A DNA stretch of 64,000 bases, taken from positions 27,600 to 91,599 of the forward strand of contig CAYRVX010000009.1 in the NCBI GenBank assembly GCA_964427875.1. The letters are read 5' to 3'. This document shows, piece by piece, positions 1 to 64,000 of the stretch; within the stretch, counting starts at the first letter, position 1; each line of letters opens with the position of its first letter. This stretch comes from an uncultured Planctomycetaceae bacterium (GTDB taxonomy: Bacteria; Planctomycetota; Phycisphaerae; SM23-33). The position numbers and the translations under genes were made by a program. The notes under the pieces are model-generated. The model saw only the letters and a program-made list of their open reading frames with translations, had not been told where the DNA came from and ran no database searches.

Positions 1-109
1 TTGCTTGAGGTGCCGGAGCCGCTGGAACGAACCGGTGTCGATGACGCGGCGTTCCAGATCACTCAGGCGGATCGCCCCATGGATCCCGTCGACGACGATG
101 GTGTCGCGA

Positions 110-610
110 TCATTGCTGCCCGAGGAGTTCATGCTCGCGGAGCTTCCCCAGTGCCTCCCCGATCTCGTCGGGCGTGAAATCCTTCCCAAAGCGCTTCAGC
201 GTCTCGGCAATGCTGTCCCGGTCTTGCTCGGAGGCTCGGCCGTGGTCCACCACGAAATGCACGGACGCCAACAGCTCCAACCTTCGCGCCACGACGTCTC
301 GGTCCTCATCCTCGATGAAGAGATCCTTGAGCTTCGCGAGCCTGCTTCTTGAGCGCTCGTCCAGCTCCCAGTCGTCGCAGTCATCCGATCCCGCTGATCC
401 CTCATCGGCAAAGACGAATACGTCCTTCGTCAAACCAGGCGAATACGGACCGCGTAGGTACCACCGGAACATGTAACCCAGCTGGACTCCGGCAGCCTGA
501 CACAGGTAAGTGGCCTTCTGGACGATCAGCCGATCGTTGAACGACCCCATCTTGACACGAAGGCCGATGGCATCGAACGCCAGCTTCGTTGCGATCTGAG
601 ACAGGTCCAT
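110..610 (-). CDS. Panacea-domain (DUF4065)-like protein, possible antitoxin-type module component
   Basis: N-terminal motif L-x-VQK-x-YLCQ ... WYLRGPYSP...DVF resembles the Panacea/SocA-like core (KLQKLLY...AW.HGPV.P.VY). Acidic C-terminus. 166 aa. Lies at the window edge, so the neighbouring gene cannot be seen. Confidence 0.4.
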   Translation of the reverse strand: MDLSQIATKLAFDAIGLRVKMGSFNDRLIVQKATYLCQAAGVQLGYMFRWYLRGPYSPGLTKDVFVFADEGSAGSDDCDDWELDERSRSRLAKLKDLFIEDEDRDVVARRLELLASVHFVVDHGRASEQDRDSIAETLKRFGKDFTPDEIGEALGKLREHELLGQQ

Positions 611-762
611 GACAGTTCCCTTTCAGCCCGGCTCTGTTAGGGATATGATAGGGCACTGCTACAGTATCGTCTCTCGGTGACACTGAAGTCCAAGCTTTTT
701 TCGGCCCTTTCTCGGAGCAGTGGTGCAGGCCGCCTTCGTGGCCCGATAGGCCCCAGGCGGAC

Positions 763-791
763 CAAGCGGGCTGGCGTTGCCTTGCCAGCCC
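763..791 (-). terminator. GC-rich hairpin directly after the ppdK stop (possible intrinsic terminator without a U-tract)
   Basis: Perfect 10-bp inverted repeat gcgggctggc / gccagcccgc with an 8-nt loop, about 40 nt downstream of the ppdK stop on the minus strand. No T-run, as is common in high-GC genomes. Confidence 0.3.
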
Positions 792-831
792 GCCTGCTGA
801 GTCTCCTGATGCTGTGCTTTGTGAAGGGGAT

Positions 832-3480
832 CTACTTCCTCTTGCCCTTCTTCTTCGGGTGGTTGATCGCGGCCTGGGCGGCGGCGAGGCGGGCGACGGG
901 GACGCGGTAGGGCGAGCAGGAGACGTAGTCCAGGCCGACCATGTGGCAGAACTCGACGCTGCTGGGCTCGCCGCCGTGCTCGCCGCAGATGCCTATCTTG
1001 AGGTCCGGGCGTGTGGCCCGGCCCTTCTCGACGGCGATGCGAACCAGCTCGCCGACGCCGCGGCGGTCGAGCACCTGGAACGGGTCGTGGTCGTAGATGC
1101 CCAGCTCGACGTACTGCTTGAGGAACCGCCCGGCGTCGTCGCGGCTGAACCCGCAGCCCATCTGCGTCAGGTCGTTGGTGCCGAAGCTGAAGAACTCGGC
1201 CTCCTCGGCGACCTCGTCGGCGGTCAGGGCGCCGCGGGGCACCTCGATCATCGTGCCGATCTTCAGGTACGCCAGCCTGCGGCCTTTCTTGGCGGCGATC
1301 TCGTCGTAGACGTCCAGGACGATCTGCTTCTGGTGGGCCAGCTCCTTGACGTTGCCCACCAGTGGGATCATGATCTCCGGCTTGGCCCCGCGGACGGCGT
1401 AGGCCGCCTCGATGATCGCGCGGGCCTGGACGGCGGTGATCTCGGGATAGTAGATGCCCAGCCGGCAGCCGCGATGTCCGAGCATCGGGTTGAACTCGTG
1501 GAGGCTCTCGACCTTCTCCTTGATCTTTCGGGGCGAGACGCCCATGGCCTTTGCCATTTCGGCCTGCCCGGCTGCATCGTGCGGCACGAACTCGTGCAGC
1601 GGCGGGTCGAGGAAGCGGATGGTGGCCGGGCGGCCCTTCAGGGCCTTGAAGATGCCGATGAAGTCCTTTCGCTGGAGTGGCAGGAGCTCCTTGAGGGCCT
1701 TTCGGCGTCCGGCCTCGTCGTCGGCGAGGATCATCTTCCGCATGGAGACGATGCGCTTGCCCTCGAAGAACATGTGCTCGGTTCGGGTCAGGCCGATGCC
1801 CTCGGCGCCGAACCGGACGGCCACGGCCGTGTCGTGCGGCGTGTCCGCGTTGGTGCGGACGCCGAGCGTGCGGTGCTTGTCGGCGAGCTTCATGATCGTG
1901 CCGAACGGCCCGGTGAGCTCCGGATCGACGGTCTTGATCTGGCCGGCGTACACGGCGCCGATGGAGCCGTTGAGGCTGATCCAGTCGCCTTCCCTCAGCG
2001 TCTTGCCTCCGGCGGTGAGGGTCTTCTTCTTGTAGTCGATAGCGGCGTCCTCGCAGCCGGCGACGCAGCACTTGCCCATGCCTCGCGCGACGACGGCGGC
2101 GTGGCTGGTCATGCCGCCGCGGCTGGTGAGGATGCCCTTTGCCGCGTCCATTCCGCCGATGTCCTCGGGGCTCGTCTCGATGCGGACGAGGATGACGCGC
2201 TTGCCGACGTCGTGCCATTCCTCGGCCTCACGGGCGTTGAAGACGATCTGCCCCGTGGCCGCGCCGGGGCTGGCGGGAAGGCCCCTGGCGATCATCGGGG
2301 CGGCCTTCTCGCTCCTGGCGTCGAAGGTCGGGTGCAGCAACTGGTCCAGCGCCATGGCCTCGACGCGGCAGACGGCTTCCTTCTCCGTGATCAGGCCTTT
2401 CCTCATCATGTCCACGGCGCACTTGACGGCCGCGGCGGCCGTCCGCTTGCCCGTCCGCGTCTGGAGCATGAACAGCTCGCCCTGCTCGATCGTGAACTCC
2501 ACGTCCTGCATGTCGCGGTAGTGGTCCTCGAGCTGCTTGCGAATGGCCACGAGCTGCCTGTAGCACTTGCGGTCCACCTTGGCGAGCGTCGCGATGGGCT
2601 GGGGCGTGCGGATGCCGGCCACCACGTCCTCGCCCTGGGCGTTCATCAGGTACTCGCCGTAGAAGACGTTCGCCCCGGTGGCCGGGTCGCGCGTGAACGC
2701 CACGCCCGTGCCGGAAGTGGCGCCCATGTTCCCGAAGACCATGGTCTGGACGTTGACGGCCGTGCCGAGCAGGCCGCGAATGTCGTTCAACTGGCGGTAC
2801 TTGATCGCCCGCGGGTTGTTCCACGAGCCGAACACCGCGTCGATGGCCTCCTGGAGCTGCTGGCGGGCGTCCTGCGGGAAGCGCTTCCTGGACTTCTTAT
2901 AGACCTTCGCGTACCCGTCGATGACGGCCTTGAGCCCGTCCACGTCGAGGTCGGTGTCCAGCTTGACCTTCCTGGCCTTCTTGACCTTCTCCAGCGCGTG
3001 CTCGAAGTCCTCGTGCTCCATGCCGAGGACCACGTCGCCGAACATCTGCACCAGGCGTCGATACGCGTCCCAGACGAACCGCTCGTTGCCGGTCAGGTCG
3101 ATCATCGCCCGGAGCGTCTCGTCGTTGAGGCCGAGGTTCAGGACGGTGTCCATCATGCCGGGCATGGAGACGGCCGCCCCGGAGCGAACTGACATGAGCA
3201 GGGGGTTGGGTCCGCGGCCGAACGTCTTGCCCGTGAGCTTCTCCAGCTTCCTGATGTTCGCGTCGATCTGCGGGGCGATCTCCCTGGGGTACTTGCGCCC
3301 GAGCCTGTAGAACGCGTCGCACGTTTCGGTGGTGATGGTGAACCCCGGGGGCACGGGGATGCCCAGGGCGCTCATCTCCGCGAGGTTGGCGCCCTTGCCG
3401 CCCAGCAGCTCCTTCATGGCGGCCCGGCCCTCGGCCTTGCCGCCGCCGAAGAAATACACGTACTTCTTTGTCTTGGCCAT
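832..3480 (-). CDS. ppdK: pyruvate, phosphate dikinase
   Basis: 882 aa. N-terminus MAKTKKYVYFFGGG...GGKGANLAEM, PEP-utilising enzyme motifs, central His-domain motif GGMTSHAAVVARG, C-terminal TIM-barrel motifs. Confidence 0.95.
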   Translation of the reverse strand: MAKTKKYVYFFGGGKAEGRAAMKELLGGKGANLAEMSALGIPVPPGFTITTETCDAFYRLGRKYPREIAPQIDANIRKLEKLTGKTFGRGPNPLLMSVRSGAAVSMPGMMDTVLNLGLNDETLRAMIDLTGNERFVWDAYRRLVQMFGDVVLGMEHEDFEHALEKVKKARKVKLDTDLDVDGLKAVIDGYAKVYKKSRKRFPQDARQQLQEAIDAVFGSWNNPRAIKYRQLNDIRGLLGTAVNVQTMVFGNMGATSGTGVAFTRDPATGANVFYGEYLMNAQGEDVVAGIRTPQPIATLAKVDRKCYRQLVAIRKQLEDHYRDMQDVEFTIEQGELFMLQTRTGKRTAAAAVKCAVDMMRKGLITEKEAVCRVEAMALDQLLHPTFDARSEKAAPMIARGLPASPGAATGQIVFNAREAEEWHDVGKRVILVRIETSPEDIGGMDAAKGILTSRGGMTSHAAVVARGMGKCCVAGCEDAAIDYKKKTLTAGGKTLREGDWISLNGSIGAVYAGQIKTVDPELTGPFGTIMKLADKHRTLGVRTNADTPHDTAVAVRFGAEGIGLTRTEHMFFEGKRIVSMRKMILADDEAGRRKALKELLPLQRKDFIGIFKALKGRPATIRFLDPPLHEFVPHDAAGQAEMAKAMGVSPRKIKEKVESLHEFNPMLGHRGCRLGIYYPEITAVQARAIIEAAYAVRGAKPEIMIPLVGNVKELAHQKQIVLDVYDEIAAKKGRRLAYLKIGTMIEVPRGALTADEVAEEAEFFSFGTNDLTQMGCGFSRDDAGRFLKQYVELGIYDHDPFQVLDRRGVGELVRIAVEKGRATRPDLKIGICGEHGGEPSSVEFCHMVGLDYVSCSPYRVPVARLAAAQAAINHPKKKGKRK

Positions 3481-3757
3481 CGAGTTTCACTCCGCATGTC
3501 TGGGTTTACAGGGAACAACAGGGGATGGGAGTGTAGGCACAGCGGGCTGACGTGTCAACGGCTTTTGCGCGCCGAAGAAGCGCGCAGGGCGGCAAGGCCC
3601 GGCTGGCAAAGGGCGCTTCGCCGGCTGAGGTTCTCCAGCGACTCGACGTGCGGTATCGTCTGCTGCGGCGGATCAGCGTGCCTCGGCTGATACTCCGGCC
3701 TCACCAAGGCTCAGGGCTTACCTTTAACAAGCAGTTTCAGGCTCCTCTCACACTTTC

Positions 3758-3786
3758 AGTGTATCACCGAGGCCCACAGGAGTCAA
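3758..3786 (-). promoter_or_regulatory. sigma70-like promoter candidate upstream of ppdK (TTGACT, 17-nt spacer, TACACT on minus strand)
   Basis: Reverse complement of agtgta(3758-3763)...agtcaa(3781-3786). Lies in a relatively AT-rich 360-bp intergenic region. Would imply a ~270-nt leader. Confidence 0.2.
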
Positions 3787-3844
3787 CGCACAAATTGATA
3801 ATACTTGGGATAATCCTAATAGCCTGTATGCGGCGCTGGGAGGC

Positions 3845-5947
3845 TCAGCGCGGCTTGCCCGCGAGCTTGTGGCGTTCGGCCGCTTCCTTGGCGCAGATGA
3901 CTCGGCTGTGGATGGCGACGTGATCGAGCGTGCCGGCCCAGTCGCGGCTGTCTCGCCACTCGTCGCCGAACAGCAGGTGCTGGGCGGACCAGTTGCTGAA
4001 GTCCCCGCGGACCGCGCCGGCGTCGAGGACGCGCCGGCCGTTGAGGTAGCACACCAGCCGCCCCGGAGAGTAGCTGACGATCACGTGGTGCGTCTTGCCG
4101 GCCTCGAGCTTACAGAGCGTGCTCTCCGGGCGCATGCCGTTCTCGCCGGTCCGCGGCGTTCGCAGGCGCAGGATGAGCCGGTCTCGCTCCTGGCCGATCG
4201 TGAAGTTGCGGTGGTACGCGTCGGTGGAGAACGAGACGATCCGCGCCGGCCCGCCCTGGCGGACGTTCGCGGGCGTGATCCTCGCCTCGATGCTCAGTTG
4301 GTGGCTCTTGCGGCAGGCGCTCAGCAGCGGCTCATCGGCCCCCTGGGCGATCATCGCCCCGCCGGTCACGTCCATGGCGCCATTCGGGCTCATCTTGGCT
4401 TTACCTCGCGGCCGCACGCGGCAGTTGAAGACTACCGTGCCCTTGGGACCGGTTATCTGGTTGGTCGAACCCGCGCGCGGCCACAAGAAGGCCAGCGCAT
4501 CGCGGTTGCCCGGCCAGGCGCCGGTCATCTTCGGGGCGGGGGCGTCGTGGAGCTTGTCCGTCTCGGAGCTGCCCCTGACGGGCCCGGCGGGCTTATACGT
4601 CCGGGCCGCCGCGGTGCGGCCGCCAGGGCGAACGGACAGCACGACCATGTGCCCGTCGCGGTCCTTGCAGCAGATCAGCCCGTCGGAGAGGCACACGTGC
4701 GGATAGCACGTGCCGCGACAGATCCGCTCGACGCGGCCCAGCTCCGTGTACCGCCCCTGGCTCGGGCGGGCGTCGATGAGCACCAGCTTGCCGTTGCCCC
4801 AGACGATCACCTTCTGGTCGCTGGTGACGAGGCACGAGCCGTGGGAGAAGCTTCCCCCCCGCCAGAGGGTCCGGGCCGTGGCGAGGTCCAGGCACTTGAC
4901 CGCCCCGTCCACCGTGATGATCCGGTCCCCGTGGATCACCGGGCTGCACACCTTCGAGTGCTGGCGCGTGGTCCACTTCTGCCGGGCCCCGTTCATCGAG
5001 ATCTCGATCAGGCCGGTCCTGCTGACGTTGTAGTCCGACGTGAGCACGACGCGGCTGCCCGCGACGGCCGGCGTGGGGATGTTGTTTGCGAAGTCCGTCT
5101 GCCAGTGGAACGTCGCGACGGTCTTGCCTTCGTTGCCCTCATCGGCCCGCATGACGACGAGCCTGAACAAGGCCAGGTTGGCGATGCAGTCGATGCCGCC
5201 CACCTTCATGAGCAGGGGCCCGCCGGTGTGCCCGCCCGGCTCGCGAAACTCCGAGGCCCACCGCCGCCGGCCGGTCTTCTTCTCGAACGCCATCACCGTC
5301 CCGTCGCTGCTGGCCACCTCGACGATCACCAGGTCCCCGTGGATCAGCGGCGCGGAGGTGTGCCCGTAGTCGCGCCTTCCCGCCCCGGCGTCCGGGCGCT
5401 GGCGGATCTTGCAGACTTCGTGGAAGTTCTTGGCCCAGACGAGCCGCCCGCCGTTGCCGGTGTCCCAGCAGCGCAGGTCCCCGTCGATGCTCAGCGTGTA
5501 GAGCCGGCCCGTCTCCTTGTCGAACGTCGGGGTGGACGACGGCCCGCCGTAGGCGCCCGTATCGCCCGTGCGCAGTCGGCCCTGGTACCGGCAGGGATAC
5601 GTCTGCTTCCAGATCTCCCTGCCGCCGGCCGCGTCGAAACAGTACAGCGTGTCCGTGCCGCCGGGGCCGCGCCTGCCCCCGCGGGCATGCCAGCCCATCA
5701 CGTACAGCCGCCCGCCCACGATGATCGCCGACGTGCACCCCTTGCCGACGTTCCTCTCCCAGAGCTTCACGGGCGGCCAGCCGCCGGGGTGGCCGGAGCT
5801 TTCCAGCGCAACGTCGTCGCGGTTCGGCCCGCGCCACTGCGGCCAGTCGGCCCCCGCCGCGGGCCCCGCGACGCAGGCCGCCAGGAGGATGCAGGTCATC
5901 TTCGAGGTCAGGGCTTCCATTGATCGACCGGACGCTCTCATTGGCAC
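3845..5947 (-). CDS. secreted PQQ-like beta-propeller repeat protein with C-terminal LamG/concanavalin-like domain
   Basis: Signal peptide (MTCILLAACVAGPAAGA). Repeated motifs WPQWRG...GG.LYV...LYCFDAA.G..W (PQQ/BamB-like propeller blades). C-terminal region has laminin-G-like features. Start could be at 5920 or 5899 instead. Confidence 0.7.
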   Translation of the reverse strand: MPMRASGRSMEALTSKMTCILLAACVAGPAAGADWPQWRGPNRDDVALESSGHPGGWPPVKLWERNVGKGCTSAIIVGGRLYVMGWHARGGRRGPGGTDTLYCFDAAGGREIWKQTYPCRYQGRLRTGDTGAYGGPSSTPTFDKETGRLYTLSIDGDLRCWDTGNGGRLVWAKNFHEVCKIRQRPDAGAGRRDYGHTSAPLIHGDLVIVEVASSDGTVMAFEKKTGRRRWASEFREPGGHTGGPLLMKVGGIDCIANLALFRLVVMRADEGNEGKTVATFHWQTDFANNIPTPAVAGSRVVLTSDYNVSRTGLIEISMNGARQKWTTRQHSKVCSPVIHGDRIITVDGAVKCLDLATARTLWRGGSFSHGSCLVTSDQKVIVWGNGKLVLIDARPSQGRYTELGRVERICRGTCYPHVCLSDGLICCKDRDGHMVVLSVRPGGRTAAARTYKPAGPVRGSSETDKLHDAPAPKMTGAWPGNRDALAFLWPRAGSTNQITGPKGTVVFNCRVRPRGKAKMSPNGAMDVTGGAMIAQGADEPLLSACRKSHQLSIEARITPANVRQGGPARIVSFSTDAYHRNFTIGQERDRLILRLRTPRTGENGMRPESTLCKLEAGKTHHVIVSYSPGRLVCYLNGRRVLDAGAVRGDFSNWSAQHLLFGDEWRDSRDWAGTLDHVAIHSRVICAKEAAERHKLAGKPR

Positions 5948-6065
5948 GCCTTTCCCAGGACGCTCGTCCCGTGCGGCGAGGTGAAGCTACTGGATTGAAC
6001 CACGGTCACGGGAGACGGGCAACGGCGGGGAACTCGCCTTTTTCAGGCGAACGGTTCGCCCCGGA

Positions 6066-6262
6066 AGAACGCGGCGAGCAACCTGCCTGCCGGCAGGCAG
6101 GGCTCGCCCGCTAAACGCTCCGCGAGACCGACCTCAGCGGCGCCTGACGACGTCTCCCCCGTTTAGCGGCGGGGCTTGCCCCGCGCGTCTTCGAGTCTTC
6201 GAGTCGCCCCGCGCGCCTTCCTTGTAATCCCCCCGCGGCGCGATTACGATGCCAACGATGAT
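6066..6262. repeat. ~200-bp direct repeat, copy 1, carrying a REP doublet (REPIN) immediately upstream of the RAYT gene
   Basis: About 93% identical to 6887-7100. Contains inverted REP units gcccgctaaacg (about 6105-6117) and cgtttagcggcggg (about 6160-6174). Confidence 0.75.
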
Positions 6263-6845
6263 CCTCGCCTACCATTCCATCTTCAGCGCGTACGGGTTCT
6301 GGCTCCCCAACGACCCCCGCGGATCCTGGTCGGACTTCGTCCGCAGTTGGGAGCTCTTCCGCTTCGGCAAGGCAACGAAGGTTGATCTCAGGCGGTCGGT
6401 GGCACGCGCCGAGCACGACGTCGCCCTCCGTCTCCGCGCGAAGCGGAGCTTGCGCTATCCCCCGGTCGCCTTCACCGGCCCCCAGGCCCGCGCGGTCGGC
6501 CGGGGCTTCGCCGAGGCCGTGGGCGAAGCGAACTACGTCGTCCACGCATGCTCGGTCCTGCCGGAGCACGTGCATCTGGTGATCGCCCGCCACCGGCGCA
6601 GTATTCAGCGGATCGTCGGACACCTCAAGGCGAGGGCGACGCAGCACCTGACGGCCGAGGGCCTGCATCCACTGACGGAGCATGCACGAGGCGACGGCAC
6701 CCTCCCTTCTCCCTGGGCGCGGCGGGGATGGAACGTGTACCTGGACGATCCCAAGCACCTGCGAAACGCCGTGCGGTACGTGGAGGCCAATCCGATCAGG
6801 GAGGGAAACCCGAGGCAGCGCTGGAGCTTTGTTACGCCGCTGTGA
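6249..6845 (+). CDS. REP-associated tyrosine transposase (RAYT; IS200-like Y1 HuH transposase)
   Basis: 198 aa with HuH motif (EHVHLVI) and conserved Tyr region (NAVRYVEANP). N-terminus MPTMILAYHSIFSAYGFW is typical of the Y1_Tnp fold. Flanked by REP doublets. Confidence 0.8.
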   Translation: MPTMILAYHSIFSAYGFWLPNDPRGSWSDFVRSWELFRFGKATKVDLRRSVARAEHDVALRLRAKRSLRYPPVAFTGPQARAVGRGFAEAVGEANYVVHACSVLPEHVHLVIARHRRSIQRIVGHLKARATQHLTAEGLHPLTEHARGDGTLPSPWARRGWNVYLDDPKHLRNAVRYVEANPIREGNPRQRWSFVTPL

Positions 6846-6886
6846 TGGCGTTGGCGGGACGTTGGGGTTCGGGTGCGTCCTCCCGC

Positions 6887-7100
6887 GGGAAGAAACGCGG
6901 CGAGCAACCTGCCTGCCGGCAGGCAGGGCTCGCCCGCTAAACGCTCCGCGAGACCGACCTCAGCGGCGCCTGACGACGTCTCCCCCGTTTAGCGGCGGGG
7001 CTTGCCCCGCGCGCCTTCGCGTCTTCGAGTCTTCGAGTCGCCCCGCGCGCCTTCTTGTAATCCCGTCCCGGCGCCGTTACGATGCGAACCATGATCCTCT
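6887..7100. repeat. ~200-bp direct repeat, copy 2 (REPIN plus duplicated RAYT 5' end)
   Basis: Near-identical to 6066-6262. The repeat runs into a duplicated RAYT start (atgcgaaccatgatcctc versus atgccaacgatgatcctc). Confidence 0.75.
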
Positions 7101-7102
7101 CA

Positions 7103-8500
7103 ATGGAAAGGCAGTGTCTCTCTGTCTTCTGTATCTCGCTCGCATGGGTCTCCACCGCCGCCGCCGCGGCGCCCGAGACCCGACCGGCCCCGCCGCAGTG
7201 GGGCACGAGCAAGGCCGGAGTGCAGATATCCCTGTCCGTGCCGGGGCCGATCCGCACCGGCGGGAAGTTCGAGGCCCACGTGGCCGTGCGGAACGTCGGA
7301 TCGGCCGCGGTGGCCCTGCCGGCCGCCAAGGACGTCTTCGGCTGGCTGCTGCTCCTCTACAGCCGCGACAACGCGTACGTTACCGGGAAGGTCTTTCCCG
7401 CGGCGGAGCTGGCTCCGGGCAAGTGGCCGGGCGAACTGCCCGGCGGCGGGACGATCCGCCTCAAACCGACGGACCTCTCGGCCCTGAACGCATATTCCTA
7501 CGACAAGCGTCGGGCGGTTTACACCGCCTACCTGAAGCCCGAGAGCGGCGCGGCCCTTCCGGCGGCGGACGGCAAGCTCGCCGACAAGCTCTCGCCCGGC
7601 AGCGCCAGGGCGCGGTTCATGCTGTACGTCCCCCGCCCCAACGAAAGCCCCCTGCTGCTCAGCTCCAACGTGATCGAGCTGGAGATCGCCCCGCCGGACT
7701 TCTCCAAACTTTCGCCCGACGCGCAGAGGGAATTCGCCGCCCGCCTCCTCAAGAAGTTCGACAAGGACGCGTGGGCCGCCATGAATGCGCACGGCCAGGC
7801 CGTGGGGATAGGAGCGCCGATCGTGCCCTACCTGATCGAGGGCGTTCGGCAGCGCAGGCGGCCGGGCTACTCCCGGCTTTGGCTGGCAACGGCCCTGGCC
7901 GACATCCGCTGCGAGGCCTCGGCCGCCGAGCTGATCCGCCTGCTCGACGATCCGTCCGGCGGCGTGCGAAGCGTGGTGGGCTACCACGGGCCGAAGCAGC
8001 ACAGCGCCAAGCTCGACGCGGCCATCATCGACAAGATCTCCAGGGAGAAGAGCACCTCCACCGTCTCCTACACGCTGCTGGGCTTCATGGTATTTCGGAA
8101 GCGCGTCCCGGAGGAGCTGCTGGCCGTCAGCTTCGAGAGCGCCGACCCCCGCGCCCGCGCGACCTTCGCCGCGGCCCTCAAAGGCCGGGCGAGCGACTTC
8201 AACGTCTCGCGCCTGACCGCGCTGCTGGCCGACGAGAACGAGCGGGTGCGATCCGCCGCCGCCAAGGCCTTGGGCGCGATGAACCGGCCGAGCGCGCCGC
8301 TCATCGCCGCCCTCGTCCGCTCGCTCCAGGCGCCGGGCGAGCACGCCCGCAAGAGCATCGCCGACGCGCTCGGCCAACTCACCGACCGGAAGGCCCCCTA
8401 CGACCCCAAGGCCGACGAGGAAACCAGGCGGAAGGTCATCCAGGGCTGGAAGGACTGGTGGGCCGAGAAGGTCACCAAGGCAGCCAACGAGCGAAACTGA
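7103..8500 (+). CDS. secreted HEAT/PBS-lyase-like repeat protein
   Basis: Signal peptide (MERQCLSVFCISLAWVSTAAAAA). C-terminal HEAT-like repeats (DPSGGVRS..., ENERVRSAAAKALGAM...). The alternative in-frame start at 7082 (MRTMIL) comes from the duplicated RAYT start. Confidence 0.6.
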   Translation: MERQCLSVFCISLAWVSTAAAAAPETRPAPPQWGTSKAGVQISLSVPGPIRTGGKFEAHVAVRNVGSAAVALPAAKDVFGWLLLLYSRDNAYVTGKVFPAAELAPGKWPGELPGGGTIRLKPTDLSALNAYSYDKRRAVYTAYLKPESGAALPAADGKLADKLSPGSARARFMLYVPRPNESPLLLSSNVIELEIAPPDFSKLSPDAQREFAARLLKKFDKDAWAAMNAHGQAVGIGAPIVPYLIEGVRQRRRPGYSRLWLATALADIRCEASAAELIRLLDDPSGGVRSVVGYHGPKQHSAKLDAAIIDKISREKSTSTVSYTLLGFMVFRKRVPEELLAVSFESADPRARATFAAALKGRASDFNVSRLTALLADENERVRSAAAKALGAMNRPSAPLIAALVRSLQAPGEHARKSIADALGQLTDRKAPYDPKADEETRRKVIQGWKDWWAEKVTKAANERN

Positions 8501-8543
8501 CCGCCGGGGAGCTCACCGCATACCAGGAGAGGCACGCAAGATC

Positions 8544-10154
8544 ATGCCCCAAGCACCTCCGGACGAGGCCACCCGCCGCCGGCCCAACATCATTCTCATC
8601 ATGGTCGATGACATGGGGTTTTCGGACATCGGCTGCTACGGCTCGGAGATTCGCACGCCGAACGTCGATCGCCTCGCGCGAGGCGGCGTCGTGTTCTCGC
8701 AGATGTACAACACGGCGCGGTGCTGCCCGACGCGGGCGTCGATCCTCACCGGGCTGTACCCCCACCAGGCGGGCGTCGGCGGGATGACGAAGGACCTGGG
8801 AACGCCGGCCTACCAGGGCTACCTCAACGACTCCTGCATCACCATCGCCGAGGCGCTCAAGGCCGGCGGCTATCAGACGTACATGTCGGGCAAGTGGCAC
8901 TGCGGCGGGCCGTACAACGTCTGTCGGCCGGAAACGTGGGCGCCCGGAGACGCCACGCACCCCACCCCCGTCACACGAGGCTTCGACGAGTACTACGGCA
9001 TGCTCTCCGGGGCCGGCAGCTACTTCGCCCCGCCCACGGTCATCCACAACGACACGTGGGTCAAGCCCGAGGGCGAGGGCTTCTACTTCACCGACGCCAT
9101 CAGCGACAACGCCGCGGCGATGATCGGCCGGGCGCACGGGCGCGGGGAGCCCTTCTTCCTTTACGTGGCCTACACCGCACCCCACTGGCCGCTTCACGCG
9201 CTGCCCGAGGACATCGAGAGGTACCGCGGCAAGTACGCCGGCGGCTGGGACGCCGTCCGAACGGCGCGCCACGAGCGGCTCAAGGGCTCGGGCCTGCTCG
9301 ATCCGAAGTGGCCGATCTCCCGGCGCGACGAGAAGGCCCCGCCGTGGGAGGACGTGGCCGACAAGGACATCGAGGACGCCCGCATGGCCGTCTACGCCGC
9401 CCAGCTCGACCGCATGGACGCCGGCGTCGGGCGAATCCTCGATGAGCTCGACGAGCTCGGCATCGCCGACGACACGATGGTCATGTTCCTCTCCGACAAC
9501 GGCGGGTGCCACGAGTTCCTCGATCCGGCCAGCCGGTGGATGGACCGGCTGAACACCGGCCGGCCCGACGGGCAGCCGATGCGGATGGGCAACATTCCCG
9601 GCCTGCCGCCCGGCCCGGCCGACACGTACCAGAGCTACACCGTCCCCTGGGCCAACGCCTCGAACACGCCGTTCCGCCTGTTCAAGCACTGGGTGCACGA
9701 GGGCGGCATCGCCACGCCGCTGATCGTGCGCTTCCCCGGTGTGGGCCAGCCCGGCGGGATCTCCCACGCCGTCAGCCACGTCATCGACGTCCTGCCCACC
9801 TGCCTCGACGCCGCCGGCGTGGAGTACCCCGAGCAGTACGCCGGCCGGGCGGTCACGCCCGTCGAGGGCCGCAGCATGATGCCCTTCATCCGTGGCGAAG
9901 AGGACCGCGGCGGGCGAATCCTCTTCTGGGAGCACGAGGGCAATCTCGCCGTCCGCGACGGGCGGTGGAAGCTCGTCGCCAAGTGGGACCGCGTCACCGG
10001 CCCGTGGGAGCTCTACGACATGGTCGCCGACCGCACCGAGCTGAACGACCTCGCCGCCGCAAAAGGTGACAAGGTCAAGCAGCTCGCCGCCCTCCACGCC
10101 GAATGGGCCGATAGCATCGCCGCCGTCCCCTGGGAGCAGCTCATCGCGAGGTGA
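8544..10154 (+). CDS. arylsulfatase (formylglycine-dependent sulfatase family)
   Basis: NIILIMVDDMGFSD, CCPTRASILTG (C-x-P-x-R FGly motif), GKWH. 536 aa. No obvious signal peptide. Confidence 0.9.
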   Translation: MPQAPPDEATRRRPNIILIMVDDMGFSDIGCYGSEIRTPNVDRLARGGVVFSQMYNTARCCPTRASILTGLYPHQAGVGGMTKDLGTPAYQGYLNDSCITIAEALKAGGYQTYMSGKWHCGGPYNVCRPETWAPGDATHPTPVTRGFDEYYGMLSGAGSYFAPPTVIHNDTWVKPEGEGFYFTDAISDNAAAMIGRAHGRGEPFFLYVAYTAPHWPLHALPEDIERYRGKYAGGWDAVRTARHERLKGSGLLDPKWPISRRDEKAPPWEDVADKDIEDARMAVYAAQLDRMDAGVGRILDELDELGIADDTMVMFLSDNGGCHEFLDPASRWMDRLNTGRPDGQPMRMGNIPGLPPGPADTYQSYTVPWANASNTPFRLFKHWVHEGGIATPLIVRFPGVGQPGGISHAVSHVIDVLPTCLDAAGVEYPEQYAGRAVTPVEGRSMMPFIRGEEDRGGRILFWEHEGNLAVRDGRWKLVAKWDRVTGPWELYDMVADRTELNDLAAAKGDKVKQLAALHAEWADSIAAVPWEQLIAR

Positions 10155-10180
10155 GATCGCACGGCGACGTGAGGAAGGCC

Positions 10181-10738
10181 ATGCCCTCCAGGACGCACAG
10201 GACGGCCGTCGTGCTCATCCCGCCGGAGGATGTCTGGCAGCCCATCCAGGCGATTCGGCGGGAGCACGACCGGCAGGTGCGGCGGTGGATGCCGCACGTG
10301 ACGCTGCTGTATCCCTTTCGGCCGCACGAGGAGTTCGACGCGGCTGCGGGGGCTCTGGCGGAGGCCTGCCGCAGCGTCGAGCCGTTCGAGGTCTCGCTCG
10401 GGGAGCTCCGCTGGTTCTCTCACGGCCGGCGAGGCTTCACGATGTGGCTTTCGCCCGAACCCGCGGGAGAGCTCGTCGAGCTTCACGAGGCCCTGTGGCT
10501 AACGGCGCCGGACTGCGACCACGTCCGCCGCCACGCGGTGGGCTTTGTGCCGCACCTGAGCGTCGGCCAGGTCCGCGACCGGCGGCGGCTCGACCGGCTG
10601 ATCGCGACACTTCAGGCGGATTGGCGGCCGATCCGCTTTCGCGCGACGGCCGTCAGCCTGATCCGCCGCGAGGATCCCCCCGACGACGTGTTCCGCGTGG
10701 ACCGCTTGCTTCCGCTTGGCGCGCCGCGCGAGGAGTGA
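10181..10738 (+). CDS. 2H-phosphoesterase superfamily protein (LigT / 2'-5' RNA ligase-like)
   Basis: Two H-x-T/S-x motifs (HVTLLY and HLSVGQ) at the spacing typical of the 2H family. RBS gaggaagg upstream of the atg at 10181. Confidence 0.65.
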   Translation: MPSRTHRTAVVLIPPEDVWQPIQAIRREHDRQVRRWMPHVTLLYPFRPHEEFDAAAGALAEACRSVEPFEVSLGELRWFSHGRRGFTMWLSPEPAGELVELHEALWLTAPDCDHVRRHAVGFVPHLSVGQVRDRRRLDRLIATLQADWRPIRFRATAVSLIRREDPPDDVFRVDRLLPLGAPREE

Positions 10739-10772
10739 TACGCTGCGCGCGGTGCCAAGGAGCCCCGTCGCC

Positions 10773-11564
10773 ATGATTATCGACGCGGACTGTCACATCT
10801 CGCCCACGCCCGAGGGGCGTATCAGCATCGGCTGCGACGAGCTGCTGCGGCGCATGGACCGCGCCGGCGTGGACAAGGCCGTCGCCTGGCTCCAGCCGCC
10901 GTACCTGCGCGACGTAGCGCCGGGCAACGCCTACGTGCATGAGGCGATGAGGGCCCACCCGGACCGCATTCTGGGCTTCGGCTGGGCCGACCCGAACCTC
11001 GGCGTCGAAGCCGCCCGGGACGAGGCCCGCAGATGCGTCGAGGAGTACGGCCTGTACGGCGTGAAGCTCAACGGCGCGCAGAACAGCTTCTACATCGACT
11101 CGCAGGAGCTTTCGATGCCCGTGATCGAGGCGATCGCCGCAACGGGGAAGCTGCTGGCGTTCCACATCGGCGCCGACGCATGCGAGCACACGCACCCGTT
11201 CCGGCTGGGCAGGATCGCCCGGCGGTTCGGCGAGGTTCAGATCCTGGCCGTCCACATGGGCGGCGTGGCCGTGCCCGACCTGTGCGACGCGATGATCGAG
11301 ACCGCCGCCGAGTGCCCGAACATCCACCTCATCGGCAGCAACGTTCGCGCCCCGGCGATCCTGAAGGCCGTCAAGACCCTCGGGGCCGGGCGCGTGAGCT
11401 TCGGCAGCGACACGCCGTTCGCCTTCATGAACGTCGAGCGAGTCAAGTACGAGGCCCTGCTCGACGGCGAGGTGACCGACGAGGACAAGCGCCTCATCAT
11501 GGGCGGCAACATTGCGCGGCTGTTCGGTCTTGCCGGGGCCCTTGACAGCGGGGAAACACAATGA
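10773..11564 (+). CDS. amidohydrolase-2 family metal-dependent hydrolase
   Basis: MIIDADCHIS ... HMGG ... SDTPF (TIM-barrel amidohydrolase_2 signature). RBS aaggag 10 nt upstream. Confidence 0.75.
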   Translation: MIIDADCHISPTPEGRISIGCDELLRRMDRAGVDKAVAWLQPPYLRDVAPGNAYVHEAMRAHPDRILGFGWADPNLGVEAARDEARRCVEEYGLYGVKLNGAQNSFYIDSQELSMPVIEAIAATGKLLAFHIGADACEHTHPFRLGRIARRFGEVQILAVHMGGVAVPDLCDAMIETAAECPNIHLIGSNVRAPAILKAVKTLGAGRVSFGSDTPFAFMNVERVKYEALLDGEVTDEDKRLIMGGNIARLFGLAGALDSGETQ

Positions 11565-12658
11565 CGCGCTACGAAGGACTGCAAAGCCGGCAGGAGCCCG
11601 ATTGGCAGGGACTGATCGACAACATCCTCCGCAAGGGCACGCCGGGCCGCGCTTATCACATCGAGCTGTTCCACGACGTGGAGGTCCGCGACGCGATCGC
11701 CGAGCGGTTCGGGCTCCCCGAAGGCGTCGCGAAGGGCCACCCGGACTACGAGCGATGGAAGCTGATCGCCGTGAACCGCCTCTGCGGGTTCGACTACGTT
11801 CGCATCGGCGTGGTGGGGATGGACTTCCACCTGCACCAGGACGCCGCGCCGGACACCGCCGGCCTGCCCCGCGCCGGCGGGCGGAGCTACCAGGACGAGC
11901 ACACCGGCCCGATCATGACCTGGGAGGACTTCGAGAGCTTTCCCTGGCCGGATGCCCGCGCCCCGCACGCCATCAGCGAACTGGAGTGGTTCCAGGAGAA
12001 CCTCCCCGACGACATGTGCATCATCGGCTCGGGGGGCTTCGCGCACTTCGCCGAGTTCCTGACCTGGCTGATGGGGTACGAGACGCTCTGTTACGGGCTC
12101 TACGACAACCGCGAGCTGGTGGCCGCCATCACCCGAAAGCTCACCGAGCACTTCGAGGCCATCGTGGAGCAGATGCTCCAGTTCGACCGCGTGAAGGTCA
12201 TCTGGGGCAGCGACGACATGGGCTTCAAGACCGCCCTGCTGATCTCGCGGGACGACACGAGGGAGTTCATCCTGCCCGGCCACAAGCTGATGGCGGAGAT
12301 GTCGCACGAGGCCGGGCGACCGTACCTGCTGCATTCCTGCGGCAATCTCAACGAGATCATGGACGACCTCATCGACGACGTGAAGATCGACGCCAAGCAC
12401 AGCTTCGAGGACACGATCGAGGACGTGCGCGACCTGAAGGGCACGTACGGCCGGCGGATCGCGCTTCTGGGCGGGATCGACGTGGACTTCCTCTGCCGCG
12501 CCGACGAGCAGGCCGTCCGCCGGCGGGTCCGGGAGACGCTCGACGTCTGCATGCCCGGCGGGGGCTACTGCCTCGGCACCGGCAACAGCGTGGCCAACTA
12601 CATCCCGCTGGAGAACTACCTGGCGATGGTTGATGAAGGTATGCTGTACGGGGCGTAG
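11561..12658 (+). CDS. uroporphyrinogen decarboxylase (URO-D)-family protein (MtaA/CmuA-like)
   Basis: URO-D family C-terminal pattern (HSCGN...ID...CMPGGGYCLGTGNSV). Start overlaps the upstream stop (atgA), suggesting translational coupling. Confidence 0.7.
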   Translation: MTRYEGLQSRQEPDWQGLIDNILRKGTPGRAYHIELFHDVEVRDAIAERFGLPEGVAKGHPDYERWKLIAVNRLCGFDYVRIGVVGMDFHLHQDAAPDTAGLPRAGGRSYQDEHTGPIMTWEDFESFPWPDARAPHAISELEWFQENLPDDMCIIGSGGFAHFAEFLTWLMGYETLCYGLYDNRELVAAITRKLTEHFEAIVEQMLQFDRVKVIWGSDDMGFKTALLISRDDTREFILPGHKLMAEMSHEAGRPYLLHSCGNLNEIMDDLIDDVKIDAKHSFEDTIEDVRDLKGTYGRRIALLGGIDVDFLCRADEQAVRRRVRETLDVCMPGGGYCLGTGNSVANYIPLENYLAMVDEGMLYGA

Positions 12659-12666
12659 GCACGACC

Positions 12667-13320
12667 ATGGAACAGAGCGCCGCACATACCAGGACGCACT
12701 GGGCCCTGCTCATCAGCGGTGCGGGTGTGCTTGTCTGGTCGGGCATCTCGCCGGCGGACCGGTTCACGTGGCTGCTGGAAGTGGCCCCCGCCGTCGCCGG
12801 CGCGGCGATCCTGCTGGGCACACGCCGCAAGTTCCGCTTTTCGACGCTGGCCTACGTGCTGGTCTGGATCCACGCGATCATCCTGATGGTGGGCGGGCAT
12901 TGGACATACGCGCAGATGCCCCTGTTCAACTGGCTTCGTGACGCGTTCGACCTGGCGCGGAACTACTACGACCGGGTGGGTCACCTGGCCCAGGGGTTCA
13001 TCCCGGCGATCCTGGCGCGGGAGATCCTGCTGCGAACGTCTCCGCTGCGGCGCGGCAAGTGGCTGTTCGCAATCGTCTTGAGTTTCTGCCTGGCCATGAG
13101 CGCGGCGTACGAGCTGCTGGAATGGTGGGCTGCGGTCGCCGTCGGCGAGTCGGCCGATCAGTTCCTCGCCCTCCAGGGCGACGAGTGGGACAGCCAATGG
13201 GACATGCTCCTGGCGCTGCTGGGCGCCGTGGCCGCCCAGCTCCTGCTGGGCCGGGCGCACGACCGGTCGATAGCGAAGGTCGCCGCCGGTCCCCCCGATG
13301 ACGACTCGAAGGCGGTGTGA
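12667..13320 (+). CDS. integral membrane protein (DUF2238/YjdF-like)
   Basis: Several hydrophobic helices. 217 aa. Family assignment is from memory of general features only. Confidence 0.45.
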   Translation: MEQSAAHTRTHWALLISGAGVLVWSGISPADRFTWLLEVAPAVAGAAILLGTRRKFRFSTLAYVLVWIHAIILMVGGHWTYAQMPLFNWLRDAFDLARNYYDRVGHLAQGFIPAILAREILLRTSPLRRGKWLFAIVLSFCLAMSAAYELLEWWAAVAVGESADQFLALQGDEWDSQWDMLLALLGAVAAQLLLGRAHDRSIAKVAAGPPDDDSKAV

Positions 13321-13350
13321 CCTGCCCCCGGCGGCGGCACGCGGAGTTCG

Positions 13351-14694
13351 ATGATGCCTCGAAAGTGTGCCATCACAATTCGGTCACTCTTCTCCTGGCT
13401 CGTCTGCGTGCTTCTGTCGGCCGCAGCTTCCTGCGCCGACGATCCCTCGCCGCAGCAGGCCGCCGGAAGCTCCGTGGATGCCTCCACGCTGACGGGCAAG
13501 GTCATGTGTGGCTATCAGGGCTGGTTCGCCGCCGACGGAGACGGCTCGGGACGCGGGTGGGTCCACTACTCGCTCGGGGGCCGGTTCCGGCCGGGCCGGT
13601 GCTCGATCGACTTCTGGCCGGACGTCAGCGATCTCGACGACGACGAGAAGTACCCCACCGCCTTCCGCCACCGCGACGGCAGCGTGGCGCACGTGTTCAG
13701 CTCGATGAACCGCAAGACGGTCCTGCGGCACTTCCGGTGGATGAGGCGGTACGGCATCGACGGCGTCTTCGTGCAGCGCTTCGCCGGGGCGACCTTCCGC
13801 GCGACGTCGCGGAACCACTGCGATACCGTCCTGAGGCACTGCCGAGAGGGCGCCAACGCCAGCGGCCGGGCCTACGCCGTCATGTACGACCTCTCGGGCC
13901 TGCGAGCCGGACAGATGGACCGCGTCATCGGCGACTGGAAGAGGCTCGTCGACAAGATGGGAATCACCCGAAGCAGGTCCGACCGGGCGTACCTGCATCA
14001 CAAGTCCCGGCCGGTGGTGGCCGTCTGGGGCGTCGGCTTCAACGACGGGCGGAAGTACACCCTCGCCGAGTGCGCCCGCCTGGTGGACTTCCTGGCCCGA
14101 GACGCCCGATACGGCCGCTGCACGGTGATGCTCGGCGTGCCGACGGGGTGGCGGACGTTCGACCGGGACAGCGTGAAGGACCCGGCCCTGCACGAGGTGA
14201 TCGCCAAGGCACACATCGTCAGCCCGTGGACGATCGGGCGGTACCACACGATCGCCCTGGCCGCCCGTCACGGCCGCGTGCGCCTCGAGCCCGACATCGC
14301 CTGGTGCAAGGCCCGCGGCAAGGAGTATCTGCCCGTCGTCTTCCCCGGGTTCAGTTGGCACAACATGCGCCCGAGATCCCCGCTGGATCAGATCCCGCGC
14401 CTTGGCGGGCGGTTCCTCTGGAAGCAGTTCGTCGAGGCGAAGCGGGCCGGGGCGACGATGATCTACCAGGCCATGTTCGACGAGATCGACGAGGGCACGG
14501 CCGTCTTCAAGTGCACGAACGACCCGCCGGTCGGCGCCAGCCGGTTCGTCACCTACGAGGGGCTGCCCACGGATCATTACCTCTGGCTGGTCGGCATGGG
14601 CGGGCGGCTGCTCCGCGGACAGATCGAAATGACGGAGAAGATGCCTGCTCGCCGAGCGGCGGGCGGAAAGGAGCTCGACCGCGATGATCGTTGA
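13351..14694 (+). CDS. secreted glycoside-hydrolase-like TIM-barrel protein (family uncertain)
   Basis: Signal peptide, then KVMCGYQGWF...GWVHYS and other aromatic-rich motifs typical of GH catalytic cores. Cannot be assigned to a CAZy family without a search. Confidence 0.45.
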   Translation: MMPRKCAITIRSLFSWLVCVLLSAAASCADDPSPQQAAGSSVDASTLTGKVMCGYQGWFAADGDGSGRGWVHYSLGGRFRPGRCSIDFWPDVSDLDDDEKYPTAFRHRDGSVAHVFSSMNRKTVLRHFRWMRRYGIDGVFVQRFAGATFRATSRNHCDTVLRHCREGANASGRAYAVMYDLSGLRAGQMDRVIGDWKRLVDKMGITRSRSDRAYLHHKSRPVVAVWGVGFNDGRKYTLAECARLVDFLARDARYGRCTVMLGVPTGWRTFDRDSVKDPALHEVIAKAHIVSPWTIGRYHTIALAARHGRVRLEPDIAWCKARGKEYLPVVFPGFSWHNMRPRSPLDQIPRLGGRFLWKQFVEAKRAGATMIYQAMFDEIDEGTAVFKCTNDPPVGASRFVTYEGLPTDHYLWLVGMGGRLLRGQIEMTEKMPARRAAGGKELDRDDR

Positions 14695-15427
14695 CAGCCA
14701 CCAACATCCGCACGGTTCGGTTGACCGGGTCATGGAGGAGTTCGGCATGGACGTGTCCGTGCTCCTGCCGGTCGGCAGCGATGCTGTCCGAAGAGCGCGG
14801 CAGATGGCCGAGGACGCGCCGGGCAAGTACGTGCCCTTCTTCTGGATCGACGTCGACAACATCGAACCCAGCATCGCCGAGCTGCAAACCGCCGTCGAGG
14901 AGTGGGGCTGCAAGGGAGTGAAGTTCCAGTTGCTCCTGCAACACCTCTACGCCGGCGATCGCCGCCTCTATCCCGTGTACGAAAAGTGTTCCGAACTCGG
15001 GCTCGTGGTGACCTTTCATATCGGGGCGGTGGCGTTTCCGAAGGAGTTCGGGATACCGCACATCACCAAGTATGCCCACCCGATGCCGATCGACGAGGTG
15101 GCGTTCGACTTCCCCGAGATGCGGATCATCCTCGCGCACATGGGGGGCAACTGGCACTACGAGGCGCTGATCATCGCGGAGAAGCACGAGAACGTGTTCA
15201 TGGACACCGCCTACCTGCCGTTCTTCTGCAAGCGGATGCTGCCGGACGTCACGCCGGCGCAGATCATCGAACGCGCGGTGGAGATCATCGGGCCCGAGCG
15301 AATCCTGTACGCATACGAAGGCCTCCCGCCGTCGGCGATCGGGGAACTGGGCATTCCCGAGGAGTCGAAGGAGCAGATCCTGGGGCTCAACGCCGCCAGG
15401 CTGTTCGGGCTGCGCCTGCCCGGCTGA
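14684..15427 (+). CDS. amidohydrolase-2 family metal-dependent hydrolase
   Basis: MIVDSHQH ... HIG ... AHMGG ... paralog-like to 10773-11564. Confidence 0.75.
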   Translation: MIVDSHQHPHGSVDRVMEEFGMDVSVLLPVGSDAVRRARQMAEDAPGKYVPFFWIDVDNIEPSIAELQTAVEEWGCKGVKFQLLLQHLYAGDRRLYPVYEKCSELGLVVTFHIGAVAFPKEFGIPHITKYAHPMPIDEVAFDFPEMRIILAHMGGNWHYEALIIAEKHENVFMDTAYLPFFCKRMLPDVTPAQIIERAVEIIGPERILYAYEGLPPSAIGELGIPEESKEQILGLNAARLFGLRLPG

Positions 15428-15442
15428 TGCGAACCGGCGTCT

Positions 15443-16672
15443 CTACGACGGGCCCAGTTGTACGACGCGGCCTTCCTCCATGCTCCGCTGGGCGGCCAGG
15501 CCCAGCATCACCGCGCGCCGGCCGTCCTCCCAGCCGGCGACGGGCTCGCCGCCGGCGGCGCACGACCGCACGAAGCCGGCCAGGGCCCGATCGTCGGCCC
15601 CGCCGTGCCCGCCGCGGGCCAGCGGCGCGACGTCGTAGGCGCGCGGCGCCCTGGCCGCACGGTAGCTGACGTGGATCGTCTGCGTCAGCGGGTCGGCGCG
15701 AAGGGCGCCGCGGGACCCCAGGGCCATCAGCCACCGCCCGCTGACCTGGGGAGTGGTCACGCAGTTCATGGTGTACGTGGCACAGGCCCCGCCGGCGAAC
15801 TGGACCGTCGCGGCGCCATATTCGAGGGTCTCGATGTCCCCGCGATACAGGCAGGCGTCGTGGGGCAGGTAGCCCTCGGCCGCCCCGAGCCGCTGCCATT
15901 CGTGCCAGAAACGCACCTGCTCGTCGCTGTCCGGATCGCCGACGATCAGCCCCCTGGGGCCCTGGTAGTCGTCGCACTCCCATCGCAGGTCGCACTGGCA
16001 GCAGCGCTCGGCCGCGCCGGGCTTGGGCTGGAAGACCTTGCGGCTCCCCACGGCGTAGACGCTCGCCGGCTCGTCCGCCGTCAGCCAGCACATCATGTCG
16101 AAGTCGTGAACGCTCTTGGTCACCCACAGTCCCCCGCCGACGCCCATCAGCCGGTTCCACCGCCTGAAGTACGTCCGCCCGCCGTAGTAGTACTCGTTCA
16201 TCTCGAGCGTGAGGACCTCGCCGATCTCGCCGGCGGCGATGATCTCGTGGATCGTGTTGTACATCGGCCCCATGCGCATGTTGTGGCCCATGTAGAAGAC
16301 CGCCTTCGACGCCTTCGCCGCGGCGATCATGCGGTCGCAGGCGTCCAGCGTGGTGGCCATGGGCTTCTCGCAGTAGACGTGCACGTCCCGCTCCAGCGCG
16401 GCGATGGCGGGCCCCTCGTGGAAGACGTCCGGCGTGTAGACGGCCAGGGCGTCGGGCCGGGTCTCGTCCAGGCATGCGGCCGTGTCGTCGAAGCACGGCG
16501 CCGACAGCCCGTAACGGTCGCGTGTCAGTTCCGCCCGCGCCTTGATCCTGTCCACCAGCGAGACGACCTCGATGCCGAAATCCCCGGCCAGTATGCTTCC
16601 GGTCATCGACACGCCGCGAAGGCCCATGCCGGCGACCGCCAGGCGAAGTCTGTCATTCCCGTTGTCAGACAT
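15443..16672 (-). CDS. Gfo/Idh/MocA-family oxidoreductase
   Basis: Start MSDNGNDRLRLAVAGMGLRG (Rossmann GxGxxG) then EKP motif (VYCEKPMA). The ORF track extends upstream to 16969, but that extension is Arg-rich junk. Confidence 0.85.
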   Translation of the reverse strand: MSDNGNDRLRLAVAGMGLRGVSMTGSILAGDFGIEVVSLVDRIKARAELTRDRYGLSAPCFDDTAACLDETRPDALAVYTPDVFHEGPAIAALERDVHVYCEKPMATTLDACDRMIAAAKASKAVFYMGHNMRMGPMYNTIHEIIAAGEIGEVLTLEMNEYYYGGRTYFRRWNRLMGVGGGLWVTKSVHDFDMMCWLTADEPASVYAVGSRKVFQPKPGAAERCCQCDLRWECDDYQGPRGLIVGDPDSDEQVRFWHEWQRLGAAEGYLPHDACLYRGDIETLEYGAATVQFAGGACATYTMNCVTTPQVSGRWLMALGSRGALRADPLTQTIHVSYRAARAPRAYDVAPLARGGHGGADDRALAGFVRSCAAGGEPVAGWEDGRRAVMLGLAAQRSMEEGRVVQLGPS

Positions 16673-16863
16673 TCCGAACGCTCCTGATGCTCCCCGTCCG
16701 GTCCGTGATTTGTAAGGCGAAACGGCGCTCGATTCCACCGTAAACCGGCGGGAGCGCCGCCGGTCACACCTCGCTCGACTTGACCGCCCGAACGCGGCGC
16801 CATAGATTCGTGGCGCTGCTGGACGCGGCAGATCAAGCCAAACTGCCGCCAGGAGAGCGCCCC

Positions 16864-19800
16864 ATGAAACCGCCGTCATACCTCGTCCTGCCGCTCGTGC
16901 TTCTGATCGCCGCCGTGCCGGCCCGGCCGCAGGACGCCGCCGAGCTGGAGCTCGACCACGCGATGTCAACGCAGTTCCAGACCCCGCACGTCAAGTGGGG
17001 CCCGCCGCCCGGCCGCGAGGGCCTGCGGATGATACTCTTCTGCAACGGGCGCGGGACGATCCCCCGCGAGGGCGTCGAGCTGAAGCAGCGGTTCGGCTTC
17101 GACGTCGACGCCGTCTTCTGGGCCCGGATCGTGGACTCGACGAAGCAGGGCTGGCACGGCGGCGAGCTGGGCACAAAACGCATGCTCCGCCTCGTGGAGA
17201 AGCCCCACGACTGCTACGTCTTCTTCGAGGTCACCCCCGAGAAGCTCGGCGGCGAGATGCAGTACAAGCTGCTGAAGCGCATCACCGAAGGCTCCGGGCT
17301 CGTCCTGGTCGGGCGAAGCGACCAGCGGATCCTCAAGCCGAAGAACCGCCTCGAAAAGCTGCCCGCCTTCCTCGCCCGCACCGGCGCGAAGGCGGCGTTC
17401 CGCGTCGGCAAGGGCCGCGGCCTCATCCTGCCCAAGCGGCCGAACATCCCCTACGACCTCGGCTGGCAGAGCGATTACGAGGCCTGGCAGGAGCGCCTCG
17501 GGCGCGCGGTCCTCTGGGCGGCCGGCTGGCAGCCCGACGCCAGCCTGCCCGAGGCCGCCGTGGACAGGCCCGCCATCGACCGGGCGGGGCTTCCGGGCGA
17601 GCTGATCACGGTCAGCTGGCGCAGCCCCGCGGCCCGGCCGCTGACGATCGACCTGACGCTGCGGCGGCGCGACGGCGTGAGCCTCTCCCTGCCGGCTGAG
17701 AAAACGCAGGCGCGGGAAGGCAGCCTGCGGCGATCCGTGCCGCGGCTTCGCGCCGGGCGCTATCACCTGGATGTCTTCGTCCGCAGCAAGCGCGGCAAGG
17801 AGAGCTGGGCGACGGTGCCGCTGGAGATCACCTCGGCCCGGCGCGTCGAGGCCGTTCAGCTCCAGCGCGACTCTGGCGAGGTCGGCGAGCGCGTTGGCGG
17901 CACCGTGTCTCTCGCCGGCCCGGCGAACGCGAAGCAGAGTGTGGAAGTGCGCCTTCGCGACCGCCGCGAGCGCGTCCTCGACCGCGCCCGCCTGCCGGCG
18001 AAGGAGAACGTGCGGTTCGACTTCCCCGTGCGATCGTGGATGCCGATGCTCCTGCGCGTCGAGGCCGCGATCCTCGAGCCCGACGGCGCCGAGATCGCCG
18101 CCGCCCACGCCTGGTTCCACGTGGTGAAGCGCCACCGAGACCGGTTCAACTTCCTGATCTGGGACACGCCCCGCGGGGCGGCGGCACCGTACGCCGAGGA
18201 AAGCCTCGCCCGTCTGGGCGCGACGCTCCAGCTCGGCGGCGGCAGCCCCGCGCGAATGCTCGCCGCCTACGACGTCGCCTGGGTGCCCTACACCACGCGC
18301 ATCCTCGAGAGCTTCGATTCGGGGGGGATCATGAAGCCCTCCTGCTGGAACGACGAGGCGAAGGTGCTCCCGCGGATCGCCGCCCTGGCCGAGAAGTACC
18401 GTCCCGCCCGCCGGCACGGCGTGTTCGCCTACTCCCTGGGCGATGAGAACCACGTCCGCGGCTCGTGCCTCAGCCGCCACTGCCTGGCCGCCTACCGCAA
18501 GTACCTCGCCGGCGTCTACCGCACGATCGACGCATTGAACGCATCGTGGGGCAGCGCCTACCGAGGCTTCGGCGAGGTGCGCCTGCTCGATCCCAACGAC
18601 AATCTCGCCGCCGAGGCCAGGCGCCGCAGGAACTACCCCCGCTGGTACGACCGCGAGGCGTTCCGGTCGTGGAACTACGTTCAGTACTGCAAGAAGTACG
18701 CGGCCGCGTACCGCAAGATCGATCCCAACGCCCTGACCGGCTTCGAGGGGGCCGGCCGGTTCGAGCGCGGCGACGACATCGATCTGTTCGTCCGTGAGCT
18801 GGGCTTCTGGTCGCCGTATCCGGGCACGGCCGACGAGGTGCTCCGGTCCATCGCGCCGAAGGGCTTTCCCCGCGCGAACTGGATGGGCTACCGCAAGGAC
18901 GCCGATTCGCTGATCGGGAAGTACTGGCGGATGGTCACGCGGGGCTGCCCGAGCGTCTGGTGGTGGCGGTGGGACTGCATCGGGCGCTTCCACGGCTTCC
19001 TGGCCCCGCACCTGGGCCCCTGGCCGGCCACACGCGAGCTCGTCAACGAAACGAAGATCGTCCGCGACGGGCTCGGCGACCTGCTGATGCGCTGCGAGAT
19101 GCTCGACGGCGGCGTGGCCATGCTGTTCAGCCACCCCTCCACGTACGCCAACCGCATCGAGAGCGGCGCTACCTATGGCGGCTACGAGAACAACCACCGC
19201 GCCTGGCACCGCGCGATCCGCGGGCTGGGGCTGAACTTCCGCTACGTCACCGACCGCCAGCTCCGCCGCGGCGAGTTCGACGCGAAGCGATACAAGGTCC
19301 TCATCCTCTCGCAGGCCGAGGCCATCGGCCCAAAGGAGGCCGAGGTCATTGAGGCCTTCGTTCGCGGCGGAGGGCACGTCATCGCCGACGTTCGCCCTGG
19401 CATCTACGACGGCCGCTGCAAGCCGCTGGCGGCCGGCTGCCTGGATGGGCTCTTCGGCATTCGCCGCACCGCGCGGGCAGCCGCGAAGAAAGGCAAAGGG
19501 ACGATCCGCTTTAGAGACCTGCGGCTGGGCCTGGACGAGGCCCTCTGTGACGGCGGCGTTCAGCTCGCGGCGGGCGAGGCGAACGGCCGCTGCGGGGATG
19601 TCCCGCTGATGATCGTCAACAAGTCGGGGAGGGGCCGGGTGAGGCTCTTGAACTTCAGCATGACCTCCTATCCGCGGCTCGAGGACGCCGCGACGCCGGA
19701 GATGGCCGCGGTGATCCTGTCGCGGGTGTTCCGCGAGGCGGGCGTGCGGCCGTTGGCCCGCGTGCTGGCCGGCAACACGCCCGTGCGGAACCTCGAGATC

Positions 19801-20298
19801 GTCCGTTGGCTAAACGGCGAACTGAACATCCTGGCGCTCTTCCGCCACAAGGGACCCGACGAGGACGTTCGCCTCTTCTTCAGCGGGGGCTGGTGCGTCC
19901 GCGACCTGCGGCATCGCCGCTCGTTCGGCCCCCAGCAGGTTTACCCCACGAAGGTATACGGCTCGCGACCGACGTTCCTGGTGGTCGGCCAGAAGCCCCT
20001 TGCCGGCCTGCGGGCGACGCTGTCGAAGGAAACGGTCGCCCCCGGCGAGCGCCCGCGCCTGCGGCTGGAGGTTCCCCGTGCGGCCGGGCTGCACGCCGCG
20101 CGGATCCGCGCGACGGCGCCCGACGGAAGGCCCGCCGACTGGCTGGACCAGGTCGTCCTCGTCGGCGCCGAGCCGAAGGAAGTCACGCTGCCCATCGCCT
20201 GCAACGATCCGCCGGGAGCGTGGAAGATACGCGCGATCGACCTGTTCACCGAGAAGGGCGTCGAGGTCACGCTGAACGTCTCGAAGCCGGGGAGGTAA
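16864..20298 (+). CDS. large secreted glycoside hydrolase, GH42-like catalytic and trimerisation-like domains
   Basis: Signal peptide MKPPSYLVLPLVLLIAAVPA. GDENHVRGSCLSRHCLAAYRKYL...LNASWGSAY resembles the GH42 Cys-cluster/Trp region. VLILSQAEAIGPKEAEVIEAFVRGGGHVIAD resembles the GH42 trimerisation (class-I glutamine-amidotransferase-like) domain. Confidence 0.55.
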   Translation: MKPPSYLVLPLVLLIAAVPARPQDAAELELDHAMSTQFQTPHVKWGPPPGREGLRMILFCNGRGTIPREGVELKQRFGFDVDAVFWARIVDSTKQGWHGGELGTKRMLRLVEKPHDCYVFFEVTPEKLGGEMQYKLLKRITEGSGLVLVGRSDQRILKPKNRLEKLPAFLARTGAKAAFRVGKGRGLILPKRPNIPYDLGWQSDYEAWQERLGRAVLWAAGWQPDASLPEAAVDRPAIDRAGLPGELITVSWRSPAARPLTIDLTLRRRDGVSLSLPAEKTQAREGSLRRSVPRLRAGRYHLDVFVRSKRGKESWATVPLEITSARRVEAVQLQRDSGEVGERVGGTVSLAGPANAKQSVEVRLRDRRERVLDRARLPAKENVRFDFPVRSWMPMLLRVEAAILEPDGAEIAAAHAWFHVVKRHRDRFNFLIWDTPRGAAAPYAEESLARLGATLQLGGGSPARMLAAYDVAWVPYTTRILESFDSGGIMKPSCWNDEAKVLPRIAALAEKYRPARRHGVFAYSLGDENHVRGSCLSRHCLAAYRKYLAGVYRTIDALNASWGSAYRGFGEVRLLDPNDNLAAEARRRRNYPRWYDREAFRSWNYVQYCKKYAAAYRKIDPNALTGFEGAGRFERGDDIDLFVRELGFWSPYPGTADEVLRSIAPKGFPRANWMGYRKDADSLIGKYWRMVTRGCPSVWWWRWDCIGRFHGFLAPHLGPWPATRELVNETKIVRDGLGDLLMRCEMLDGGVAMLFSHPSTYANRIESGATYGGYENNHRAWHRAIRGLGLNFRYVTDRQLRRGEFDAKRYKVLILSQAEAIGPKEAEVIEAFVRGGGHVIADVRPGIYDGRCKPLAAGCLDGLFGIRRTARAAAKKGKGTIRFRDLRLGLDEALCDGGVQLAAGEANGRCGDVPLMIVNKSGRGRVRLLNFSMTSYPRLEDAATPEMAAVILSRVFREAGVRPLARVLAGNTPVRNLEIVRWLNGELNILALFRHKGPDEDVRLFFSGGWCVRDLRHRRSFGPQQVYPTKVYGSRPTFLVVGQKPLAGLRATLSKETVAPGERPRLRLEVPRAAGLHAARIRATAPDGRPADWLDQVVLVGAEPKEVTLPIACNDPPGAWKIRAIDLFTEKGVEVTLNVSKPGR

Positions 20299-20302
20299 CG
20301 CC

Positions 20303-21358
20303 ATGGAACGCCGGCTGTTGGTCTGCGTGTTGGTTTGCCCCGTTGCGGGCGTCGTGCTCGGCGCGGACGACTATCCGATCAAGGTCTACCCGTGCCCGCG
20401 GCTTTCGCCGGCGCCGAAGATCGACGGCGACCTGTCGGAGGCGTGCTGGAAGAAGGCGCCCCTCGTGAGCGGCTTTACGCACTACAACAAGCCCGACCTC
20501 GTGGACGTGCAGACGTCCTTCCGCGTCGGATACGACGAGCGGCACCTCTACTTCGCCGTCCACTGCGACGAGGCAAAGCCCGCGAAGCTCACCGCCAGCC
20601 ACGCCGGCCGAGACTCCAAGGAGTGCTTCCGCGGCGAGGCCGTCGAGATCTTCCTCGACCCCAACCACGATCACGCCAACTACTACCAGTTCGCCGCGAA
20701 CCTGGCGGGGTCGTTCTACGACGCGGTCAAGACCGACCCGATCTGGAACAGCGCTTCGGTCCTGAAGACGAAGCTCGGCGCCCGCGGCTGGGGGCTGGAG
20801 CTGGCCGTCCCGTGGCGGGACCTGGGCGTCGCGGCGCCCGGGCCGGGCAAGGTCCTGGGCTTCAACGTCTGCCGCGACCGCCACGTCGGCCAGGCGAGGC
20901 AATGGTCCAACTGGTCGCAGACCATGGCGAACTTCCACGACCCCAAGCGGTTCGCCCACCTGGTGCTCTCGCCGACGGACGAGATGCTTGGCTCGCTGGG
21001 CGGCGAGTTCCGCAAGGGCGGCCGCGGCGGGCCCGTTCGCATCTTCGGCCGCGAGGGACGCTCCGGAAAGGCCTACCTCACGATGGCCCGCAAGGGGCTG
21101 TCGCGCCTGGACGCGCTGGTGGAGGAGATCGCCAGGGAGGGCAAGGCGGAGCCGCTGGCACCGGCCCGCGCGGAAGTGGCCGAGCGGCTCGAGACGGCCC
21201 GCCACCTCCTCCAGCCGCTCCGCACGCGGGTCCGCTCCGGCAAGCCGCTGGGCGCGGCTAAGTGGGGCCGAATGAGCGTTCAGATCGCCGGGCTGGAGAA
21301 ACGCCTCGGCGAGCTCCTCTGGGAGGCCCGCCTGGCGGCCCTGCTGAAAGAGATATGA
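20303..21358 (+). CDS. secreted CBM9-like (DOMON-like) carbohydrate-binding protein
   Basis: Signal peptide. IDGDLSEACWKKAP...FAVHCDE...FLDPNHDHANYYQF pattern matches the CBM family 9-like fold. Confidence 0.55.
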   Translation: MERRLLVCVLVCPVAGVVLGADDYPIKVYPCPRLSPAPKIDGDLSEACWKKAPLVSGFTHYNKPDLVDVQTSFRVGYDERHLYFAVHCDEAKPAKLTASHAGRDSKECFRGEAVEIFLDPNHDHANYYQFAANLAGSFYDAVKTDPIWNSASVLKTKLGARGWGLELAVPWRDLGVAAPGPGKVLGFNVCRDRHVGQARQWSNWSQTMANFHDPKRFAHLVLSPTDEMLGSLGGEFRKGGRGGPVRIFGREGRSGKAYLTMARKGLSRLDALVEEIAREGKAEPLAPARAEVAERLETARHLLQPLRTRVRSGKPLGAAKWGRMSVQIAGLEKRLGELLWEARLAALLKEI

Positions 21359-21565
21359 CGCCCTGATTCGGGCGCGGCCGCCATACGCACCCCCATCCGG
21401 CCGCAAAAAAGGCTCCAGGCGGAATTTGCATCCGGCCGACTGTAATACGATCTTTAGTGTAGAGGGCACCTACCCCGGCATCGGAGCTCGCGTGGCGGTG
21501 GCACAAGGGGCCGGCGGCAGGTATGGGCCTGAACCTCGATGTAGTGCGCGAGGAGACGTCGTAGA

Positions 21566-22495
21566 ATGCATGCAATGGATGGACAACCCGTCCTGATCGT
21601 CGAGGACGACGAGGACGACTGCCGACTGCTGGAGAGCCGGCTCACGGAGTACGGCCATCGGGTGACGGCGGCACACAGCGGGCAGGAGGCACTCGACCTC
21701 GTGCGCGACTTGGCCCCGCAGTTGATCCTCCTGAAGGTGTCTCTGCCCGGCATGGACGGGTTCGAGGTCTGCCGGCGGCTGAAGGCCGATCGCGACACGC
21801 GGGACATCCCGATCGTCTTCCTCACCGCGGCGGGCGAGGAGATCGACAAGATGAACGGCCTGCACGTCGGCGGGCTGGACTATATCTCCACGCCGTTCGA
21901 CGACGCCGAGCTGCTGGCGCGGACGACCTGGGCCCTGCGCCTGAAGCAGTTGCAGGATGAGCTGAGCGTCCCGGCCGAGGAGGACAAGCTCACCGGGCTG
22001 CTCAACAGCTCGTTCTTCAACGTGCAGTACCATCGCGAATGCAACCGCTCCCGGCGGTACGACTCGCTGTTCGCGGTGGTCATGGTGGACGTCGACCGTT
22101 TCCAGCAGGTCAACAGCCTCCACGGGGCGGCCTTCGGGGACCTGGTCCTGAAGGAGCTGGCCACCATCCTGCGCGAGCAGACCCGCGAGAGCGATTACGT
22201 CGCCCGCTGGGGGAGCAACGAATTCGTCCTGATGCTGCCGGAGGGGGACCTGCCCAAGGCGATTCGGTTCGCCAAGAAGCTCTACGGCGTGATCGCCGCC
22301 CACGAGTTCGGGCCCGCCGAGACGAAGATCCGGCTGACGGTCAGCATCGGCGTGGCCTCCCGGCAGAACCTCGGCGGAAGGGACCCCGGCGAACTGCTCA
22401 AGCTCGCCCGGGAGTCCCTCCACACCGCAAAGGAGCAAGGGGGCGACAAGATCGTCTATCACACGTGCGGCGAATTCAACACGGCGCACCTCTGA
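21566..22495 (+). CDS. response regulator with receiver and degenerate GGDEF domain
   Basis: REC domain (VLIVEDDEDD...D in LILLKVSLPGMDG). GGDEF-fold domain follows, with the signature replaced by GSNEF (RWGSNEFVL). Confidence 0.85.
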   Translation: MHAMDGQPVLIVEDDEDDCRLLESRLTEYGHRVTAAHSGQEALDLVRDLAPQLILLKVSLPGMDGFEVCRRLKADRDTRDIPIVFLTAAGEEIDKMNGLHVGGLDYISTPFDDAELLARTTWALRLKQLQDELSVPAEEDKLTGLLNSSFFNVQYHRECNRSRRYDSLFAVVMVDVDRFQQVNSLHGAAFGDLVLKELATILREQTRESDYVARWGSNEFVLMLPEGDLPKAIRFAKKLYGVIAAHEFGPAETKIRLTVSIGVASRQNLGGRDPGELLKLARESLHTAKEQGGDKIVYHTCGEFNTAHL

Positions 22496-22513
22496 CGAAG
22501 GGCCGATCCCGGC

Positions 22514-23191
22514 TCAGGGGCCTGCCCGCGGCAGCGACGCCGCCTGCATGAGGACCCGCTCGAGCCTCGGCGACGGTCCGCACGTGACGGTGTATGCGTG
22601 CGGGCGATCCGGCGACGGTATCCGCTCCACGTGGCGGGCGGGTCTGCCGTCGGCCCGTTGCCACTCGTGAGTGACCGCAAGCGGCGGGCGGTCGGGCAGG
22701 TAGTAGGGGTCGGAGGGGTCCCGCTGGCGGCTGATCAGCGTCGGGTCGGCGAGGCAGTCGGCGTAGGAGGCGATCGTCCCCTCCTCGGGCGGATGCCTGC
22801 GATGGTAGGCCTGGAGGTCGCCGTCGAAGAGGTGCCACGCGCCGTCGTAGGACACCTCCGTCGCCTCGTGCCCCTTGAGCCGGGGGATGCGGGCGGCCTG
22901 GAAACCGGCGTCGGCGTACAGCACCGCCAGCGTGTTGGCCGTCACGCCGCAGATCGACCAGCCGAACACGTTGAACAGCTTGACCGGGTCGTACACGAAG
23001 TGCCCGGTGAGCCTCTCGACGGCCGGGCAGTAATGGTAGAAGCCCTCGGCCTTGTCCACGAGGAGCCGCCAGACGGCCACGGCAAGCTCCTCGCCGCTCC
23101 TGGCGGCCAGGCGGCCACTGGCGAGCATGGACGCGATGCTGCGGAAGTCCGTCCATTTCGGCGAGATGATATGGGGCGAGATGATCAGCAT
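22514..23191 (-). CDS. transglutaminase-like superfamily protein (putative Cys-His-Asp core)
   Basis: GWSICGVTANTLAVLYADAGFQAARIPRLKGHEATEVSYDGAWHLFDGD fits the transglutaminase-like C...H...D core. The upstream part of the 467-aa track ORF is S/R-rich and was rejected. Start M at about 23191 (alternative at 23257). Confidence 0.4.
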   Translation of the reverse strand: MLIISPHIISPKWTDFRSIASMLASGRLAARSGEELAVAVWRLLVDKAEGFYHYCPAVERLTGHFVYDPVKLFNVFGWSICGVTANTLAVLYADAGFQAARIPRLKGHEATEVSYDGAWHLFDGDLQAYHRRHPPEEGTIASYADCLADPTLISRQRDPSDPYYLPDRPPLAVTHEWQRADGRPARHVERIPSPDRPHAYTVTCGPSPRLERVLMQAASLPRAGP

Positions 23192-23621
23192 CCTGCAACT
23201 CGGAATGCGCTCGCGGGCGAACGATGGGTAAATCACGCCGCAATCGCGGCGCACCATCACTGACGCACCATTCTCGGATGCGACACCAGCAATGCAAGCG
23301 TCCGTGTCAAATGTTGCGGTATGCGACCCCACCGTGTGCAGGCGGATGCAGTGACGGGGGATGGCCACTTCCCGGTCCGGGCGGTGAGCAGCTCGGGTCC
23401 GCAAGAATGCCTTGCCAATCCATTGCGCTGCCGCTATGATAACGGGTGCGTGGGCCTGTGTTCTGCCGGACCACAACGGCTGATGCCCGACTGGCGGAGA
23501 GCTCCTCTGGAGAGCACCGACCGTTAGGGTCTGGCCATCTTGTTTACCGGGCCTGAGTACTGAGGCGCGAAGTCCCGAGCGTTGGGTCGCGCACGGCGGG
23601 ACGGTGTCGCATTGTCGATTC

Positions 23622-24140
23622 ATGAGGTCCACCATGAGCAGCGAAGTGGCAAGCGAGGATCGGCTCCGAACAGCGAGGGAGAAGTGCCTCTCCGCCGAGT
23701 CCCTCGATGAGAAAGGCCGCGCGTTCCAAGACCTCGTTGCAGCCTTCTTTGAAGCGATCCCAGGCATCGAAGTGCAGGCTCGCGAGCAGAAGCTGGCAGA
23801 GGATAGGGCCGACCTTGTCCTATGGAACGACGGGATCGACCCCATTGGGGAGGGCCTGGACCGGGTGATCATCGTCGAGTGCAAGGCGCGAGAGAAGCCT
23901 ATCGGCCAGACCAGCATACGGGAGATGGTTCACAGGATCAAGTCGCACGGTCTGCACTCCGGCGTTCTTGCGACGACATCCAGATTCTCCAAGGCCGCTC
24001 AGGAAGAGGCCCGGCGTGCCCTCTCACACGATCAAGTCAAGCTCCTCCTCCTGGACAGGAAGACCTTCGCCAAAGTCCGCTCTGGCAAGGATGCCCGAGA
24101 TGCACTCAAGCGCCAGTATGCCGACCTCTTCCTGAAGTAG
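23622..24140 (+). CDS. stand-alone Mrr-type restriction-endonuclease-fold (PD-(D/E)xK) protein, paralog 1
   Basis: FQDLVAAFFEAIPGIEV...DLVLWN...VIIVECKAREKPIGQTSIREMVHRIKSHGLHSGVLATTSRFSKAAQEEA matches the Mrr catalytic-domain architecture (D ... E-x-K, then the TTS.F..A.e helix). Local GC is visibly lower than the flanks. Confidence 0.65.
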   Translation: MRSTMSSEVASEDRLRTAREKCLSAESLDEKGRAFQDLVAAFFEAIPGIEVQAREQKLAEDRADLVLWNDGIDPIGEGLDRVIIVECKAREKPIGQTSIREMVHRIKSHGLHSGVLATTSRFSKAAQEEARRALSHDQVKLLLLDRKTFAKVRSGKDARDALKRQYADLFLK

Positions 24141-24169
24141 CTCCGGGCGAGCAAAGTGGAGCATCCCGA

Positions 24170-24706
24170 ATGAAGGCCGCTGCGGTGCGGGCTAGCATAT
24201 TCGATGCCGTGACCTATGCATCGCTCGTGAAACTGGCTGAGCGAGCTCGGAAGCCACTTCAGAAGGGCCGGAAACTCGAGGACTTGGTGCAGTACCTTCT
24301 GAGCACAGTCCCCGGTCTCGAGATCCAGGCACGCGATTTCCGAGGGCCCTCTGAGGAGGTCGATCTCGTTGTCTGGAACCAGTCGCACGACACGGTCTTC
24401 TCAGACTGGGATTCCGTTATCTTCGTCGAGTGTAAGAACTGGTCATCTCGGATCGGCGTTCCGGAGGTGGTGGTGTTCATCGATCGACTCAGACGGGCTG
24501 GCTTGAGGAATGGCCTTCTTGTGGCCCGCAACGGCGTGACGGGCACTGCGCGTACAGATGCCAGGCTGTTGCTGGGAGAGACGCTCCGTGATCATATCCG
24601 TATCGTCGTCATCACCCTCGCCGAACTGGGCGCGATCAGCAGCCTGCACGAGTTCCTGGATCTCTGCAAGAGGAAGTACTGCGGGGCATTCCTGCGGCAG
24701 ATGTGA
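24170..24706 (+). CDS. stand-alone Mrr-type restriction-endonuclease-fold protein, paralog 2
   Basis: LEDLVQYLLSTVPGLEIQAR...DLVVWN...VIFVECKNWSSRIGVPEVVVFIDRLRRAGLRNGLLVA. Same architecture as paralog 1, about one third identical by eye. Confidence 0.65.
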   Translation: MKAAAVRASIFDAVTYASLVKLAERARKPLQKGRKLEDLVQYLLSTVPGLEIQARDFRGPSEEVDLVVWNQSHDTVFSDWDSVIFVECKNWSSRIGVPEVVVFIDRLRRAGLRNGLLVARNGVTGTARTDARLLLGETLRDHIRIVVITLAELGAISSLHEFLDLCKRKYCGAFLRQM

Positions 24707-24829
24707 CTTTGTGTTCGCCTGGCGGGGCAGACCTCCGACCCCGCTGTCCTGACCTGGGAGAGCCGCTCGCCCGAGTCTAGGACTGTCCGCAACGCTGCGA
24801 TCCCCGGTCGAGTCGGCGCGGCTTCGCGC

Positions 24830-26818
24830 CTATTTCTCAGTCGGCACGACGATGCCGCGGATGATGATGTTCTGGCAGAACACGAACACGAGGAAGGTCG
24901 GGATGGCCGCGATGACGAGGGAGGCGTAGACGACGGCCTGGTGGGCCTGCGTCCAGAGCTGGAAGATCCACACCATCAGCGTCCACATCTTCTGGTCGGG
25001 GATGATGATCAGGGCCATCATGAACGCGCTGTAGGCGGCCCGGAAGGCGTTGAGCGCGATGACGGCGAGGATCGGCTTGGAGAGGCTCATCGTGATGGTC
25101 CAGAACTTGGTCCACTCGCCGGCCCCGTCGATGTCGGCCGCCTCGTACAGCTCGCGCGGCAGGCTGTCGAAGAAGCCCTTGAGCAGGAAGATGAAGAACC
25201 CGTTGGCCATGCCCGGCAGCACGAGCGCGGCGAAGGTGTTCAGCAGGCTGACGAACGGGCGGCCTATGACGGCGGGCACGGCCCAGACGCCGACGACCGT
25301 CGCGACGGCCAGCGCCATCGTGAAGCGCAGGACCTCCGGCACGCGGGACAGCAGCCTCGAGAGCAGCCAGACCGTCACGCCGAACGATACGCCGGCGCCC
25401 AGCAGCGGCCAGAGGGGAAACCGCTTCATCAGCAGGAAGGCCGGGATCATCGTCACCTCGCCGGGAAACGCCATGGTCGCCATCAGCAGCAGGAGGATCT
25501 TGTACGTGCTGGGCGGCTTGTAGCGGCTCAGCGCGTAGGCCCCCAGCGGGTTGACAATAAGCGCCGAGCCGATCGCCAGCACGACGTAGATCAACGTGTT
25601 GACGATCCCCCGGCCGTGCAGGAGGAGGTACTCGAAAACGTGCTTGTAGTTGCGCGTGGAGAACTCCGACCGCAGTTCGCCGGTGCGGCTCGTGCAGTCG
25701 TGGTAGTCCGCCTGGGCGATGGGAAGGTCGATCGGCGAGACCTCTTCGACCCCCACGCCGCGTTTCTCGGCGACGAACTGCTCGAAGAGCTGCCTCGGTC
25801 CGAAGACGTCGATCCCCTCGGCCGGGCAGAGCGTGCGCTCCTTCAGGAAGCCCGCCCAGTCCACCGCCATGAACCGGTGCTCGGGGACCAGCGTGGGCAT
25901 GGGCACGTCGTCGAAGCTGCGATAACTCGTGCCGTATTTGGCGTTGACCTCGCCGATGCCGGCGTAGATCTCGGTGGAGAGGTACTTGCGGAAGTTGCTC
26001 GCGAGGGAGCCGGCCAGCCGGACGAATCGCAGGGGGACGATCTCGCGGACGTATTCCTCCCAGTCTTCTCGCTGCCTGCGGTCAGCAGGTGCCCGGGGGG
26101 CGAGGAAGATCTCCTCGTAGCTCTTGCGCGAGGTGCCGTGGGTGCGGTTGTACTCCGCGACGTCGGGCGTGTAGTTGCGAACGAGGAACTGCCGGAAGGC
26201 CCCGTCGAGGTTGCTGATCACGCGCTCGTGGACGGGTCGTGACTCGGCAAAGGGCGCAAACGCCTCTCGCCTCGGGTCGGCCAGCGGCGGGTAGCGGCTG
26301 GGAGGGGCTGGAGGAGGCATGACCCCGTTCCACGTCGTCACGGGGAACTTCATGTGATCGTGGTAGGCCTTGATGTCGCCGTCGAAGCGGTCGAACATGA
26401 GCCGGCGGAACAGCCGGGCGTTGATCGGCAGCAGCTTGCCGCCCTCGGTATGACCCAGCCGCCACCACGGGCACCGCGATCGCCATTCGAGGAAGTCGTC
26501 GAGATACTCGGACTCTGCGGGGGGCGCGATGCTTCGCCAACTGCCGATGCGCTTTCCCCAGGCGGCCTCGGCGTCGCTGATCTTCACGTTGTGCTTGGAC
26601 TCGACGTACTTCTGGAACAGCACGAGGTCGTCGAACCAGAACCGCGGCAGGGGCGTGATGTAGACGCTGTCGGCCTCGGACTTCATCGAGCCGCTGACCA
26701 TGAGCATGAACGGGTAGATCATCGTCAGCGAGCCGGCGATCAGCAGCGTGTAGACCACACCGTACACGACGCGGACCTTCGAGCTGCGCGAGCCGACTGT
26801 GCTGATGATGGGCATCAA
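24830..26818 (-). CDS. carbohydrate ABC transporter permease (MalG-like) with long N-terminal extension
   Basis: C-terminal EAADIDGAGEW...permease signature. Multiple TM helices. 662 aa. Confidence 0.8.
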   Translation of the reverse strand: MMPIISTVGSRSSKVRVVYGVVYTLLIAGSLTMIYPFMLMVSGSMKSEADSVYITPLPRFWFDDLVLFQKYVESKHNVKISDAEAAWGKRIGSWRSIAPPAESEYLDDFLEWRSRCPWWRLGHTEGGKLLPINARLFRRLMFDRFDGDIKAYHDHMKFPVTTWNGVMPPPAPPSRYPPLADPRREAFAPFAESRPVHERVISNLDGAFRQFLVRNYTPDVAEYNRTHGTSRKSYEEIFLAPRAPADRRQREDWEEYVREIVPLRFVRLAGSLASNFRKYLSTEIYAGIGEVNAKYGTSYRSFDDVPMPTLVPEHRFMAVDWAGFLKERTLCPAEGIDVFGPRQLFEQFVAEKRGVGVEEVSPIDLPIAQADYHDCTSRTGELRSEFSTRNYKHVFEYLLLHGRGIVNTLIYVVLAIGSALIVNPLGAYALSRYKPPSTYKILLLLMATMAFPGEVTMIPAFLLMKRFPLWPLLGAGVSFGVTVWLLSRLLSRVPEVLRFTMALAVATVVGVWAVPAVIGRPFVSLLNTFAALVLPGMANGFFIFLLKGFFDSLPRELYEAADIDGAGEWTKFWTITMSLSKPILAVIALNAFRAAYSAFMMALIIIPDQKMWTLMVWIFQLWTQAHQAVVYASLVIAAIPTFLVFVFCQNIIIRGIVVPTEK

Positions 26819-26925
26819 CTATCCTTGGGTGTTCACCGCGGAGGCGCAGAGGACGCAGGGCATATGCATGATTTCGGATTCTCCTCTGCGTTCTCCGCGC
26901 CTCTGCGGTTCAGCCAACGCGGGTG

Positions 26926-29505
26926 TCATTCGCCAATTCCCCGTGCCGTTCGGAACTCCATCCGGCTGAGCCTCTGGAGCTGCACGACGGTGAAGCCGAT
27001 CAGCATCGCCCCGAGCACCCACGCCATCGCCGTGGCGGGCCCGAAGCGCAGGAACGCGAACGCCTGCCAGTAGATGTGCAGCCCGACGACCTCGGTCCGC
27101 CCGTACGGCGTGTACGGGCCGCCCCCGGTCATGGCGAGGATCAGCCCGCCGCCGGTCTTCATCACGCCGATGATCGCGCCGATGAAGTTGATCATGATCA
27201 GCGCCTTGATGCCGGGAACGGCGATGTGGCGGGCCTTCGCCCACATGCCCGCCCCGTCGATGTCCGCCGCCTCGTACAGCTCCTCCGGCACGGTCTTCAA
27301 GGCCGCGAGGTAGATCAGGCAGCCCGGGCCCATGCCCGCCCAGATCGTCGGCAGCAGGCAGCAGAACAGCGCGAAGTCGGACTTGAGCCACTGGGTCGTC
27401 ACCTCCGCCATCTCGACGCCGGGAATGAAGTTCAGCACCCAGATCGCGCCGTTGACGAGCGTGTTGATCGTGCCGTAGCGCCCGTAGAAGCCTCGCCAGA
27501 GGAAGATCGTCACCACCCCCGCGAGCACGGCCGGCAGGTAGTACACCGTGCGGAAGAGGATCTTCCCCCGGGGCACCTCGGTGAGCAGGAAGGCCAGCAC
27601 GATCGGCGCGCCGAAGCCGAAGACGATGAACAGCAGCGTGTACTGGAGGGCCACCCACATGGCGTACCAGAACTCGTCGTCGAACAGGACGTTGGCGAAG
27701 TTCTCCATGCCGATCCACTGGCTGAAGCCTCGGACGTTGTAGTCCTGGAACGCGATGACCGTCCCCCGCAGCAGCGGCCAGTACCGCCACAGCAGGATCG
27801 TGCCCACCGCCGGGATCAGCAGGATATAGGCCCACTTGAACCGCCCGAACTGCCAGGAGCCCTTTCGCCCCGGCTCGAGCAGCTCGGCCTTCGAGAAGAC
27901 CTTGAAGACGCGGTAGAACACCGCCGCGAAGACGAGGAAGATCACGATGGCCGTGCCCATCGCCACGTTGTTTCGGAACCGCCGCTGCTCGGGCGTGAGG
28001 ATGTTGAGCATCTTCTCGTTGCTGCGGCGGACGCGCCCCTTGAGGATCTCGCGGATGCGGTCCTTCGCGGCGGCGGGGTCGTTGGTGTTGATCGCCCGCT
28101 CGATCGTCTCGTCCACGCAGATCTGGTCGATGGCCTTCGAGACGTACGTGTAGACCTTCTGGCAGTTCCGGCCGTACGGCTCCGGAATGCCGTGTTCCAG
28201 CGCGATCTGGGCGGACTCCTCCCAGCCCTTCGGGACCTGGCGGACGTACTCGGGGTAGCCGACCTTCTCCAGCAGCCTCGGGCGGACGTACCGCCCCTGG
28301 CCGTTCTCGATCATCGTCCGGGCGCGGATCTCCCGCGATTCCGGGCCGTCGAAGAAGCGAATGTACTCCCAGGCGGCGTCGCGCCGGACGGGGTCGTCTT
28401 CCAGCCCGGCGTAGATGCCGACCATCCGCGAGTTGAACTCGGCGCCCCGCAGGCCCGTGGGGCCCTTCGGCACGGGGCCGAAGCCGTACTGCGCCGGGTC
28501 ACGCTCCGCGAAGAACCGCTGATCGAGGTACTGGAACTCCATCCCGCACTTCTCTTCGCCGGTCATCTGGGCCTCGCCCACGTAGACCACCCCCGTGAAC
28601 GTGCCGTGCTCGTTGGTGAACTTCTCGAGGAAGAACCGCGCCACGAGATAGTAGGCCTCGACGGCCTCCTCCGAGTCGAACACGCACCGCCACCGGCCGT
28701 TGGCGTCCTGCTCGACGACCCGCCCACCGAGCGAATAGAGAAAGCTCAGCGTGCTCCAGCCCAACTCCTCCAGGGAGATCTTCAGACCGTAACGGTCTTC
28801 CCTGGGGTTGGTGAGCTTGCGGCACCATTGGAGCATTTCCTCGATGGTCTCGGGCACGCGGTCGGGCAGGCCGGCCTCGAAGAACAGGTCCTTGCGATAG
28901 AACAGCGCGATGAAGTCCGGGCCGATGGGGAAGCACCAGACGTGCTCGTGCCTGGCGGGCACGTCGCCGCCGCAGTACGGGCAGTCGCGGCCGTAGGGAC
29001 ACTCGCGGCGCATCACCTGCCAGCACTGGTACGGCACGCGGTCGGCGATCTGGCGGTCGTAGTTGGCCCCCTTCTTCAGCTCGCGCAGGTAGTCGTCGAG
29101 CTTCAGCAGGTGGCCGTTGGGAATGTCGACGCCGGAGAGCCTCTCGACGTACTCATCCAGCGGATAGAGGAACTTGCTGCGGATGTACGTGTCGGACTGG
29201 CGGAAGTTGACGTACAGGACGTCCGCGGCGATGTCACCGGCGATCTGCATGAGGGGGATGATGTCTTTCGTGGAGCGCCCGGGGATCTCCAGCCCCGCCG
29301 TCGAGACCGGTTCGACGGAAGGGAACTCCTGCCGGAACGCCTCGATGATCCTCCGACCGGCCAGTGCGTAGAGGTCGTTGGCCGTGTGCATGGGCACGCC
29401 GTGGGCGCGGAGCGTGATCTTCGGGGCGGCCTCATCACCGTGCACGGCGGCGGTTGGCATCAGGGCGATCGACAGACATGCGCAAGCAGCCGTGCACCTG
29501 TTCAT
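26926..29505 (-). CDS. fused extracellular solute-binding domain plus ABC transporter permease (MalF-like)
   Basis: Signal peptide MNRCTAACACLSIALMPTAAVHG. Long SBP-like N-terminal region, then 6 TM helices with EAADIDGAGMWAKARHIAVPG (EAA loop). Confidence 0.75.
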   Translation of the reverse strand: MNRCTAACACLSIALMPTAAVHGDEAAPKITLRAHGVPMHTANDLYALAGRRIIEAFRQEFPSVEPVSTAGLEIPGRSTKDIIPLMQIAGDIAADVLYVNFRQSDTYIRSKFLYPLDEYVERLSGVDIPNGHLLKLDDYLRELKKGANYDRQIADRVPYQCWQVMRRECPYGRDCPYCGGDVPARHEHVWCFPIGPDFIALFYRKDLFFEAGLPDRVPETIEEMLQWCRKLTNPREDRYGLKISLEELGWSTLSFLYSLGGRVVEQDANGRWRCVFDSEEAVEAYYLVARFFLEKFTNEHGTFTGVVYVGEAQMTGEEKCGMEFQYLDQRFFAERDPAQYGFGPVPKGPTGLRGAEFNSRMVGIYAGLEDDPVRRDAAWEYIRFFDGPESREIRARTMIENGQGRYVRPRLLEKVGYPEYVRQVPKGWEESAQIALEHGIPEPYGRNCQKVYTYVSKAIDQICVDETIERAINTNDPAAAKDRIREILKGRVRRSNEKMLNILTPEQRRFRNNVAMGTAIVIFLVFAAVFYRVFKVFSKAELLEPGRKGSWQFGRFKWAYILLIPAVGTILLWRYWPLLRGTVIAFQDYNVRGFSQWIGMENFANVLFDDEFWYAMWVALQYTLLFIVFGFGAPIVLAFLLTEVPRGKILFRTVYYLPAVLAGVVTIFLWRGFYGRYGTINTLVNGAIWVLNFIPGVEMAEVTTQWLKSDFALFCCLLPTIWAGMGPGCLIYLAALKTVPEELYEAADIDGAGMWAKARHIAVPGIKALIMINFIGAIIGVMKTGGGLILAMTGGGPYTPYGRTEVVGLHIYWQAFAFLRFGPATAMAWVLGAMLIGFTVVQLQRLSRMEFRTARGIGE

Positions 29506-29595
29506 GAAATGACCTCGTCGGCCCGGCTCGGCGCCGGGAATGGACGCCATTGTATCTAATCCGCCGAACGGCGGAAGGTGTTCGGCCCTGGGCGG

Positions 29596-31368
29596 TCACG
29601 CGCGTCTGGCGAGGTCGGCTTCGACGAGTGCTTCTGCTAGCTTCTCGACGCCCCCGTCGGGCGCGCGGCCGACCTCCGCGCGGGTCAGGCGCTCGACCGC
29701 CGGCAGCGTATGCCCGCCGTGCATCCAGAACAGCGCCGCGTTCTGCCAGCGGTTCCAGCGGCTCAGGCCCTCCGTGCGGTCGGCCGGCAGCGTCTCCAGG
29801 GTGCACGTGCCCCACGTGCTGCGAACGCAGCGAGGCCCGCCGGCCGGCAGGTCGTCGAGGGGCTCGGCGTCGGTCGGGCAGTACTGCGCGGCCGCCGCCT
29901 CGTAGACCGACTCGCTGACGCCCCATCGTCCCGGCTCGCGGAGCATCCGTCCGGCCGTCCACCGCCGCAGCCGCTTGGCGTCGTCGCCTTCCGCGGGCAG
30001 CAGGTGCTCGTCGATCCAGCGTGTTGCGGCCGGGAGAAGCGACTTCGTCGTCTCGTCGTCGAGGTGGGCCATGAGGTACGCCCACGCAGCCGTCAGCAGC
30101 GCGTTGCAGCGAAGGGAGACGTCGCAGCAGACCTCGGGCGTATCGGCGCTGGAGTGGTAGCCGGTGGCGCCGCTGCCGGTGCCGAGCCAGAGCGTCGGCG
30201 TGCCGCAGTTGGGGTCGGCGATCTGGTCGTCCGAGGAGGGCGGCTCGCATTCGTTTCGCACGTGATATTCCCCCCCGCTGCGGTCGGCCAGCAGGCGGGC
30301 GATCTCGCCGGCGACGGCCCAGCCGAAGTTCGGCGACGAAAGCGGGCCGAAGTGCACCCCGATCGGCCTCTCCGGCTCGCTGGCGTCGCCGACGGCGTCG
30401 ACGTTCATCCCCGCCAGCGCGCGGAGGCGCAGGGGCGGGTCCGCCGTCGCGAACGCCAGCATGCCGAGGCACTCCTCGGTGGTGATGACGCGGATGCTGA
30501 ACCGCGGGCGCGGCAGCACGCCGGCGTCGATCAGCCCGGCCAGCAGCTCGACCGCCAGCAGGTAGATGCTCACCCCGCTGCAATTGTCGTGGGCCCCCTG
30601 CTCGCAGGCGTGGCCGAACAGCCAGACCTCCCGCGACGGGTCGCGCCCGGGCAGCACGCCCGTGACGCACTGGCCCGTGCCCTCGTATAGCCGGCTCTCG
30701 CAGAAGGCCTCGACGCGCAGGTCCGCCTCGCCGGCCTGTTGCCTTCGAAGCTCCGCGCCGGCGGCGGGGCTCAGGCAGAAGCCCGGCAGCACGGCGTCGC
30801 AGGCGCGGAAGTACCACCCGCCGGGCCCGTCGCCCCACGTGTTGCACCACTTGGTCGTGTTCTCGTCGGCGCCCCGCGTGTCGCCGAGGTAATCGCTGAT
30901 GACGGCTGCGGCGCCGGCGCCCCTGACGCGCTGCTTCATCTCGCGGGGCGGCCCGGCCGTCAGCACGAACTTGCCGGCCACCTGTTGCGGATCGATCGCC
31001 TCCAGCGCGTCGCCGTCGATCACCGCCGCGGCCGTCCGCTCCAGCGGACCCGACCAGTACACCACCGCCTGGGGGCAGGCAAACCGGTCCGCCAGCACGT
31101 GCTCGCCGAGCCGCAGTTGAGCGGCCGGGCAGTCCCATGCCATGTGCGTCGTCCAGTCCTGGTATCGCGTGCGGCCGTCGGCGGCGTAGGGCACGATCCG
31201 CACGTCGCGCAGCCCGGCTTCTTGGAGCACGTCTCGCGCGATCTCGGCCGCCGCCCGCTGGTGGGGCGTGTCGAACCAGCGCTCCTGCTCCCACAGCGCG
31301 GTCAGCAGGTCGCGATGCCGCTGCGCGTCGTATGCGGCGCGAATCGTCTCGATCAGCGACTCGATCAT
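29596..31368 (-). CDS. M28-like zinc peptidase-fold protein (DUF4910-type aminopeptidase-like)
   Basis: GHACEQGAHDNCSGVSIYLLAVELL resembles the M28 metal-binding HxD...D-x-SG segment. 590 aa. Confidence 0.5.
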   Translation of the reverse strand: MIESLIETIRAAYDAQRHRDLLTALWEQERWFDTPHQRAAAEIARDVLQEAGLRDVRIVPYAADGRTRYQDWTTHMAWDCPAAQLRLGEHVLADRFACPQAVVYWSGPLERTAAAVIDGDALEAIDPQQVAGKFVLTAGPPREMKQRVRGAGAAAVISDYLGDTRGADENTTKWCNTWGDGPGGWYFRACDAVLPGFCLSPAAGAELRRQQAGEADLRVEAFCESRLYEGTGQCVTGVLPGRDPSREVWLFGHACEQGAHDNCSGVSIYLLAVELLAGLIDAGVLPRPRFSIRVITTEECLGMLAFATADPPLRLRALAGMNVDAVGDASEPERPIGVHFGPLSSPNFGWAVAGEIARLLADRSGGEYHVRNECEPPSSDDQIADPNCGTPTLWLGTGSGATGYHSSADTPEVCCDVSLRCNALLTAAWAYLMAHLDDETTKSLLPAATRWIDEHLLPAEGDDAKRLRRWTAGRMLREPGRWGVSESVYEAAAAQYCPTDAEPLDDLPAGGPRCVRSTWGTCTLETLPADRTEGLSRWNRWQNAALFWMHGGHTLPAVERLTRAEVGRAPDGGVEKLAEALVEADLARRA

Positions 31369-31369
31369 G

Positions 31370-32290
31370 TCACGGATTCCTCTGATCGGCGACCGTCAGC
31401 GTCGCCCTGCGGACGGAGAAGCAGTCGTTGCCGGAGAAGACCAGGTGGACGGTCCGGCCGTCGCTGCTCATCCACTTCGTGGGGAAGCTGGCCGACTCGC
31501 CGGGGCCGACGTCCCACTTCTCGGTGAGGTAGACTCTCGTCCACGGCCCCCAGGGCTCGGGGGCGTCGTAGACGCCCAGGCCGCCCTTGAATCGCGTGTC
31601 CCGCCCGCCGCCGACCTGGACCCAGAGGTAGCGTTTCAGGGGCGCGTTGTAGCTGACGCCGGAGCGGTAGCACTGGCCGGCGTGCTCGAACACCGCCCCG
31701 CGCCGGCGGATGTCCCTGCTCCATGTGGGGCGGCCTTCCGCGGTGAGCTTCACGAAGAACTCGTACGCCTGCCGGTCGGTGATGCGGCCCTTCGGCGCGC
31801 GGGCGAGGACCATGCGGTCGGAGGGCCTGTAGGCGCTGGCGGCGTCGAACGAATAGACGTATACGTATTCGTCCCGCGCGCCGGCGTAGTCGCGCCCGAA
31901 GTTCAGGAACGTCGGGCAGCCGAAGCCCTCGCGGAACCGCCAGCCGGCCCAGGTCCACGTCCTGCCGCGGTCCTTCGACCAGGCCAGTTGCGAGAGCCTC
32001 GCGTTGCGGACGAGCATGTAGAGCGCCCCGTCGATGCAGAGCATGCCGCTGGCCTTCCTGCCCGACGCGCCGTCGCCGGTCTGCTCGCCGGTGGGCGAGC
32101 GGATGTTGACGCCGCGAAAAGCGTCGGGCGGGCCCTCCACGCGGGCAAGGCCCAGGCTCAGCTTGCCCTTGACCTTCGGCTCGAAGCCCCAGCCGTCCCC
32201 GTAGGCCGTGTACAGGTGGCCGTCGTCGCCCCACGTGACCGGCCAGTTGTCGCTCCCGGAAGCCTTGCGGATGATCGTTTCCCTCGGCGC
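31370..32290 (-). CDS. BNR/Asp-box repeat (sialidase-like) protein; 5' boundary uncertain
   Basis: Asp-box SKDRGRTW plus WPVTWGDDGHLYTAYGDGWGF. Forms the C-terminal third of the 1095-aa read-through ORF. No canonical in-frame start was found just downstream of the AT-rich repeat, so coordinates are approximate. Confidence 0.4.
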   Translation of the reverse strand, partial: APRETIIRKASGSDNWPVTWGDDGHLYTAYGDGWGFEPKVKGKLSLGLARVEGPPDAFRGVNIRSPTGEQTGDGASGRKASGMLCIDGALYMLVRNARLSQLAWSKDRGRTWTWAGWRFREGFGCPTFLNFGRDYAGARDEYVYVYSFDAASAYRPSDRMVLARAPKGRITDRQAYEFFVKLTAEGRPTWSRDIRRRGAVFEHAGQCYRSGVSYNAPLKRYLWVQVGGGRDTRFKGGLGVYDAPEPWGPWTRVYLTEKWDVGPGESASFPTKWMSSDGRTVHLVFSGNDCFSVRRATLTVADQRNP

Positions 32291-32302
32291 CCACCTCAGC
32301 GT

Positions 32303-32470
32303 CAGAAAAGGGGACAGGCTGCTTTTTTCGTCCCCTCGCCGCCCTCGATCCCCGCCGGGACCGCGGCCACCGGACAGGCGGCGGCCTGGGGCCCCCGAGC
32401 GAGAAAAGTAGCCTGTCCCCTTTTTTTTCTCTGGCTCCCCCGAGCGAGAAAAGTAGCCTGTCCCCTTTTT
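32303..32470. repeat. AT-rich element: two tandem copies of a ~38-bp unit plus an upstream inverted partial copy
   Basis: cccccgagcgagaaaagtagcctgtcccctttttttt (32393-32430) repeated at 32440-32470. Inverted copy aaaaggggacaggctgctttttt at 32303-32328. Strongly AT-rich within a ~70% GC context. Confidence 0.8.
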
Positions 32471-32479
32471 CTTCGCGGC

Positions 32480-33413
32480 CGCGACGATGGGGTTGAAGAA
32501 GGGCGCGAGCTTGCCGTAGTGCGATCCCCGGCTGCCCTTGAGGCTCTTGCCGGCCCGGGCGGCAACGATGTCCAGGCTCGGCATGACGACGATCAGGCTG
32601 TCGTAGAGCCCCCACGACCAGTACGTATCGCGCGGCACGTTCTTGAGCGTCCCGTCGGAGTTGTTCCACCACAGCAGGCCGTAATGGCTCGACGCGCCGG
32701 GGTAGTTCTCTGGAAGCACGACGGGCAGGTGCCTGACGGCCTTGGGGGTGGTGCGGCAGGCGGCGACGAACTCCTTCGGGATGATCTGCTTGTCTCCCCA
32801 CCGCCCCTGGTGCAGGTACAGCAGCCCGATGCGGGCCATCGCGGCGACGTTCGCGTGAATGCCGCTGCCGAACTCGCGCCGCGCGACGTTGGCGATCTTC
32901 GCCGGACGGTACGCGTTGCGCCGCCAGGTCAGGTCGTCCGGCTTGATGCCCAGCGGCGTGAAGACTCTGTGGAACATCAGCTCCGTCAGGTCGCGCCGGT
33001 AGATGAGCGTGACGCACTCGGCCAGCCAGTTCGGGCCGCTGTCGCTGTAGGACCACTTCGTGCCCGGCCTGAACAGCAGCTTGCTCGTGCCGCCGGGCTT
33101 GTCGTAGCCCGCCGTCTGCGTCGCGAGGTGGAAGATCGTGATCTCGTCGGCCCAGCCGGCGCCGGCCTTGCCGGGGGGCTTGCCCTCGAGCGATGGGTGG
33201 TGCCTCTTTGCCTTGTCGGTCAGGCGGACCTTGCCGTCGCCGACGGCCAGCCCCAATGCCGTCACGCCGATCGACTTGGTCGTCGACTTCAGGTCGTAGC
33301 GTCGCTTCTGGTCGCCCCAGCGCATGACGAGCCTGCCGCTCCGGACGATGCAGCCCGACCCGCCCCCGGTGAGCGCATAGTCCCTCGCCTTCTTGAGAAC
33401 CGCCTCGTCCATG
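32480..33413 (-). CDS. beta-lactamase-fold serine hydrolase (copy B); boundaries approximate
   Basis: Domain parallel to copy A (GCIVRSGRLVMRWGD ... STTKSIGVTALG ... GLLWWNNSDG). Lies between the REPIN and the AT-rich repeat. Candidate start MDEAVLKK at about 33413. Confidence 0.45.
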
Positions 33414-33473
33414 CCGACGTCCGCGGGCGAGGCGGTCAACCACTTGCCGGACGGTACGGAACGTGCGGGCCGA

Positions 33474-33546
33474 GGCCCGCCGCTAAACGACGCGCCCGAC
33501 GCATTCTTCGCTGCCGCGACGTCGGCAGGCTCGTTTAGCGGGCCAG
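33474..33546. repeat. REP doublet (REPIN): gcccgccgctaaacg ... cgtttagcgggcc
   Basis: Same REP core as the copies flanking the RAYT gene. Translated in-frame inside the 1095-aa ORF as AGPLNEPADVAAAKNASGASFSGG. Confidence 0.75.
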
Positions 33547-33559
33547 CTTGCTGGCCGCG

Positions 33560-34657
33560 TTTCTTCCGCCCATCCCTCACCGCCTTGGCCAGCAGCCTGA
33601 ACGCCTCGTTCTCCTTCTGGCGCCCGCGCGTCCCGCCGTCGTTCCAACTGACGATCAGGTCCAGCGACGGCACGATCGCCATCGCGCGAATGCCCCCGTG
33701 CCCGAACGCGCCGAAGGTGTCCGTCGGCGCATCGGGCCAATGGCGCTTGTTCTCGCGGTCCACGCCGTTGGTCCACCACAGCCAACTGTAGCTGCCCATG
33801 TGGTCGGTCTGGTTGTCGGGGATGTTCCGCGAGCCGATGGACCGCTGATGCGGGATCATGTCGGCCGCCTTGTTGCCGGCGCGCGGGACGGTGTTCGGCA
33901 GCGGCTTGCCGGCCGCCATCTTCGTGAACGTCGCGCCGATCAACTGCCTGCCCTTCCACCTGCCCCCGCGCAGGTACAGCAGGCCGAAGCGGCAGAAGTC
34001 GCGCGGGGAGATCCCCACCCGCCCGGGGCGGTTCTTCACGCCGAACGCCATCATCGTCGGCCGGTCCTCGCAGCCGATCGGGGCCGTCAGCAGCCGGCGA
34101 AAGACCTTCTCGTCCGCCGTCTCGTACGTCACGCCGTACACCTTCAGGAACAGCGCGTCCCAGAGGAGCGCCATCTGCCAGTCGTTGTAGGCGTAGGCGC
34201 TCCCGGGGCGCTCGATGAGCCCGTAGCAGGACGTCTGGTTGGCCAGGTGCCGGAAGGTGATCTCGCGGTCCTTGTGGCCGAGGGCGGCGTTGATCTTCGC
34301 CAGGCGCGGCTCGAACTTCACCGCTTTCTCATCCACGCCCGAGAGCTTTCCGTCCTCGACGGCCTTGAAGAGGAAGTGGCTGTAGAAGACCTTGGCGGCG
34401 GAGGCGACGTCTCGCCGCCGGCCGGCGTCGCCCCAGGTGTGGACCATGCAGCCGCCGCGAACGACGCAGCCGCGCCCGCCGACGAAGTCGCTGAAGGCCT
34501 TCAAGGCCGCCTGATCGAGCCCGGCCTCCTGCGGCGAGCGCCTCTGCCAGGTCCTGCCCGGGCACACCTCTTCGCCGAGCAGCGGAAATGGGCTCACGAG
34601 GACCACCCAGGCCGCGCCGAGCCGCCGCAGCCGACGAGAAAACGCTGGTCCGAACAT
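33560..34657 (-). CDS. secreted beta-lactamase-fold serine hydrolase (copy A)
   Basis: Signal-like N-terminus. S-x-x-K motif context (ASAAKVFYSHF), YAYNDW, GHGGIRAMAIVPSLDLIV. The 3' end is set at the REPIN; no stop codon occurs in frame until 31370. Confidence 0.5.
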
Positions 34658-34815
34658 GCCTCACCTCGCACGTGGTTGCGGATGCACCCGTTCTTGAACA
34701 CGGGCCGCTCCGGACACGCACGGTCGTAACCGCTTCGGTCGCGTCGTTCAAGCACTTCCCGGGCCCGCAGGCCGACTGTTGCGTAACGGGTCGATTCGGA
34801 TACGCTGGTAAGCAC

Positions 34816-35634
34816 ATGCCGGACAGACGGACGCTATTTCGGACGCACTCGGTGCTGCTGCCCGCGGCGATGATGCTCCTGCCGGCGGGCTGCAAAAAGG
34901 AGAATGCCCCCGCGGGCCCGCCCCGGCCGGGCGACGCCGTCACCAACGCGATCGGCATGAGGCTCGTCTACGTGCCGCCGGGTGAGTTCACGATGGGCAG
35001 CGGCGTGGACGAGGCCGGCCGGCACGAAGACGAAGTTCAGCACCACGTAACGATCTCGCGGGGGTTTTACATCGGTGCCACGGAAGTAACGCAGCGACAG
35101 TGGCAGCGTATGATGAACTTCAATCGCAGCGAGACGAAAGGCGACGACCTGCCGGCATCGCGGCTGTCGTGGCATCACGCCGAGACGTTCTGTAAGAAGC
35201 TCGGACAGGCCGAGGGGCGGGGCTACCGCCTGCCGACCGAGGCCGAGTGGGAGTACGCCTGCCGCGCGGGCTCGACGGGCCCCTTCGGAGGCACGGGCAA
35301 GCTCGACGAGATGGGCTGGCACATGGACAACAGCGGCGAGCGGCCCCACCCCGTCGGCCGCAAGAGGCCCAACGCCTGGGGCCTGCACGACATGCACGGA
35401 GGCGTATTCGAATGGTGCGCGGACTTCTACGGGCGCGACTATGCGACCGAGGCGGCCACCGATCCGCGAGGCCCGGCGACGGGAAAGTATCGCGCCGCGA
35501 GGGGCGGATCGTGGGGCCACTTCGCCCGCGCCTGCCGCAGCGCCGCAAGGGCGAGCTTCAACCCGGCATATCAACTGGATCAGGTCGGCCTTCGCGTCGT
35601 AATGGAACCGACCGGCCACAGCAACGGGAGATGA
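34816..35634 (+). CDS. formylglycine-generating-enzyme (FGE/SUMF1) family lipoprotein
   Basis: Lipobox LLPAGC. FGE-sulfatase family motifs RLPTEAEWEYACRAG ... NAWGLHDMHGGVFEWC ... RGGSW. Confidence 0.8.
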   Translation: MPDRRTLFRTHSVLLPAAMMLLPAGCKKENAPAGPPRPGDAVTNAIGMRLVYVPPGEFTMGSGVDEAGRHEDEVQHHVTISRGFYIGATEVTQRQWQRMMNFNRSETKGDDLPASRLSWHHAETFCKKLGQAEGRGYRLPTEAEWEYACRAGSTGPFGGTGKLDEMGWHMDNSGERPHPVGRKRPNAWGLHDMHGGVFEWCADFYGRDYATEAATDPRGPATGKYRAARGGSWGHFARACRSAARASFNPAYQLDQVGLRVVMEPTGHSNGR

Positions 35635-35637
35635 ACG

Positions 35638-36843
35638 ATGGTCAGCAAGCGTGAGACGAAGAGGATGGCCCGACGGGAGGTCCTCAAGGGGGTCGCCGCG
35701 GCGACGTTCACCATCATGAGGCCGTCGCTGGTTCGCGGCGCCGAGGCCAACTCGAAGGTCGAGCTGGGCATGATCGGCTGCGGCGGACGCGGCAACTGGA
35801 TCATGAACCTCTTCAACAAGCACAAGGGCTACAAGGTGGTCGCGTGCGCGGACTACTTCAAGGACCGCGTCGACCGCTTCGGCGAGAAGTTCGGCGTGCC
35901 GGCGGACAGGCGGCACACCGGCCTGTCGAACCACGCCAAGCTGCTGGCGGGCAAGCTCGACGCGGTGGCGATCGAGAGCCCGCCGTACTTCCACCCGATC
36001 CAGGCCGCCGCGGCCGTCGAGGCCGGCAAGCACGTCTACGTCGCCAAGCCCATCGCCGTGGACGTGCCCGGCTGCACCACGATCGGCGAGGCGGGCAGGA
36101 AGGCCACCGCCAGGAAGCTCGTCTTCCTGGCCGACTTCCAGACCCGCGCGAGCGCGATCTACCAGGAGGCGGTCAAGCGCGTGCACAACGGCGACATCGG
36201 CCGCCTGGTCAACGGCGTGGCCGTCTACTACTGCGGCTTCATGTTCGGCAAGACGCGGCCCAAGGATCCCGAGGGCCGTCTGCGCAGGTGGTGCCTGGAC
36301 CAGGTGCTCTCCGGCGACATCATCACCGAGCAGAACATCCACGCGCTGGACGTGGCGTGCTGGATCATGGACGCCGATCCGATCAGCGCCGTCGGCACGG
36401 GCGGGCGGAAGCTGCGGACCGGCGACGGCGTGATCTACGACCACTTCAACCTGGTCTACACCTTCCCGAAGGACGTGCCGATCTCCTTCACCTCCCGCCA
36501 GTTCGGCCATGGGCAGGGCGACATCGGCTGCTGGGCCTTCGGCAGCCGCGGAACGATCGACACGCACTACTTCGGCACCGTGAAGGTCCTCGGCGACACC
36601 CCGTGCGCCGGCGGGAAGATGGCCAATCTCTTCACCCAGGGCGCCGTGAACAACATCGCCACGTTCCACAAGTCGATCACGGGAAGCGTGTACCACAACC
36701 CGACGGTCGCGCCCAGCGTGCGGAGCAACCTGACGACGATCCTCGGCCGCATGGCCGCCTACACCGGCAGGAAGGTCACCTGGGCGGAGATGATGAAGGC
36801 CAACGAGAAGCTCGACGCGAAGCTCGAAGGCCTGAAGGCGTGA
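35638..36843 (+). CDS. Gfo/Idh/MocA-family oxidoreductase with twin-arginine signal
   Basis: RREVLKGVAAATFTIM (Tat motif), GMIGCGGRG Rossmann motif, AKPIAV/EKP-type motif. Confidence 0.85.
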   Translation: MVSKRETKRMARREVLKGVAAATFTIMRPSLVRGAEANSKVELGMIGCGGRGNWIMNLFNKHKGYKVVACADYFKDRVDRFGEKFGVPADRRHTGLSNHAKLLAGKLDAVAIESPPYFHPIQAAAAVEAGKHVYVAKPIAVDVPGCTTIGEAGRKATARKLVFLADFQTRASAIYQEAVKRVHNGDIGRLVNGVAVYYCGFMFGKTRPKDPEGRLRRWCLDQVLSGDIITEQNIHALDVACWIMDADPISAVGTGGRKLRTGDGVIYDHFNLVYTFPKDVPISFTSRQFGHGQGDIGCWAFGSRGTIDTHYFGTVKVLGDTPCAGGKMANLFTQGAVNNIATFHKSITGSVYHNPTVAPSVRSNLTTILGRMAAYTGRKVTWAEMMKANEKLDAKLEGLKA

Positions 36844-36893
36844 TGCGCCCCGGCATCCGCTCCGATACGGACGAAGGCCTGGGAGGAAGCAAG

Positions 36894-39503
36894 ATGCCCT
36901 ATTGCGGATTGCGGATTGCGGATTGCGGATTCTCTGCGCTCGCGGTGACCGCGGCGATCCTGACGTGCTCGTGCCTCGCCGCCGGCGAAGACACCGAATC
37001 GCTCGGCCGGTGCGTGATCTCCGTCGGCTCCAAGGCGATCGACCCGAAGACACACGCCATCGTCACGCCGGAGAAGCCGACGGAGCAGGAGAGCTTCGCC
37101 GCCGAGGACCTCCGGGCGCAGCTCGAGAAGCTGACCGGCAAGGCGCCTTCAGTGGTGAGAGAGGGCGAGCTGGGCGGCAAGACGCCGATCGTCGTGGGCA
37201 AGTGCACGGCCCTGCTGAAGAAGCTCGGGGTGAAGATCGGCTTCGAGGCCCTCGGCGACGAGGGCATCGTCGTCAGGACCAGGGGCGACGCTCTTGTCCT
37301 CGCCGGCAACCGGCGCGGCGTGCTCTACGCCACGTACACGTTCCTGGAGGACTACTGCGGCTGCAAGTGGCTCACGCCCGACTGCACCGTGCTGCCGAAG
37401 AGCGGCCAGTTCCGGATCGCCGACCTCAACGTCCGCTACATCCCCCCGCTGGAGTACCGCTCGACCGACTACCCATGCTCGCGGCCGGCCGAGTGGGCCG
37501 TGCGAAACAAGATCAACGGCACGCAGACGCGGCTCGCCGAGAAGCACGGCGGGAAGATCGCCTACTCGCACTTCGTCCACACGTTCAACAGCATCCTGAA
37601 CCCGGCCGAGCACTTCGCCGAGCACCCGGAATACTTCTCCATGATCGACGGCAAGCGCGTCGGCAAGAGGACGCAACTGTGCCTTACCGACCCGAACGTG
37701 CTGGCCATCGCCAAGCAGACCGTGCGCCGGTGGATCGAGGCCGCCCCCGACGCCACGATCTTCAGCGTCTCCCAGAACGACTGGCACAACTACTGCCGCT
37801 GCCCGAGGTGCGAGGCGCTGGCCAGGAAGGAAGACTCACAGGCCGGGCCCCTGCTGCACTTCGTCAACGCCATCGCCGACGACATCGCCAAGGACTACCC
37901 CGACAAGCTCATCAGCACGCTGGCGTACCAGTACACGCGAAAGCCGCCGAGGCACGTCAGGCCCCGGCCGAACGTCTGCGTCCGCCTGTGCAGCATCGAG
38001 TGCTGCTTCGCGCACCCGCTGGACGTCTGCCCCACCAACCGCACCTTCGTGGACGACATCCGCAACTGGAACAGGATCTGCAACCGGCTGTACATCTGGG
38101 ACTACGTCATCAATTACGCCCACAGCGTTCAGCCGTTCCCCAACCTCCACGTGCTGGCGCCGAACATCCGCTTCTTCATCGCCCGCGGCGTGAAGGGCAT
38201 CTACGAGGAGGCGTGCTACTTCACGCCCGGCTCGGAGCTGGCCGAGCTGCGCACGTGGATCATGGCCAAGACGCTCTGGGACCCGGACTACGACACCGAC
38301 AAGGCGATCGACGAGTTCCTCGCCGGCTACTACGGCCCCGCGGCCGGGCCGCTGCGCAAGTACATCAACCTCATCCACAAGCAGGTCGCCGACCACGCCG
38401 ACTGGCACGCGAACATCTGGTCGCCCCCGACGGCGGCGTACCTCTCGAAGCGAGTCATCACGCGGTCGGCGAAGTACCTCGATGAGGCCGAGGCGGCCGT
38501 GAGGCACGACCCCGTCCTGCTGCGCCGCGTGCGGATCGCCCGCATGCCGGTCCAGTACGTGCAGATCATGACGGCCTCGCGGGGCTACCGCGCCGAGGGC
38601 GACGCGCTCGTCGCCGCCGAAGACGAGAAGGTCTCCGCCAGGATCGACCGCTTCGAGGCCACCGCGCGCAAGGCGGGGCTGAGGCTCGTCCGCGAACACC
38701 ACCAGCACGGCAACCTCGAGGCGTGGCTGAAGAAGGTCCGGCAGGCCCCGAAGGTCCCGATCGTCCGGCTGGAGAACGCCGGGCTGCGGCTCGCCGTCCT
38801 GCCGGGGATCGGCGGGCGCATCTGGCGGATGACCTACAGGCCCACCGGCCGGGACATCCTCAAGCGATATAAGGCCAGCGACGGCGGGGAGGTCCCCGAC
38901 GCCGGCGGCTACGAGGAGTATTCCCAGGGCGAGTACCGCTCGCCCGGCTGGCGGGAGAAGTTCCGCGTCGTGAAGAAGGATAAGGGGTCGGTCGCGCTGG
39001 AGGGGCGGCTGACGAACGGCCTGCGTCTGCGGCGGACGATCCGCCTGCCGGACGACGACGCGGTGGTCGAGATCCACTCGACGCTCACGAACGTCAGCAA
39101 GGGGCCGGCCCGAGCGTGCCTGCGGGCGCATCCGTGCTTCGCCGTCAGGGACGTGAGGAAGGCGGCCGTCCTGATCGGGCGGCCCGGCGGCGCGGTCCTC
39201 CGCAAGTCGCTGGACATCCCCGCGGACCGGAAGCAGGAGACCGACGAGCTCCTCAGCGGGAAGGACATGCCCGCCGGGCAGTGGACGCTTCTCGAACCGG
39301 CCGGGGCGTTGGAGATCACCTCGCGATTCGAGGCCGGGCAGGTCGCCCAGTGCCTGCTGAACCGCAGCATCCCCGACGGCCGCGTCAACCTGGAGCTTTA
39401 CACGAAAGGCGTCGTCCTGAAGCCCGGCGAGTCGATCGAGCTCAAGCACAGCATCGCCGTCCGGAGGGCGCAGAGAGACACGGCGGCCAAGGCCGCCCGC
39501 TGA
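36894..39503 (+). CDS. secreted DUF4838-like glycoside-hydrolase-associated protein
   Basis: RBS ggagg 8 nt upstream of the atg. Signal peptide. Conserved Cys-rich and aromatic blocks (NDWHNYCRCPRCEA..., IWDYVINY...) typical of DUF4838 proteins in CAZyme loci. The track ORF begins at 35844, but that portion overlaps the Gfo gene in another frame. Confidence 0.55.
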   Translation: MPYCGLRIADCGFSALAVTAAILTCSCLAAGEDTESLGRCVISVGSKAIDPKTHAIVTPEKPTEQESFAAEDLRAQLEKLTGKAPSVVREGELGGKTPIVVGKCTALLKKLGVKIGFEALGDEGIVVRTRGDALVLAGNRRGVLYATYTFLEDYCGCKWLTPDCTVLPKSGQFRIADLNVRYIPPLEYRSTDYPCSRPAEWAVRNKINGTQTRLAEKHGGKIAYSHFVHTFNSILNPAEHFAEHPEYFSMIDGKRVGKRTQLCLTDPNVLAIAKQTVRRWIEAAPDATIFSVSQNDWHNYCRCPRCEALARKEDSQAGPLLHFVNAIADDIAKDYPDKLISTLAYQYTRKPPRHVRPRPNVCVRLCSIECCFAHPLDVCPTNRTFVDDIRNWNRICNRLYIWDYVINYAHSVQPFPNLHVLAPNIRFFIARGVKGIYEEACYFTPGSELAELRTWIMAKTLWDPDYDTDKAIDEFLAGYYGPAAGPLRKYINLIHKQVADHADWHANIWSPPTAAYLSKRVITRSAKYLDEAEAAVRHDPVLLRRVRIARMPVQYVQIMTASRGYRAEGDALVAAEDEKVSARIDRFEATARKAGLRLVREHHQHGNLEAWLKKVRQAPKVPIVRLENAGLRLAVLPGIGGRIWRMTYRPTGRDILKRYKASDGGEVPDAGGYEEYSQGEYRSPGWREKFRVVKKDKGSVALEGRLTNGLRLRRTIRLPDDDAVVEIHSTLTNVSKGPARACLRAHPCFAVRDVRKAAVLIGRPGGAVLRKSLDIPADRKQETDELLSGKDMPAGQWTLLEPAGALEITSRFEAGQVAQCLLNRSIPDGRVNLELYTKGVVLKPGESIELKHSIAVRRAQRDTAAKAAR
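36901..36931. repeat. heptanucleotide tandem repeat (ATTGCGG)x4.4 inside the first 13 codons of the downstream gene
   Basis: attgcgg attgcgg attgcgg attgcgg att. Unit length is not a multiple of 3. Confidence 0.9.
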
Positions 39504-39866
39504 ACGGGCGTGGCCGCCGTTGGTCGGCGTGGAAACAAAATTATTCAAAAAATGTCAAAATAGTTGAAAACCAAGCGGCGTTTCGTGTGTATAATAAGGG
39601 TCGGAGGCACGGTTGTGGGGTGGCTTGATCGGACGAGCCCAAAGCCCAGTGGAAGACGCCATAAGTCTTTTTACGAAACAAAGCCATTTTTCGCCGGATC
39701 GCCTGTAAGACCCTATTTGACAAGCACTTGCAGCGGACCGCCCGGGATTTTGCCTTTGGCGGGATCTGCTCGCCGGAATCCGGCCTGGCGGCGGAGCGGC
39801 CGGCCCAGCCGCGGGGACTTGCGTCTATAAGAGATTCACCTATATCGGCTTAAGCGCCAGAGTCGT

Positions 39867-42245
39867 CTACCTTCGAGTCAGGTCCGCGCCGAGGCGGATG
39901 CTCTTGCCGGCCTGGGTCTTCAGGTCCACCACCTTGCCGGCGCAGCGGACCTTGCAGGCGCCGGTCCGCGCGGGCCGCAGCTCTGCCTCGGCGAGCTTGC
40001 CGTCCTTCCAGGCGATGTCCACCTCGAAGCCGCCGCGGGCGCGGAGGCCCTTCACGCTGCCGCTGGGCCAGGCGTCCGGCAGGGCCGGCAGCAGGTGGAC
40101 CTCGCCGGGCAGGAGCGACCCGGGCGAGTGCGCGTGCGACTGGAGCAGCATCTCGGCGATGCCGGCACAGCCGCCGAAGTTGCCGTCGATCTGGAACGGC
40201 GGATGCAGGTCGAAGAGGTTCGCCGCGGTTCGCCCGGGGGCCAGCAGCGCGGCGAGGATCTTGTACGCGTGATTGCCGTCGGCGAAGCGAGCCCAGAGGT
40301 TGACCTTCCAGCCGAGGCTCCAGCCCGTCCCGCCGTCGCCGCGGAACTCCAGCGACTTCCGGGCCGCCGCGCACAGCTCCGGCGTGCCGCGAGGCGTGAT
40401 CTCCCACCCGGGGTGCACGCCCCACAGGTGCGAGACGTGACGATGACGGTTCCGCGGGTTGTCCTTGTCCTCCAGCCACTCCTGGAGCTGGCCGTGCTGG
40501 CCGACCCGGTTCGGCGCGATCCGCTTGCGCACGTCCGCGAGCTTCGTGCGGAGGTCCTCGTCGACGCCGAGGATGCGGCCGGCCTCGATGCACGTGCCCA
40601 GCAGGTGGCGGATGATCTGGTGGTCCATGGTGGGCCCCATGACCAGCCCGCCCTGTTCCGGGGAGTTCGACGGCCCGGAGATCAGCCGCCTGGTCTTCGG
40701 GTCCTCGACGAGGAAATCGGCGAAGAACAGCGACGCCTCCTTGATCACGGGATACGCCCGCCTGGCGAGGAAGTCCCTGTCGAGCGTGAAGAGGTAGCGC
40801 TCCCAGAGGTGCGTGGCGAGCCACGCCCCGCCCGTCACCCAGATGCCGTGGTTGGAGTTGTTGATCGGGGCCGCGCCGCGCCACAGGTCGGCGTTGTGGT
40901 GAAGGACCCAGCCGCGGCAGTTGTAGTGCGCCTTGGCCACCTTCCGGCCGGTGATCGCCACCTCGCCGATCAGGTCGAACAGCGGCTCGTGGCATTCCGA
41001 GAGGTTGCACAGCTCGGCCGGCCAGTAGTTCATCTCCGTGTTGATGTTGACAGTCCACTTGGACTCCCAGGGCGGGCGGACCCTCTCGTTCCAGATGCCC
41101 TGGAGGTTCGCCGGCTGCGTTCCGGGGCGCGAGCTGGCGATCATGAGGTAGCGGCCGAACTGGAAGTACAGCGCGGCCAGTTGCGGGTCCTTGCCCTCGC
41201 CGAAGCCCTTGATCCGCTCGTCGGTCGGGCGGTTCATCGCATCGGTCTCGCCGAGGTCCAGCGCCACACGGCCGAAGAGCCCGCGGTGGTCGGCGACGTG
41301 GGCCTTGCGGATCTCGTCGTAGCTCTTGCCGGCCACGGCCCGGACGGCCTTCTCGCATCGCGCCTTCGGGTCGGCGCCGACGTCGTGGAAGTTCCTGTAG
41401 TTCGTGGCGGCCACGAGCTTCAGCGTCGCCGCGTCGGCGCCGGTCACCTCCGCGCCCTCCTCGGTGACCTTGACCGTGCCGCCGTCGGCCTCGACCAGCA
41501 GACGCGCCTCGTACCGCATGGCGTTGGGGACCTCCCGCCGCCCCGCGGGATGCCCCTGGGGCTTGATCCGCCCGCGAAGGGCGAGCTGGTCACCGCCCGC
41601 GGCCACTGCGGCCGGCTGGTCCGGCTGCGGGCTCGTCAGCTTCGCCGTGAAGCTCACCGAGCCGGTCTTGTCGGCCGCGATCCGCACCACGATCGCCTGG
41701 TCCGGGAAGCTGCTGAGCACCTCGCGGCGAAACGTCGCGCCGCCGATCTTGTAGCTCACGGACGCGACGGCCGAGTCGAGGTCCAAAGCCCGGCGATACT
41801 CGGTCGGCTTGTCGTGGCCGTCGAAGTGCAGCAGGAGGTCGCCGAACGGCTGGTAGGCCATCTGCCGCAGCGGGACGCTCATGAAGTGCTTCATTCCCAG
41901 GGCGTGGGCCTCGCGCTGCTTGCCCTCGGCGAGCAGCCTCCGGAGCGTGGGCAGGTGCTCGGCGGCGCCGGCGTGCTGATACTCGTGCGGCCCGCCGGTC
42001 CAGAGGGTGTCCTCGTTGAACTGGATCCTCTCGTCGGCCGAGCCGCCGAAGACCATCGCGCCGAGCCGCCCGTTGCCGACGGCGAGCGCCTCGGTCCACG
42101 CCTTGGCCGGCTTGGTGTACCTGAGCGTCAGCGGGTGGCCAGATGGTTTCGCACAGGCGGAAGTCCCCGCCGCCAGCATCACCGGCAGGAAACAAGCCGC
42201 CAGGACCACCCACTCGACCTGCATCGTCTGAGCGCACTTCGTCAT
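39867..42245 (-). CDS. GH95 alpha-L-fucosidase
   Basis: Signal peptide. [12 protein letters not shown]...[10 protein letters not shown] (GH95 N-terminal signature). 790-810 aa, typical for the family. Confidence 0.85.
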
Positions 42246-42420
42246 GGTCTTCTCCTTCCCGGACAGGACGAACATTACAGCAAGGCAGTGCCCCAATATC
42301 GCGTATTCGGCCGCCTCGGTCCAGCGAACTTGCTTCCCGAGGCGGGGGCAGCTACCTTACGAGCAGCCCGGGCCGCGGCCGCCCGGTCCAGGTTCTCAGG
42401 CGTTCCAGGAGCACGCTGCA

Positions 42421-43290
42421 ATGGCCATTTCGCTACAGACGATCAAGGCGGGCCTGACCGAACTGGGCCTCAAGCAGGGCGACGTCGTGCTGGTACACAG
42501 CGACCTGCGCACTTTGGGCAGGCCGCGCGACCTCGTCAAGCTGCCCAATTGCGGGGCGGACCTCATTATCGACGCCTTTCTTGATGTGGTCGGTCCGGAA
42601 GGGCTGGTGGTCTTCCCCGTGTTCACCAAGTCGTTCGAGCCAGGCCAGCCCGGCCCCAGCGGAGACGTGTACGATCCGAGATCCACCCGCAGCCGCGTGG
42701 GAAGCATCACGGACATCTTCCGGCGGCGAGAGGGCGCGGTGCGCAGCTTGCAGCCGACGCATCCCGTCGCGGCCATCGGCAGCCGGGCCGAGGAGTTCTG
42801 CGATGCCCCGGCCGATCAATCCACGTTCGATCGCCGCGGCCCGTGGGGGAAGATGCATGACTGGGACGGCTATGTCTGCTGGTTCGGGACGGACAACCGC
42901 ACGAACACCACGGTGCACGCGGTGGAAGACTGGATGGACATGCCCTATATGGCCGACGCCTACGCCCTCGTCCGGGGGCCGGACGGACAGCCGGTGCGAA
43001 CGAAGGTGACCAAGTCGCCGGCCGGGCCGAGAGACTTCTACCGCAAAGACTCCAAGGCGGCAAAGGTCCTGGAGGCCAGCGGGATCATCAGGACCACGCG
43101 AATCGGCCGGGCCGACGTGTCACTCATGAAGGTCCGCGAGCTCCACGCCGTGCTCCGCGAGGCCATCATCAACGACCCCTGCCTGCTGCTGAAGGAAGAG
43201 ACAGAGAGCGATGAGTGGACCCGCAGGGCCCGCGACGAGACGATCCGGCACGTCCGCGGCAAGTTCGGCGGGCCGGAAAGCCCGACCTGA
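42421..43290 (+). CDS. AAC(3)-family (aminoglycoside 3-N-acetyltransferase fold) protein
   Basis: GDVVLVHSDLRTLG ... LVVFPVFT ... HAVEDWMDMPY pattern of the Antibiotic_NAT family. Confidence 0.65.
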   Translation: MAISLQTIKAGLTELGLKQGDVVLVHSDLRTLGRPRDLVKLPNCGADLIIDAFLDVVGPEGLVVFPVFTKSFEPGQPGPSGDVYDPRSTRSRVGSITDIFRRREGAVRSLQPTHPVAAIGSRAEEFCDAPADQSTFDRRGPWGKMHDWDGYVCWFGTDNRTNTTVHAVEDWMDMPYMADAYALVRGPDGQPVRTKVTKSPAGPRDFYRKDSKAAKVLEASGIIRTTRIGRADVSLMKVRELHAVLREAIINDPCLLLKEETESDEWTRRARDETIRHVRGKFGGPESPT

Positions 43291-43298
43291 GACCCCGG

Positions 43299-44714
43299 TC
43301 ACGTGTAGGCGACGTCCACTCTCATGGCCGGGGATTCGCCCAGCTCTTCCGCCGTGATGAAGTCTTCGTGCGGCCGGCCGTCCACGAGCACTTGGGGCTG
43401 ATCGCCGCGGCGGCCGATCCAGTCGGCGATGCGGGCCATCTTCCCGCAGGCGTACACGAACGCACAGCTCAGCCAGACGCTCGCGCCGCGCTCGCCGCCG
43501 ATCTTCGAGAGGGCGTCGTTCCAGTCGCCGTAGCCGATCCGGCACAGGCCGCGTGGGCCAGGCTTCTCCCAGAGATTCCGCACGGCCAGGCAGGCGTGGT
43601 CGTAGACGCCCAGCAGGTCCTGGAGGACGTCGCGGCAGCCGACTTTATCCAGCGCCCGGACGAAGCGCGCCTGGTTCCGCGCCTGGTACCGCGACCAGAC
43701 GTTGAAGTAGCGGTCGAGCTTCACATCCGGCGTGCGGATCGCCAGAGAGCGAACCTCCCGCCGCCAGATGCCGGCCAGTTCGGCGGCCGCCTCGGCCGGG
43801 CGGGACAGCACTTCGTCTCGCACGCGGCGGACGAGCTCGCGGCGCTCCCGCTCGTCGACCGGGCACCTGCCGTAGACAAGCGTCCACGTCCGCTGCTCGG
43901 CCGCGGGGAGCTTCGCGTCAAACTGCCCGGCGGCGATCAGTCCCGCATACGGCTGGAGGCCCGGCGAGTCGAAGCAGCGGCCCCGCGCCACGGCTGCGGG
44001 GACCGCAGCGCGCCCGGGCCCGCCGTCGAAGACCTCCGCCATCATGTCGAATCCGTCCAGCGGCTCGGCCGCGGCAAGAAAGGCCGCACGCGGGTGCCTG
44101 TTGTTCTGATCGTGGTTGAGGAAGACCGTCGCCCCGTCCTCGATCCGCCCCTCGCAGACCACGCGCGGCACGAAGTAATAGAACGGGTAGCTGTCGACGT
44201 TGATGTTCAGGCGGAAGAACCACGACAGCTTCCGGGCCGCGTCCGTCCGGTTGGCCAGCGACAGGCGCCAGACCTCCAGCGGCAGCGACGGGTGAACGAG
44301 CACGTGCAGGCGGCCCTCGATGCCCGCCCGGAGGCAGCTCACTTCATACGTGTCCATGCCGAGGCGGCACTCGAAGTCGGCGTACTGCTGCTCCTCGTAG
44401 CCGGCGACGGGGAAGATGGGCCAGCTCGCGCCGCCCTCGTGGATGAAGAGCTCCCGCACGTCCTGCGGGCCCGGGGCCGTGGGCACGTAGTTCGTGTCCA
44501 GGTGGCTCGTCATCCTGCCGGCCAACACGCTGTCCACGCAGGAGAACCCCCCGCGGTGCTGGTCCCAGAACGACCCCCACTGCCCGGTCGGCTCGTGGTG
44601 GCTGGACGCCATCAGGTGCAGCATCGGCCGGGGCGTATCCAGCCGGCGCAGGACGACCTCCCCGCCGGCCACCAGGCCGTCCAGTTTGTCCTCCGCGCCG
44701 CAGCGTGGGTCCAT
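43299..44714 (-). CDS. GH94/GH65-superfamily-like protein, apparently C-terminally truncated
   Basis: GYGDWNDALSKIGGERGASVWLSCAFVYA mirrors the cellobiose-phosphorylase catalytic DWND...GESV segment. In full-length homologs, ~300 aa follow this motif. Here the ORF stops 45 aa later, 9 bp from the convergent AAC(3) gene. Confidence 0.4.
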   Translation of the reverse strand: MDPRCGAEDKLDGLVAGGEVVLRRLDTPRPMLHLMASSHHEPTGQWGSFWDQHRGGFSCVDSVLAGRMTSHLDTNYVPTAPGPQDVRELFIHEGGASWPIFPVAGYEEQQYADFECRLGMDTYEVSCLRAGIEGRLHVLVHPSLPLEVWRLSLANRTDAARKLSWFFRLNINVDSYPFYYFVPRVVCEGRIEDGATVFLNHDQNNRHPRAAFLAAAEPLDGFDMMAEVFDGGPGRAAVPAAVARGRCFDSPGLQPYAGLIAAGQFDAKLPAAEQRTWTLVYGRCPVDERERRELVRRVRDEVLSRPAEAAAELAGIWRREVRSLAIRTPDVKLDRYFNVWSRYQARNQARFVRALDKVGCRDVLQDLLGVYDHACLAVRNLWEKPGPRGLCRIGYGDWNDALSKIGGERGASVWLSCAFVYACGKMARIADWIGRRGDQPQVLVDGRPHEDFITAEELGESPAMRVDVAYT

Positions 44715-44768
44715 GTTCTGCTCTTCATCTTCTCGGCGTTCTCAGCGGTCTCGGCGCGAGGTGCCGTT

Positions 44769-47087
44769 CTACCGCTCGGAGACGTCCTCGAAGGCGGACT
44801 CGGGGTCGGCGCACATCCGCGGGCGGGCGGCGAAGACGTCCGGGCCGATGGCCTTGCCGGTGTCTTCCGTGACGAACAGCTTCACGACGGCGCAGTTCCT
44901 GTACCCGTCCATCGCCACGGCGAGGAACGTGCCGTCGAACTTGAAGGGCACGTCGCGCATCTCGCCGTCGCCCGGGAGCATCACGCCCACGCGGGTCACG
45001 TCGCAGCCGCGCTTCACGCGGAACAGGGCGTAGGGGGTCCGGCCGTACGTGATCTCGTCCTCGTCGGAGACGTGGTCGTTGATGATCCCCGCCACGTAGC
45101 CGCCGGGGGCGGTGTAGAGCTTCCCGCGGGAGCTCGCGGGCACTCGCATCGGGTCCGGCTCGAAGCAGAGCACCCGCCGGCGGAACTGCTCGTACAGGGG
45201 CAGGTATCGCCGGTAGAGGGCGATGTTCCCGTCGGTCCGCTCGACGAGCGTCGGCCAGGCGCCGTGCAGCACGCTGCGGCGGAGGTAGAAGTCCACCGGC
45301 TCCTCCGGCCGCGTGAACAGGAAGAACAGCGGGCACGCGATGGAGGCCCAGAAGAACTTCTCCTCATAGACGTCCCCGCAGCCCTCCAGGAGCTGGCCGT
45401 CCACGTACCGCATCGAGCGGATGCTCATCGGCTTGTTGGCGAAGCACGTCAGGTCCCGGGGGGCGAGGACGTCCTCGGCGATCATCCGCTGGATCCGATC
45501 GTAGCTGCGGTTCATGCTGTAGCAGGGCTTGCCGTTGACCACCGTGACGCCGTCGTCGTGGGCGAAGTCGATCTCGTAGTGGCGGAAGCAGTCCAGGAAG
45601 AAGCCGCTGAGCATCGGGTAGTCGTCGAAGATCTTCCCCGCCGATTCGCGGCAGAACTTCCCGAAGCTCCATCTCGGGTCGGCGTTCATGTTGTGGCACA
45701 TGTACCAGCCGCTGGGGATGGGCTCGCCGTCCTCGTCGCGGCTGATCGAGTCCGGCCAGTCCTTCTCGACCCGCGGCCGGTAGCCGTCGGTGTAGTTGAA
45801 GTACCAGTGGCACGCGATGCCGGCGTCGGCGAGCACCTGGAGGCGGCGCCTGACGTCGGCGCGCGTGTGATACAGCCGCGCCGGGTGCTCCTCGGAGACG
45901 TACTCGGCGATCTCCTCATCGCTGTGGTCGGCGAGGAACTGCTCGACGTCGGCGGCGCTGACGGGCGAGGGCGCCTGCCACGCCTTCGGCGAGTCCTTGC
46001 CCGTGCGCTCGCGGACCATCCTGTGGTAGACGCGCTCCCTGGTCCTGTTGCGCAGCCACCTGTCCTTCCCATCGTTGAAGTAGTCGCAGTACTGCGAGAA
46101 GTGGCCGTGCACCTCGAGCGTCTTGAGCCCCATGGCGAGCAGCTTGTCCACCTCGTCGGAGTCGTCCACGCCGCCGCAGAGGAAGCCGCCTTCCCGCTCG
46201 TGGATGGCCGGGTTGTGCGGATCGAAGTACTCCCGCCAGCGGCGGTAGACCATTCCCAACCCGCACCGCCAGTCGCCCTCGTGGAACAGCAGCATCACCT
46301 TCGTCCGCATGGGGCGCTCGCCCACCAGGCCGACGTAGTAGTTCACCGCCTCCAGCACGGGGATCGTCCTGAGGTCCTTGTGCATGGAGCCCCAGTTGAA
46401 GCACTTCTCGCCGTTGTTGAAGATGAACTTGGCGGCCGGGACGTTCGCGTCGATCGGCTCGACCATCGAGTAGCCGACGTTCAGCTCGCGATGGTAGTGG
46501 CTGACCATCGGCAGGATGATCTCCTGGCGGCTGACGTAGGGGACCTGGACGTACATGAGCTCGAACGGCGTCATGCCGTCGAAGGTGATCTCCCCGTGCG
46601 CGCACGGCGCCCACACGTCCCACCCGGCGATCAGCGGGAAGCGGAAGTACACGCGCAGCGACCGGTCGGCCACGTCCGGCGAGGCCTTCTCGGCCGTGAC
46701 CTCCCAGTGGAGGGCGTCATCTTCGAGCCGCAGCTCCATCCCGACGGTGAACGGCGCATCGGCGTAGCGGCGCGTCAGGTGGATGCTGTTGCCGTCGTGG
46801 CGAGCGTCGTGGATCGTAAACGGCGTCCGCAGGTCGTCGTACCAGCGGTCGTCGGCCTCGTCGTAGACGCGCACGGCCCCCACGTAGCCGGGGATCCCGC
46901 CGCGGAGCTGCCGGAAGAGGTCCAGGCCGGCACGCTTGAACAGCAGCGAGCGGATCAGGCCGGTCCGGCTTTCCACGTCCATCGCCACGCCGGCGTTTTC
47001 CAGCCGCCACGTGTCCGTCGAGCCGAGGTCGGCTAACCGATCTCCAGGTAGTTCTCCGCCTGGGTCTCCGGAATCTGGGGACGCCAT
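44769..47087 (-). CDS. large hypothetical protein (possible glycoside-hydrolase-like)
   Basis: 772-aa ORF with non-repetitive, balanced composition and Trp/Tyr-rich blocks. No family recognised from memory. Confidence 0.45.
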   Translation of the reverse strand: MASPDSGDPGGELPGDRLADLGSTDTWRLENAGVAMDVESRTGLIRSLLFKRAGLDLFRQLRGGIPGYVGAVRVYDEADDRWYDDLRTPFTIHDARHDGNSIHLTRRYADAPFTVGMELRLEDDALHWEVTAEKASPDVADRSLRVYFRFPLIAGWDVWAPCAHGEITFDGMTPFELMYVQVPYVSRQEIILPMVSHYHRELNVGYSMVEPIDANVPAAKFIFNNGEKCFNWGSMHKDLRTIPVLEAVNYYVGLVGERPMRTKVMLLFHEGDWRCGLGMVYRRWREYFDPHNPAIHEREGGFLCGGVDDSDEVDKLLAMGLKTLEVHGHFSQYCDYFNDGKDRWLRNRTRERVYHRMVRERTGKDSPKAWQAPSPVSAADVEQFLADHSDEEIAEYVSEEHPARLYHTRADVRRRLQVLADAGIACHWYFNYTDGYRPRVEKDWPDSISRDEDGEPIPSGWYMCHNMNADPRWSFGKFCRESAGKIFDDYPMLSGFFLDCFRHYEIDFAHDDGVTVVNGKPCYSMNRSYDRIQRMIAEDVLAPRDLTCFANKPMSIRSMRYVDGQLLEGCGDVYEEKFFWASIACPLFFLFTRPEEPVDFYLRRSVLHGAWPTLVERTDGNIALYRRYLPLYEQFRRRVLCFEPDPMRVPASSRGKLYTAPGGYVAGIINDHVSDEDEITYGRTPYALFRVKRGCDVTRVGVMLPGDGEMRDVPFKFDGTFLAVAMDGYRNCAVVKLFVTEDTGKAIGPDVFAARPRMCADPESAFEDVSER

Positions 47088-47118
47088 TGGGACTCCTGCT
47101 CCCTGGGATGCTCGCGGG

Positions 47119-48435
47119 TCACACCGTCTCGGGCAGCTCGTAGCCCTTTCGCCTCGGGCGGTCGAGGTGGGTGTTGGCCTCGTCGTCTCCGATGAACTTC
47201 TCGGCCTTGGGGTCCCAGCGGAGCCTGCGGCCGAGCCAGCGGGCGATGTTGCCCAGGTGACAGACGGTCGTGGAGCGGTGGCCGATCTCCACGTCGGCCA
47301 CGCAGCGCTTGCGCGACTTGATGCAGTCGATCCAGTTCTGCATGTGGTTGTCGCTGACGTAGAGGCGGACCTTCGGGTCGGTCAGCGGGTCCTTGACCAG
47401 CTCGGGCGGGGTGCCCTTGGCGCTGCCGCGGTTGATGACGATGCGGCCGTTTTCGCCCTCGAAGATCGCCCCGCCGCCCGGGCCGTTCTCGAGCTTCAGG
47501 ACCACGCCGTCGGCGTAGCGGAAGAAGACCCTCGGCTGGCCGCACATCTTGTTGCCGCGGCTGCGGCTCTCGGGCTTCGTGTACGTCGGCGGGTCGAACT
47601 TCGGGCCCTCGGTCCAGATCTCCACGGGGCCGGACTCGTCCATCCCCAGCGCCCACTGCACCTGGTCCAGCCCGTGGGCGCCCCAGCCGGTCATCTCCCC
47701 GCCGGAATACTCGCGGAAGGAGATCCATCCCGGCTTGGCGCGGGCGATGAAGATGTCGCGATGGTACGGGCGCAGCTTGGTCGGGCCGCACCACAAGTCC
47801 CAGTCCAGGCCGTCGGGCACGTCCTCGCCGCCCAGGCCGCAGTTCCACGGGCTGGGGTAGTTCGACCCGATCACCAGCTTCAGCTTGCCCAGGCGGCCGT
47901 TGCGGATCAGCTCGCAGCCGAGGCGGTTGGCCTTCATCGACCGCTGCTGGCTGCCGGTCTGGAAGACGCGTTTGTACTTTCGCACGGCCCGGGCCATGAG
48001 CCGGCCCTCGCGGATGGTGAGGGTCATGGGCTTCTCGCAGTAGACGTCCTTTTCGGCCTGGCAGGCGTGGATGCAGGGCAGGGCGTGCCAGTGGTCTGGC
48101 GTGGAGACGACCACGGCGTCGACGTCCTTCTGCTCGAGCATCTTGCGGTAGTCCTGGTAGGCCTTGGCCTTTCTGCGGTCGGCGGCGCGTTTGGCGCGGT
48201 TGATGTCCACGTCGACGGCGGCGACCATCTGGACGTCTTTGGGCACGCCGTACAGCCCGCCGGCGCGTCGTCCGGCCCCGACGTACCCCACGCCGATGCG
48301 GTCGTTGGCGCCGGGACGGCCCGGGGCGGCCAGCACGCCCGAGGGGATGAGGTACGGCACGGCGAGGCCCGCAGAGGCAGCCGCGGCGGTGTTGCCCAGG
48401 AAGCGTCTTCGGGAGAGTCTCTTCTGTCCGGCCAT
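47119..48435 (-). CDS. Gfo/Idh/MocA-family oxidoreductase with twin-arginine signal
   Basis: MAGQKRLSRRRFLGNTAAAASAGLAVP (Tat), GVGYVGAG, CEKPMT. Confidence 0.85.
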   Translation of the reverse strand: MAGQKRLSRRRFLGNTAAAASAGLAVPYLIPSGVLAAPGRPGANDRIGVGYVGAGRRAGGLYGVPKDVQMVAAVDVDINRAKRAADRRKAKAYQDYRKMLEQKDVDAVVVSTPDHWHALPCIHACQAEKDVYCEKPMTLTIREGRLMARAVRKYKRVFQTGSQQRSMKANRLGCELIRNGRLGKLKLVIGSNYPSPWNCGLGGEDVPDGLDWDLWCGPTKLRPYHRDIFIARAKPGWISFREYSGGEMTGWGAHGLDQVQWALGMDESGPVEIWTEGPKFDPPTYTKPESRSRGNKMCGQPRVFFRYADGVVLKLENGPGGGAIFEGENGRIVINRGSAKGTPPELVKDPLTDPKVRLYVSDNHMQNWIDCIKSRKRCVADVEIGHRSTTVCHLGNIARWLGRRLRWDPKAEKFIGDDEANTHLDRPRRKGYELPETV

Positions 48436-48555
48436 GCTTCGGCCTCCTTCGTTGACGGCCAGGTGCGAGTGTCCGGTCGCGGTCATTGGCGTTGATTGAG
48501 ATTCTAACCGGAAACCGGCGGCGAGTCGATGGCGGTCTGGACGGGCAGAAGACGC

Positions 48556-48660
48556 GGCCGGCAAGCCGGCCCGCTAAACGCCCAACCGTGCGGAACACAT
48601 TTGGCGTCGGCTCCGCGAAGCGTTTAGCGGCGGGCCTTGGCCCGCGCGCTCGTCGAAGTT
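48556..48660. repeat. REP doublet (REPIN) in a divergent intergenic region
   Basis: cggccggcaagccggcccgctaaacgcc ... cgtttagcggcgggccttggcccgcgcgctcgtcgaag. The 28-nt left arm is identical to 63498-63525. Confidence 0.75.
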
Positions 48661-48688
48661 AGAATCTGTCGCAACGAAGGGAGCCGCC

Positions 48689-49873
48689 ATGAAGAGTAGC
48701 GATGAACTGCGAATCGGCGTGATCGGTGCCGGTGGGCGAGGCGGGCTGGCCTCGCTGGCGCACAAGCCGGACGACGGCGTTCGCGTGGCTGCGGGCGTGG
48801 ACACCCGGCCGGAGGCGCTGGAGGCGTTCCGGGCAAAGTACGGGGCGGATGTCTTCGCCTCCGACGACTACCGCGATCTGCTGAAGCGCGACGACGTGGA
48901 CGCCGTCTTCGTGACCAGCCCCGACTATTGCCACGAAGAGCACGCCGTCGCAGCCGCCGAGGCGGGCAAGCACATCTACCTCGAGAAGCCGATGGCCATC
49001 ACCATCGCCGGCTGCGACCGGATTCTCGAGGCCGCCCGCGCGGCCGGCGTGAGGCTCTACCTCGGCCACAACATGAGGCACTTCCCGGTCATCCGGAAGA
49101 TGAAGGAGTTGATCGACACCGGCGCGATCGGCGAGCCGAAGGTCGGCTGGTGCCGCCACTTCGTCTGCTACGGGTGCGACGCGTACTTCAAGGACTGGCA
49201 CGCCGAGCGGAGCAAGTCCACCGGCCTGCTGCTCCAGAAGGGCGCCCACGACATCGACGTGCTGCACTGGCTGTGCGGCGGGTATTCGCGGCGGGTGACG
49301 GCGATGGGCGGGCTGACGCTGTACGACCGGATCACCGACCGCCGCAGGCCCGAGGAGCCGCCGGACACGTCCTGGCACGTCGAGCACTGGCCGCCGCTCT
49401 CGCAGAAAGGCCTCAACCCCGTCATCGACGTCGAGGACGTCTCCATGATGCTGATGGAGCTGGACAACGGCGTGTTCTGCTCCTACCAGCAGTGCCACTA
49501 CGCCCCGGACGGCTGGCGGAACTACACGGTCATCGGCACGGAGGGGCGCGTGGAGAACTTCGGCACCGTGCCCGGCGAGAAGACGTGCGTGCGGCTGTGG
49601 AACCGGCGGACGCACTACGAGCCCGACGGTGACGAGGTGTTCCACTTCCCGCCGCTTGCCGGCAGCCACGGCGGCGCGGACCCGCGAATCGTCGCCGAGT
49701 TCGTCCGCTACGTCCGAGAGGGCGGCAAGGTGGCCACGTCGCCGGTGGCCGCGCGGTTCAGCGTCGCCGCCGGCTGCCAGGCAACGGTGAGCCTCCGCGG
49801 TGGCAGCCGGCCCGCGGACGTGCCGCCGCTGGACGCCGCCCTCCGCCGGCACTTCGAGGCGGACGAGGCCTAG
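48689..49873 (+). CDS. Gfo/Idh/MocA-family oxidoreductase
   Basis: RIGVIGAGGRG, EKPMAIT, C-terminal alpha/beta domain. Confidence 0.85.
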   Translation: MKSSDELRIGVIGAGGRGGLASLAHKPDDGVRVAAGVDTRPEALEAFRAKYGADVFASDDYRDLLKRDDVDAVFVTSPDYCHEEHAVAAAEAGKHIYLEKPMAITIAGCDRILEAARAAGVRLYLGHNMRHFPVIRKMKELIDTGAIGEPKVGWCRHFVCYGCDAYFKDWHAERSKSTGLLLQKGAHDIDVLHWLCGGYSRRVTAMGGLTLYDRITDRRRPEEPPDTSWHVEHWPPLSQKGLNPVIDVEDVSMMLMELDNGVFCSYQQCHYAPDGWRNYTVIGTEGRVENFGTVPGEKTCVRLWNRRTHYEPDGDEVFHFPPLAGSHGGADPRIVAEFVRYVREGGKVATSPVAARFSVAAGCQATVSLRGGSRPADVPPLDAALRRHFEADEA

Positions 49874-50162
49874 GCGGGCCAAACGGCGGACCGGCCGGGC
49901 AGGACCCGGGGGGTATCTTGCTTTGTGTAATCAGGTTGAGGGGAATGTCCAGGGCCGGATGAGACCGCGGCGGTCGAGCCCGGCGGCGGTCGTTACTCAA
50001 GTCGCCCCGCCTCCTGCCGATGCTAAGCAATGGTGTTCTATAGGAGTTGGTGTCAAGAGACTGCCGTGACTGCTCGATCGGCTGTCGCCGCGTCGGGGTC
50101 CGTGTGCCCGCACGGGCCGCGCCGCGGGCTGTGCGTGCGCAGCCGGACCGGAGATCGACAAC

Positions 50163-50498
50163 GTGAGAATCGCACAGGAGCAGCGTGGCAAGGCAGTGGT
50201 CCTCGCCCCGCGGGGTCCGCTCATCGCCGCGGAGGCGGACCGCCTCCGCAAGCGGGTCGCCAAGGCGCTGGAGGAGGGCGCCGACCCGCTGGTCCTGGAC
50301 GTCTCCGGGGTGCCCTTTCTCGACAGCCGGGGCCTGGAGCTGCTGGTGGACACGACCGAGCGGCTGATCCGCGGCGGCAAGGCGCTGAGGATCTGCGGCG
50401 CGAACGACCTTCTCAGCGAAGTACTTGAGCTGACCGATGTCGCGTCGCTTTTCGAGCAGTTCGACGACGTGGACGCCGCCGTTGGGAGCGCTGGATGA
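50163..50498 (+). CDS. STAS-domain protein (anti-sigma-factor antagonist-like)
   Basis: 111 aa. LVLDVSGVPFLDSRGLELLV is the canonical SpoIIAA/STAS core. GTG start. Its stop overlaps the gspE start. Confidence 0.7.
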   Translation: MRIAQEQRGKAVVLAPRGPLIAAEADRLRKRVAKALEEGADPLVLDVSGVPFLDSRGLELLVDTTERLIRGGKALRICGANDLLSEVLELTDVASLFEQFDDVDAAVGSAG

Positions 50499-52267
50499 AG
50501 GCCGCCGCAAAGAAGATACGCATCGGCGACGTACTGCTGGAGGAAGGCTACCTGACGGCCCAGCAACTGAAGCGCGCGCTGGCCGAACAGAGAAGGACCG
50601 GCCAGTTCCTGGGCGAAATGCTGGTCGAGCGGGGGCTCGTGACGGCCGAGAAGATCCTCTCGGCCCTGTCCAAACGGCTGGGCGTTCGCGGCTGCCAGTT
50701 GCGCAACGGCATGGTCGACCCGGCGCTGCTGGACCTGATCGGCGGGGAAGAGGCCATTCGCCTGAAGGCCCTGCCGATGTTCAGGGTCCGCGACACGCTG
50801 ACGGTGGCGATGGCCGAGCCCCAGTCGCTTCCCAGCATCGACCGCCTTCGGGAGATCACCGGTTGCGACATCCGGCCGGTGCTGGCGCTGGAGAACCAGA
50901 TCGTCGAGTTCGTTCGGAGCTGCTCGGCCCCGGCGACGGGGATGGAGAGCATCCTGGAGACGCTGGGGGATTCGGACATCGAGGTGATGGAGGGCGAGGA
51001 TGCCGGCGAGACCGCGCTGACGGACCTGGACAAGGCGGTGGACAACAGCCCGGTGGTGAACCTGGTGAACATGGTGCTTCTCCGGGCGGTCAAGGACGGC
51101 GCCAGCGACATTCACATCGAGCCGGACAAGAAGGCCACCCGGATACGCTACCGCATCGACGGGGTCCTTCGCGACCTGATGAAGCCGCCGGTCGGCATGC
51201 ACGCGGCGGTCACTTCCCGCGTGAAGGTGACCGGGCGGATGGACATCGCCGAGAAGCGGCTTCCCCAGGAAGGGCGTGTCCGCATCAACGCCGACGGGCG
51301 GGAAATCGACCTCCGCGTCTCCAGCATGCCCACCGTGCTCGGCGAGAAGATCGTCATCCGCATTCTGGACAAGGCCAGGCTGAAGGTCCGTCTGGAGGAC
51401 CTCGGCTTTCGCCCCGACACGCTGGAGTCGTTCCTCGGGATGCTTCGCCAGCCGTACGGGCTGGTGCTGGTCACCGGGCCGACCGGCAGCGGCAAGACCA
51501 CGACGCTGTACTCCGCGCTGGGGCTGATCAGGAGCCCCGAGCAGAACATCGTCACGGTGGAGGACCCCGTGGAGTACCAGTTGGACCTGATCAACCAGAT
51601 CCAGGTGAAGGAATCGATCGGCATGACCTTCGCGCGGGCGCTGCGGAGCATTCTGCGGCAGGACCCCGACGTGATCATGGTGGGGGAGATCCGGGACGAG
51701 GAGACGGCCAGGGTGGCGGTTCAGGCGGCCCTGACCGGCCACCTCGTCCTCGCGACGCTGCACACGAACGACGCGCCGGGGGCCGTTGCCCGGCTGGTGG
51801 ACATGGGCGTCGAGCCGTACCTGCTCTCCGGCGCGCTCAACGGCGTGGTGGCCCAGCGCCTGGTCCGGACGGTCTGCCCGAACTGCTCCGAGCCGTATCG
51901 TCCCGAGGCCGAGGTCCTGAAGAAGGCGCAACTGGCCGACAGGACCGACCAGGCGTTCGTCCGGGGCAACGGGTGTCCGAGCTGTCACCAGTCGGGCTTC
52001 ACCGGGCGGACGGGCATCTACGAGGTCATGGAGATGTTCCCCGAGCTGCGGCGCCTGATCCAGAAGGGCGTGTCATCTCATGAGATCCGTGACCGCTGGA
52101 TCGAGGGAGGGGGCGTGACCCTCCGGCAGGAGGGTGTGATGGTGGCGCTGTCGGGCAGGACGTCCCTGGAAGAGGCACTGGGCGTGACGCATGGCGAAGG
52201 CGACGCGCTGCCGGGATCGGTCGGCCGGAAGCTCGGCGGCGATCCGGTGGCCGTCGAGGTCGGATGA
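50495..52267 (+). CDS. gspE: type II secretion / type IV pilus assembly ATPase (GspE/PilB family)
   Basis: N-terminal T2SSE_N domain, Walker A GPTGSGKTTT, Asp/His boxes, tetracysteine (CPNC...CPSC). Confidence 0.9.
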   Translation: MKAAAKKIRIGDVLLEEGYLTAQQLKRALAEQRRTGQFLGEMLVERGLVTAEKILSALSKRLGVRGCQLRNGMVDPALLDLIGGEEAIRLKALPMFRVRDTLTVAMAEPQSLPSIDRLREITGCDIRPVLALENQIVEFVRSCSAPATGMESILETLGDSDIEVMEGEDAGETALTDLDKAVDNSPVVNLVNMVLLRAVKDGASDIHIEPDKKATRIRYRIDGVLRDLMKPPVGMHAAVTSRVKVTGRMDIAEKRLPQEGRVRINADGREIDLRVSSMPTVLGEKIVIRILDKARLKVRLEDLGFRPDTLESFLGMLRQPYGLVLVTGPTGSGKTTTLYSALGLIRSPEQNIVTVEDPVEYQLDLINQIQVKESIGMTFARALRSILRQDPDVIMVGEIRDEETARVAVQAALTGHLVLATLHTNDAPGAVARLVDMGVEPYLLSGALNGVVAQRLVRTVCPNCSEPYRPEAEVLKKAQLADRTDQAFVRGNGCPSCHQSGFTGRTGIYEVMEMFPELRRLIQKGVSSHEIRDRWIEGGGVTLRQEGVMVALSGRTSLEEALGVTHGEGDALPGSVGRKLGGDPVAVEVG

Positions 52268-52277
52268 GAACAGCGAC

Positions 52278-53525
52278 ATGAAACTGGCGTACCGTGCCTA
52301 TGAGAAGACCGGGCGTGAGGTCGCGGACGTGATCGAGGCGCCCAGCGCCGCCGAGGCGGCCGAGAGGCTCCGCCACGAGGAGCTGTTCGTTGCGGAGATT
52401 GCCCCGGCCGAGGAAGCGCCCGAGAAGGCCGGGCGGCGCCGGGCCGGCCCCAGGCGGCTCCGCCTGCCCGGGGGCCGCACGCGCCGGCTGAGGAACCTCG
52501 CCATGTTCACCCGGCAGCTCTACGTCCTGATGCGGGCGGGGACGCCGCTGGCGGAGGGGCTGCGAGCGCTGGAGCGCCAGGCGAGGGACCCCGCCTGGCG
52601 CGAGGTCATCGCCGACGTCTGCTCGCACCTGGAGCGGGGGATCTCGCTGGCAAAGGCGATGGAGGTCCGCCCGGATTACTTCGACGCCGTGTACCGCAAC
52701 ATGATCCAGGCGGGCGAGTCGGCCGGCAAGCTGACGACCGTGCTGGACCGCCTGGCCCAACTGATCCGCAAGCGGCTGCACGTCAGGCGCACCGTCCGCG
52801 GGGCGATGATCTACCCGTCCCTCCTGGTGGTCGTCTCCCTCACGGTCATCACGGTGATGATGCTGACGGTCATTCCGCGCTTCGCCGATCTCTTCGAGGC
52901 GCTGGACGTCCCGCTGCCCCCGACGACGGCCATGCTGATCGGCTTCAGCGAGAAGCTCCAGTCGTACTGGGTGGTGGCGCTGGCGATTGTCGTCGGCGCG
53001 GGCGCGGGCGCGCGGTTCCTGCTCAGGACCCGGAAGGGCAGGCGCCTCAAGGACACCCTGGCGCTGCGGCTGCCCTACATCGGCGGGCTGGCGCGGAGCT
53101 TCGCGACCGCGCAGATCGCCCGCCTGCTGGCCGTCCTGCTGGACAGCCATCTGCCCGTGCTCGAGGCCCTCCGCCTGACCCGAAACGCGGTACCCAACGT
53201 TCACTACGTGGAGCTCCTCGGCCGGGCCGAACAGGCGGTCTCCAGGGGCAAGCCGATCAGCTCGGCGTTTCGCCACAGCGACCTGATCGTCTCGAGCGTC
53301 TACGAGACGACCCGCAGCGGCGAGCAGAGCGGTCAGGTCGCCCCGCTGCTGCTCGACCTGGCGGACTTCCTCGACGAGGAGAACGAGACGGCCCTCAAGG
53401 GGCTGATCAGCATCCTCGAGCCCAGCATCCTGATCTTCATGGGCGTGGTGGTGGGCTTTGTGGCCCTGAGCATCTTCACGCCGCTGTTCGACGCCACCGG
53501 AATGGTGGGAGGAGGCGCCCGGTGA
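52278..53525 (+). CDS. gspF: type II secretion system protein F (GspF/PilC platform protein)
   Basis: Two T2SF repeats (e.g. ...MIQAGESAGKL...). Three TM segments. 415 aa. Confidence 0.85.
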   Translation: MKLAYRAYEKTGREVADVIEAPSAAEAAERLRHEELFVAEIAPAEEAPEKAGRRRAGPRRLRLPGGRTRRLRNLAMFTRQLYVLMRAGTPLAEGLRALERQARDPAWREVIADVCSHLERGISLAKAMEVRPDYFDAVYRNMIQAGESAGKLTTVLDRLAQLIRKRLHVRRTVRGAMIYPSLLVVVSLTVITVMMLTVIPRFADLFEALDVPLPPTTAMLIGFSEKLQSYWVVALAIVVGAGAGARFLLRTRKGRRLKDTLALRLPYIGGLARSFATAQIARLLAVLLDSHLPVLEALRLTRNAVPNVHYVELLGRAEQAVSRGKPISSAFRHSDLIVSSVYETTRSGEQSGQVAPLLLDLADFLDEENETALKGLISILEPSILIFMGVVVGFVALSIFTPLFDATGMVGGGAR

Positions 53526-53604
53526 GCTGGCCAGACGGCCTAATCTGCCGCACCGCGCTGCGCAAGCTCGCCTCCTGGTGGCGTTCGCTGAGAGGACCGG
53601 CGCT

Positions 53605-53695
53605 GACGTCGTGCCGCTTCGTGTCGAGCCGGCTGGCGCCCTTGCGGCGCCGCGTCCGGGGGCCGGCAGGCACGTCATGCCGCTTCGTGTGGAGC
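53605..53695. repeat. 25-bp imperfect direct repeat pair in the gspF-pilM spacer
   Basis: gacgtcgtgccgcttcgtgtcgagc (53605-53629) and cacgtcatgccgcttcgtgtggagc (53671-53695), with 41 bp between them. Confidence 0.6.
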
Positions 53696-53719
53696 ACCGT
53701 TGCATCGTGGCGGGAGTCC

Positions 53720-54772
53720 ATGAAGCTGCCCGGTCGCGGGCTCCACGGGCCGATCGGCGTGGACGTCGGCGCGCGGCGGATCAAGGCGGCGCAGTTCGGC
53801 CGATCGCCCGCCGGCTGGCGGATCGACGCGGCGCTTTCCATGCCCCGGGCCGCGTCGGGCTCGGCCCCGGGCCCGCAGGAGGTCCGCCGGCTCGGCCGTC
53901 TGCTGGCCGAGAGGGGCTTCAAGGGCGGCTCCATCGTGCTGGCCGTGCCGCCGGACAGGCTGCTGGCGGGGATCATGGAGCTTCCTCCGGAGGATTCCGG
54001 GGCGCCGATCGACCTGCTGGCTCACTCGGAGCTGGCGAGGATGCACGCCTGCCTGCCGGAGGACCTGGAGATGGGCTCGTGGCGCCTCCCCGCGCCCGCC
54101 CGCGCGGCCAACACGACGTTTGTCATGGGCGTGGCCTGCCGGCACGCCGACGCGAACGAGCTGCTGGACCTGTTCGAGACGGAGGGCTTGGACGTCGAGA
54201 GGCTCCAGACCCAGGCCCAGGCCGTCGCCAGGGCGTGCCAGCCGCTGCTGGCCGACATTCGAGGGATCGCCGGCATTCTCGACATCGGGTGGGATTCGGC
54301 GCGGCTGGTCCTGCTGTTTCAGGGAGTCGTGGTCTACGAACGGAACCTGGCCCGCAGCGGCCTGAACGTCCTCGTGGCGTCCCTGGCCGATCAGCTCGGC
54401 CTGAGCGCCGAGGAGGTCGAGAAGGTGCTGAGCGACGGGGCGAGCTCCGGCCGGGCGGCTTCCAGGCGCCGCCGCGGCGCGAAAGTCATCGACGCCGCGG
54501 TGGCCGGCCACTTCCAGGCCGTGGTGCAGGAGATGCGGATTCCGCTGTCCTACCTGGCCAATCAGTACCCCGACGCGGCGATGGAGCGCCTGCTGCTGGT
54601 GGGCGGCGGCGCGGGCCTCGGCGCGCCGGGGGAGCATCTGGCTTCGGCGATAGAGACGGACGTGCGGATCGTCTTGCCGAGCGACATGGCACGGTGCCCG
54701 GAATCGTTTGATGAGGAATACGGCCCAACGCTGGCGGCGGCGGTCGGCCTGGGGCAGCTCGACGGAAGGTGA
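53720..54772 (+). CDS. pilM: type IV pilus assembly protein PilM-like (actin-fold)
   Basis: GVDVGARRIKAAQF start and ILDIGWDSARLVL segment are typical of PilM. The 67 codons upstream of this start in the track ORF are R-rich and span the direct repeats. Confidence 0.65.
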   Translation: MKLPGRGLHGPIGVDVGARRIKAAQFGRSPAGWRIDAALSMPRAASGSAPGPQEVRRLGRLLAERGFKGGSIVLAVPPDRLLAGIMELPPEDSGAPIDLLAHSELARMHACLPEDLEMGSWRLPAPARAANTTFVMGVACRHADANELLDLFETEGLDVERLQTQAQAVARACQPLLADIRGIAGILDIGWDSARLVLLFQGVVVYERNLARSGLNVLVASLADQLGLSAEEVEKVLSDGASSGRAASRRRRGAKVIDAAVAGHFQAVVQEMRIPLSYLANQYPDAAMERLLLVGGGAGLGAPGEHLASAIETDVRIVLPSDMARCPESFDEEYGPTLAAAVGLGQLDGR

Positions 54773-54776
54773 ACGG

Positions 54777-55448
54777 GTGCAGCGAGTGAACCTCATACCG
54801 GCTCCGCGGCGCGAGGCGAGGGCCCGCCGGGTGCACCTCCGCCTGGTGGCGGTGGGGCTGACGGCGTACGCGGTGTTCGTCCTGGCCGGCTACGTGATGT
54901 GCTACGCCTTTTCCGACGAGGAGACCGAGGCGGCATTCCGGGACATGCGCGACGTGACGGCCAGGGCCAGGGAGTCGGACGAGGAGATACGGTCCCTTCG
55001 CGCCGAGATCGCCGAGACGAAGCGGGAGCTGGCGGCGGCCCAGGCCGTGGCCAGACACCCCGACTGGGGCCTCCTGCTTGCGATCCTGACCCACGCCGTG
55101 CCCGACGAGGTCGTCCTGCAACGGTGCATGCTCGTGCCGGTCGAGGAGGATGACCGCGAGAAGGGCGATTCGCAGGACTCCGCTGGCGGCCTGTGGTCCC
55201 GGCAGGACGGCCCGGACGCTCCAGGCGCCCTGGCCGCGAGCCTGAACCGCAGCTACCGCCTCGAAGTGGGCGGCTTTGCCAGGACGCAGGCGGCCGTCTC
55301 AAGCTTCGTCCTTCGCCTGGAGAAGATCGGCCTGTTCGATCAGGTCAAGCTGATCAAGACGAGTCGCCGGGTGTTCCTCGAGGGGCAGGCGGTTGCGTTT
55401 GAGCTGGAGTGCTCCCTCGACGGGAAGAGGAGGATAGCCAGCCGATGA
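54777..55448 (+). CDS. pilN: PilN-like inner-membrane pilus assembly protein
   Basis: VNLIPAPRREARARR then a single TM helix, then a coiled-coil segment. GTG start with RBS ggaagg upstream. Confidence 0.55.
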   Translation: MQRVNLIPAPRREARARRVHLRLVAVGLTAYAVFVLAGYVMCYAFSDEETEAAFRDMRDVTARARESDEEIRSLRAEIAETKRELAAAQAVARHPDWGLLLAILTHAVPDEVVLQRCMLVPVEEDDREKGDSQDSAGGLWSRQDGPDAPGALAASLNRSYRLEVGGFARTQAAVSSFVLRLEKIGLFDQVKLIKTSRRVFLEGQAVAFELECSLDGKRRIASR

Positions 55449-56026
55449 TCGAGGTTCTCGGAACAGGCCGGACGTTCCGTCTGCGGGCCAACGCCATCGC
55501 GGTGGCCCTCGGCACGCTTGCCGCCCTGCCCCTGTGCTTCGCGAGGATCAACCCTCTTCTGCGTCCCGGGACGTACGCCAGCGAACAGAAGGCGAAGCTG
55601 GAGGTCTTGCGGCGGACGGAGGCGGACCTGGCCGAGTCGGTCGCCCAGCAGAGCAGCGCGCTGGATAAGCTCCGCACGACCGTGCGAAGTCAGAAGATAC
55701 GGCTTGGCTCGGGGGGGAACGTCAACCAGCGGATCGCCAAGCTTGCGGATCTGACGGAACGCATCGGTCTGGCGATGAACGAGGTCGTGCCGGGCGAGTG
55801 CTCCCGCGTCGGGCCCTATGAGGCCGTGCCGGTCAGCCTGGTGGTCAGCGGCAAGTACCCCACCTGCGTGACGTTCCTGCGAGAGCTCAAGGAGACGTTT
55901 CCGGACACGTCGGTCGATTCCTTCGAGCTGTCCAGCAAGTCCGGCAAGCCGAGCGGGACGGCGGAATTCCGCGTCCAGCTTCTCTGGTACACCGCGGCCG
56001 GGGACGCGACGACGGAGAAAGAATAA
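55445..56026 (+). CDS. pilO: PilO-like pilus assembly protein
   Basis: N-terminal TM helix, coiled-coil segment (KLEVLRRTEADLAESVAQQSSALDKLR), C-terminal alpha/beta domain. atgA overlap with pilN. Confidence 0.45.
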   Translation: MIEVLGTGRTFRLRANAIAVALGTLAALPLCFARINPLLRPGTYASEQKAKLEVLRRTEADLAESVAQQSSALDKLRTTVRSQKIRLGSGGNVNQRIAKLADLTERIGLAMNEVVPGECSRVGPYEAVPVSLVVSGKYPTCVTFLRELKETFPDTSVDSFELSSKSGKPSGTAEFRVQLLWYTAAGDATTEKE

Positions 56027-56070
56027 CCCCATCGCATTGGCTCGGCGGGTTTTCGTATCTTCTATTTCCC

Positions 56071-56646
56071 TTGGTCATGGTGCTATCCAAGAGACAGAAG
56101 ATACTTGCAGTTGCGCTGGGCGCGGCCGTGGCGGTCTTCGTCGCTGACCGCATCCTGCTGGACCGGGACGATATCGGCCCGGCCGAGGCGCGGGCCTGGC
56201 CGCTGGGGGATGTGGACCCCCAACCGCTGGTTCCCAAAGGCCTGGTTTCGGGGGCTCGGGCCTGCGAATGGTCACAAGAGAAGGAGGTCACGCTGGCAGA
56301 TCGGCTTGAGCAAGCCGTGGAAGACGGCGACATCGACCCCACGGCGGTCAAAGACGCCTTCTGTCCCTCGGAATCGTGGTCGGGCCTGGACCTGACCGCG
56401 CGGTTCCCGCCGGGCTCGGCCGACGCCGTCGCCAGGGCCTTTGCCGAGAGTCACAGACTCACGGCCACCGCCGTCAGCGCAGAAGGTGGAATGGCCATCA
56501 TCGACGGTCAATGCCTCGCCGTCGGCCGGGAGATCGATGGGTTCCGCCTGGTCTCGGTAAGCCGCAACTCGGCCGTCCTCATCTGCGCCGGCGTTAAGGC
56601 AACACTGACGCTCTCGAACGAAACTTCCACCAGTGCAAGGGATTAG
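56071..56646 (+). CDS. membrane-anchored hypothetical protein (possible PilP-like)
   Basis: TM anchor MVMVLSKRQKILAVALGAAVAVFVA. Position after pilMNO suggests PilP, but no diagnostic motif is present. Confidence 0.35.
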   Translation: MVMVLSKRQKILAVALGAAVAVFVADRILLDRDDIGPAEARAWPLGDVDPQPLVPKGLVSGARACEWSQEKEVTLADRLEQAVEDGDIDPTAVKDAFCPSESWSGLDLTARFPPGSADAVARAFAESHRLTATAVSAEGGMAIIDGQCLAVGREIDGFRLVSVSRNSAVLICAGVKATLTLSNETSTSARD

Positions 56647-56841
56647 TAGTCTGGCCGCTCCGGTCTCCCTGAGGTGGCACGGCTCTGCGAGCTGTGGCGG
56701 CGCCGGCCAGGCACGTGCATGCGCAGGATCGCCCCCGGGAAACCTGCCTGCTGGTCAAGTGCCGCGCCCGAGGCGCCGAAATAGAAGAAGGTCCTATACC
56801 GCTGACGGATACCAACCGCATCAATAGGAGGATCAACGGAC

Positions 56842-57315
56842 ATGCTGAAGCGAGCGACGAGGAGCAAAGGCTTTAGTCTTTTGGAGTTGGTCGTGGTCGT
56901 TGTGATCATCGGGATCATCGCGGCGGTGGCGATTCCGCGTCTGAGCCGCGGCTCGGCCGGGGCGGCCGACGCCGCCTTGAGCGGCAACCTCGCGGTCCTG
57001 AGAAACGCGATCGACCTGTATTCCGCCGAGCACGGCGGAGCGTTCCCGAAGGTCACCGTCGTTGAGAAGGCCCTCCTGACGTACACCGACAGCAGCGGCA
57101 ACCTCAGCGACACGAAGGACACCGCCCACATCTACGGCCCGTACATCCGCAAGATGCCCCCGCTGCCCGTCGGGGCGAGGAAGGGCAAGACCAAAATCGC
57201 CGCCCAGGACGCCGACGACGTCGGCTGGATCTACAGCGAGAAGACGGGCGACATCCGGGCCAACACGACCGACAGCGAAAAGGACGAGGCGGGCAAGCTC
57301 TACAGGGACTATTGA
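56842..57315 (+). CDS. gspG: major pseudopilin (GspG/PulG-like) with prepilin N-terminal methylation motif
   Basis: KGFSLLELVVVVVIIGIIAAVAIP (G|FSLLE class-III signal). RBS aggagg upstream. Confidence 0.85.
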   Translation: MLKRATRSKGFSLLELVVVVVIIGIIAAVAIPRLSRGSAGAADAALSGNLAVLRNAIDLYSAEHGGAFPKVTVVEKALLTYTDSSGNLSDTKDTAHIYGPYIRKMPPLPVGARKGKTKIAAQDADDVGWIYSEKTGDIRANTTDSEKDEAGKLYRDY

Positions 57316-57505
57316 TCGGCACGCCTGACCTGGAGCACTCGCCCGGACAGAGGGGCGGGACCGGCTGGCCGGCCGGAAGCCCCGAGGGCCGCTTGGCGCC
57401 GTGCGCCCGCCGGGCGCGCCGCCGAGCATGTCTCGTTTCAGGAGGGCGCGGCCTGAGGGGCCAGACGCGTGGCCTGAACGGGCCGTCGGCGAACGGAGGC
57501 TCTGA

Positions 57506-57988
57506 ATGAGCAGGGATCAGGCCATCACGGCCGGGGGGAATCAGCGGGCGTTCAGCCTGCTGGAGATCGTGCTCGTGTTGGCCGTCTTCGTGGTTCTGGC
57601 GGCGATTGCCGCGCCGCGTTACGGGCGCGCCGCGGCCCGGTATCGCGCGGATGCAGCCGCCCGGAGGATCGTATCGGATATGGCCCTGACCCGCAAATCA
57701 GCCCGATCCGCCGGCGCCCGGCGGGCCCTGAGCTTCTCGGTGGAGTCCGACGAATACTCCGTCGCCGGGATGGCCGACCTGAGGGACTCCTCGGCCGATT
57801 ACCGCGTGGACCTGAAGGCCCGGCCGTACGAGGCCCGCATCCTCTCCGCCGATTTCGGCGGCGACGCAGAGCTTGTCTTCGACGGCTACGGGGCCCCCGA
57901 CAGTGGCGGCCGCGTCCGCGTGCAGGTCGGCGAGGCCGTCCGCACCGTCCTGTTCGACGCCAATACATGCGAGGCTGCCGTCCAATGA
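57506..57988 (+). CDS. minor pseudopilin (GspH-like)
   Basis: QRAFSLLEIVLVLAVFVVLAAIAAP prepilin-type N-terminus. 160 aa. Confidence 0.7.
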   Translation: MSRDQAITAGGNQRAFSLLEIVLVLAVFVVLAAIAAPRYGRAAARYRADAAARRIVSDMALTRKSARSAGARRALSFSVESDEYSVAGMADLRDSSADYRVDLKARPYEARILSADFGGDAELVFDGYGAPDSGGRVRVQVGEAVRTVLFDANTCEAAVQ

Positions 57989-58530
57989 GGGCTCACGGCG
58001 CCGGACATCGCCGCCGGCCAAGCGCCCGGCAAAGCGCGACGGGGCACACGCTGATCGAGCTGCTCCTCAGCGTGGCGATCATGGCCGTCCTGATGGGCGC
58101 GATGGTCATTTCTCTCGCCGTCGCCTCGCGCGCCCTCGACGACGGTGCCGGCCCGGCCGGGCAGACCCGCCGCGCCGCCGGGATCGTCGAGGACATGGAC
58201 GCCGATCTGGCCATGGCCCTTTCGTTCACGGAGCGGACGCCTCAGGCCGTGACCTTCACCGTGCCCGACCGCGACGGGGACGCAAACAGCGAGACGATCC
58301 GCTACTCGTGGACCGGCCCGGACGACGGGCGCCTGCTCCGGCGGGTCAACGGCGGCCCGGCGGTCGCCATCGCCCAGGACGTGCGCCACTTCAACCTGAC
58401 CTATCAGCTCAAGACGATTGCCGCAAGCCAGGACAAGGACGAAAAGGGCAAGAAGGACAAAGACAAGGGCAAGAAGGACAAAGACAAGGACAAGGATGAC
58501 AAGGGGGGAAAGAAGAAGGGACATCACTGA
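57967..58530 (+). CDS. minor pseudopilin-like protein with Lys/Asp-rich C-terminal tail
   Basis: GHTLIELLLSVAIMAVLMG (prepilin-type). C-terminus KDKDEKGKKDKDKGKKDKDKDKDDKGGKKKGHH. Confidence 0.6.
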   Translation: MRGCRPMRAHGAGHRRRPSARQSATGHTLIELLLSVAIMAVLMGAMVISLAVASRALDDGAGPAGQTRRAAGIVEDMDADLAMALSFTERTPQAVTFTVPDRDGDANSETIRYSWTGPDDGRLLRRVNGGPAVAIAQDVRHFNLTYQLKTIAASQDKDEKGKKDKDKGKKDKDKDKDDKGGKKKGHH

Positions 58531-58571
58531 GGTGGAGGAGGCCCGCCATGGAGACTCGGCGCGGCCAGGAG

Positions 58572-59257
58572 AGGAGCGGGTGAAAAACGGCAGATCGAAT
58601 CGTCGGGCTGTTCGCAGCCGCCGGGCGGGCGCGTTCGGCGTGCGGCCGGGAGGGCTGTCGCTCGTCGAGGCGGTCATCTCCAGCCTGATCGTCGCCACGA
58701 TGCTGGTGGCTGGGTTGAGCGCGCTGGGCTCGTCCACGAGGGCCGCACGCATCCACTGCGACAAGTGTATCGGGGCCAACCTGGCGCGGCGGTTGATGGC
58801 GGAGGTCCTCCAGTCGCGGTACCGCGAGCCGTTGCAGAAGGCGGAGTTCGGCCCGGAGCCGCCCGAGACGGCTACCAGCCGGGCCGCGTGGGACGACGTG
58901 GACGACTACCACCGCTGGAGTGCCTCCGGGCCGCAGGCCAAGGACGGCACCCCGCTGGCTCACGCCGACGGATGGCGGCGCGAAGTGACCGTCGAATACG
59001 TCCTCGCCGACGATCCGACACGCACGTGCGGCTCCGACCAGGGACTCAAGCGGATTACCGTGACGGCCACCAGCCCTGCCGGAAAAACGAGCACGCTCGT
59101 CGCCCTCCGCAGCGAGGCGAGCATCTACGACCAGGAGCCGCAAACCGAAACGACCTACGTCAGCGCGGTGGGCGTGGAGCTCCAGATCGGTACGTCCGAG
59201 GCGACGCGGGTCTCCTCGGGAACGAGCATCCTGAACCCGGTGGAGGCCTGCCCGTGA
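58572..59257 (+). CDS. minor pseudopilin-like protein (GspJ/K-like); start uncertain
   Basis: GGLSLVEAVISSLIVATMLVAGL prepilin-type segment. GTG start candidate at 58572. Confidence 0.5.
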
Positions 59258-59289
59258 GGGCAGGTCCGCGCCGCGTCGGAGACGAGGCC

Positions 59290-60534
59290 ATGACCGCAGC
59301 GAACGGCCATTCGAACCACAGCGCCCGCCGGGGCTCGACCTACATCCTGATCCTCGGCGTGAGCATGATTCTCATGGTGATCGGCCTGTCCGCGGCGACG
59401 GTGGCGCGCGTCAACACGCGGAGCGTCGCGGCCGACAATGACTGGGCCGAAGCACAGATCCTGGCCTTCTCCGCCGCGGAACACGCGCTTGCGGCCATTC
59501 AGTCCTCCGACGACTGGCGGAGGGAGTTCTGCACTTCCGAGACGACGGTGAACCTGGCGAGAGGAACGTTCCGCTGGCGCCTGGTGGACGAGGCCGACGG
59601 CGACCTCGCCGACGGCGACGCGGATCCCTTCGTGATCGTCGCCAGGGGCCGGGTCAACGACGCCGCCTACGCGGTGGGACTGAACTGCCTGATCGACGGC
59701 GAGCCGCTCGATGCGCTCAGGTGCACCCTCCACGCGGACAAGGACATCCGCCTGCGGGCGTTTGGCAGACTGACCGCCACGAACGGGCCCGTTTCCACCA
59801 ACCACAAGCTGAGGACGGACCACAAGAGCGTTCTTTCCGGCGACGTCGAGGCCAGGGACGTTTCAGGACGCGGCGAGATCACCGGGACGATCACCACCGG
59901 GGCCCCGCCCAAGGCGAAGCCCGCCAAGGGCGTCTTCGACATGTACCGGCGGATGGCCACCCGGATCAAGCCCGGCTACTGGATCGCCGGAAAGGTGCTT
60001 GGCCCGGGGTGCAATCCCTGGGGCGAGCCCAATCCTCGCGGCATCTACTTCATCGACGCGCGGGGCAAGTGCCTGCTCATCTCCGACTCCCGCGTCTACG
60101 GGACCCTTCTCGTCCGCTGCCGACAGCTCCTGCTGACCGGGAACGTCCTGCTGCAAAACTCCCGGCGCGACCAGCCGGCACTGATCGTGGACGGCAGCCT
60201 CGCGACGCTCATGCTCTCGGGTCTCAAGAACCTGCGCGAAGGCAAGATGAAACGGAACTTCAATCCCAGAGGCGCGCCCTACAAGGGCAAGATCGATATC
60301 GACATCGACGACGCCTATCCCAGCGAGATCCATGGCCTCGTGCACGTCAGGAAAGACCTCTGGCTAGACGGCGTGACACGCGTCCACGGAGTGATCCTCT
60401 GCGAGGGCCGCGCGCACTGCCGCGGCGCCAGCGAGATCATCCACGACCCGGAGATCTACGAACGCCCGCCGCTGGGCTATTCCTCCGGGCCGGGACGGGT
60501 CCTTCCCCAAAGCTGGAAGCGAATCATCGACTGA
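59290..60534 (+). CDS. N-terminally membrane-anchored hypothetical protein (possible GspK-like large pseudopilin)
   Basis: GSTYILILGVSMILMVIGL hydrophobic anchor, then a 380-aa soluble domain with no recognised family. Confidence 0.45.
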   Translation: MTAANGHSNHSARRGSTYILILGVSMILMVIGLSAATVARVNTRSVAADNDWAEAQILAFSAAEHALAAIQSSDDWRREFCTSETTVNLARGTFRWRLVDEADGDLADGDADPFVIVARGRVNDAAYAVGLNCLIDGEPLDALRCTLHADKDIRLRAFGRLTATNGPVSTNHKLRTDHKSVLSGDVEARDVSGRGEITGTITTGAPPKAKPAKGVFDMYRRMATRIKPGYWIAGKVLGPGCNPWGEPNPRGIYFIDARGKCLLISDSRVYGTLLVRCRQLLLTGNVLLQNSRRDQPALIVDGSLATLMLSGLKNLREGKMKRNFNPRGAPYKGKIDIDIDDAYPSEIHGLVHVRKDLWLDGVTRVHGVILCEGRAHCRGASEIIHDPEIYERPPLGYSSGPGRVLPQSWKRIID

Positions 60535-60623
60535 GCCCGGCCTGCCCTTCATTGCCTCAATCATGACAAACCCGCCTCCGCCCTGCTATCATGGTGGCCC
60601 CCAGGCAGGCCAGGAAGTCAACC

Positions 60624-62624
60624 ATGAGCAGACGGCGGATTGCAGACCGGTGGTTCGGGCGTGTCCCGTCATTCGCCCTGGCGATCGCGTGGGGCGTTGC
60701 GGCCGCAGGCGCGGGTGGGGGCGATAAGGCCGAGAACGACAAGCAGGCCGGACTCCGCGCCCAACTGAAGAAGCTCCCTTACAGGATCGTCTACGAGAGC
60801 CATCGGGGCGGCGACTGGGACCTGCTGCTGATGAACGCCGACGGCTCGGGATGCGTCAACCTCACGAAGGCGCCAAGCGCCGACGACCTCTACCCCCACG
60901 CCTCGCCCGACGGCGGCACGATCTGCTTTCTCGTGGACGAGGGCAGGGCCGAGGCGAAGTCCCGAAACCTCTACACCATGGGCGTGGACGGCCTCGGCAG
61001 GAAGCTGATCGCCAGGAACGCCCGCCAGCCCTGCTGGGGTCCCGGCGGGCGGCGGCTCGCATACCTCCCCGGCGAGTTCGACCGCTTCACCTACAGGGAT
61101 TACGCCACGAAGGGGCTGGTCGTATATGACGTGAAGACCGGCCGCGGACGCCCGCACCCGAACGGCGACATCCATCACCTCTACAACCTGTGCTGGTCGC
61201 CGGACGGCAAGTGGTTCACGGCGACCGTGCACGGCGGGATGGGCCACAAGCACGCCAACCTGGCCTTCCCCGCCGGCGGGAGGGAGGTCTTCAAGCTGCC
61301 CGGCGTGGGGGGCTGCCGGCCCGACATCAGCCCCGACGGCAAGAGGATCTCCTGGAACGCCACCGACCACCTCATCGCCGTCGCCGACCTCCGGCTCGGC
61401 GCCTCCGGGCCCAGGGTCGCCAACATCCGAAAGGCCGTCACGTGCGACAAGCAGCACGAGGTGTATCACGCGGACTGGTCCCCGGACGGCAAGTACATCG
61501 TCTTCTCCTACGGCCCCAAGGGGGGCGAGCAGGTGGGCACGATGGCGAAGGGCTGGCACATCTGCGTCGCCGACGCGGCGCAGAGGGACCTGTGGGTCGT
61601 CCTGACGACCGGCGGGTTGAGCAACAAGGAGCCGGACTGGGTCCCTGCCGGCCCGCCCGCCCCGGCCGCGGACGGCGAGGCCCTCTCCGAGAAGCAGCTC
61701 AGGCTCGCAGCCGGGCTGAAGAAGCTCCCCTACAGGATCGTCTACGAGACGTATCGCAAGGACAACTGGGAGCTCTTCCTGATGAGCGCCGACGGGTCGG
61801 GCGCGGTCAACCTCACGAACACGCCGGACGTGCACGAGCTCAACCCCCACGCCTCGCCCGACGGGGCGAAGGTCTGCTTCGTCGCCGATGAGGGCCGGGG
61901 GAAAGGCAAGACCCGAAACGTGTACGTCATGAACGCCGACGGCACCGGCCGAACGCTCGTCGCCGCCAACGCCCGGCAGCCCTGCTGGGGGCCCGGCGGA
62001 CGCCGCCTGCTCTACGCAAAGGGCGAGTACGATCGGTTCACGTACAGCAGCTACGGCACGAAGGGGCTGTTCTTCTACGATACGGCCAGCCGCCGGCACG
62101 CGCCGCATCCCAACGAATCGCTGCTGCACGTGACGTACCTCTGCTGGTCACCGGCCGGCGGGTGGGTCCTCGGCACCGTGCACGGGGGCATGGGCTACAA
62201 CCACGCCAACCTGGCCGTCGAGGCGGACGGCACCGGCGTGTTCGCACTGAAACGCGCGGGGGGCTGCCGAATGGACGTCAGCGCCGACGGCGGGAAGATC
62301 CTCTGGAACGCCTCCGACCGGGCGATCGTCGTGGCCGACCTGGACCTGCGGGCCCGCCCGCCGGGGATCGCGAACACCCGGACCGCCATCAGTTGCGGCA
62401 AGGAGCACATGGTCTACCACGGCGACTTCTCGCCCGACGGGAAGTATATCCTCTTTGCCCACGGTCCCAACGGCCCGCAGCACGTGGGCCTCAAGGCGCC
62501 CGGCTGGCGCATCTGCGTCGCCGACGCCGCGGAGACCAACGTCTGGGTCGCCCTCACCACCGGCGGCGAGAGCAACAAGGAGCCGGACTGGCTCCCCGCC
62601 GCAAGCAGGGCCTCGGGACGATGA
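60624..62624 (+). CDS. TolB-like / PD40 beta-propeller protein with an internal tandem duplication
   Basis: Signal/anchor. Two ~300-aa copies, each with PD40-like blades (DGSG..NLT...P.ASPDG, WSPDGK). Copies ~65-70% identical. RBS aggaag upstream. Confidence 0.7.
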   Translation: MSRRRIADRWFGRVPSFALAIAWGVAAAGAGGGDKAENDKQAGLRAQLKKLPYRIVYESHRGGDWDLLLMNADGSGCVNLTKAPSADDLYPHASPDGGTICFLVDEGRAEAKSRNLYTMGVDGLGRKLIARNARQPCWGPGGRRLAYLPGEFDRFTYRDYATKGLVVYDVKTGRGRPHPNGDIHHLYNLCWSPDGKWFTATVHGGMGHKHANLAFPAGGREVFKLPGVGGCRPDISPDGKRISWNATDHLIAVADLRLGASGPRVANIRKAVTCDKQHEVYHADWSPDGKYIVFSYGPKGGEQVGTMAKGWHICVADAAQRDLWVVLTTGGLSNKEPDWVPAGPPAPAADGEALSEKQLRLAAGLKKLPYRIVYETYRKDNWELFLMSADGSGAVNLTNTPDVHELNPHASPDGAKVCFVADEGRGKGKTRNVYVMNADGTGRTLVAANARQPCWGPGGRRLLYAKGEYDRFTYSSYGTKGLFFYDTASRRHAPHPNESLLHVTYLCWSPAGGWVLGTVHGGMGYNHANLAVEADGTGVFALKRAGGCRMDVSADGGKILWNASDRAIVVADLDLRARPPGIANTRTAISCGKEHMVYHGDFSPDGKYILFAHGPNGPQHVGLKAPGWRICVADAAETNVWVALTTGGESNKEPDWLPAASRASGR

Positions 62625-63520
62625 GGCCGGACGCCCGAATGAAAGCAGCGGTCCTTCTCAGCCTGCTCGTATGGACGGTCCCGCTCTCCCTGAGCTGCCG
62701 GAACGGCGGCGGGCGGACCGCGCCGCCGCCGGTATTCATCACGAAGACCGGCGTCGAGATGGTTTGCGTCCCGGGCGGGTGGTTCCAGATGGGCTCGGCC
62801 AGCGCCGGCGGCGACGAAGCCCCCGCCCACAGGGTCCGGGTGGATGCGTTCCTGATGGACAGGTATGAGGTCACGCAGGACCAGTTCCGCCGGCTCGAGA
62901 TGCCCGACCCGTCCCACTTCAAGGGCGCCCGCCGGCCCGTCGAGCACGCCACGTTCGCCGAGGTGGTCGAGTTCTGCAACGAGCGATCCGCGGCCGATGG
63001 GCTCCGGCCGTGCTACCGGCTCGACCCCGAAGGCGGCACGTGGACGTGCGACTTCGACGCGAGCGGCTACCGCCTGCCCACCGAGGCCGAGTGGGAGTAC
63101 GCCTGCCGGGCCGGAACCACGACGGACCGCTTCTTCGCCGCCGCCGGCGAGACCGCGCTGAAGCGATACGCCTGGTACGCAGCCAACTCCTCGAAGACGA
63201 CGCACCCCGTCGGCGGCAAGCAGCCCAACGCCTGGGGCCTGTATGACATGTACGGCAACGTGGCCGAGTGGTGCAACGACTGGTACGACCCGAACTACTA
63301 CAGGACCAGCCCCGCGAGGAACCCTCGCGGCCCGGCAAGGGCCATGCTCGTCGTCCTGCGCGGAGGCTCGTGGAGCTCCAGGCCGCATCGATGCCGTTCC
63401 GGCGCGCGGGCGGGCGAAGACCCCCGCTTCCACGACGCGTGCTTTCCGAAGGACACGACCGGCTTCCGCTGCGTCCGCAGGCCGCCGCGGGCGGACGCGG
63501 CCGGCAAGCCGGCCCGCTAA
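62621..63520 (+). CDS. formylglycine-generating-enzyme (FGE/SUMF1) family protein
   Basis: RLPTEAEWEYACRAGTTT ... NAWGLYDMYGNVAEWC ... RGGSW. Signal peptide from the second Met (62639). The last ~10 codons and the stop lie inside a REP unit. Confidence 0.8.
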   Translation: MRPDARMKAAVLLSLLVWTVPLSLSCRNGGGRTAPPPVFITKTGVEMVCVPGGWFQMGSASAGGDEAPAHRVRVDAFLMDRYEVTQDQFRRLEMPDPSHFKGARRPVEHATFAEVVEFCNERSAADGLRPCYRLDPEGGTWTCDFDASGYRLPTEAEWEYACRAGTTTDRFFAAAGETALKRYAWYAANSSKTTHPVGGKQPNAWGLYDMYGNVAEWCNDWYDPNYYRTSPARNPRGPARAMLVVLRGGSWSSRPHRCRSGARAGEDPRFHDACFPKDTTGFRCVRRPPRADAAGKPAR

Positions 63521-63525
63521 ACGCC
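63498..63525. repeat. REP singlet flanked by an 11-bp direct repeat
   Basis: gcggccggcaagccggcccgctaaacgcc. Flanked by gccgccgcggg at 63481-63491 and 63523-63533. Confidence 0.65.
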
Positions 63526-63617
63526 GCCGCCGCGGGAATAGGCCAACAAGGGCCGGCCACTTCAGTGGCCGGTATCAGTGGCCGGTAATGACTGAACACT
63601 GAGGTCACCATAACCCC

Positions 63618-64000
63618 ATGCTCTTCCACACCTGGATGTTCGCAGCCTTCTTCCTGCTGGTCTATCCGGTGTACCTCGCCGTCAAGCGGACCCCGCTGAG
63701 AGAGCCCTGGCTGCTGCTGGCGTCCTACGTTTTCTACGGGGCGTGGAACCCGCTGTACCTGATCCTGATCGTCTACGCCACGCTGGTGGACTACACGGCC
63801 GTGTGCCTGATGGCCCGGACGCGCCGGCGATGGCTGAGAACGCTGTGGCTGGCCGGCAGCGTCGCCAACAGCGTCGCGCTGCTGAGCCAGTTCAAATATG
63901 CCGGTTTCGTCACCGACAGCATCAACGCCCTGCTCGGCTGGCTGGGCGCCGGCTGGGCGCTGCCCGCTCCGGGCGTGATCTGGCCGGTGGGCTTCGAGCT
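63618..64000 (+). CDS. MBOAT-family membrane-bound O-acyltransferase (AlgI/DltB-like), 5' partial at window end
   Basis: MLFHTWMFAAFFLLVYPVYL...SYVFYGAWNPLYLILIV is the characteristic AlgI/DltB N-terminus. The ORF runs off the window, so it is absent from the ORF track. Confidence 0.7.
   Translation, partial: MLFHTWMFAAFFLLVYPVYLAVKRTPLREPWLLLASYVFYGAWNPLYLILIVYATLVDYTAVCLMARTRRRWLRTLWLAGSVANSVALLSQFKYAGFVTDSINALLGWLGAGWALPAPGVIWPVGFE

Follow-up and report, generated by a model that had tools for sequence, protein, structure and literature searches.

A planctomycete RAYT gene between direct REPIN repeats that run through a promoter-like module into the starts of two neighbouring genes

How did a RAYT gene and the HEAT-repeat gene that follows it come to begin behind the same block of DNA, and which of the two was its source? 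The locus lies in a 64-kb stretch (64,000 nt) from an uncultured planctomycete, referred to here as the window, in which the RAYT gene sits between two direct repeats of ~205 bp each, copy A (6063–6266) and copy A′ (6888–7099). An earlier note on this DNA had described a ~200-bp copy of the region upstream of RAYT just after the gene, and pairwise alignment of the two segments confirmed it: they are 92.0% identical over 213 aligned columns (E = 3.8e-85), with significant similarity reaching well past the REP cores. No third copy of the repeat was found within the 64-kb window. The features discussed below are as follows, by position.

3845–5920, minus strand: PQQ beta-propeller/LamG gene (Pfam PQQ_2, Laminin_G_3), the upstream neighbour
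6063–6266, plus strand: repeat copy A, comprising a REPIN, a promoter-like module and the first 3 RAYT codons
6063–6117, minus strand: left REP of A, with head CGTTTAGCGG at 6108–6117 and tail GGAAGAACGCG
6082–6101, no strand assigned: perfect 20-nt palindrome CCTGCCTGCCGGCAGGCAGG, at the apex of the left REP hairpin
6160–6192, plus strand: right REP of A, CGTTTAGCGGCGGGGCTTGCCCCGCGCGTCTTC
6193–6220, plus strand: octamer repeats GTCTTCGA and a duplicated 3′ half-REP
6222–6250, plus strand: RAYT promoter-like module, with −35 TTGTAA at 6222–6227 and −10 TACGAT at 6245–6250
6258–6845, plus strand: RAYT gene, encoding a Y1/HUH transposase-like protein of 195 aa; gene callers start here (P0156)
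6846–6887, plus strand: unique spacer from the RAYT stop codon to A′
6888–7099, plus strand: repeat copy A′, comprising a REPIN, a promoter-like module and the first 3 HEAT codons
6894–7053 at most and 6908–7050 at least, plus strand: recent A→A′ conversion tract
7055–7083, plus strand: HEAT promoter-like module, with −35 TTGTAA at 7055–7060 and −10 TACGAT at 7078–7083
7091–8500, plus strand: HEAT-repeat gene, 469 aa (Pfam HEAT_2; P0121, called from 7091)
33461–33568, no strand assigned: same-family REPIN whose head is identical and whose stems differ
48548–48656, no strand assigned: REPIN of the same family
63494–63523, minus strand: REP singlet of the same family

Each repeat copy is made up of a REPIN followed by a promoter-like module and a start codon. 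Because RAYT and the next gene are both placed behind this block they begin identically, with the shared start ATGATCCTC at 6258–6266 and 7091–7099. The copies differ by 3 indels (of 1, 8 and 1 nt) and 7 substitutions, all seven of which fall within 6232–6257. They are only 826 bp apart and in direct orientation, so that recombination between them would delete RAYT. The same arrangement is present in the JGI contigs L005 (99.9%) and L006 (99.8%).

The gene between the repeats had been identified as a RAYT with an HUH motif and a catalytic tyrosine, and this is borne out. Among 25 aligned homologues the motif H107-V-H109 (198-aa ORF numbering) is invariant or nearly so, while in Y177-x3-N181-P182 near the C-terminus Y177, N181 and P182 are invariant. 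The sole PDB sequence match is TnpA_REP 4ER8, whose residues 81–136 align with the catalytic Tyr region (E = 5.8e-4). Scores against family models fall below their cut-offs, at 49.5 bits against 80 for NCBIfam REP_Tyr_transpos (E = 3.9e-13) and 20.2 against 23 for Pfam Y1_Tnp; the protein belongs to a divergent planctomycete subfamily of ~195 aa, many members of which are named RayT by JGI. The best RAYT match in a scan of GTDB genomes, from which the source species is absent, was 73%, and the nearest other RAYT copy (contig L008), which may represent either a further copy or a different organism, is only 78% identical in DNA. Translation starts at 6258 (MILAYH), a start common to nearly all aligned homologues (drawn from 4,837 found), and not at the upstream ATG (MPTMIL) that had been assumed. 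An exact look-up of the 198-aa ORF returned no match because gene callers start RAYT at 6258; the 195-aa form is present in the collection. IS-like mobility of the gene as a unit was not found, RAYT occupying one syntenic locus across lineages, and the protein appears to be a domesticated transposase predicted to bind and cleave single-stranded REP DNA.

The HEAT-repeat gene also starts inside the repeat, as the earlier note had it, and positions 7082, 7091 and 7103 share one open frame with the HEAT ORF. The actual start is 7091 and not 7082 or 7103, the positions first proposed; ATG 7103 is replaced by ACG in L098–L100 (95% identical) and is absent in L003. The N-terminus of the protein appears to resemble a signal peptide. 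An upstream in-frame ATG lies inside each repeat (6249 in A, 7082 in A′), and the resulting M-x-x-M N-termini were considered as shared coding sequence; this was rejected, the pattern being a by-product of the TAnnAT-G-N6-ATG geometry.

The REP doublet upstream of RAYT proved to be a genuine REPIN. In each copy it consists of two inverted REPs with the head CGTTTAGCGG, for which the window has 9 occurrences (0.06 expected), always beside a GC hairpin and mostly in head-to-head pairs. REP heads flank RAYT on both sides and recur at 3 other sites in the 64 kb, giving 4 doublets and 1 singlet in the window; in the doublets (6063–6192, 6888–7018, 33461–33568 and 48548–48656) the heads face each other across differing spacers. 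REP stems vary with compensatory changes, whereas the head is invariant, and the REPIN fold has z = −2.85. In copy A the left REP hairpin (GCGAGC..GCTCGC) is interrupted by the 20-nt palindrome, which is absent from the relatives L001, L002 and L098–L100. The octamer repeats derive from the REP tail, and their copy number differs among relatives. A REPIN on each side of RAYT is also found in L004 and L007 and at 54 of 70 surveyed family loci; it is the normal, ancestral arrangement, and only the ~45–75 bp beyond the REPIN is special at this locus. Flank repeats that reach the start codon were not seen at 70 other family loci and, within that survey, occur in this lineage only.

Directly adjoining each REPIN is a sigma-70-like module, TTGTAA-17-TACGAT-7-ATG (pattern CTTGTAAT..GCGCCG..TACGAT); in the RAYT module a spacer of 17 nt separates the −35 and −10 elements, and the ATG lies 7 nt beyond the −10. 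Of the 12 positions of the E. coli consensus the module matches 8, and a promoter scan with a threshold of 9/12 reported nothing. All 12 modules compared retain both elements, which contain no A/A′ substitution, and TAnnnT ends exactly 7 nt before ATG or GTG in 12 of 12 orthologous or paralogous modules. This spacing is enriched at the starts of long ORFs in the window (6, versus 0–3 at other spacings), and an exact TAnnnT-N7 test was positive at 16 of 80 GTDB family loci. A single terminator-like hairpin (6024–6038) is no more than chance would give, an Rfam scan of 5850–7250 gave a chance-level match only, and a degenerate promoter-pattern scan gave 0 matches in a metagenome collection that seemingly lacks the known contigs themselves. 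The RAYT and HEAT genes probably both give leaderless transcripts, driven by near-identical promoters, and would on that account be co-regulated.

We compared the locus with related sequences, all of them metagenome contigs or MAGs. The order PQQ–RAYT–REPIN–HEAT is found in L004, L007 and L098–L100, and PQQ–RAYT in L001, and synteny extends across lineages at 76–95% identity. A second metagenome scan, with the HEAT protein as query, added only L096, which is L007-like. On the PQQ side, where the gene call in L005 suggests a start at 5920, synteny holds in L001, L004, L089 and L090. Two of these, L089 and L090, are empty sites with PQQ–HEAT order, no RAYT and no REP head, and L092 lacks RAYT as well; in RAYT-less relatives the PQQ and HEAT genes form a divergent pair. 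In all three RAYT-less loci the HEAT gene stands behind a promoter-like element of the same −35/−10 type. HEAT adjoins PQQ in L089 and L090, which share the leaderless geometry; L092 has another gene as its upstream neighbour and an SD-like leader, the element being placed ~45 nt ahead of the HEAT gene. In a neighbour-joining (NJ) tree of HEAT proteins the RAYT-bearing loci form one clade and the RAYT-less loci fall in two other clades. RAYT appears to have inserted once between the PQQ and HEAT genes.

Because RAYT-less relatives already have a homologous HEAT promoter, the module is most likely native to the HEAT gene and would have been copied from there to RAYT. RAYT-side modules are 63–71% identical to the HEAT module of L089, while 16 unrelated leaderless-type control promoters average 35–40%, the highest value against L089 being 47%. 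Identity to the others is just 47–59% for the HEAT modules of L090 and L004, and the case for the HEAT-to-RAYT direction would rest mainly on one RAYT-less locus, L089. The earlier note had argued the reverse, namely that a copy of the RAYT promoter and leader, with the first RAYT codons, came to lie in front of the HEAT gene, potentially rewiring its expression or translation start. Taken as a single event, this would have replaced the native 5′ end of the HEAT gene. Its description of flanks with a promoter-like stretch and the opening codons of the two genes stands; RAYT as their source is less likely, and we consider this account doubtful. It agrees with the direction of the documented conversions, which run A→A′ (see below), and with the 7 nt between −10 and ATG, which are RAYT-like in the HEAT genes of the window and L003 (GCGAACC/GCCAACG), unlike the GCACGYC of the HEAT genes of L004, L089 and L090 (MHAM/MHVM N-termini). 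It can also draw on L008, from the same metagenome as L006, where the same promoter type precedes a RAYT of 77% identity at another site, with no HEAT gene nearby; this fits a RAYT-owned promoter equally well, unless L008 is a secondary relocation. Apart from the identity of RAYT-side modules to the HEAT promoter of a RAYT-less locus, a single copying onto HEAT is opposed by the −35, −10 and 7-nt ATG distance, which are as in RAYT-less loci, by the REPIN part, present on both sides as far back as the oldest RAYT-bearing lineages, and by a two-layer divergence that implies several events and not one. Large rewiring of expression is unlikely, since the copying left the −35, the −10 and the ATG distance unaltered, and the A′ module (7055–7083) is 100% conserved in L098–L100, relatives that are ~95% identical (94–95% nt). 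The family-native MIL was considered as proof that A′ came from RAYT and rejected, as RAYT-less HEAT genes start with ATGAT or ATGGT behind a similar promoter.

The two layers are apparent in the distribution of substitutions between A and A′, with 0 in the 158-nt REPIN part and 7 in the 37-nt promoter part, none of them in −35, −10 or ATG. The recent tract was mapped against A and A′ of L098, L099, L100 and L002. In L098–L100 and L002, spacer bases and a 36-nt octamer/half-REP block set A-type REPINs apart from A′-type ones; in the window, the tract REPIN of A′ has A-type markers, and both flanks keep A′-type markers. The A-type markers in A′ include the 20-nt palindrome, which is absent from relatives 94–97% identical, and they indicate a recent A→A′ conversion of ~145–160 nt in the window lineage. 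Alternatively, RAYT itself could have catalysed a replacement of the REPIN here, in place of a RecA-type conversion. In L003, A′ is 88% identical to the window's A and 71% to its A′, and is best read as the product of an independent A→A′ tract in the L001/L003 lineage, longer and extending up to the ATG. Copying has run from the RAYT side to the HEAT side at least twice, in the direction first proposed for the locus. The promoter part is older than the REPIN part and under purifying selection. A GCC in the promoter spacer, considered as an L001/L003 marker common to A and A′, was withdrawn, since A of L098 also has GCC.

A tandem duplication of REPIN, promoter and RAYT, in which the second RAYT was deleted from codon 4 and chance produced an in-frame fusion to HEAT, would yield the A-B-A′ layout expected after internal deletion, and the microhomology ATGATC is common to the native RAYT and HEAT starts. 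We nevertheless regard it as quite improbable. RAYT-less HEAT orthologues already have TAC[GC]AT-N7-ATG(A/G)T with the same geometry, L004 and L007 have REPIN–HEAT with dissimilar promoter parts, and the HEAT gene has lost nothing from its 5′ end, because HEAT N-termini are colinear across all lineages. There is very little to recommend the idea that the ~200-bp block is a mobile REPIN derivative or MITE with an outward promoter, spread by RAYT before many genes: same-family REPINs are dispersed in the window, L008 has a right REP and promoter at another locus, and Pseudomonas REPIN clusters duplicate flanking sequence (PMC3116915), but there are just two copies of the promoter part in the window, the other REPINs there lack it, and the promoter part of A′ is orthologously fixed before the HEAT gene. 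Finally, although repeats can mislead assemblers and the L002 contig stops exactly where A′ would begin, an assembly artefact can be dismissed with near certainty, given 3 independent same-organism assemblies that span A-RAYT-A′-HEAT or RAYT-A′-HEAT at 99.8–99.9%, 3 contigs of relatives ~95% identical (94–95% nt) that also span the region, and copies that differ by 7 substitutions and 3 indels.

The history we favour, and think reasonably probable, is that of a vertically inherited REPtron in which a HEAT-derived promoter was duplicated to RAYT and the resulting blocks were later converted. RAYT would have entered the spacer between PQQ and the putatively secreted HEAT gene once, before a small clade of uncultured Planctomycetota diversified, and the HEAT gene's own promoter would have been duplicated in front of it. 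The two REPIN-plus-promoter blocks would then be paralogues. In the window lineage they have since exchanged sequence by intrachromosomal gene conversion, and in the latest tract, ~145–160 nt long, the upstream REPIN overwrote the downstream one. We think it unlikely, if worth stating, that RAYT is tied to host regulation through its neighbour's promoter, with co-expression of RAYT and the secreted HEAT protein kept by recurrent conversion between the blocks, or that a promoter–RAYT–REP unit relocates whole. Whole-unit relocation, at which L008 hints, would if true contradict the view that RAYTs never move themselves.

Taken as a whole, the locus is of the ordinary REP/RAYT kind apart from one feature peculiar to its lineage; REP-flanked RAYTs are already well known, and the known picture of REP/RAYT systems is unchanged by it. 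The locus does offer a natural series, from an empty site through RAYT with two-sided REPINs to RAYT and a neighbour that share a promoter-and-start module, and so a compact example of the embedding of a domesticated transposase in its host locus. The datable ~150-nt conversion tract between flanking REPINs is a case study of how REPINs are kept identical, and the planctomycete RAYT-like family, with >4,800 database relatives, escapes Pfam and NCBIfam thresholds.

The closest known system is the REPtron, a TnpA_REP/RAYT gene with flanking cognate REPs of the E. coli yafM type (PMC6006769, PMC3733652). Like a REPtron, the locus has a Y1/HUH gene bracketed by REP hairpins that are dispersed elsewhere as well, is kept in one syntenic extragenic space without being evidently self-mobile, and encodes a protein whose sole PDB sequence match is TnpA_REP 4ER8. 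It differs in its REP head, CGTTTAGCGG and not GTAG, in its ~195-aa planctomycete subfamily, which scores under the Pfam and NCBIfam cut-offs, and in flank repeats of ~205 bp that pass through REPIN and promoter-like module into both start codons. Whether REPs drive RAYT expression has been stated to be unknown (PMC3733652). In Pseudomonas REPIN-RAYT systems, tandem REPIN clusters duplicate flanking sequence (Bertels & Rainey 2011, PMC3116915; bioRxiv 10.1101/2021.07.10.451892). Both systems have inverted REP doublets with a variable spacer and a RAYT that is flanked by REPINs of its own population, surrounded by the same genes in related genomes and vertically inherited, and near-identical 'flank-REPIN-flank' units occur there too (PMC3116915, Fig. 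S7). Unlike in the Pseudomonas clusters, the two units here are separated by the RAYT gene itself and the duplicated flank is a functional-looking promoter and start codon; unlike in Pseudomonas REPINs, the stems in this genome are heterogeneous and the head is invariant.

With IS200/IS605 elements the locus shares the HUH and Tyr catalytic fold family and subterminal hairpins beside the gene. It differs from them in showing no sign of multiple near-identical full copies and no tnpB, in flanks that are direct REPIN repeats and not distinct left and right ends, and in synteny across lineages at 76–95% identity. Duplicated bacterial sequences such as tufA/tufB and the rRNA operons undergo concerted evolution by intrachromosomal gene conversion. 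As in those cases, paralogous copies within a genome are closer here than orthologues between genomes, and the converted tract is bounded by diagnostic sites; unlike in those cases, the tract is very short (~150 nt) and the copies lie 826 bp apart, around a RAYT gene.

Pairwise alignment of the sequences flanking the RAYT gene (REP-associated, IS200-like) revealed a direct repeat of 92% identity over 213 columns (E 3.8e-85). Copy A (6063-6266) lies upstream of RAYT and copy A' (6888-7099) lies between RAYT and the HEAT-repeat gene; no third copy was found in the 64-kb window. The ~200-bp repeats described in the earlier note are borne out, as is the in-frame junction of A' with the HEAT-repeat gene: both copies contain in-frame ATGs (6249/6258 in A, 7082/7091 in A'), and the frame from those in A' is open through into the HEAT-repeat ORF. 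An assembly artefact is ruled out, since JGI contigs L005 and L006 from other samples (99.9% and 99.8% identical) have the identical arrangement. The parts of each copy, in order, and the REPINs (two inverted REPs) of the window are as follows.

Part 1 of each copy: REP, minus orientation
Part 2: spacer
Part 3: REP, plus orientation
Part 4: octamer repeats GTCTTCGA of REP-tail origin, with a duplicated half-REP
Part 5: TTGTAA, 17 nt, TACGAT, 7 nt, ATGATCCTC
6063-6192: REPIN, head-to-head CGTTTAGCGG pair
6888-7018: REPIN, head-to-head CGTTTAGCGG pair
33461-33568: REPIN, head-to-head CGTTTAGCGG pair
48548-48656: REPIN, head-to-head CGTTTAGCGG pair

The window contains 9 occurrences of the REP head motif CGTTTAGCGG (0.06 expected), each preceding a GC-rich hairpin whose loop is of CTTG type and whose stem varies among copies with compensatory changes. 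Eight of the nine heads form REPINs, each of ~100 nt, and folding of the RAYT-flanking REPIN (z = -2.85) matches the expectation for single-stranded DNA. Across 6063-6220 (158 nt), A and A' differ by three indels and no substitutions; the 7 substitutions are confined to the following 37 nt (6221-6257) and spare the -35, the -10 and the ATG. Head CGTTTAGCGG and tail CGCGTYYTTC are invariant in this genome's REPs, as seen at 33461-33568, 48548-48656 and 63494-63523, and the stems are strongly divergent (GGCGGGGC, GGGCCAGC, GGCGGGCC, GGGCCGGC and GGGCGAGC), each with a matching partner arm.

The ORF between A and A' (6249/6258-6845) encodes a Y1/HUH transposase-like protein whose HVH (107-109) and Y177-x3-NP motifs are invariant across the family, and E. 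coli TnpA_REP 4ER8 is its sole sequence match in the PDB. It scores under the cut-offs of Pfam Y1_Tnp and NCBIfam REP_Tyr_transpos, so this ~197-aa family, with 4,837 RAYT-like relatives in the database (E <= 0.001), mostly from Planctomycetota and many carrying the JGI name RayT, is probably under-annotated. Several MAGs contain two RAYT-like copies. In two related loci the gene is probably inactive, sequencing or assembly error being another possibility: HVY replaces HVH in L002 (~1779-1787, P0001), and a frameshift breaks the ORF in the L007-like L096 (152-738). Because almost all aligned homologues begin MILAYH, the RAYT start is 6258, not the upstream ATG (MPTMIL) favored earlier.

That upstream ATG (6249/7082) arises from the end of the -10-like hexamer, its final AT being followed by a G. 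All 12 orthologous and paralogous modules collected retain the -35/-10/start geometry, TAnnnT precedes long-ORF starts in the window by 7 nt in 6 cases versus 0-3 at other spacings, and an exact TAnnnT-N7 test found this spacing in 16 of 80 GTDB family loci. Together these observations suggest leaderless transcripts from 6258 and 7091, and the 7-nt enrichment is a hint that many of this organism's genes are leaderless. TTGTAA/TACGAT match the E. coli consensus at 8/12, and a scan tool reports no promoter there. A third long ORF, at 10752 (+), has leaderless-type geometry (TTGGCG-17-TACGCT-7-GTG). A terminator-like hairpin followed by TTTTT (6024-6038, +) lies between A and the start of the upstream PQQ beta-propeller gene, on a strand with no upstream gene and at chance level for the scan (1 found, 0.9 expected).

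The earlier note had the repeat fused in frame to the HEAT gene start at 7082/7103. Codon 7103 is ACG in L098-L100, relatives with this gene order, and non-Met in L003, a contig of a ~89% identical relative; gene callers place the start (P0121) at 7091, and HEAT N-termini are colinear from the 7091 ATG in all lineages. The start therefore lies inside the repeat, as proposed, but at 7091. The suggested rewiring of expression or start site is probably slight in functional terms, since HEAT orthologues at RAYT-less loci already begin ATGAT or ATGGT, equally far from a -10 of this kind.

The ~89% identical relative L001 is syntenic over window 835-6848 (PPDK-PQQ-RAYT). L004 (~80%) and L007 (~77%) have the order PQQ-RAYT-REPIN-HEAT, with REPINs on both sides and promoter parts that show loose resemblance only, and L098, L099 and L100 (94-95% nucleotide identity) have A-RAYT-A'-HEAT. 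In L089 and L090 (HEAT proteins 61% and 55% identical), PQQ and HEAT are divergent neighbours ~200-230 bp apart with no RAYT or REP head at the locus, and RAYT is absent from the HEAT locus of L092 (64%). In an NJ tree of HEAT proteins, RAYT-bearing loci form one clade and RAYT-less loci two others; the most parsimonious history would be a single RAYT insertion into the PQQ-HEAT spacer. In the L001/L003 lineage, the A' REPIN is split right behind the left REP hairpin (L001 6731-6945; L003 1-190) by 10 kb or more of sequence with ABC-transporter genes, which has at its ends inverted copies, 113 nt or longer, containing AGCTTTCAGCT-type tandem repeats. RAYT and the HEAT gene consequently lie on separate contigs, and the right REP and promoter stay with the HEAT gene.

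Upstream of the L089 HEAT gene is cTTGTAATgccaccgcagcgccgcTACCATgcacgccATG, which over 51 ungapped nt shows 63-71% identity to the modules preceding RAYT in L001, L008 and the window, and 67% to the window's A' module. Identity averages 35-40% for 16 unrelated leaderless-type promoters taken from other RAYT loci (maximum 47% versus L089) and 28% for random 51-mers of the window. This excess over controls argues that the RAYT-side module is homologous to a HEAT promoter predating RAYT arrival. RAYT relatives at <=73% identity lack the module. We conclude, at moderate confidence, that RAYT acquired a duplicate of the HEAT promoter. L008 adds a caveat: its RAYT (5756-6760, 77% identical) has the same promoter type at an unrelated locus, as expected if the promoter were native to RAYT, or if L008 is a relocated promoter-RAYT-REP unit. 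Upstream of this RAYT is a right REP that is degenerate at three positions (C-to-T), downstream is a full REPIN, and a 37-aa fragment of a sulfatase N-terminus adjoins it. L008 derives from the metagenome that also yielded L006, a contig of the window organism, and could be a second copy in that genome or another species.

Duplication of the HEAT promoter appears to have been followed by exchange between the copies. In both A (6082-6101) and A' (6908-6927), the apex of the left REP hairpin is occupied precisely by a perfect 20-nt palindrome, CCTGCCTGCCGGCAGGCAGG; the palindrome is absent from the same REP of L001, L002 and L098-L100 and from other REPs of the window, and may stem from a nested mini-element or from extension templated by the hairpin. 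Between the right REP and the -35 (6193-6220; 7010-7053), the REP tail is expanded to short tandem repeats, a slippage-prone, variable-number stretch directly adjoining the promoter-like module. Octamer GTCTTCGA is present in 2-3 copies in the window and 5-6 in L001 (6040-6100), is missing from A' of L003 and L098-L100, and is replaced by three copies of an 18-mer in L004 (9170-9225).

A-type and A'-type REPIN states were defined from L098-L100 and L002, where A-type spacers read AGCGGCGCC and A'-type spacers AACGGCACC or AAGGGCACC, the A'-type lacks a 36-nt octamer/half-REP block, and no REPIN has the palindrome. The window A' has A-type states, the 36-nt block and the palindrome, and retains A'-type flank markers (an extra A at 6893, a 1-nt deletion at 7053); its whole promoter part is 100% identical to A' of L098-L100. 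This A-type interior between A'-type flanks points to a recent A-to-A' conversion tract (maximum 6894-7053, minimum 6908-7050) in the window lineage only. In the L001/L003 lineage, A' before the HEAT gene is A-type up to the ATG, and is 88% identical to window A versus 71% to window A', consistent with an independent, longer conversion. Of the earlier proposal that the RAYT promoter was copied onto HEAT, repeated RAYT-side-to-HEAT-side flow stands; the older duplication beneath it probably ran in the opposite direction.

RAYTs bracketed by REPs are the known REPtron arrangement (PMC6006769, PMC3733652), and RAYTs are described as single-copy, vertically inherited genes in fixed extragenic space, flanked by their own REPINs (bioRxiv 10.1101/2021.07.10.451892). 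Among 70 GTDB family loci with enough flank, in 54 the gene is flanked on either side by REP/REPIN repeats of 13-159 nt (the longer ones ~90-160 nt) in direct and/or inverted orientation. Their upstream copy always stops short of the start codon, by 9-60 nt or more; compared with these 70, a repeat across the start codon (-190 to +8) is found in the window lineage only. REPIN populations described in Pseudomonas are near-identical, whereas REP stems of the window are quite different; in P. fluorescens, duplication of REPIN units along with flanking sequence has been described (PMC3116915). Against this background the locus is a genuine but ordinary REP/RAYT locus, and its lineage-specific twist is a promoter-and-start module common to RAYT and its neighbour, kept alike by short conversion tracts.

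Follow-up and report, generated by a model that had tools for sequence, protein, structure and literature searches.

The question raised by this locus is whether a set of short palindromic repeats, dispersed around a gene for a RAYT/TnpAREP-like protein, forms a single system with that gene, and how such repeats move. We analysed a 64-kb stretch of DNA (hereafter the window) together with loci from its relatives. The repeats are very probably a REP family, mostly head-to-head inverted doublets with some singlets, which together with the RAYT gene at 6249-6845 makes up a REPtron, a system of a known kind and an otherwise ordinary one.

The repeat unit and its arrangement

The 9-mer core CGCTAAACG occurs in nine exact copies on the two strands of the window, against 0.25 expected, and none of 100 shuffles reached nine copies. 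The 12-mer core is present in five exact copies and one with a single mismatch, where 0.39 were expected. The original prediction had described one dispersed REP family with three doublets at five sites; the single family holds, but we found ten units at six sites over 57 kb, namely four doublets and two singlets, one of the singlets (39473-39506) having been missed.

In each unit, ~32-34 nt long, RACGC precedes a hairpin with a 6-bp stem and a CAAG loop, and CGCTAAACG follows the hairpin. RACGC is weakly conserved and the stem is made of G+C, whereas the single-stranded tag CGCTAAACG is invariant. Read on the opposite strand, the unit is CGTTTAGCG followed by the hairpin, and its foot is TTAG rather than the canonical GTAG. 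In the window and its close relatives the hairpin abuts each exact core on its 5' side. When all fetched loci were taken together, a perfectly paired stem of 5 bp or more ended at position -1 in 53 of the 223 core sites, compared with 1.3% of random positions, and the core sites lacking a hairpin came from unrelated phyla. Eleven distinct, perfectly complementary stems were seen among 29 distinct units, with five of the six pairs changing on both sides, and the covariation score was 0.82 as compared with 0.18 after shuffling and at most 0.21 when the partner was slid, in a set of units that had been selected for perfect stems.

In the doublets the two cores converge (6109/6160, 6935/6986, 33481/33532 and 48572/48621), with start-to-start spacings of 51, 51, 51 and 49 nt, and the doublets fold as three-way junctions (z = -3.0, -4.3 and -2.0). 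The spacers are 40-42 nt in the window and 23-44 nt in relatives. By inspection, the spacers of the three independent window doublets are unrelated in sequence, whereas copies in the B2T1B10 lineage have spacers in common. Two inverted REPs around a short spacer, forming a long hairpin or clover, together with one RAYT gene and inheritance that looks vertical in the closest relatives, recall the REPINs of Bertels and Rainey (2011, PMC3116915). However, the window spacers share no sequence and the doublet does not resemble a unit that replicated recently; because the spacers in this genome are unrelated, the doublets are a poor fit to a recently amplified REPIN master copy.

The density of units in the clade is ~15 per 128 kb, which would extrapolate to hundreds per genome, although the loci were partly picked for carrying the RAYT gene. 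REP/RAYT systems typically have more than 100 REP copies per genome. As a negative control, we scanned 381 kb of DNA from a further 80 Planctomycetota relatives, which contained essentially no units.

The RAYT gene and the repeats beside it

The RAYT gene (6249-6845, + strand) encodes a domesticated, RAYT/TnpAREP-like Y1 HUH transposase of 198 aa with the motifs EHVH (H107, H109), W156..W161 and Y177-V-E-A-N-P. H107-V-H109 and Y177-V-E-A-N181-P182 do not vary among 32 homologues and align with 4er8, and many homologues carry the JGI name RayT. The protein matched the NCBIfam REP_Tyr_transpos profile with E = 3.9e-13, but with 49.5 bits against a cut-off of 80 for this equivalog (NF047646), and it scored 20.2 bits against a cut-off of 23 for Pfam Y1_Tnp (PF01797); because these scores lie under the curated cut-offs, we regard the protein as a divergent relative and not as an equivalog. 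In a profile search of the PDB the best match was to 4er8 (TnpAREP), and the alignment brought the HUH and Y..NP motifs into register. An AlphaFold model of the protein (pLDDT 82, pTM 0.80) had 2xma (ISDra2 TnpA) and 4er8 as its top Foldseek matches (E = 1e-5), with TM-scores normalised to target length of 0.56-0.69 over the ten best matches and 0.56 for 4er8. Judged from this model, the protein has the Y1 HUH transposase fold. It also carries HUH, the catalytic Tyr and the Y---NP signature that marks TnpAREP-like proteins of class 2 (Quentin et al. 2018, PMC6006769); its EHVH, WA and YVEANP motifs fit no subclass consensus in Table 1 of that paper, and an N-terminal extension of ~75 aa is partly disordered.

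The gene lies between two doublets. Doublet 1 (6065-6192) is upstream of it, with unit A on the + strand (stem halves GGCGAG at 6073-6078 and CTCGCC at 6103-6108, core 6109-6117) and unit B on the - strand (core 6160-6168, hairpin GCGGGGCTTGCCCCGC at 6169-6184). Doublet 2 (6891-7018; cores 6935-6943 on the + and 6986-6994 on the - strand), which begins ~10 nt earlier than originally placed, is downstream of the gene and duplicates doublet 1 at an offset of +826, with 99% identity over 138 nt. The repeated stretch runs on to 7099 and takes in the start of the HEAT-repeat gene, so that the doublets around the RAYT gene form one local direct repeat of ~200 bp that covers the 5' UTR and codons 1-6. 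Because both doublets belong to this one direct repeat, they reflect REPtron structure or gene conversion and not two independent transpositions. As a separate observation, the loop of unit A in doublet 1 (CAA...G) carries a nested 20-nt palindrome at 6082-6101.

The doublet-gene-doublet order is reminiscent of a gene cassette. If the doublets were integron attC-like sites, in which CGCTAAAC would be R'' and GTTTAGCG R', the RAYT gene would be the cassette between two of them; the two cores do pair together around a variable centre, and GCTAAAC and GTTTAGC are each one mismatch away from RYYYAAC and GTTRRRY. We consider this interpretation extremely improbable. Neither core matches the consensus, the spacers have no L''/L' stem, and the window encodes no integrase. 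Moreover, structurally conserved outer hairpins, singlets, head-to-tail tandem units and tandem doublet arrays are foreign to attC sites, and in relatives only one side of the RAYT gene bears a doublet.

The REPtron interpretation agrees with how the gene and the units occur together elsewhere. The link to the resident RAYT gene drawn by the original prediction was borne out: units of the same kind flank the gene here and in 8 of the 8 homologous loci examined, including distant Planctomycetota lineages. Units adjoin the gene in L073, L074-76 and L077, in loci that had been found via the repeat alone (L047, L020, L002, L038 and L041), and beside homologues of 61-63% identity that had been picked blind (L162, L163 and L164). 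The tags beside these blind-picked homologues are CGCTAAATG, and in L163 GTAGCGG, where the flanking units read GGGTAGCGG followed by the hairpin. Since the homologue in L163 is 61% identical and has GTAGCGG units, the window tag and the GTAGCGG tag are related. Planctomycetota lineages with RAYT proteins no more than ~55-63% identical keep the tag, and the stems vary freely; this combination makes the family a natural system for asking which features the enzyme reads.

By analogy with E. coli TnpAREP and the IS200/IS605 TnpA enzymes, the RAYT protein would bind the folded hairpin on single-stranded DNA, reading the stem by shape and the tag by sequence, and its catalytic tyrosine would cut and rejoin the DNA, which may allow units to be copied or moved, amplified in tandem, or homogenised. 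We infer from the same enzymes both that the RAYT protein mobilises the units and which strand is used. The gene itself does not behave like an insertion sequence: the window holds one copy, contig counts for the homologue clusters are mostly 1-3, and the gene order PPDK-PQQ/LamG-RAYT-HEAT is common to the 80% relatives, the 88% relative sharing its upstream part. One copy in the window and the synteny point to vertical inheritance. The system shares with IS200/IS605 elements the Y1 HUH transposase fold and, by analogy, would share the recognition of subterminal hairpins on single-stranded DNA, but here the gene is single-copy in the window and syntenic and the hairpins alone are dispersed.

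Several features are those of REPtrons in general (GTAG-type REP/BIME with TnpAREP/RAYT, as in E. coli, 4er8, and Pseudomonas): a short G+C hairpin with a conserved, unpaired, one-sided foot, the prevalence of head-to-head doublets, a syntenic Y1 HUH gene in single copy with its own repeats on its flanks, a protein with HUH, catalytic Tyr and Y---NP motifs, and tandem clusters whose copy number differs between relatives. What sets this system apart is the TTAG foot in the invariant 9-nt tag CGTTTAGCG in place of GT[AG]G, the N-terminal extension, the sub-cut-off protein scores, and the overlap of half of the sites with coding sequence. The GTAG superfamily is defined by an unpaired GT[AG]G foot (Di Nocera et al. 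2013), of which the window tag is a close variant and not an example. In the same work (PMC3733652), GTAG REP families with tyrosine transposase genes have already been reported in the Planctomycetes, in Rhodopirellula baltica; the likeness to the family described here extends to the same phylum and to tyrosine transposase genes flanked by palindromic repeats.

Units in coding sequence and their turnover

The REP elements are not strictly extragenic, since repeat and coding sequence overlap at three of the six sites, with stop codons supplied at two of them and the repeat lying in frame in a protein linker at the third. Doublet 3 (33457-33567; hairpins 33465-33480 and 33541-33556, cores 33481-33489 on the + and 33532-33540 on the - strand) is part of a 1095-aa serine hydrolase gene (31370-34657, - strand), where it falls in frame within the first interdomain linker. 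The singlet at 39473-39506 (+ strand; GGCGGC-caag-GCCGCC-CGCTGAACG), which has the variant core CGCTGAACG at 39498, provides the gene that ends at 39503 with its C-terminal ...DTAAKAAR and its TGA stop (39501-39503). The other singlet (63492-63525, + strand) encodes the last 11 sense codons (PR, then ADAAGKPAR) of an FGE-sulfatase gene, and its core supplies the TAA stop at 63518-63520, as had been predicted. By contrast, doublet 4 (48548-48654; hairpins 48556-48571 and 48630-48645, cores 48572-48580 on the + and 48621-48629 on the - strand) is situated between divergent GFO/IDH/MocA genes. Rickettsia palindromic elements (RPEs), of 100-150 bp, also sit in frame in genes and are tolerated as extra peptide segments; they are longer than the units here, and we know of no dedicated RAYT adjacent to them. 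Elements called "extragenic" can accordingly turn into C-terminal tails with stop codons or into an in-frame linker segment, which bears on gene annotation in high-G+C Planctomycetota.

The overlap with stop codons invites the view that the repeats are host regulatory or structural sites under selection, such as mRNA 3'-end stabilisers, modulators of translation or termination near stops, or sites for nucleoid proteins, and that the RAYT neighbour is incidental. E. coli REPs do have such roles. In the singlet at 39473-39506 the change from TAA to TGA at 39501 keeps the stop, the 34-nt FGE singlet is 100% identical to that of the relative L079 amid DNA of ~88% identity, and stem complementarity is kept while the stem sequence differs among copies. 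Nevertheless, we think this view unlikely. A 2-kb region around the 48.5-kb doublet contained no T-run terminators, no T-runs come after the units, and no Rfam family matches the units. Because the sites are a divergent intergenic region, a linker and 3' ends, they follow no single positional logic. A purely host function also leaves unexplained why the adjacency of gene and repeat recurs in each sampled lineage, and units are gained and lost between close relatives. A host role and the REPtron are not mutually exclusive.

The original prediction also spoke of an active or recently active REPIN population. Gains and losses of units between relatives ~90% identical hint at an active REP population, but the unrelated spacers and the age of the FGE insertion do not favour recent activity.

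The singlet in the FGE gene

The 34-nt insert at 63492-63525 is one complete unit, composed of cggacgc, GGCCGGcaagCCGGCC, CGCTAAACG (core at 63515) and cc. It is bracketed by the perfect 11-bp direct repeat gccgccgcggg that had been noticed originally, at 63481-63491 and 63526-63536, the right copy being followed by aa-TAG, the ancestral stop codon. A repeat of this length in 26-nt flanks is met at 1 in 3000 random window positions. The comparison with empty sites in relatives, proposed at the outset, settled its nature: the 34-nt unit is absent from two orthologous FGE genes, in one of which the target survives as a single, diverged copy. Because these orthologous sites are empty, the 11-bp repeat is a genuine target duplication, and the singlet is a de novo single-unit insertion and not a decayed doublet, a point of difference from REPINs. 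The insertion is common to the window and L079 (~88% DNA identity); it predates their split and is therefore old, not recent.

To our knowledge, IS200/IS605 elements make no target duplication, and none is expected of REP elements. One way to account for the duplication is to take the units for miniature inverted-repeat elements that depend for their movement on a DDE-type transposase encoded at another locus, whose staggered cuts would give rise to the 11 bp; the doublets do have inverted ends of ~34 nt. This is very unlikely, in our judgement. Among ~27 elements tested, a flanking repeat of at least 9 nt was found only for the FGE singlet and its orthologue, with none at the 11 doublets or at any other singlet. 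The FGE singlet has no terminal inverted repeats, the window encodes no other transposase or integrase, and in each lineage the repeat accompanies the Y1 gene and not a DDE gene. The duplication is atypical, a one-off and no property of the REP family; being found at 1 of ~27 elements, it tells little about how the family usually moves. Most likely a single event was responsible, for example template switching or microhomology-mediated repair within a (GCC)n-like tract.

The mechanism by which REPs disseminate has been called poorly understood (PMC8266576), and this locus provides a clean pair of filled and empty sites with exactly one unit inserted and the target duplicated. That a single 34-nt unit, rather than a doublet, is able to insert de novo with a target duplication of ~11 bp in this REP family is doubtful as a general capacity, though worth considering. 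If true, RAYT-associated repeats would have an insertion route unlike the single-strand integration of the IS200/IS605 type, possibly through the capture of a unit where a break is staggered or through templated switching at replication forks, and singlets would not always be decayed REPINs. Finally, the FGE singlet and doublet 4 resemble each other more extensively than the predicted identity of a 28-nt arm had suggested: the identity is confirmed and covers 32 nt (48551-48582 and 63494-63525), the arm in doublet 4 starting at 48555 instead of 48556.

A dispersed hairpin-and-tag unit

Counted on both strands, the 9-mer core CGCTAAACG has nine copies in the window, against 0.25 expected from dinucleotide-preserving shuffles, and none of 100 shuffles attained that number. 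Eight of these exact cores pair up convergently at four sites, their starts 51, 51, 51 and 49 nt apart, and the ninth stands alone at 63515. A tenth unit, at 39498, carries the core variant CGCTGAACG with one substitution; it was overlooked in the original prediction, whose list of REP sites was otherwise correct to within ~10 nt. The identical arm reported there for the 48.5-kb and 63.5-kb copies is real, but it extends over 32 nt (48551-48582 = 63494-63525). An Rfam search of the window returned no matches. In a negative control of 381 kb, drawn from 80 further Planctomycetota relatives, there were essentially no units, so the hairpin-tag motif does not characterise such DNA in general.

The 16 nt immediately 5' of the core fold into a 6-bp stem capped by a CAAG loop, which reads CGAG in a single copy, and a weakly conserved (G/A)ACGC lies 5' of the stem. 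The stem sequence varies from copy to copy while its complementarity is perfect: GGCGAG, GCGGGG, GCGGGC, GGCCAG, GGCCGG and GGCGGC were found in the window and GCAGGG, GCGGGA, GGCCCG, GGCGGG and GCCCCG in relatives. In an alignment of 29 distinct units, selected for perfect stems, five of the six stem pairs changed on both sides, and the covariation score was 0.82 compared with 0.18 after shuffling and no more than 0.21 with a slid partner column. The hairpin accompanied the exact cores of the window and its close relatives at all but three positions, namely one single-mismatch copy and two copies adjacent to the RAYT gene. In these RAYT-adjacent units, the CAAG loop harbours a perfect 20-nt palindrome, CCTGCCTGCCGGCAGGCAGG (6082-6101 and 6908-6927); because the orthologous unit in L073, an 88% identical relative, keeps a plain CAAG loop without it, the palindrome is a later insertion. 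Sequence 3' of the core is not conserved, which sets the unit length at ~32-34 nt.

In the doublets the two tags face each other, and as single-stranded DNA the doublets are predicted to fold into a three-way junction (z = -3.0, -4.3 and -2.0) composed of an outer ACGCG/CGCGT stem, two hairpins and a central core-core stem. One could suppose that the spacers are host DNA and that each doublet came from two insertions at a fixed distance, but the spacers in relatives span 23 to 44 nt, which weakens this explanation. Readings of the doublets as attC sites, of the elements as MITEs and of the units as terminators all fail on defining features. At the L066 locus (6671-6740), two units with different stems lie head-to-tail 36 nt apart, and a single unit can thus be a building block by itself.

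A different dispersed element built on the same 9-mer was seen in Amycolatopsis and other Actinomycetota, where the core itself makes up a palindrome, GCGTTTAGC-C-GCTAAACGC. Such palindromes (loci L009, L010, L014, L017, L026, L027, L032, L044, L054, L065, L068, L070 and L072) are paired, 45-74 nt apart, with several per 8 kb.

Linkage of the repeats to a RAYT gene

The RAYT ORF (6249-6845) encodes 198 aa and matches Pfam Y1_Tnp weakly, under the curated cut-off, and NCBIfam REP_Tyr_transpos with E = 3.9e-13 and 49.5 bits (cut-off 80). It has 4837 homologues at E < 1e-5, many of them named RayT by JGI, and the best solved structure for a profile of 32 homologues was E. coli TnpAREP (4er8). In that alignment the HUH motif VLPEHVHLV corresponds to VLPEHMHCI of 4er8 and the tyrosine motif YVEANP to YIYINP. 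An AlphaFold model of the protein (pLDDT 82) matched both ISDra2 TnpA and 4er8 at E = 1e-5. The Y---NP signature of class 2 TnpAREP-like proteins (Quentin et al., PMC6006769) is present, and the EHVH and WA motifs match none of the subclasses tabulated in that work. Since the window holds one copy of the gene, and the order PPDK, PQQ/LamG, RAYT, HEAT-repeat is kept in 80% relatives (the 88% relative has the upstream part), the RAYT gene behaves as a domesticated gene and not as an insertion sequence. A search of the window for other transposase or integrase genes found none.

A direct repeat, 6068-6266 and 6894-7099, encloses the gene; it is 99% identical over 138 nt and takes in a doublet, the 5' UTR and the initial six codons. 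The starts of the RAYT gene (MPTMIL, 6249-6266) and of the downstream HEAT-repeat gene (MRTMIL, 7082-7099) both fall within this one repeat, so the two genes share a start region. An octamer that borders the REP unit on its outer side, GAGTCTTC, is tandemly repeated in the stretch from the doublet to the RAYT start codon, with two copies in the window (6185-6210; also 7018-7045) and three in L073 (~6045-6070). At orthologous RAYT loci, a doublet lies upstream in L073, downstream in L077 and on both sides, with degenerate cores, in L074-76. The two flanking doublets of one lineage are more alike than either is to its orthologues, suggesting local homogenisation.

When one genome per species was scanned for the doublet pattern, the architecture was found in many Planctomycetota, including Planctomycetaceae, Phycisphaerae, Tepidisphaeraceae and a group of related MAGs with 29-nt spacers; the scan also gave one Pyrinomonadaceae genome. 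Five loci chosen by the repeat alone (L047, L020, L002, L038 and L041) each hold a RAYT homologue, 55-60% identical, with doublets directly flanking it. Homologues picked blind, at 61-63% identity, were flanked by hairpin-plus-tag units in three of three cases, the tag being CGCTAAATG in L162 and L164 and GTAGCGG in L163. The tag forms seen beside RAYT homologues are TTTAGCG, ATTTAGCG and GTAGCGG, and the L163 units tie the window tag to the classical GTAG foot. The proposed tie between the REP family and its resident RAYT is thus borne out by adjacency in the window, at orthologous loci, at repeat-chosen loci and beside blind-picked homologues, and the window repeats and RAYT gene are a REPtron of the REP/RAYT kind.

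The REP/RAYT system is well described in Proteobacteria. GTAG repeats with tyrosine transposase genes have already been reported in Rhodopirellula baltica (PMC3733652). Compared with known REPtrons, the window tag is a TTAG foot within a 9-nt invariant block, kept across lineages whose RAYT proteins share only ~55-63% identity. Further differences are the divergence of the protein, the heterogeneity of the doublets and the duplication at one insertion. The moderate interest of this REPtron comes from that validated single-unit insertion.

Insertion of one unit into the FGE-sulfatase gene

The length of the FGE-sulfatase gene, ~300 codons, is genuine, and the singlet supplies its last 11 sense codons and TAA stop. 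An identical 34-nt insert with the 11-bp repeat is present in the L079 orthologue (86% protein identity), and the orthologues in L078 (84%) and L080 (80%) lack the insert, L080 having a single, diverged target copy, AAGGCGCCGCCACTGGAGTAG, followed by the ancestral TAG stop. Because taking 45 nt out of the window sequence recovers ...RPPRE-TAG, the singlet is a genuine insertion, of precisely one unit, accompanied by an ~11-bp duplication (at least 9). The earlier suggestion that the 11-bp direct repeat could be a target duplication is borne out by the insert-free orthologues and the single target in L080. The element arose as a singlet, not via doublet decay, and its insertion is older than the split between the window lineage and L079 (~88% DNA identity).

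A repeat this long within 26-nt flanks occurs at 1/3000 random positions. Among ~27 elements tested, it was confined to the FGE site and its orthologue, and none of 11 doublets had one; the duplication is therefore real but not a signature of the family. The target is a (GCC)n-like tract with the palindrome CCGCGG. The likelier origin of the singlet is a one-off template switch or a microhomology-mediated event; a second insertion pathway may instead lie behind it. At the corresponding position of L078 (~1120-1150), whose orthologue is free of the REP, 10 nt are deleted between CCGC repeats; the resulting frameshift produces another C-terminus, GNSPTRAGHFSGR.

Coding overlap and turnover

Three of the six sites overlap coding sequence. 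The 1095-aa ORF at 31370-34657 encodes a bona fide serine hydrolase with three domains, and its homologues, 1014-1095 aa long, reach down to 58% identity. The 33.4-kb doublet is read in frame as part of the first linker of this hydrolase, to which it adds ~33 residues. L081, a ~90% relative, offers no clean empty site here but a decayed remnant, CGCGAAACG, that is 51 nt shorter. The 39.5-kb unit encodes the tail ...DTAAKAAR and stop of its gene; L081 has TAA where the window has TGA, with a partner unit 24 nt off.

A second, unrelated palindromic repeat, GGGGACAGGCTACTTTT, is found at 32310-32465 as two tandem copies and one inverted, where 0.06 matches would be expected. This repeat falls in frame within the hydrolase's second linker, encoding KKKGTGYFSRSG twice and then EKSSLSPF. 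Its complementary strand contains GTAG, and there is one copy less in the relative P0242.

Genomes ~90% identical differ next to the RAYT gene by an extra flanking copy and the nested palindrome, at 33.4 kb by doublet versus remnant, at 39.5 kb by singlet versus doublet, and at 48.5 and 63.5 kb by presence versus absence. Another lineage carries tandem doublet arrays with a ~115-nt period (L020 831-995; L038 7132-7295 and ~7360; L047 7133-7181), which resemble BIME or REPIN clusters and have one, two or three copies at the same site in genomes ~94% identical. Such gain and loss of units is turnover over evolutionary time. The original prediction of an active or recently active REPIN population is weakly supported, by this turnover between relatives, and a recent burst is disfavoured because the spacers are unrelated and the stems varied.

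An empty site for the 48.5-kb doublet was sought in the closest relative, L082, where the intergenic DNA is unalignable and a whole neighbouring gene is missing. This GFO/IDH/MocA gene (47119-48564) is absent between positions matching 47031-48698 of the window (L082 2162-2394), and L082 has a promoter-like region directly before the orthologue of the next gene. In the window, a divergent pair of promoter-like sites, each with a TAGAAT -10 box, flanks the doublet (48501-48529, minus strand; 48637-48665, plus strand), and the -35-like TTGGCC of the right-hand site falls within the loop region of the REP hairpin.

Follow-up and report, generated by a model that had tools for sequence, protein, structure and literature searches.

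Which function can be expected of two small, adjacent genes that each encode a nuclease domain and little else? The question is raised by genes A and B, which lie side by side in the window, that is, the whole stretch of 64 kb of DNA that was analyzed. A preliminary description had proposed a toxin or defence-type nuclease module or a heterodimeric nuclease, and the results discussed below suggest that A/B are plausibly a defence-type or heterodimeric nuclease. Most likely they form a two-subunit defence nuclease, because they represent a rare, stripped-down version of a module that is often situated beside phage-defence genes. We assign a probability of roughly 55% to the reading that A/B are an acquired two-gene operon for a hetero-oligomeric defence nuclease, stemming from a reduced module in which a protein with a nucleoside-deoxyribosyltransferase (NDT)/TIR-like domain and a restriction endonuclease (REase) domain is paired with a second REase. 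The features of the locus are the following:

22514-23257, minus strand: possibly transglutaminase-like gene (247 aa, uncharacterized family), outside the module, head-to-head (divergent) with gene A
23100-24800 (roughly): low-GC islet that comprises the intergenic region 5' of A, gene A, gene B, and the 3' spacer; GC 0.585-0.645 in 200-bp windows
23412-23440, plus strand: weak match to a sigma-70-like promoter (TTGCCA-17-TATGAT, 10/12), about 195 nt upstream of A; 1 found versus 0.4 expected in shuffles
23634-24140, plus strand: gene A ("A-short"), 168 aa, stand-alone Mrr_cat/PD-(D/E)xK domain
24170-24706, plus strand: gene B, 178 aa, member of a REase family of about 177 aa
24815-24830, plus strand: GC-rich hairpin (GGCGCG-GCTT-CGCGCC) with a T-rich tail; 1 found versus 1.0 expected in shuffles, not significant alone
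24830-26818, minus strand: ABC permease gene, converging on B

Both open reading frames are intact and on the same strand, at the places given in the preliminary description. The length of about 178 aa that it gave for the two proteins applies to B, while A has 168 aa, or 172 aa if an alternative ATG at position 23622 is used. The motif GAGG is found 6 nt 5' of the ATG of A, and GGAG 8 nt 5' of that of B. Both proteins exceed the gathering cut-off of the Pfam family Mrr_cat (PF04471), which is 21 bits, A with 57.1 bits (2.4e-15) and B with 32.8 bits, and the proposed complete PD-(D/E)xK core of the Mrr type is thus supported by profile searches. The catalytic-type residues are D60, W64-N65, and E82-C-K84 in A, and D65 and E87-C-K89 in B, and the signature D-x-x-x-W-N is common to both. 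Each ORF contains its own full set of REase secondary-structure elements, in agreement with a restriction-endonuclease alpha/beta fold of A and B. The invariant residues of the B family include G33, E37, E63, D65, N70, V86-E-C-K-N90, G115, A119, and G122-x-T-G125; gene B has 17 of the 17 invariant residues of the family alignment as well as the signature E-x-D...VECKNW...NGVTG. The motif TTSRFSKAA, which had been ascribed to both proteins, is present in A, whereas B contains VARNGVTGTA, including the NGVTG of its family. An AF2 monomer model of A has a pLDDT of 88.9, and Foldseek matched A with the nuclease domains of AspBHI, EcoT38I, and MspJI; NucS and Avs4 were also among the structural matches, and a PDB sequence search with A alone yielded no match. 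Further Pfam domains are absent from both proteins, as is any evident DNA-recognition domain, including the Mrr_N winged helix that is fused to Mrr_cat in proteins like E. coli Mrr. Therefore, A and B consist of the nuclease domain only, and the reported lack of an N-terminal recognition domain holds.

A and B share 30% identity (BLASTP, E 2e-25), and the profiles of the two families also match (hhalign, 99.8%, E 1.4e-28). These alignments indicate that they are diverged paralogs, as had been supposed. The acidic position in helix 1 is an invariant Glu in the B family and is kept as E37 in gene B, but it is Gln31 in A and Lys in the orthologous protein of another locus (L005). In addition, A matches Pfam NA-iREase1 (PF22722) with 30.9 bits (2.9e-7; cut-off 27), which is weaker than its Mrr_cat match. 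Because of the substitution in helix 1 and this match, A may be catalytically impaired. However, the NA-iREase1 domains of NACHT proteins are "inactive", while A keeps the catalytic D/E/K and thus falls outside this class, and A has no NACHT neighbor at the window locus.

The GC content of A and B together is 60.0%, compared to a window mean of 68.1% (z = -3.7), and it is the lowest among all 1.1-kb segments of the window. Their GC3 values of 0.75 and 0.73, respectively, compare with 0.89 +/- 0.054 for 33 long ORFs. The drop in GC content and the differing codon usage that had been noticed by eye are thereby verified, neither property is uniform with the flanks, and the pair is horizontally acquired DNA of foreign composition. 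The orthologous pair of L005 is likewise GC-poor (0.585 versus 0.655 in its flanks). Flanking direct or inverted repeats were restricted to matches of at most 16 nt, which is chance level, and no tRNA, Rfam element, or integrase was found near A/B. An empty insertion site was sought at 24 metagenome loci with relatives of the transglutaminase-like gene, none of which keeps the synteny of the window. The pair is surrounded by genes for glycan degradation and transport, and no methyltransferase, integrase, or defence gene is present within about 15 kb. The location of the window copy outside any defence island is a point contrary to a defence reading. The hairpin between B and the ABC permease gene is a possible shared terminator of the two genes.

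The transglutaminase-like gene had been described as part of the low-GC islet and as convergent on the pair. Neither statement could be upheld: its composition is native (GC 0.67-0.75, GC3 0.907), and it diverges from A, whereas B has its convergent neighbor in the ABC permease gene. The protein is possibly transglutaminase-like, as suggested by an invariant Cys...His...YDGAWHLFD pattern, whose C103, H130, and D145 are shared by all 16 homologs, and by a weak match (E 0.003) of its profile to PDB 4xz7, in which the Cys, His, and Asp are aligned. No match was obtained with Pfam (E <= 1), NCBIfam, or PADLOC. An A/B pair is present at 0 of the 24 related loci, and the gene is an unrelated native neighbor of A/B.

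That the pair matches no gene pair with a name, as had been stated, overstated its uniqueness, because it is a domain-loss derivative of a widespread two-gene module, which itself appears to be unnamed. The B family of about 177 aa is present in many bacterial phyla (Bacteroidota, Pseudomonadota, Actinomycetota, Cyanobacteriota, Bacillota, Acidobacteriota, and Planctomycetota) and in some archaea, and examples of the module were found in Christiangramia, Acinetobacter calcoaceticus, Sulfurimonas, Streptomyces, Methanosarcina, and on the Agrobacterium plasmid pAtH25_79a. The same-strand gene directly 5' of B belongs to one homologous partner cluster at 74 of 80 genome loci. The usual partner has about 300 aa and consists of an N-terminal NDT/TIR-like domain with a conserved Glu and an A-type REase domain, in which the catalytic residues are retained across partners (D 99%, E 88%, K 92%). 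The two genes abut or overlap, with a median distance of -3 nt between the stop of the partner and the start of B. The pairwise distances of partner and B correlate with r = 0.87 (permutation maximum 0.075), and this co-divergence lends indirect support to a physical heterodimer. The mean pairwise distance is 0.78 for the A-type partner versus 0.60 for B, which is thus the slower-evolving component. The phyletic spread is patchy, the genomic context differs between close relatives, a third gene conserved across the 80 loci was not found, and a DNA search of 5,426 E. coli genomes revealed 0 homologous loci. No A-B fusion protein was found either; long ORFs at three loci (L077, L084, and L089) were considered as fusions and rejected, because they combine a novel N-terminal domain with a B-like REase. 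The lack of fusions and the gap of 29 nt instead of an overlap between A and B are contrary points to a heteromeric defence nuclease.

A name for the module is absent from PADLOC, NCBIfam, PHROGs, and the searched literature. No system-specific model of PADLOC-DB v2.0.0 was matched significantly; weak domain-level matches to PDC-S02 were obtained (A 2.9e-5, B 0.0049), and those of the long partners were limited to the CBASS "Effector TIR" model, a generic one. Swarozyc (DUF4062) was rejected as the identity of the module, as it is a different, single-gene TIR-like system. The combination of an NDT/TIR-like-REase protein and a second REase is a conserved, widespread, and apparently unnamed module.

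The whole of A can be aligned with the C-terminal REase domain of the partners of about 300 aa, and gene order and strand are those of the long form. An NDT/TIR-like domain, which is present in more than 90% of the relatives, is absent from A, and an HMM search of the six frames of positions 22401-24300 revealed no remnant or pseudogene of the N-terminal domain 5' of A. Because A starts at the REase domain and this region lacks an N-terminal HMM match, the window pair is regarded as a reduced variant of the module, which also differs from the long form in that A and B are separated by 29 nt without overlap. The A-short lineages form one monophyletic group, which lies within the B proteins that have long partners, and, as judged from the sequences, the short form is derived by loss of the N-terminal domain. 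It is rarely encountered: when 1.84 billion representatives were searched exhaustively, only 2 matched at E <= 1e-30. The neighborhood search for paired Mrr_cat-only genes that had been suggested revealed three or four short-form lineages, but mostly long-partnered pairs (74/80 loci paired). The short-form lineages have differing genomic contexts and intact ORFs, and A and B are separate genes at 45-72% identity with preserved catalytic residues. The dN/dS values range from 0.07 to 0.26, among them one of 0.23 for which dS was not saturated (0.29), and they indicate purifying selection on these lineages. A further candidate for a short partner, P0112 (171 aa), was rejected because it occupies the downstream (B) position behind an Mrr_cat protein of 337 aa.

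The wider family is often located beside known defence systems. Its neighbors include ThsB, GajA, pAgo, AriA, PD-T4-6, SLATT, and integrases, counted without correction for genomic background. For example, a type I restriction-modification system adjoins the pair at one locus (L093), Hachiman, IS110, and HEPN-NTase adjoin it on the Agrobacterium plasmid, and a "Beta protein" and a Schlafen-type helicase are encoded near the pair on a viral contig.

Several known systems share features with A/B. R.BspD6I, which is composed of a large subunit (nickase) and a small subunit of 186 aa, is likewise encoded by two adjacent genes for REase-fold subunits. However, the sequence identity is only about 10%, the heteromer of A and B is a predicted one, and the large subunit of BspD6I has a recognition domain, which A and B lack. 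A cognate methyltransferase is expected for heterodimeric type II restriction-modification systems of the BspD6I and BbvCI type, but none is encoded within about 15 kb of A/B. BbvCI and Bpu10I are type IIT enzymes with paralogous subunits. By analogy, A and B seem to resemble the small catalytic-only subunits of heterodimeric restriction enzymes that are active only with their paralogous partner. The modification-dependent enzymes Mrr, MspJI, and AspBHI (type IV/IIM) share with A and B the Mrr_cat nuclease domain and the lack of a cognate methylase, but they are single polypeptides with an N-terminal reader of modified DNA (winged helix or SRA-like), which is missing in A and B. AF1548 (PDB 1y88) is a stand-alone archaeal REase-fold protein of about 184 aa and unassigned function (16% identity), for which, to our knowledge, no paired paralog has been described. 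The N-terminal nuclease of Avs4 has the same nuclease fold as A/B. The combination of a TIR/NDT-like and an Mrr domain in the long-form relatives is shared by Mrr-TIR-APAZ, which occurs in short pAgo systems (PMC9097488). Unlike Avs4, short pAgo, and NACHT systems, A/B lack a STAND/NACHT ATPase, an APAZ, and an Argonaute partner.

The following scenario would account for these results. In the widespread module, a protein of about 300 aa with an NDT/TIR-like and an A-type REase domain is translationally coupled to a B-type REase of about 177 aa. In the lineage of the window, the upstream partner has shed its N-terminal domain, so that the nuclease pair alone was left. A and B would interact physically and assemble into a hetero-oligomeric endonuclease with DNA as its presumed substrate, in which B would be the strongly conserved catalytic subunit and A a faster-evolving partner that has kept its D/E-x-K core. 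The complex would act on foreign DNA, either by methylase-free restriction or by triggered abortive infection, and its role would thus be one in defence.

An alternative scenario is a toxin-antitoxin or addiction module, in which B is a toxic nuclease and A a degenerate REase-fold protein that neutralizes it in an inactive heterocomplex, whereby the cassette stabilizes itself or a mobile element. A small, tightly linked, and horizontally mobile two-gene cassette is what would be expected in this case, translational coupling of the upstream gene is also known from many toxin-antitoxin pairs, and the faster evolution of A (0.78 versus 0.60), its missing helix-1 Glu, and its match to an "inactive REase" model would fit to an inhibitor. 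However, A retains D60, E82, and K84, which are conserved at 88-99% across the partner family, and one would not expect this of a decoy that serves inhibition alone. Furthermore, nearly all relatives have a partner with an NDT/TIR-like enzyme domain and its conserved Glu, which is not antitoxin-like, and no HTH or autoregulatory domain is present, so that we consider this explanation unlikely. Another view is that the pair is a decaying relic, non-functional since the loss of the NDT/TIR-like domain, with drifting ORFs. The rarity of the short form, the loss of a domain found in more than 90% of the relatives, and the solitary position in a non-defence context could be understood in this way, but intact ORFs with RBS-like motifs, dN/dS values well below 1, and the maintenance of the short architecture, catalytic residues included, in three or four lineages whose identity falls as low as 45% make decay very improbable.

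A housekeeping function in DNA repair or recombination, as a YraN/UPF0102-like, NucS/EndoMS-like, or Hjc-like resolvase pair, has a similarly low probability. B weakly matches UPF0102/YraN (Pfam E 0.001; NCBIfam 0.0012), a cluster member is labelled "Holliday junction resolvase-like predicted endonuclease" in one source, NucS was among the structural matches, and the context in the window is a housekeeping one. Yet all such matches are far below the family cut-offs, and the patchy distribution with contexts varying between close relatives, the foreign composition of A/B, the occurrence of the wider family alongside defence genes and mobile elements, and the negative DNA search of 5,426 E. coli genomes do not fit to a housekeeping gene pair. 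Lastly, two adjacent same-strand ORFs that both match Mrr_cat could be the remains of a single full-length Mrr gene that was disrupted, a case that the preliminary description had itself named as refuting its proposal. A and B are not such fragments, as each is a complete REase domain (covering positions 5-113 and 6-98, respectively, of the 115 profile positions); they are paralogous copies with 30% identity rather than consecutive parts, and the two-gene arrangement is conserved at about 80 loci. The probability of this explanation is negligible.

The reading of A/B as a hetero-oligomeric defence nuclease has a more far-reaching, tentative extension, which we regard as possible but rather doubtful: the pair of an NDT/TIR-like-REase and a REase might be an unnamed anti-phage or anti-plasmid immune system of many bacterial phyla and archaea, and A/B its self-sufficient heteromeric core, which would be minimal, methylase-free, and devoid of a recognizable DNA reader or sensor. 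If A/B were a toxin-antitoxin-like or relic cassette instead, the finding would be an ordinary one. A heterodimer of two catalytic-only subunits might be of practical use as a nickase or nuclease scaffold. With the natural domain deletion in the window, the contribution of the NDT/TIR-like domain to the module could be tested, be it as a sensor, a second effector, or a regulator, and the pair also allows a test of whether bare REase subunits of about 170 aa can discriminate targets at all. Should the wider family prove to serve in defence, the catalogue of prokaryotic immunity would gain a compact nuclease module of two genes.

The two adjacent Mrr-type nuclease genes that had been proposed in a preliminary description of the sequence, here called A (upstream) and B (downstream), are real ORFs on the same strand, separated by 29 nt. 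They and their direct neighbors are:

22514-23257, minus strand, transglutaminase-like gene (247 aa, GC3 0.907), head-to-head with A
23634-24140, plus strand, gene A (ORF, 168 aa), GAGG 6 nt 5' of the ATG
24170-24706, plus strand, gene B (ORF, 178 aa), GGAG 8 nt 5' of the ATG
24830-26818, minus strand, ABC permease gene, converging on B

An alternative ATG of A at 23622 leads to a protein of 172 aa, and both starts are found in public gene calls. In a Pfam search both proteins matched Mrr_cat above the gathering score cut-off of 21 bits (A 57.1 bits, B 32.8 bits), A also matched NA-iREase1 (30.9 bits), and no additional domains were found in either. Sequence comparisons clearly identify A and B as diverged paralogs, as had been suggested, with 30% identity across 146 residues (BLASTP, E 2e-25) and a probability of 99.8% (E 1.4e-28) in the profile-profile comparison of the two families. 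The PD-(D/E)xK core that had been described for both proteins is indeed present in A (D60, E82-C-K84) and in B (D65, E87-C-K89), and an unusual D-x-x-x-W-N signature is also common to them. However, the C-terminal motif TTSRFSKAA, attributed to both, is confined to A, and the corresponding position in B reads VARNGVTGTA. One position in helix 1 is Gln in A, Lys in the A protein of the homologous locus L005, and an invariant Glu in B.

The predicted structures are confident (AlphaFold2 pLDDT 88.9 for A and 92.2 for B) and have a common order of elements, i.e., two N-terminal helices, three strands, helix-strand-helix-strand, and C-terminal helices. The best Foldseek matches of both models were the nuclease domains of EcoT38I, AspBHI, MspJI, and NucS/EndoMS, as well as the REase-like N-terminal domain of RPB5. 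Models and matches together make the predicted REase fold well supported. The best characterized match of similar size, the small subunit of R.BspD6I (186 aa), is a catalytic-only subunit that is active solely within a heterodimer. Each protein thus has a complete REase fold with catalytic residues, and the reading of A and B as two fragments of one broken Mrr gene, the probability of which is practically nil, is refuted.

The A/B pair is of foreign origin. At 60.0%, versus 68.1% for the window, its GC content is the minimum over all windows of 1.1 kb (z = -3.7, with 0.08% of them equally low). The GC3 values of A (0.75) and B (0.73) compare with 0.89 +/- 0.054 for 33 long ORFs, so that the deviating composition noted by eye is borne out. 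The trough of low GC extends from about 23100 to 24800. In L005 the pair is also GC-poor compared to its flanks (0.585 versus 0.655), and therefore the cassette appears foreign in a second host context, too. The lowest GC3 values of the window after A and B (0.76-0.80 versus the mean of 0.89) belong to ORFs at 57889-60531 and 34495-39500, which may be other compositionally atypical segments.

The transglutaminase-like gene had been counted as part of the islet and as converging on the pair, but it diverges from A, its GC3 shows that it is native, and A/B were absent at all 24 loci related to it, so it is an unrelated neighbor. Its product had no match in Pfam, NCBIfam, PADLOC, or PHROG. Cys103, His130, and YDGAWHLFD145 are invariant in the alignment of its family and align with PDB 4xz7, a weak profile match (E 0.003) and the sole distant link of this family, which lacks a Pfam or NCBIfam model. 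The assignment is thus plausible but unproven, and the family (window, L098-L121) may be an unrecognized branch of transglutaminase-like cysteine proteases. The surroundings of the pair, to a distance of about 15 kb, contain genes for sulfatases, glycoside hydrolases, a CBM9 protein, a GGDEF response regulator, ABC sugar-transport proteins, and peptidases, and no methyltransferase, integrase, or defense gene. The two ABC sugar-transport genes adjoining the islet are fusions of unusual size, i.e., the permease gene at 24830-26818 (662 aa, with a long extra-membrane insert) and the gene at 26926-29550 on the minus strand (874 aa, matching both SBP_bac_1 and BPD_transp_1). Neither tRNAs nor Rfam elements were found in the window, and no convincing repeats flank the islet.

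The pair had been thought to match no nameable gene pair, yet it is not a one-off. A word-indexed search revealed 67 homologs of B, mostly of 174-182 aa and labeled at most "restriction endonuclease," with 17 invariant residues including E37, E63-x-D65, V-E-C-K-N (86-90), and G122-x-T-G125. A one-genome-per-species scan returned 156 relatives, and 80 loci were retained, from Bacteroidota, Gamma-, Alpha-, and Betaproteobacteria, Campylobacterota, Acidobacteriota, Actinomycetota, Cyanobacteriota, Bacillota, Planctomycetota, Chloroflexota, Spirochaetota, Deinococcota, and the archaea Methanosarcina and a thaumarchaeon. Clustering of the flanking ORFs showed that B is directly preceded on the same strand by a protein of one homologous cluster of about 300-330 aa at 74 of the 80 loci, and has no other conserved neighbor. 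The C-terminal REase domain of this long partner is homologous to A (conservation D 99%, W 92%, E 88%, K 92%). Its N-terminal domain carries the motif E-x-G-x-A-x-x-G-K-P-V, matches Pfam Nuc_deoxyrib_tr below threshold (about 1e-5) and the PADLOC CBASS "Effector TIR" (1.4e-11), and has precomputed labels of PF05014 or TIR_2. The partner gene overlaps B or directly adjoins it (median distance of -3 nt between partner stop and B start), and the pairwise distances of partner and B are correlated with r = 0.87 over 79 loci (permutation maximum 0.075), so that the two are inherited and diverge as a unit. Pairing is obligate family-wide, and the mean pairwise distance is 0.78 for A versus 0.60 for B. 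This two-gene REase module is widespread and apparently unnamed.

What looks like a third architecture has the B-type REase as the C-terminal half of a single protein of about 340 aa without upstream partner (L077:3291-4355, L084:618-1649, and L089:1891-2901; two Acidobacteriota and a Desulfobacteraceae MAG), with a common N-terminal domain of about 180 aa unmatched by the profiles of the B family, the A-type REase, and the NDT-like N-domain. In L095 (IMG/VR UViG_2524614578_000002) a 487-aa pentapeptide-repeat protein (3566-5029) replaces the usual partner and overlaps the B homolog (5001-5564), with "Beta protein" (PF14350) and a Schlafen-group-3 helicase directly upstream.

Short partners of 168-173 aa, consisting of the REase domain only, were found at the following loci:

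L001-L004, the window's own lineage
L005-L008, A 54% and B 72% identical, flanked by a sigma-70 gene and a hydrolase gene
L009, A 57% identical
L090, A 45-47% and B 61% identical

Nearly all matches of a profile search against 5.8 billion proteins were long forms of about 301 aa, the short forms being A of the window (P0001) and of L090 (P0107). When 1.84 billion cluster representatives were searched exhaustively with phmmer, only two matches had E <= 1e-30, namely the cluster of the query itself and the L005-type cluster. A further protein of 171 aa (P0112) was rejected as a short partner; its gene is in the B position, following that of a 337-aa Mrr_cat protein. In a neighbor-joining tree of B proteins, those with a short partner, three in number, group together in a single clade within those with long partners, and therefore loss of the N-terminal domain is the parsimonious reading, which makes the window pair a rare, derived form of the module. 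Neither a remnant of this domain upstream of A nor a second copy of A or B in the window was found. The short form is under purifying selection, with dN/dS values of 0.07-0.26 (L005 versus L009 0.23 at an unsaturated dS of 0.29). In two related metagenome lineages, L005 (2281-3352) and L009 (1961-2594), the pair is inserted immediately behind a complete sigma-70 (RpoD-like) gene and is GC-poor compared to it (0.585 versus 0.655), the same cassette as in the window in a different host context.

Searches for named systems gave weak domain-level matches only for A/B and relatives in PADLOC v2, nothing for the pair in NCBIfam, unknown-function or weak matches in PHROGs, no description in the literature on the Mrr_cat/NDT-type domain combination, and no relative in 5,426 E. 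coli genomes (DNA search). Defense or mobility genes are frequent around loci of the wider family. By raw counts, 150 flanking proteins from 18 loci include ThsB/TIR (3-4), GajA, pAgo with a SIR2-type partner, AriA, PD-T4-6, and SLATT (2 each), and phage integrases (3), a neighborhood pattern typical of defense islands. The L093 pair adjoins a type I R-M system. The long-form pair L097 (269-aa hypothetical protein and 175-aa "restriction endonuclease") on the Agrobacterium tumefaciens plasmid pAtH25_79a (NZ_CP123849.1 65880-78416) adjoins Hachiman (DUF1837 and DEAD/DEAH helicase), an IS110 transposase, and a nucleotidyltransferase-HEPN protein, apparently a defense island. IMG/VR viral contigs carry three copies, one next to UmuDC/SRAP and another next to "Beta protein" and a Schlafen-type helicase. 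The window copy is outside any defense island.

While the structural and evolutionary statements on the pair can be made with high confidence, its function as a heteromeric defense nuclease has a probability of roughly 0.55. A and B would form a hetero-oligomeric endonuclease derived by duplication of a homodimeric ancestor, with B as the conserved catalytic subunit and A as a second, faster evolving subunit that has kept D/E/K. The NDT/TIR-like domain of most relatives may contribute a control function or an activity directed at nucleotides or NAD, and the window lineage would have dispensed with it. The target would most likely be foreign DNA; the nearest structural relatives are cleavage domains of restriction enzymes, several of them modification-dependent and methylase-free. 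The complex would have to choose its targets without a reader domain. A toxin-antitoxin pair with B as toxin and A as decoy would fit a small coupled cassette and the partial degeneration of A, but seems unlikely given that A-type domains have kept their catalytic triad and that most partners have an enzymatic domain at the N-terminus. A housekeeping role in repair or as a resolvase, for which sub-threshold similarities to YraN and NucS are the sole basis, is very improbable in view of the patchy and mobile distribution, and a decaying relic, contradicted by conservation and dN/dS, is about as improbable.

The general idea of the preliminary description was reasonable, and the pair, which represents the widespread module in a rare, reduced form, merits an experimental test, preferably beside a long-form homolog.
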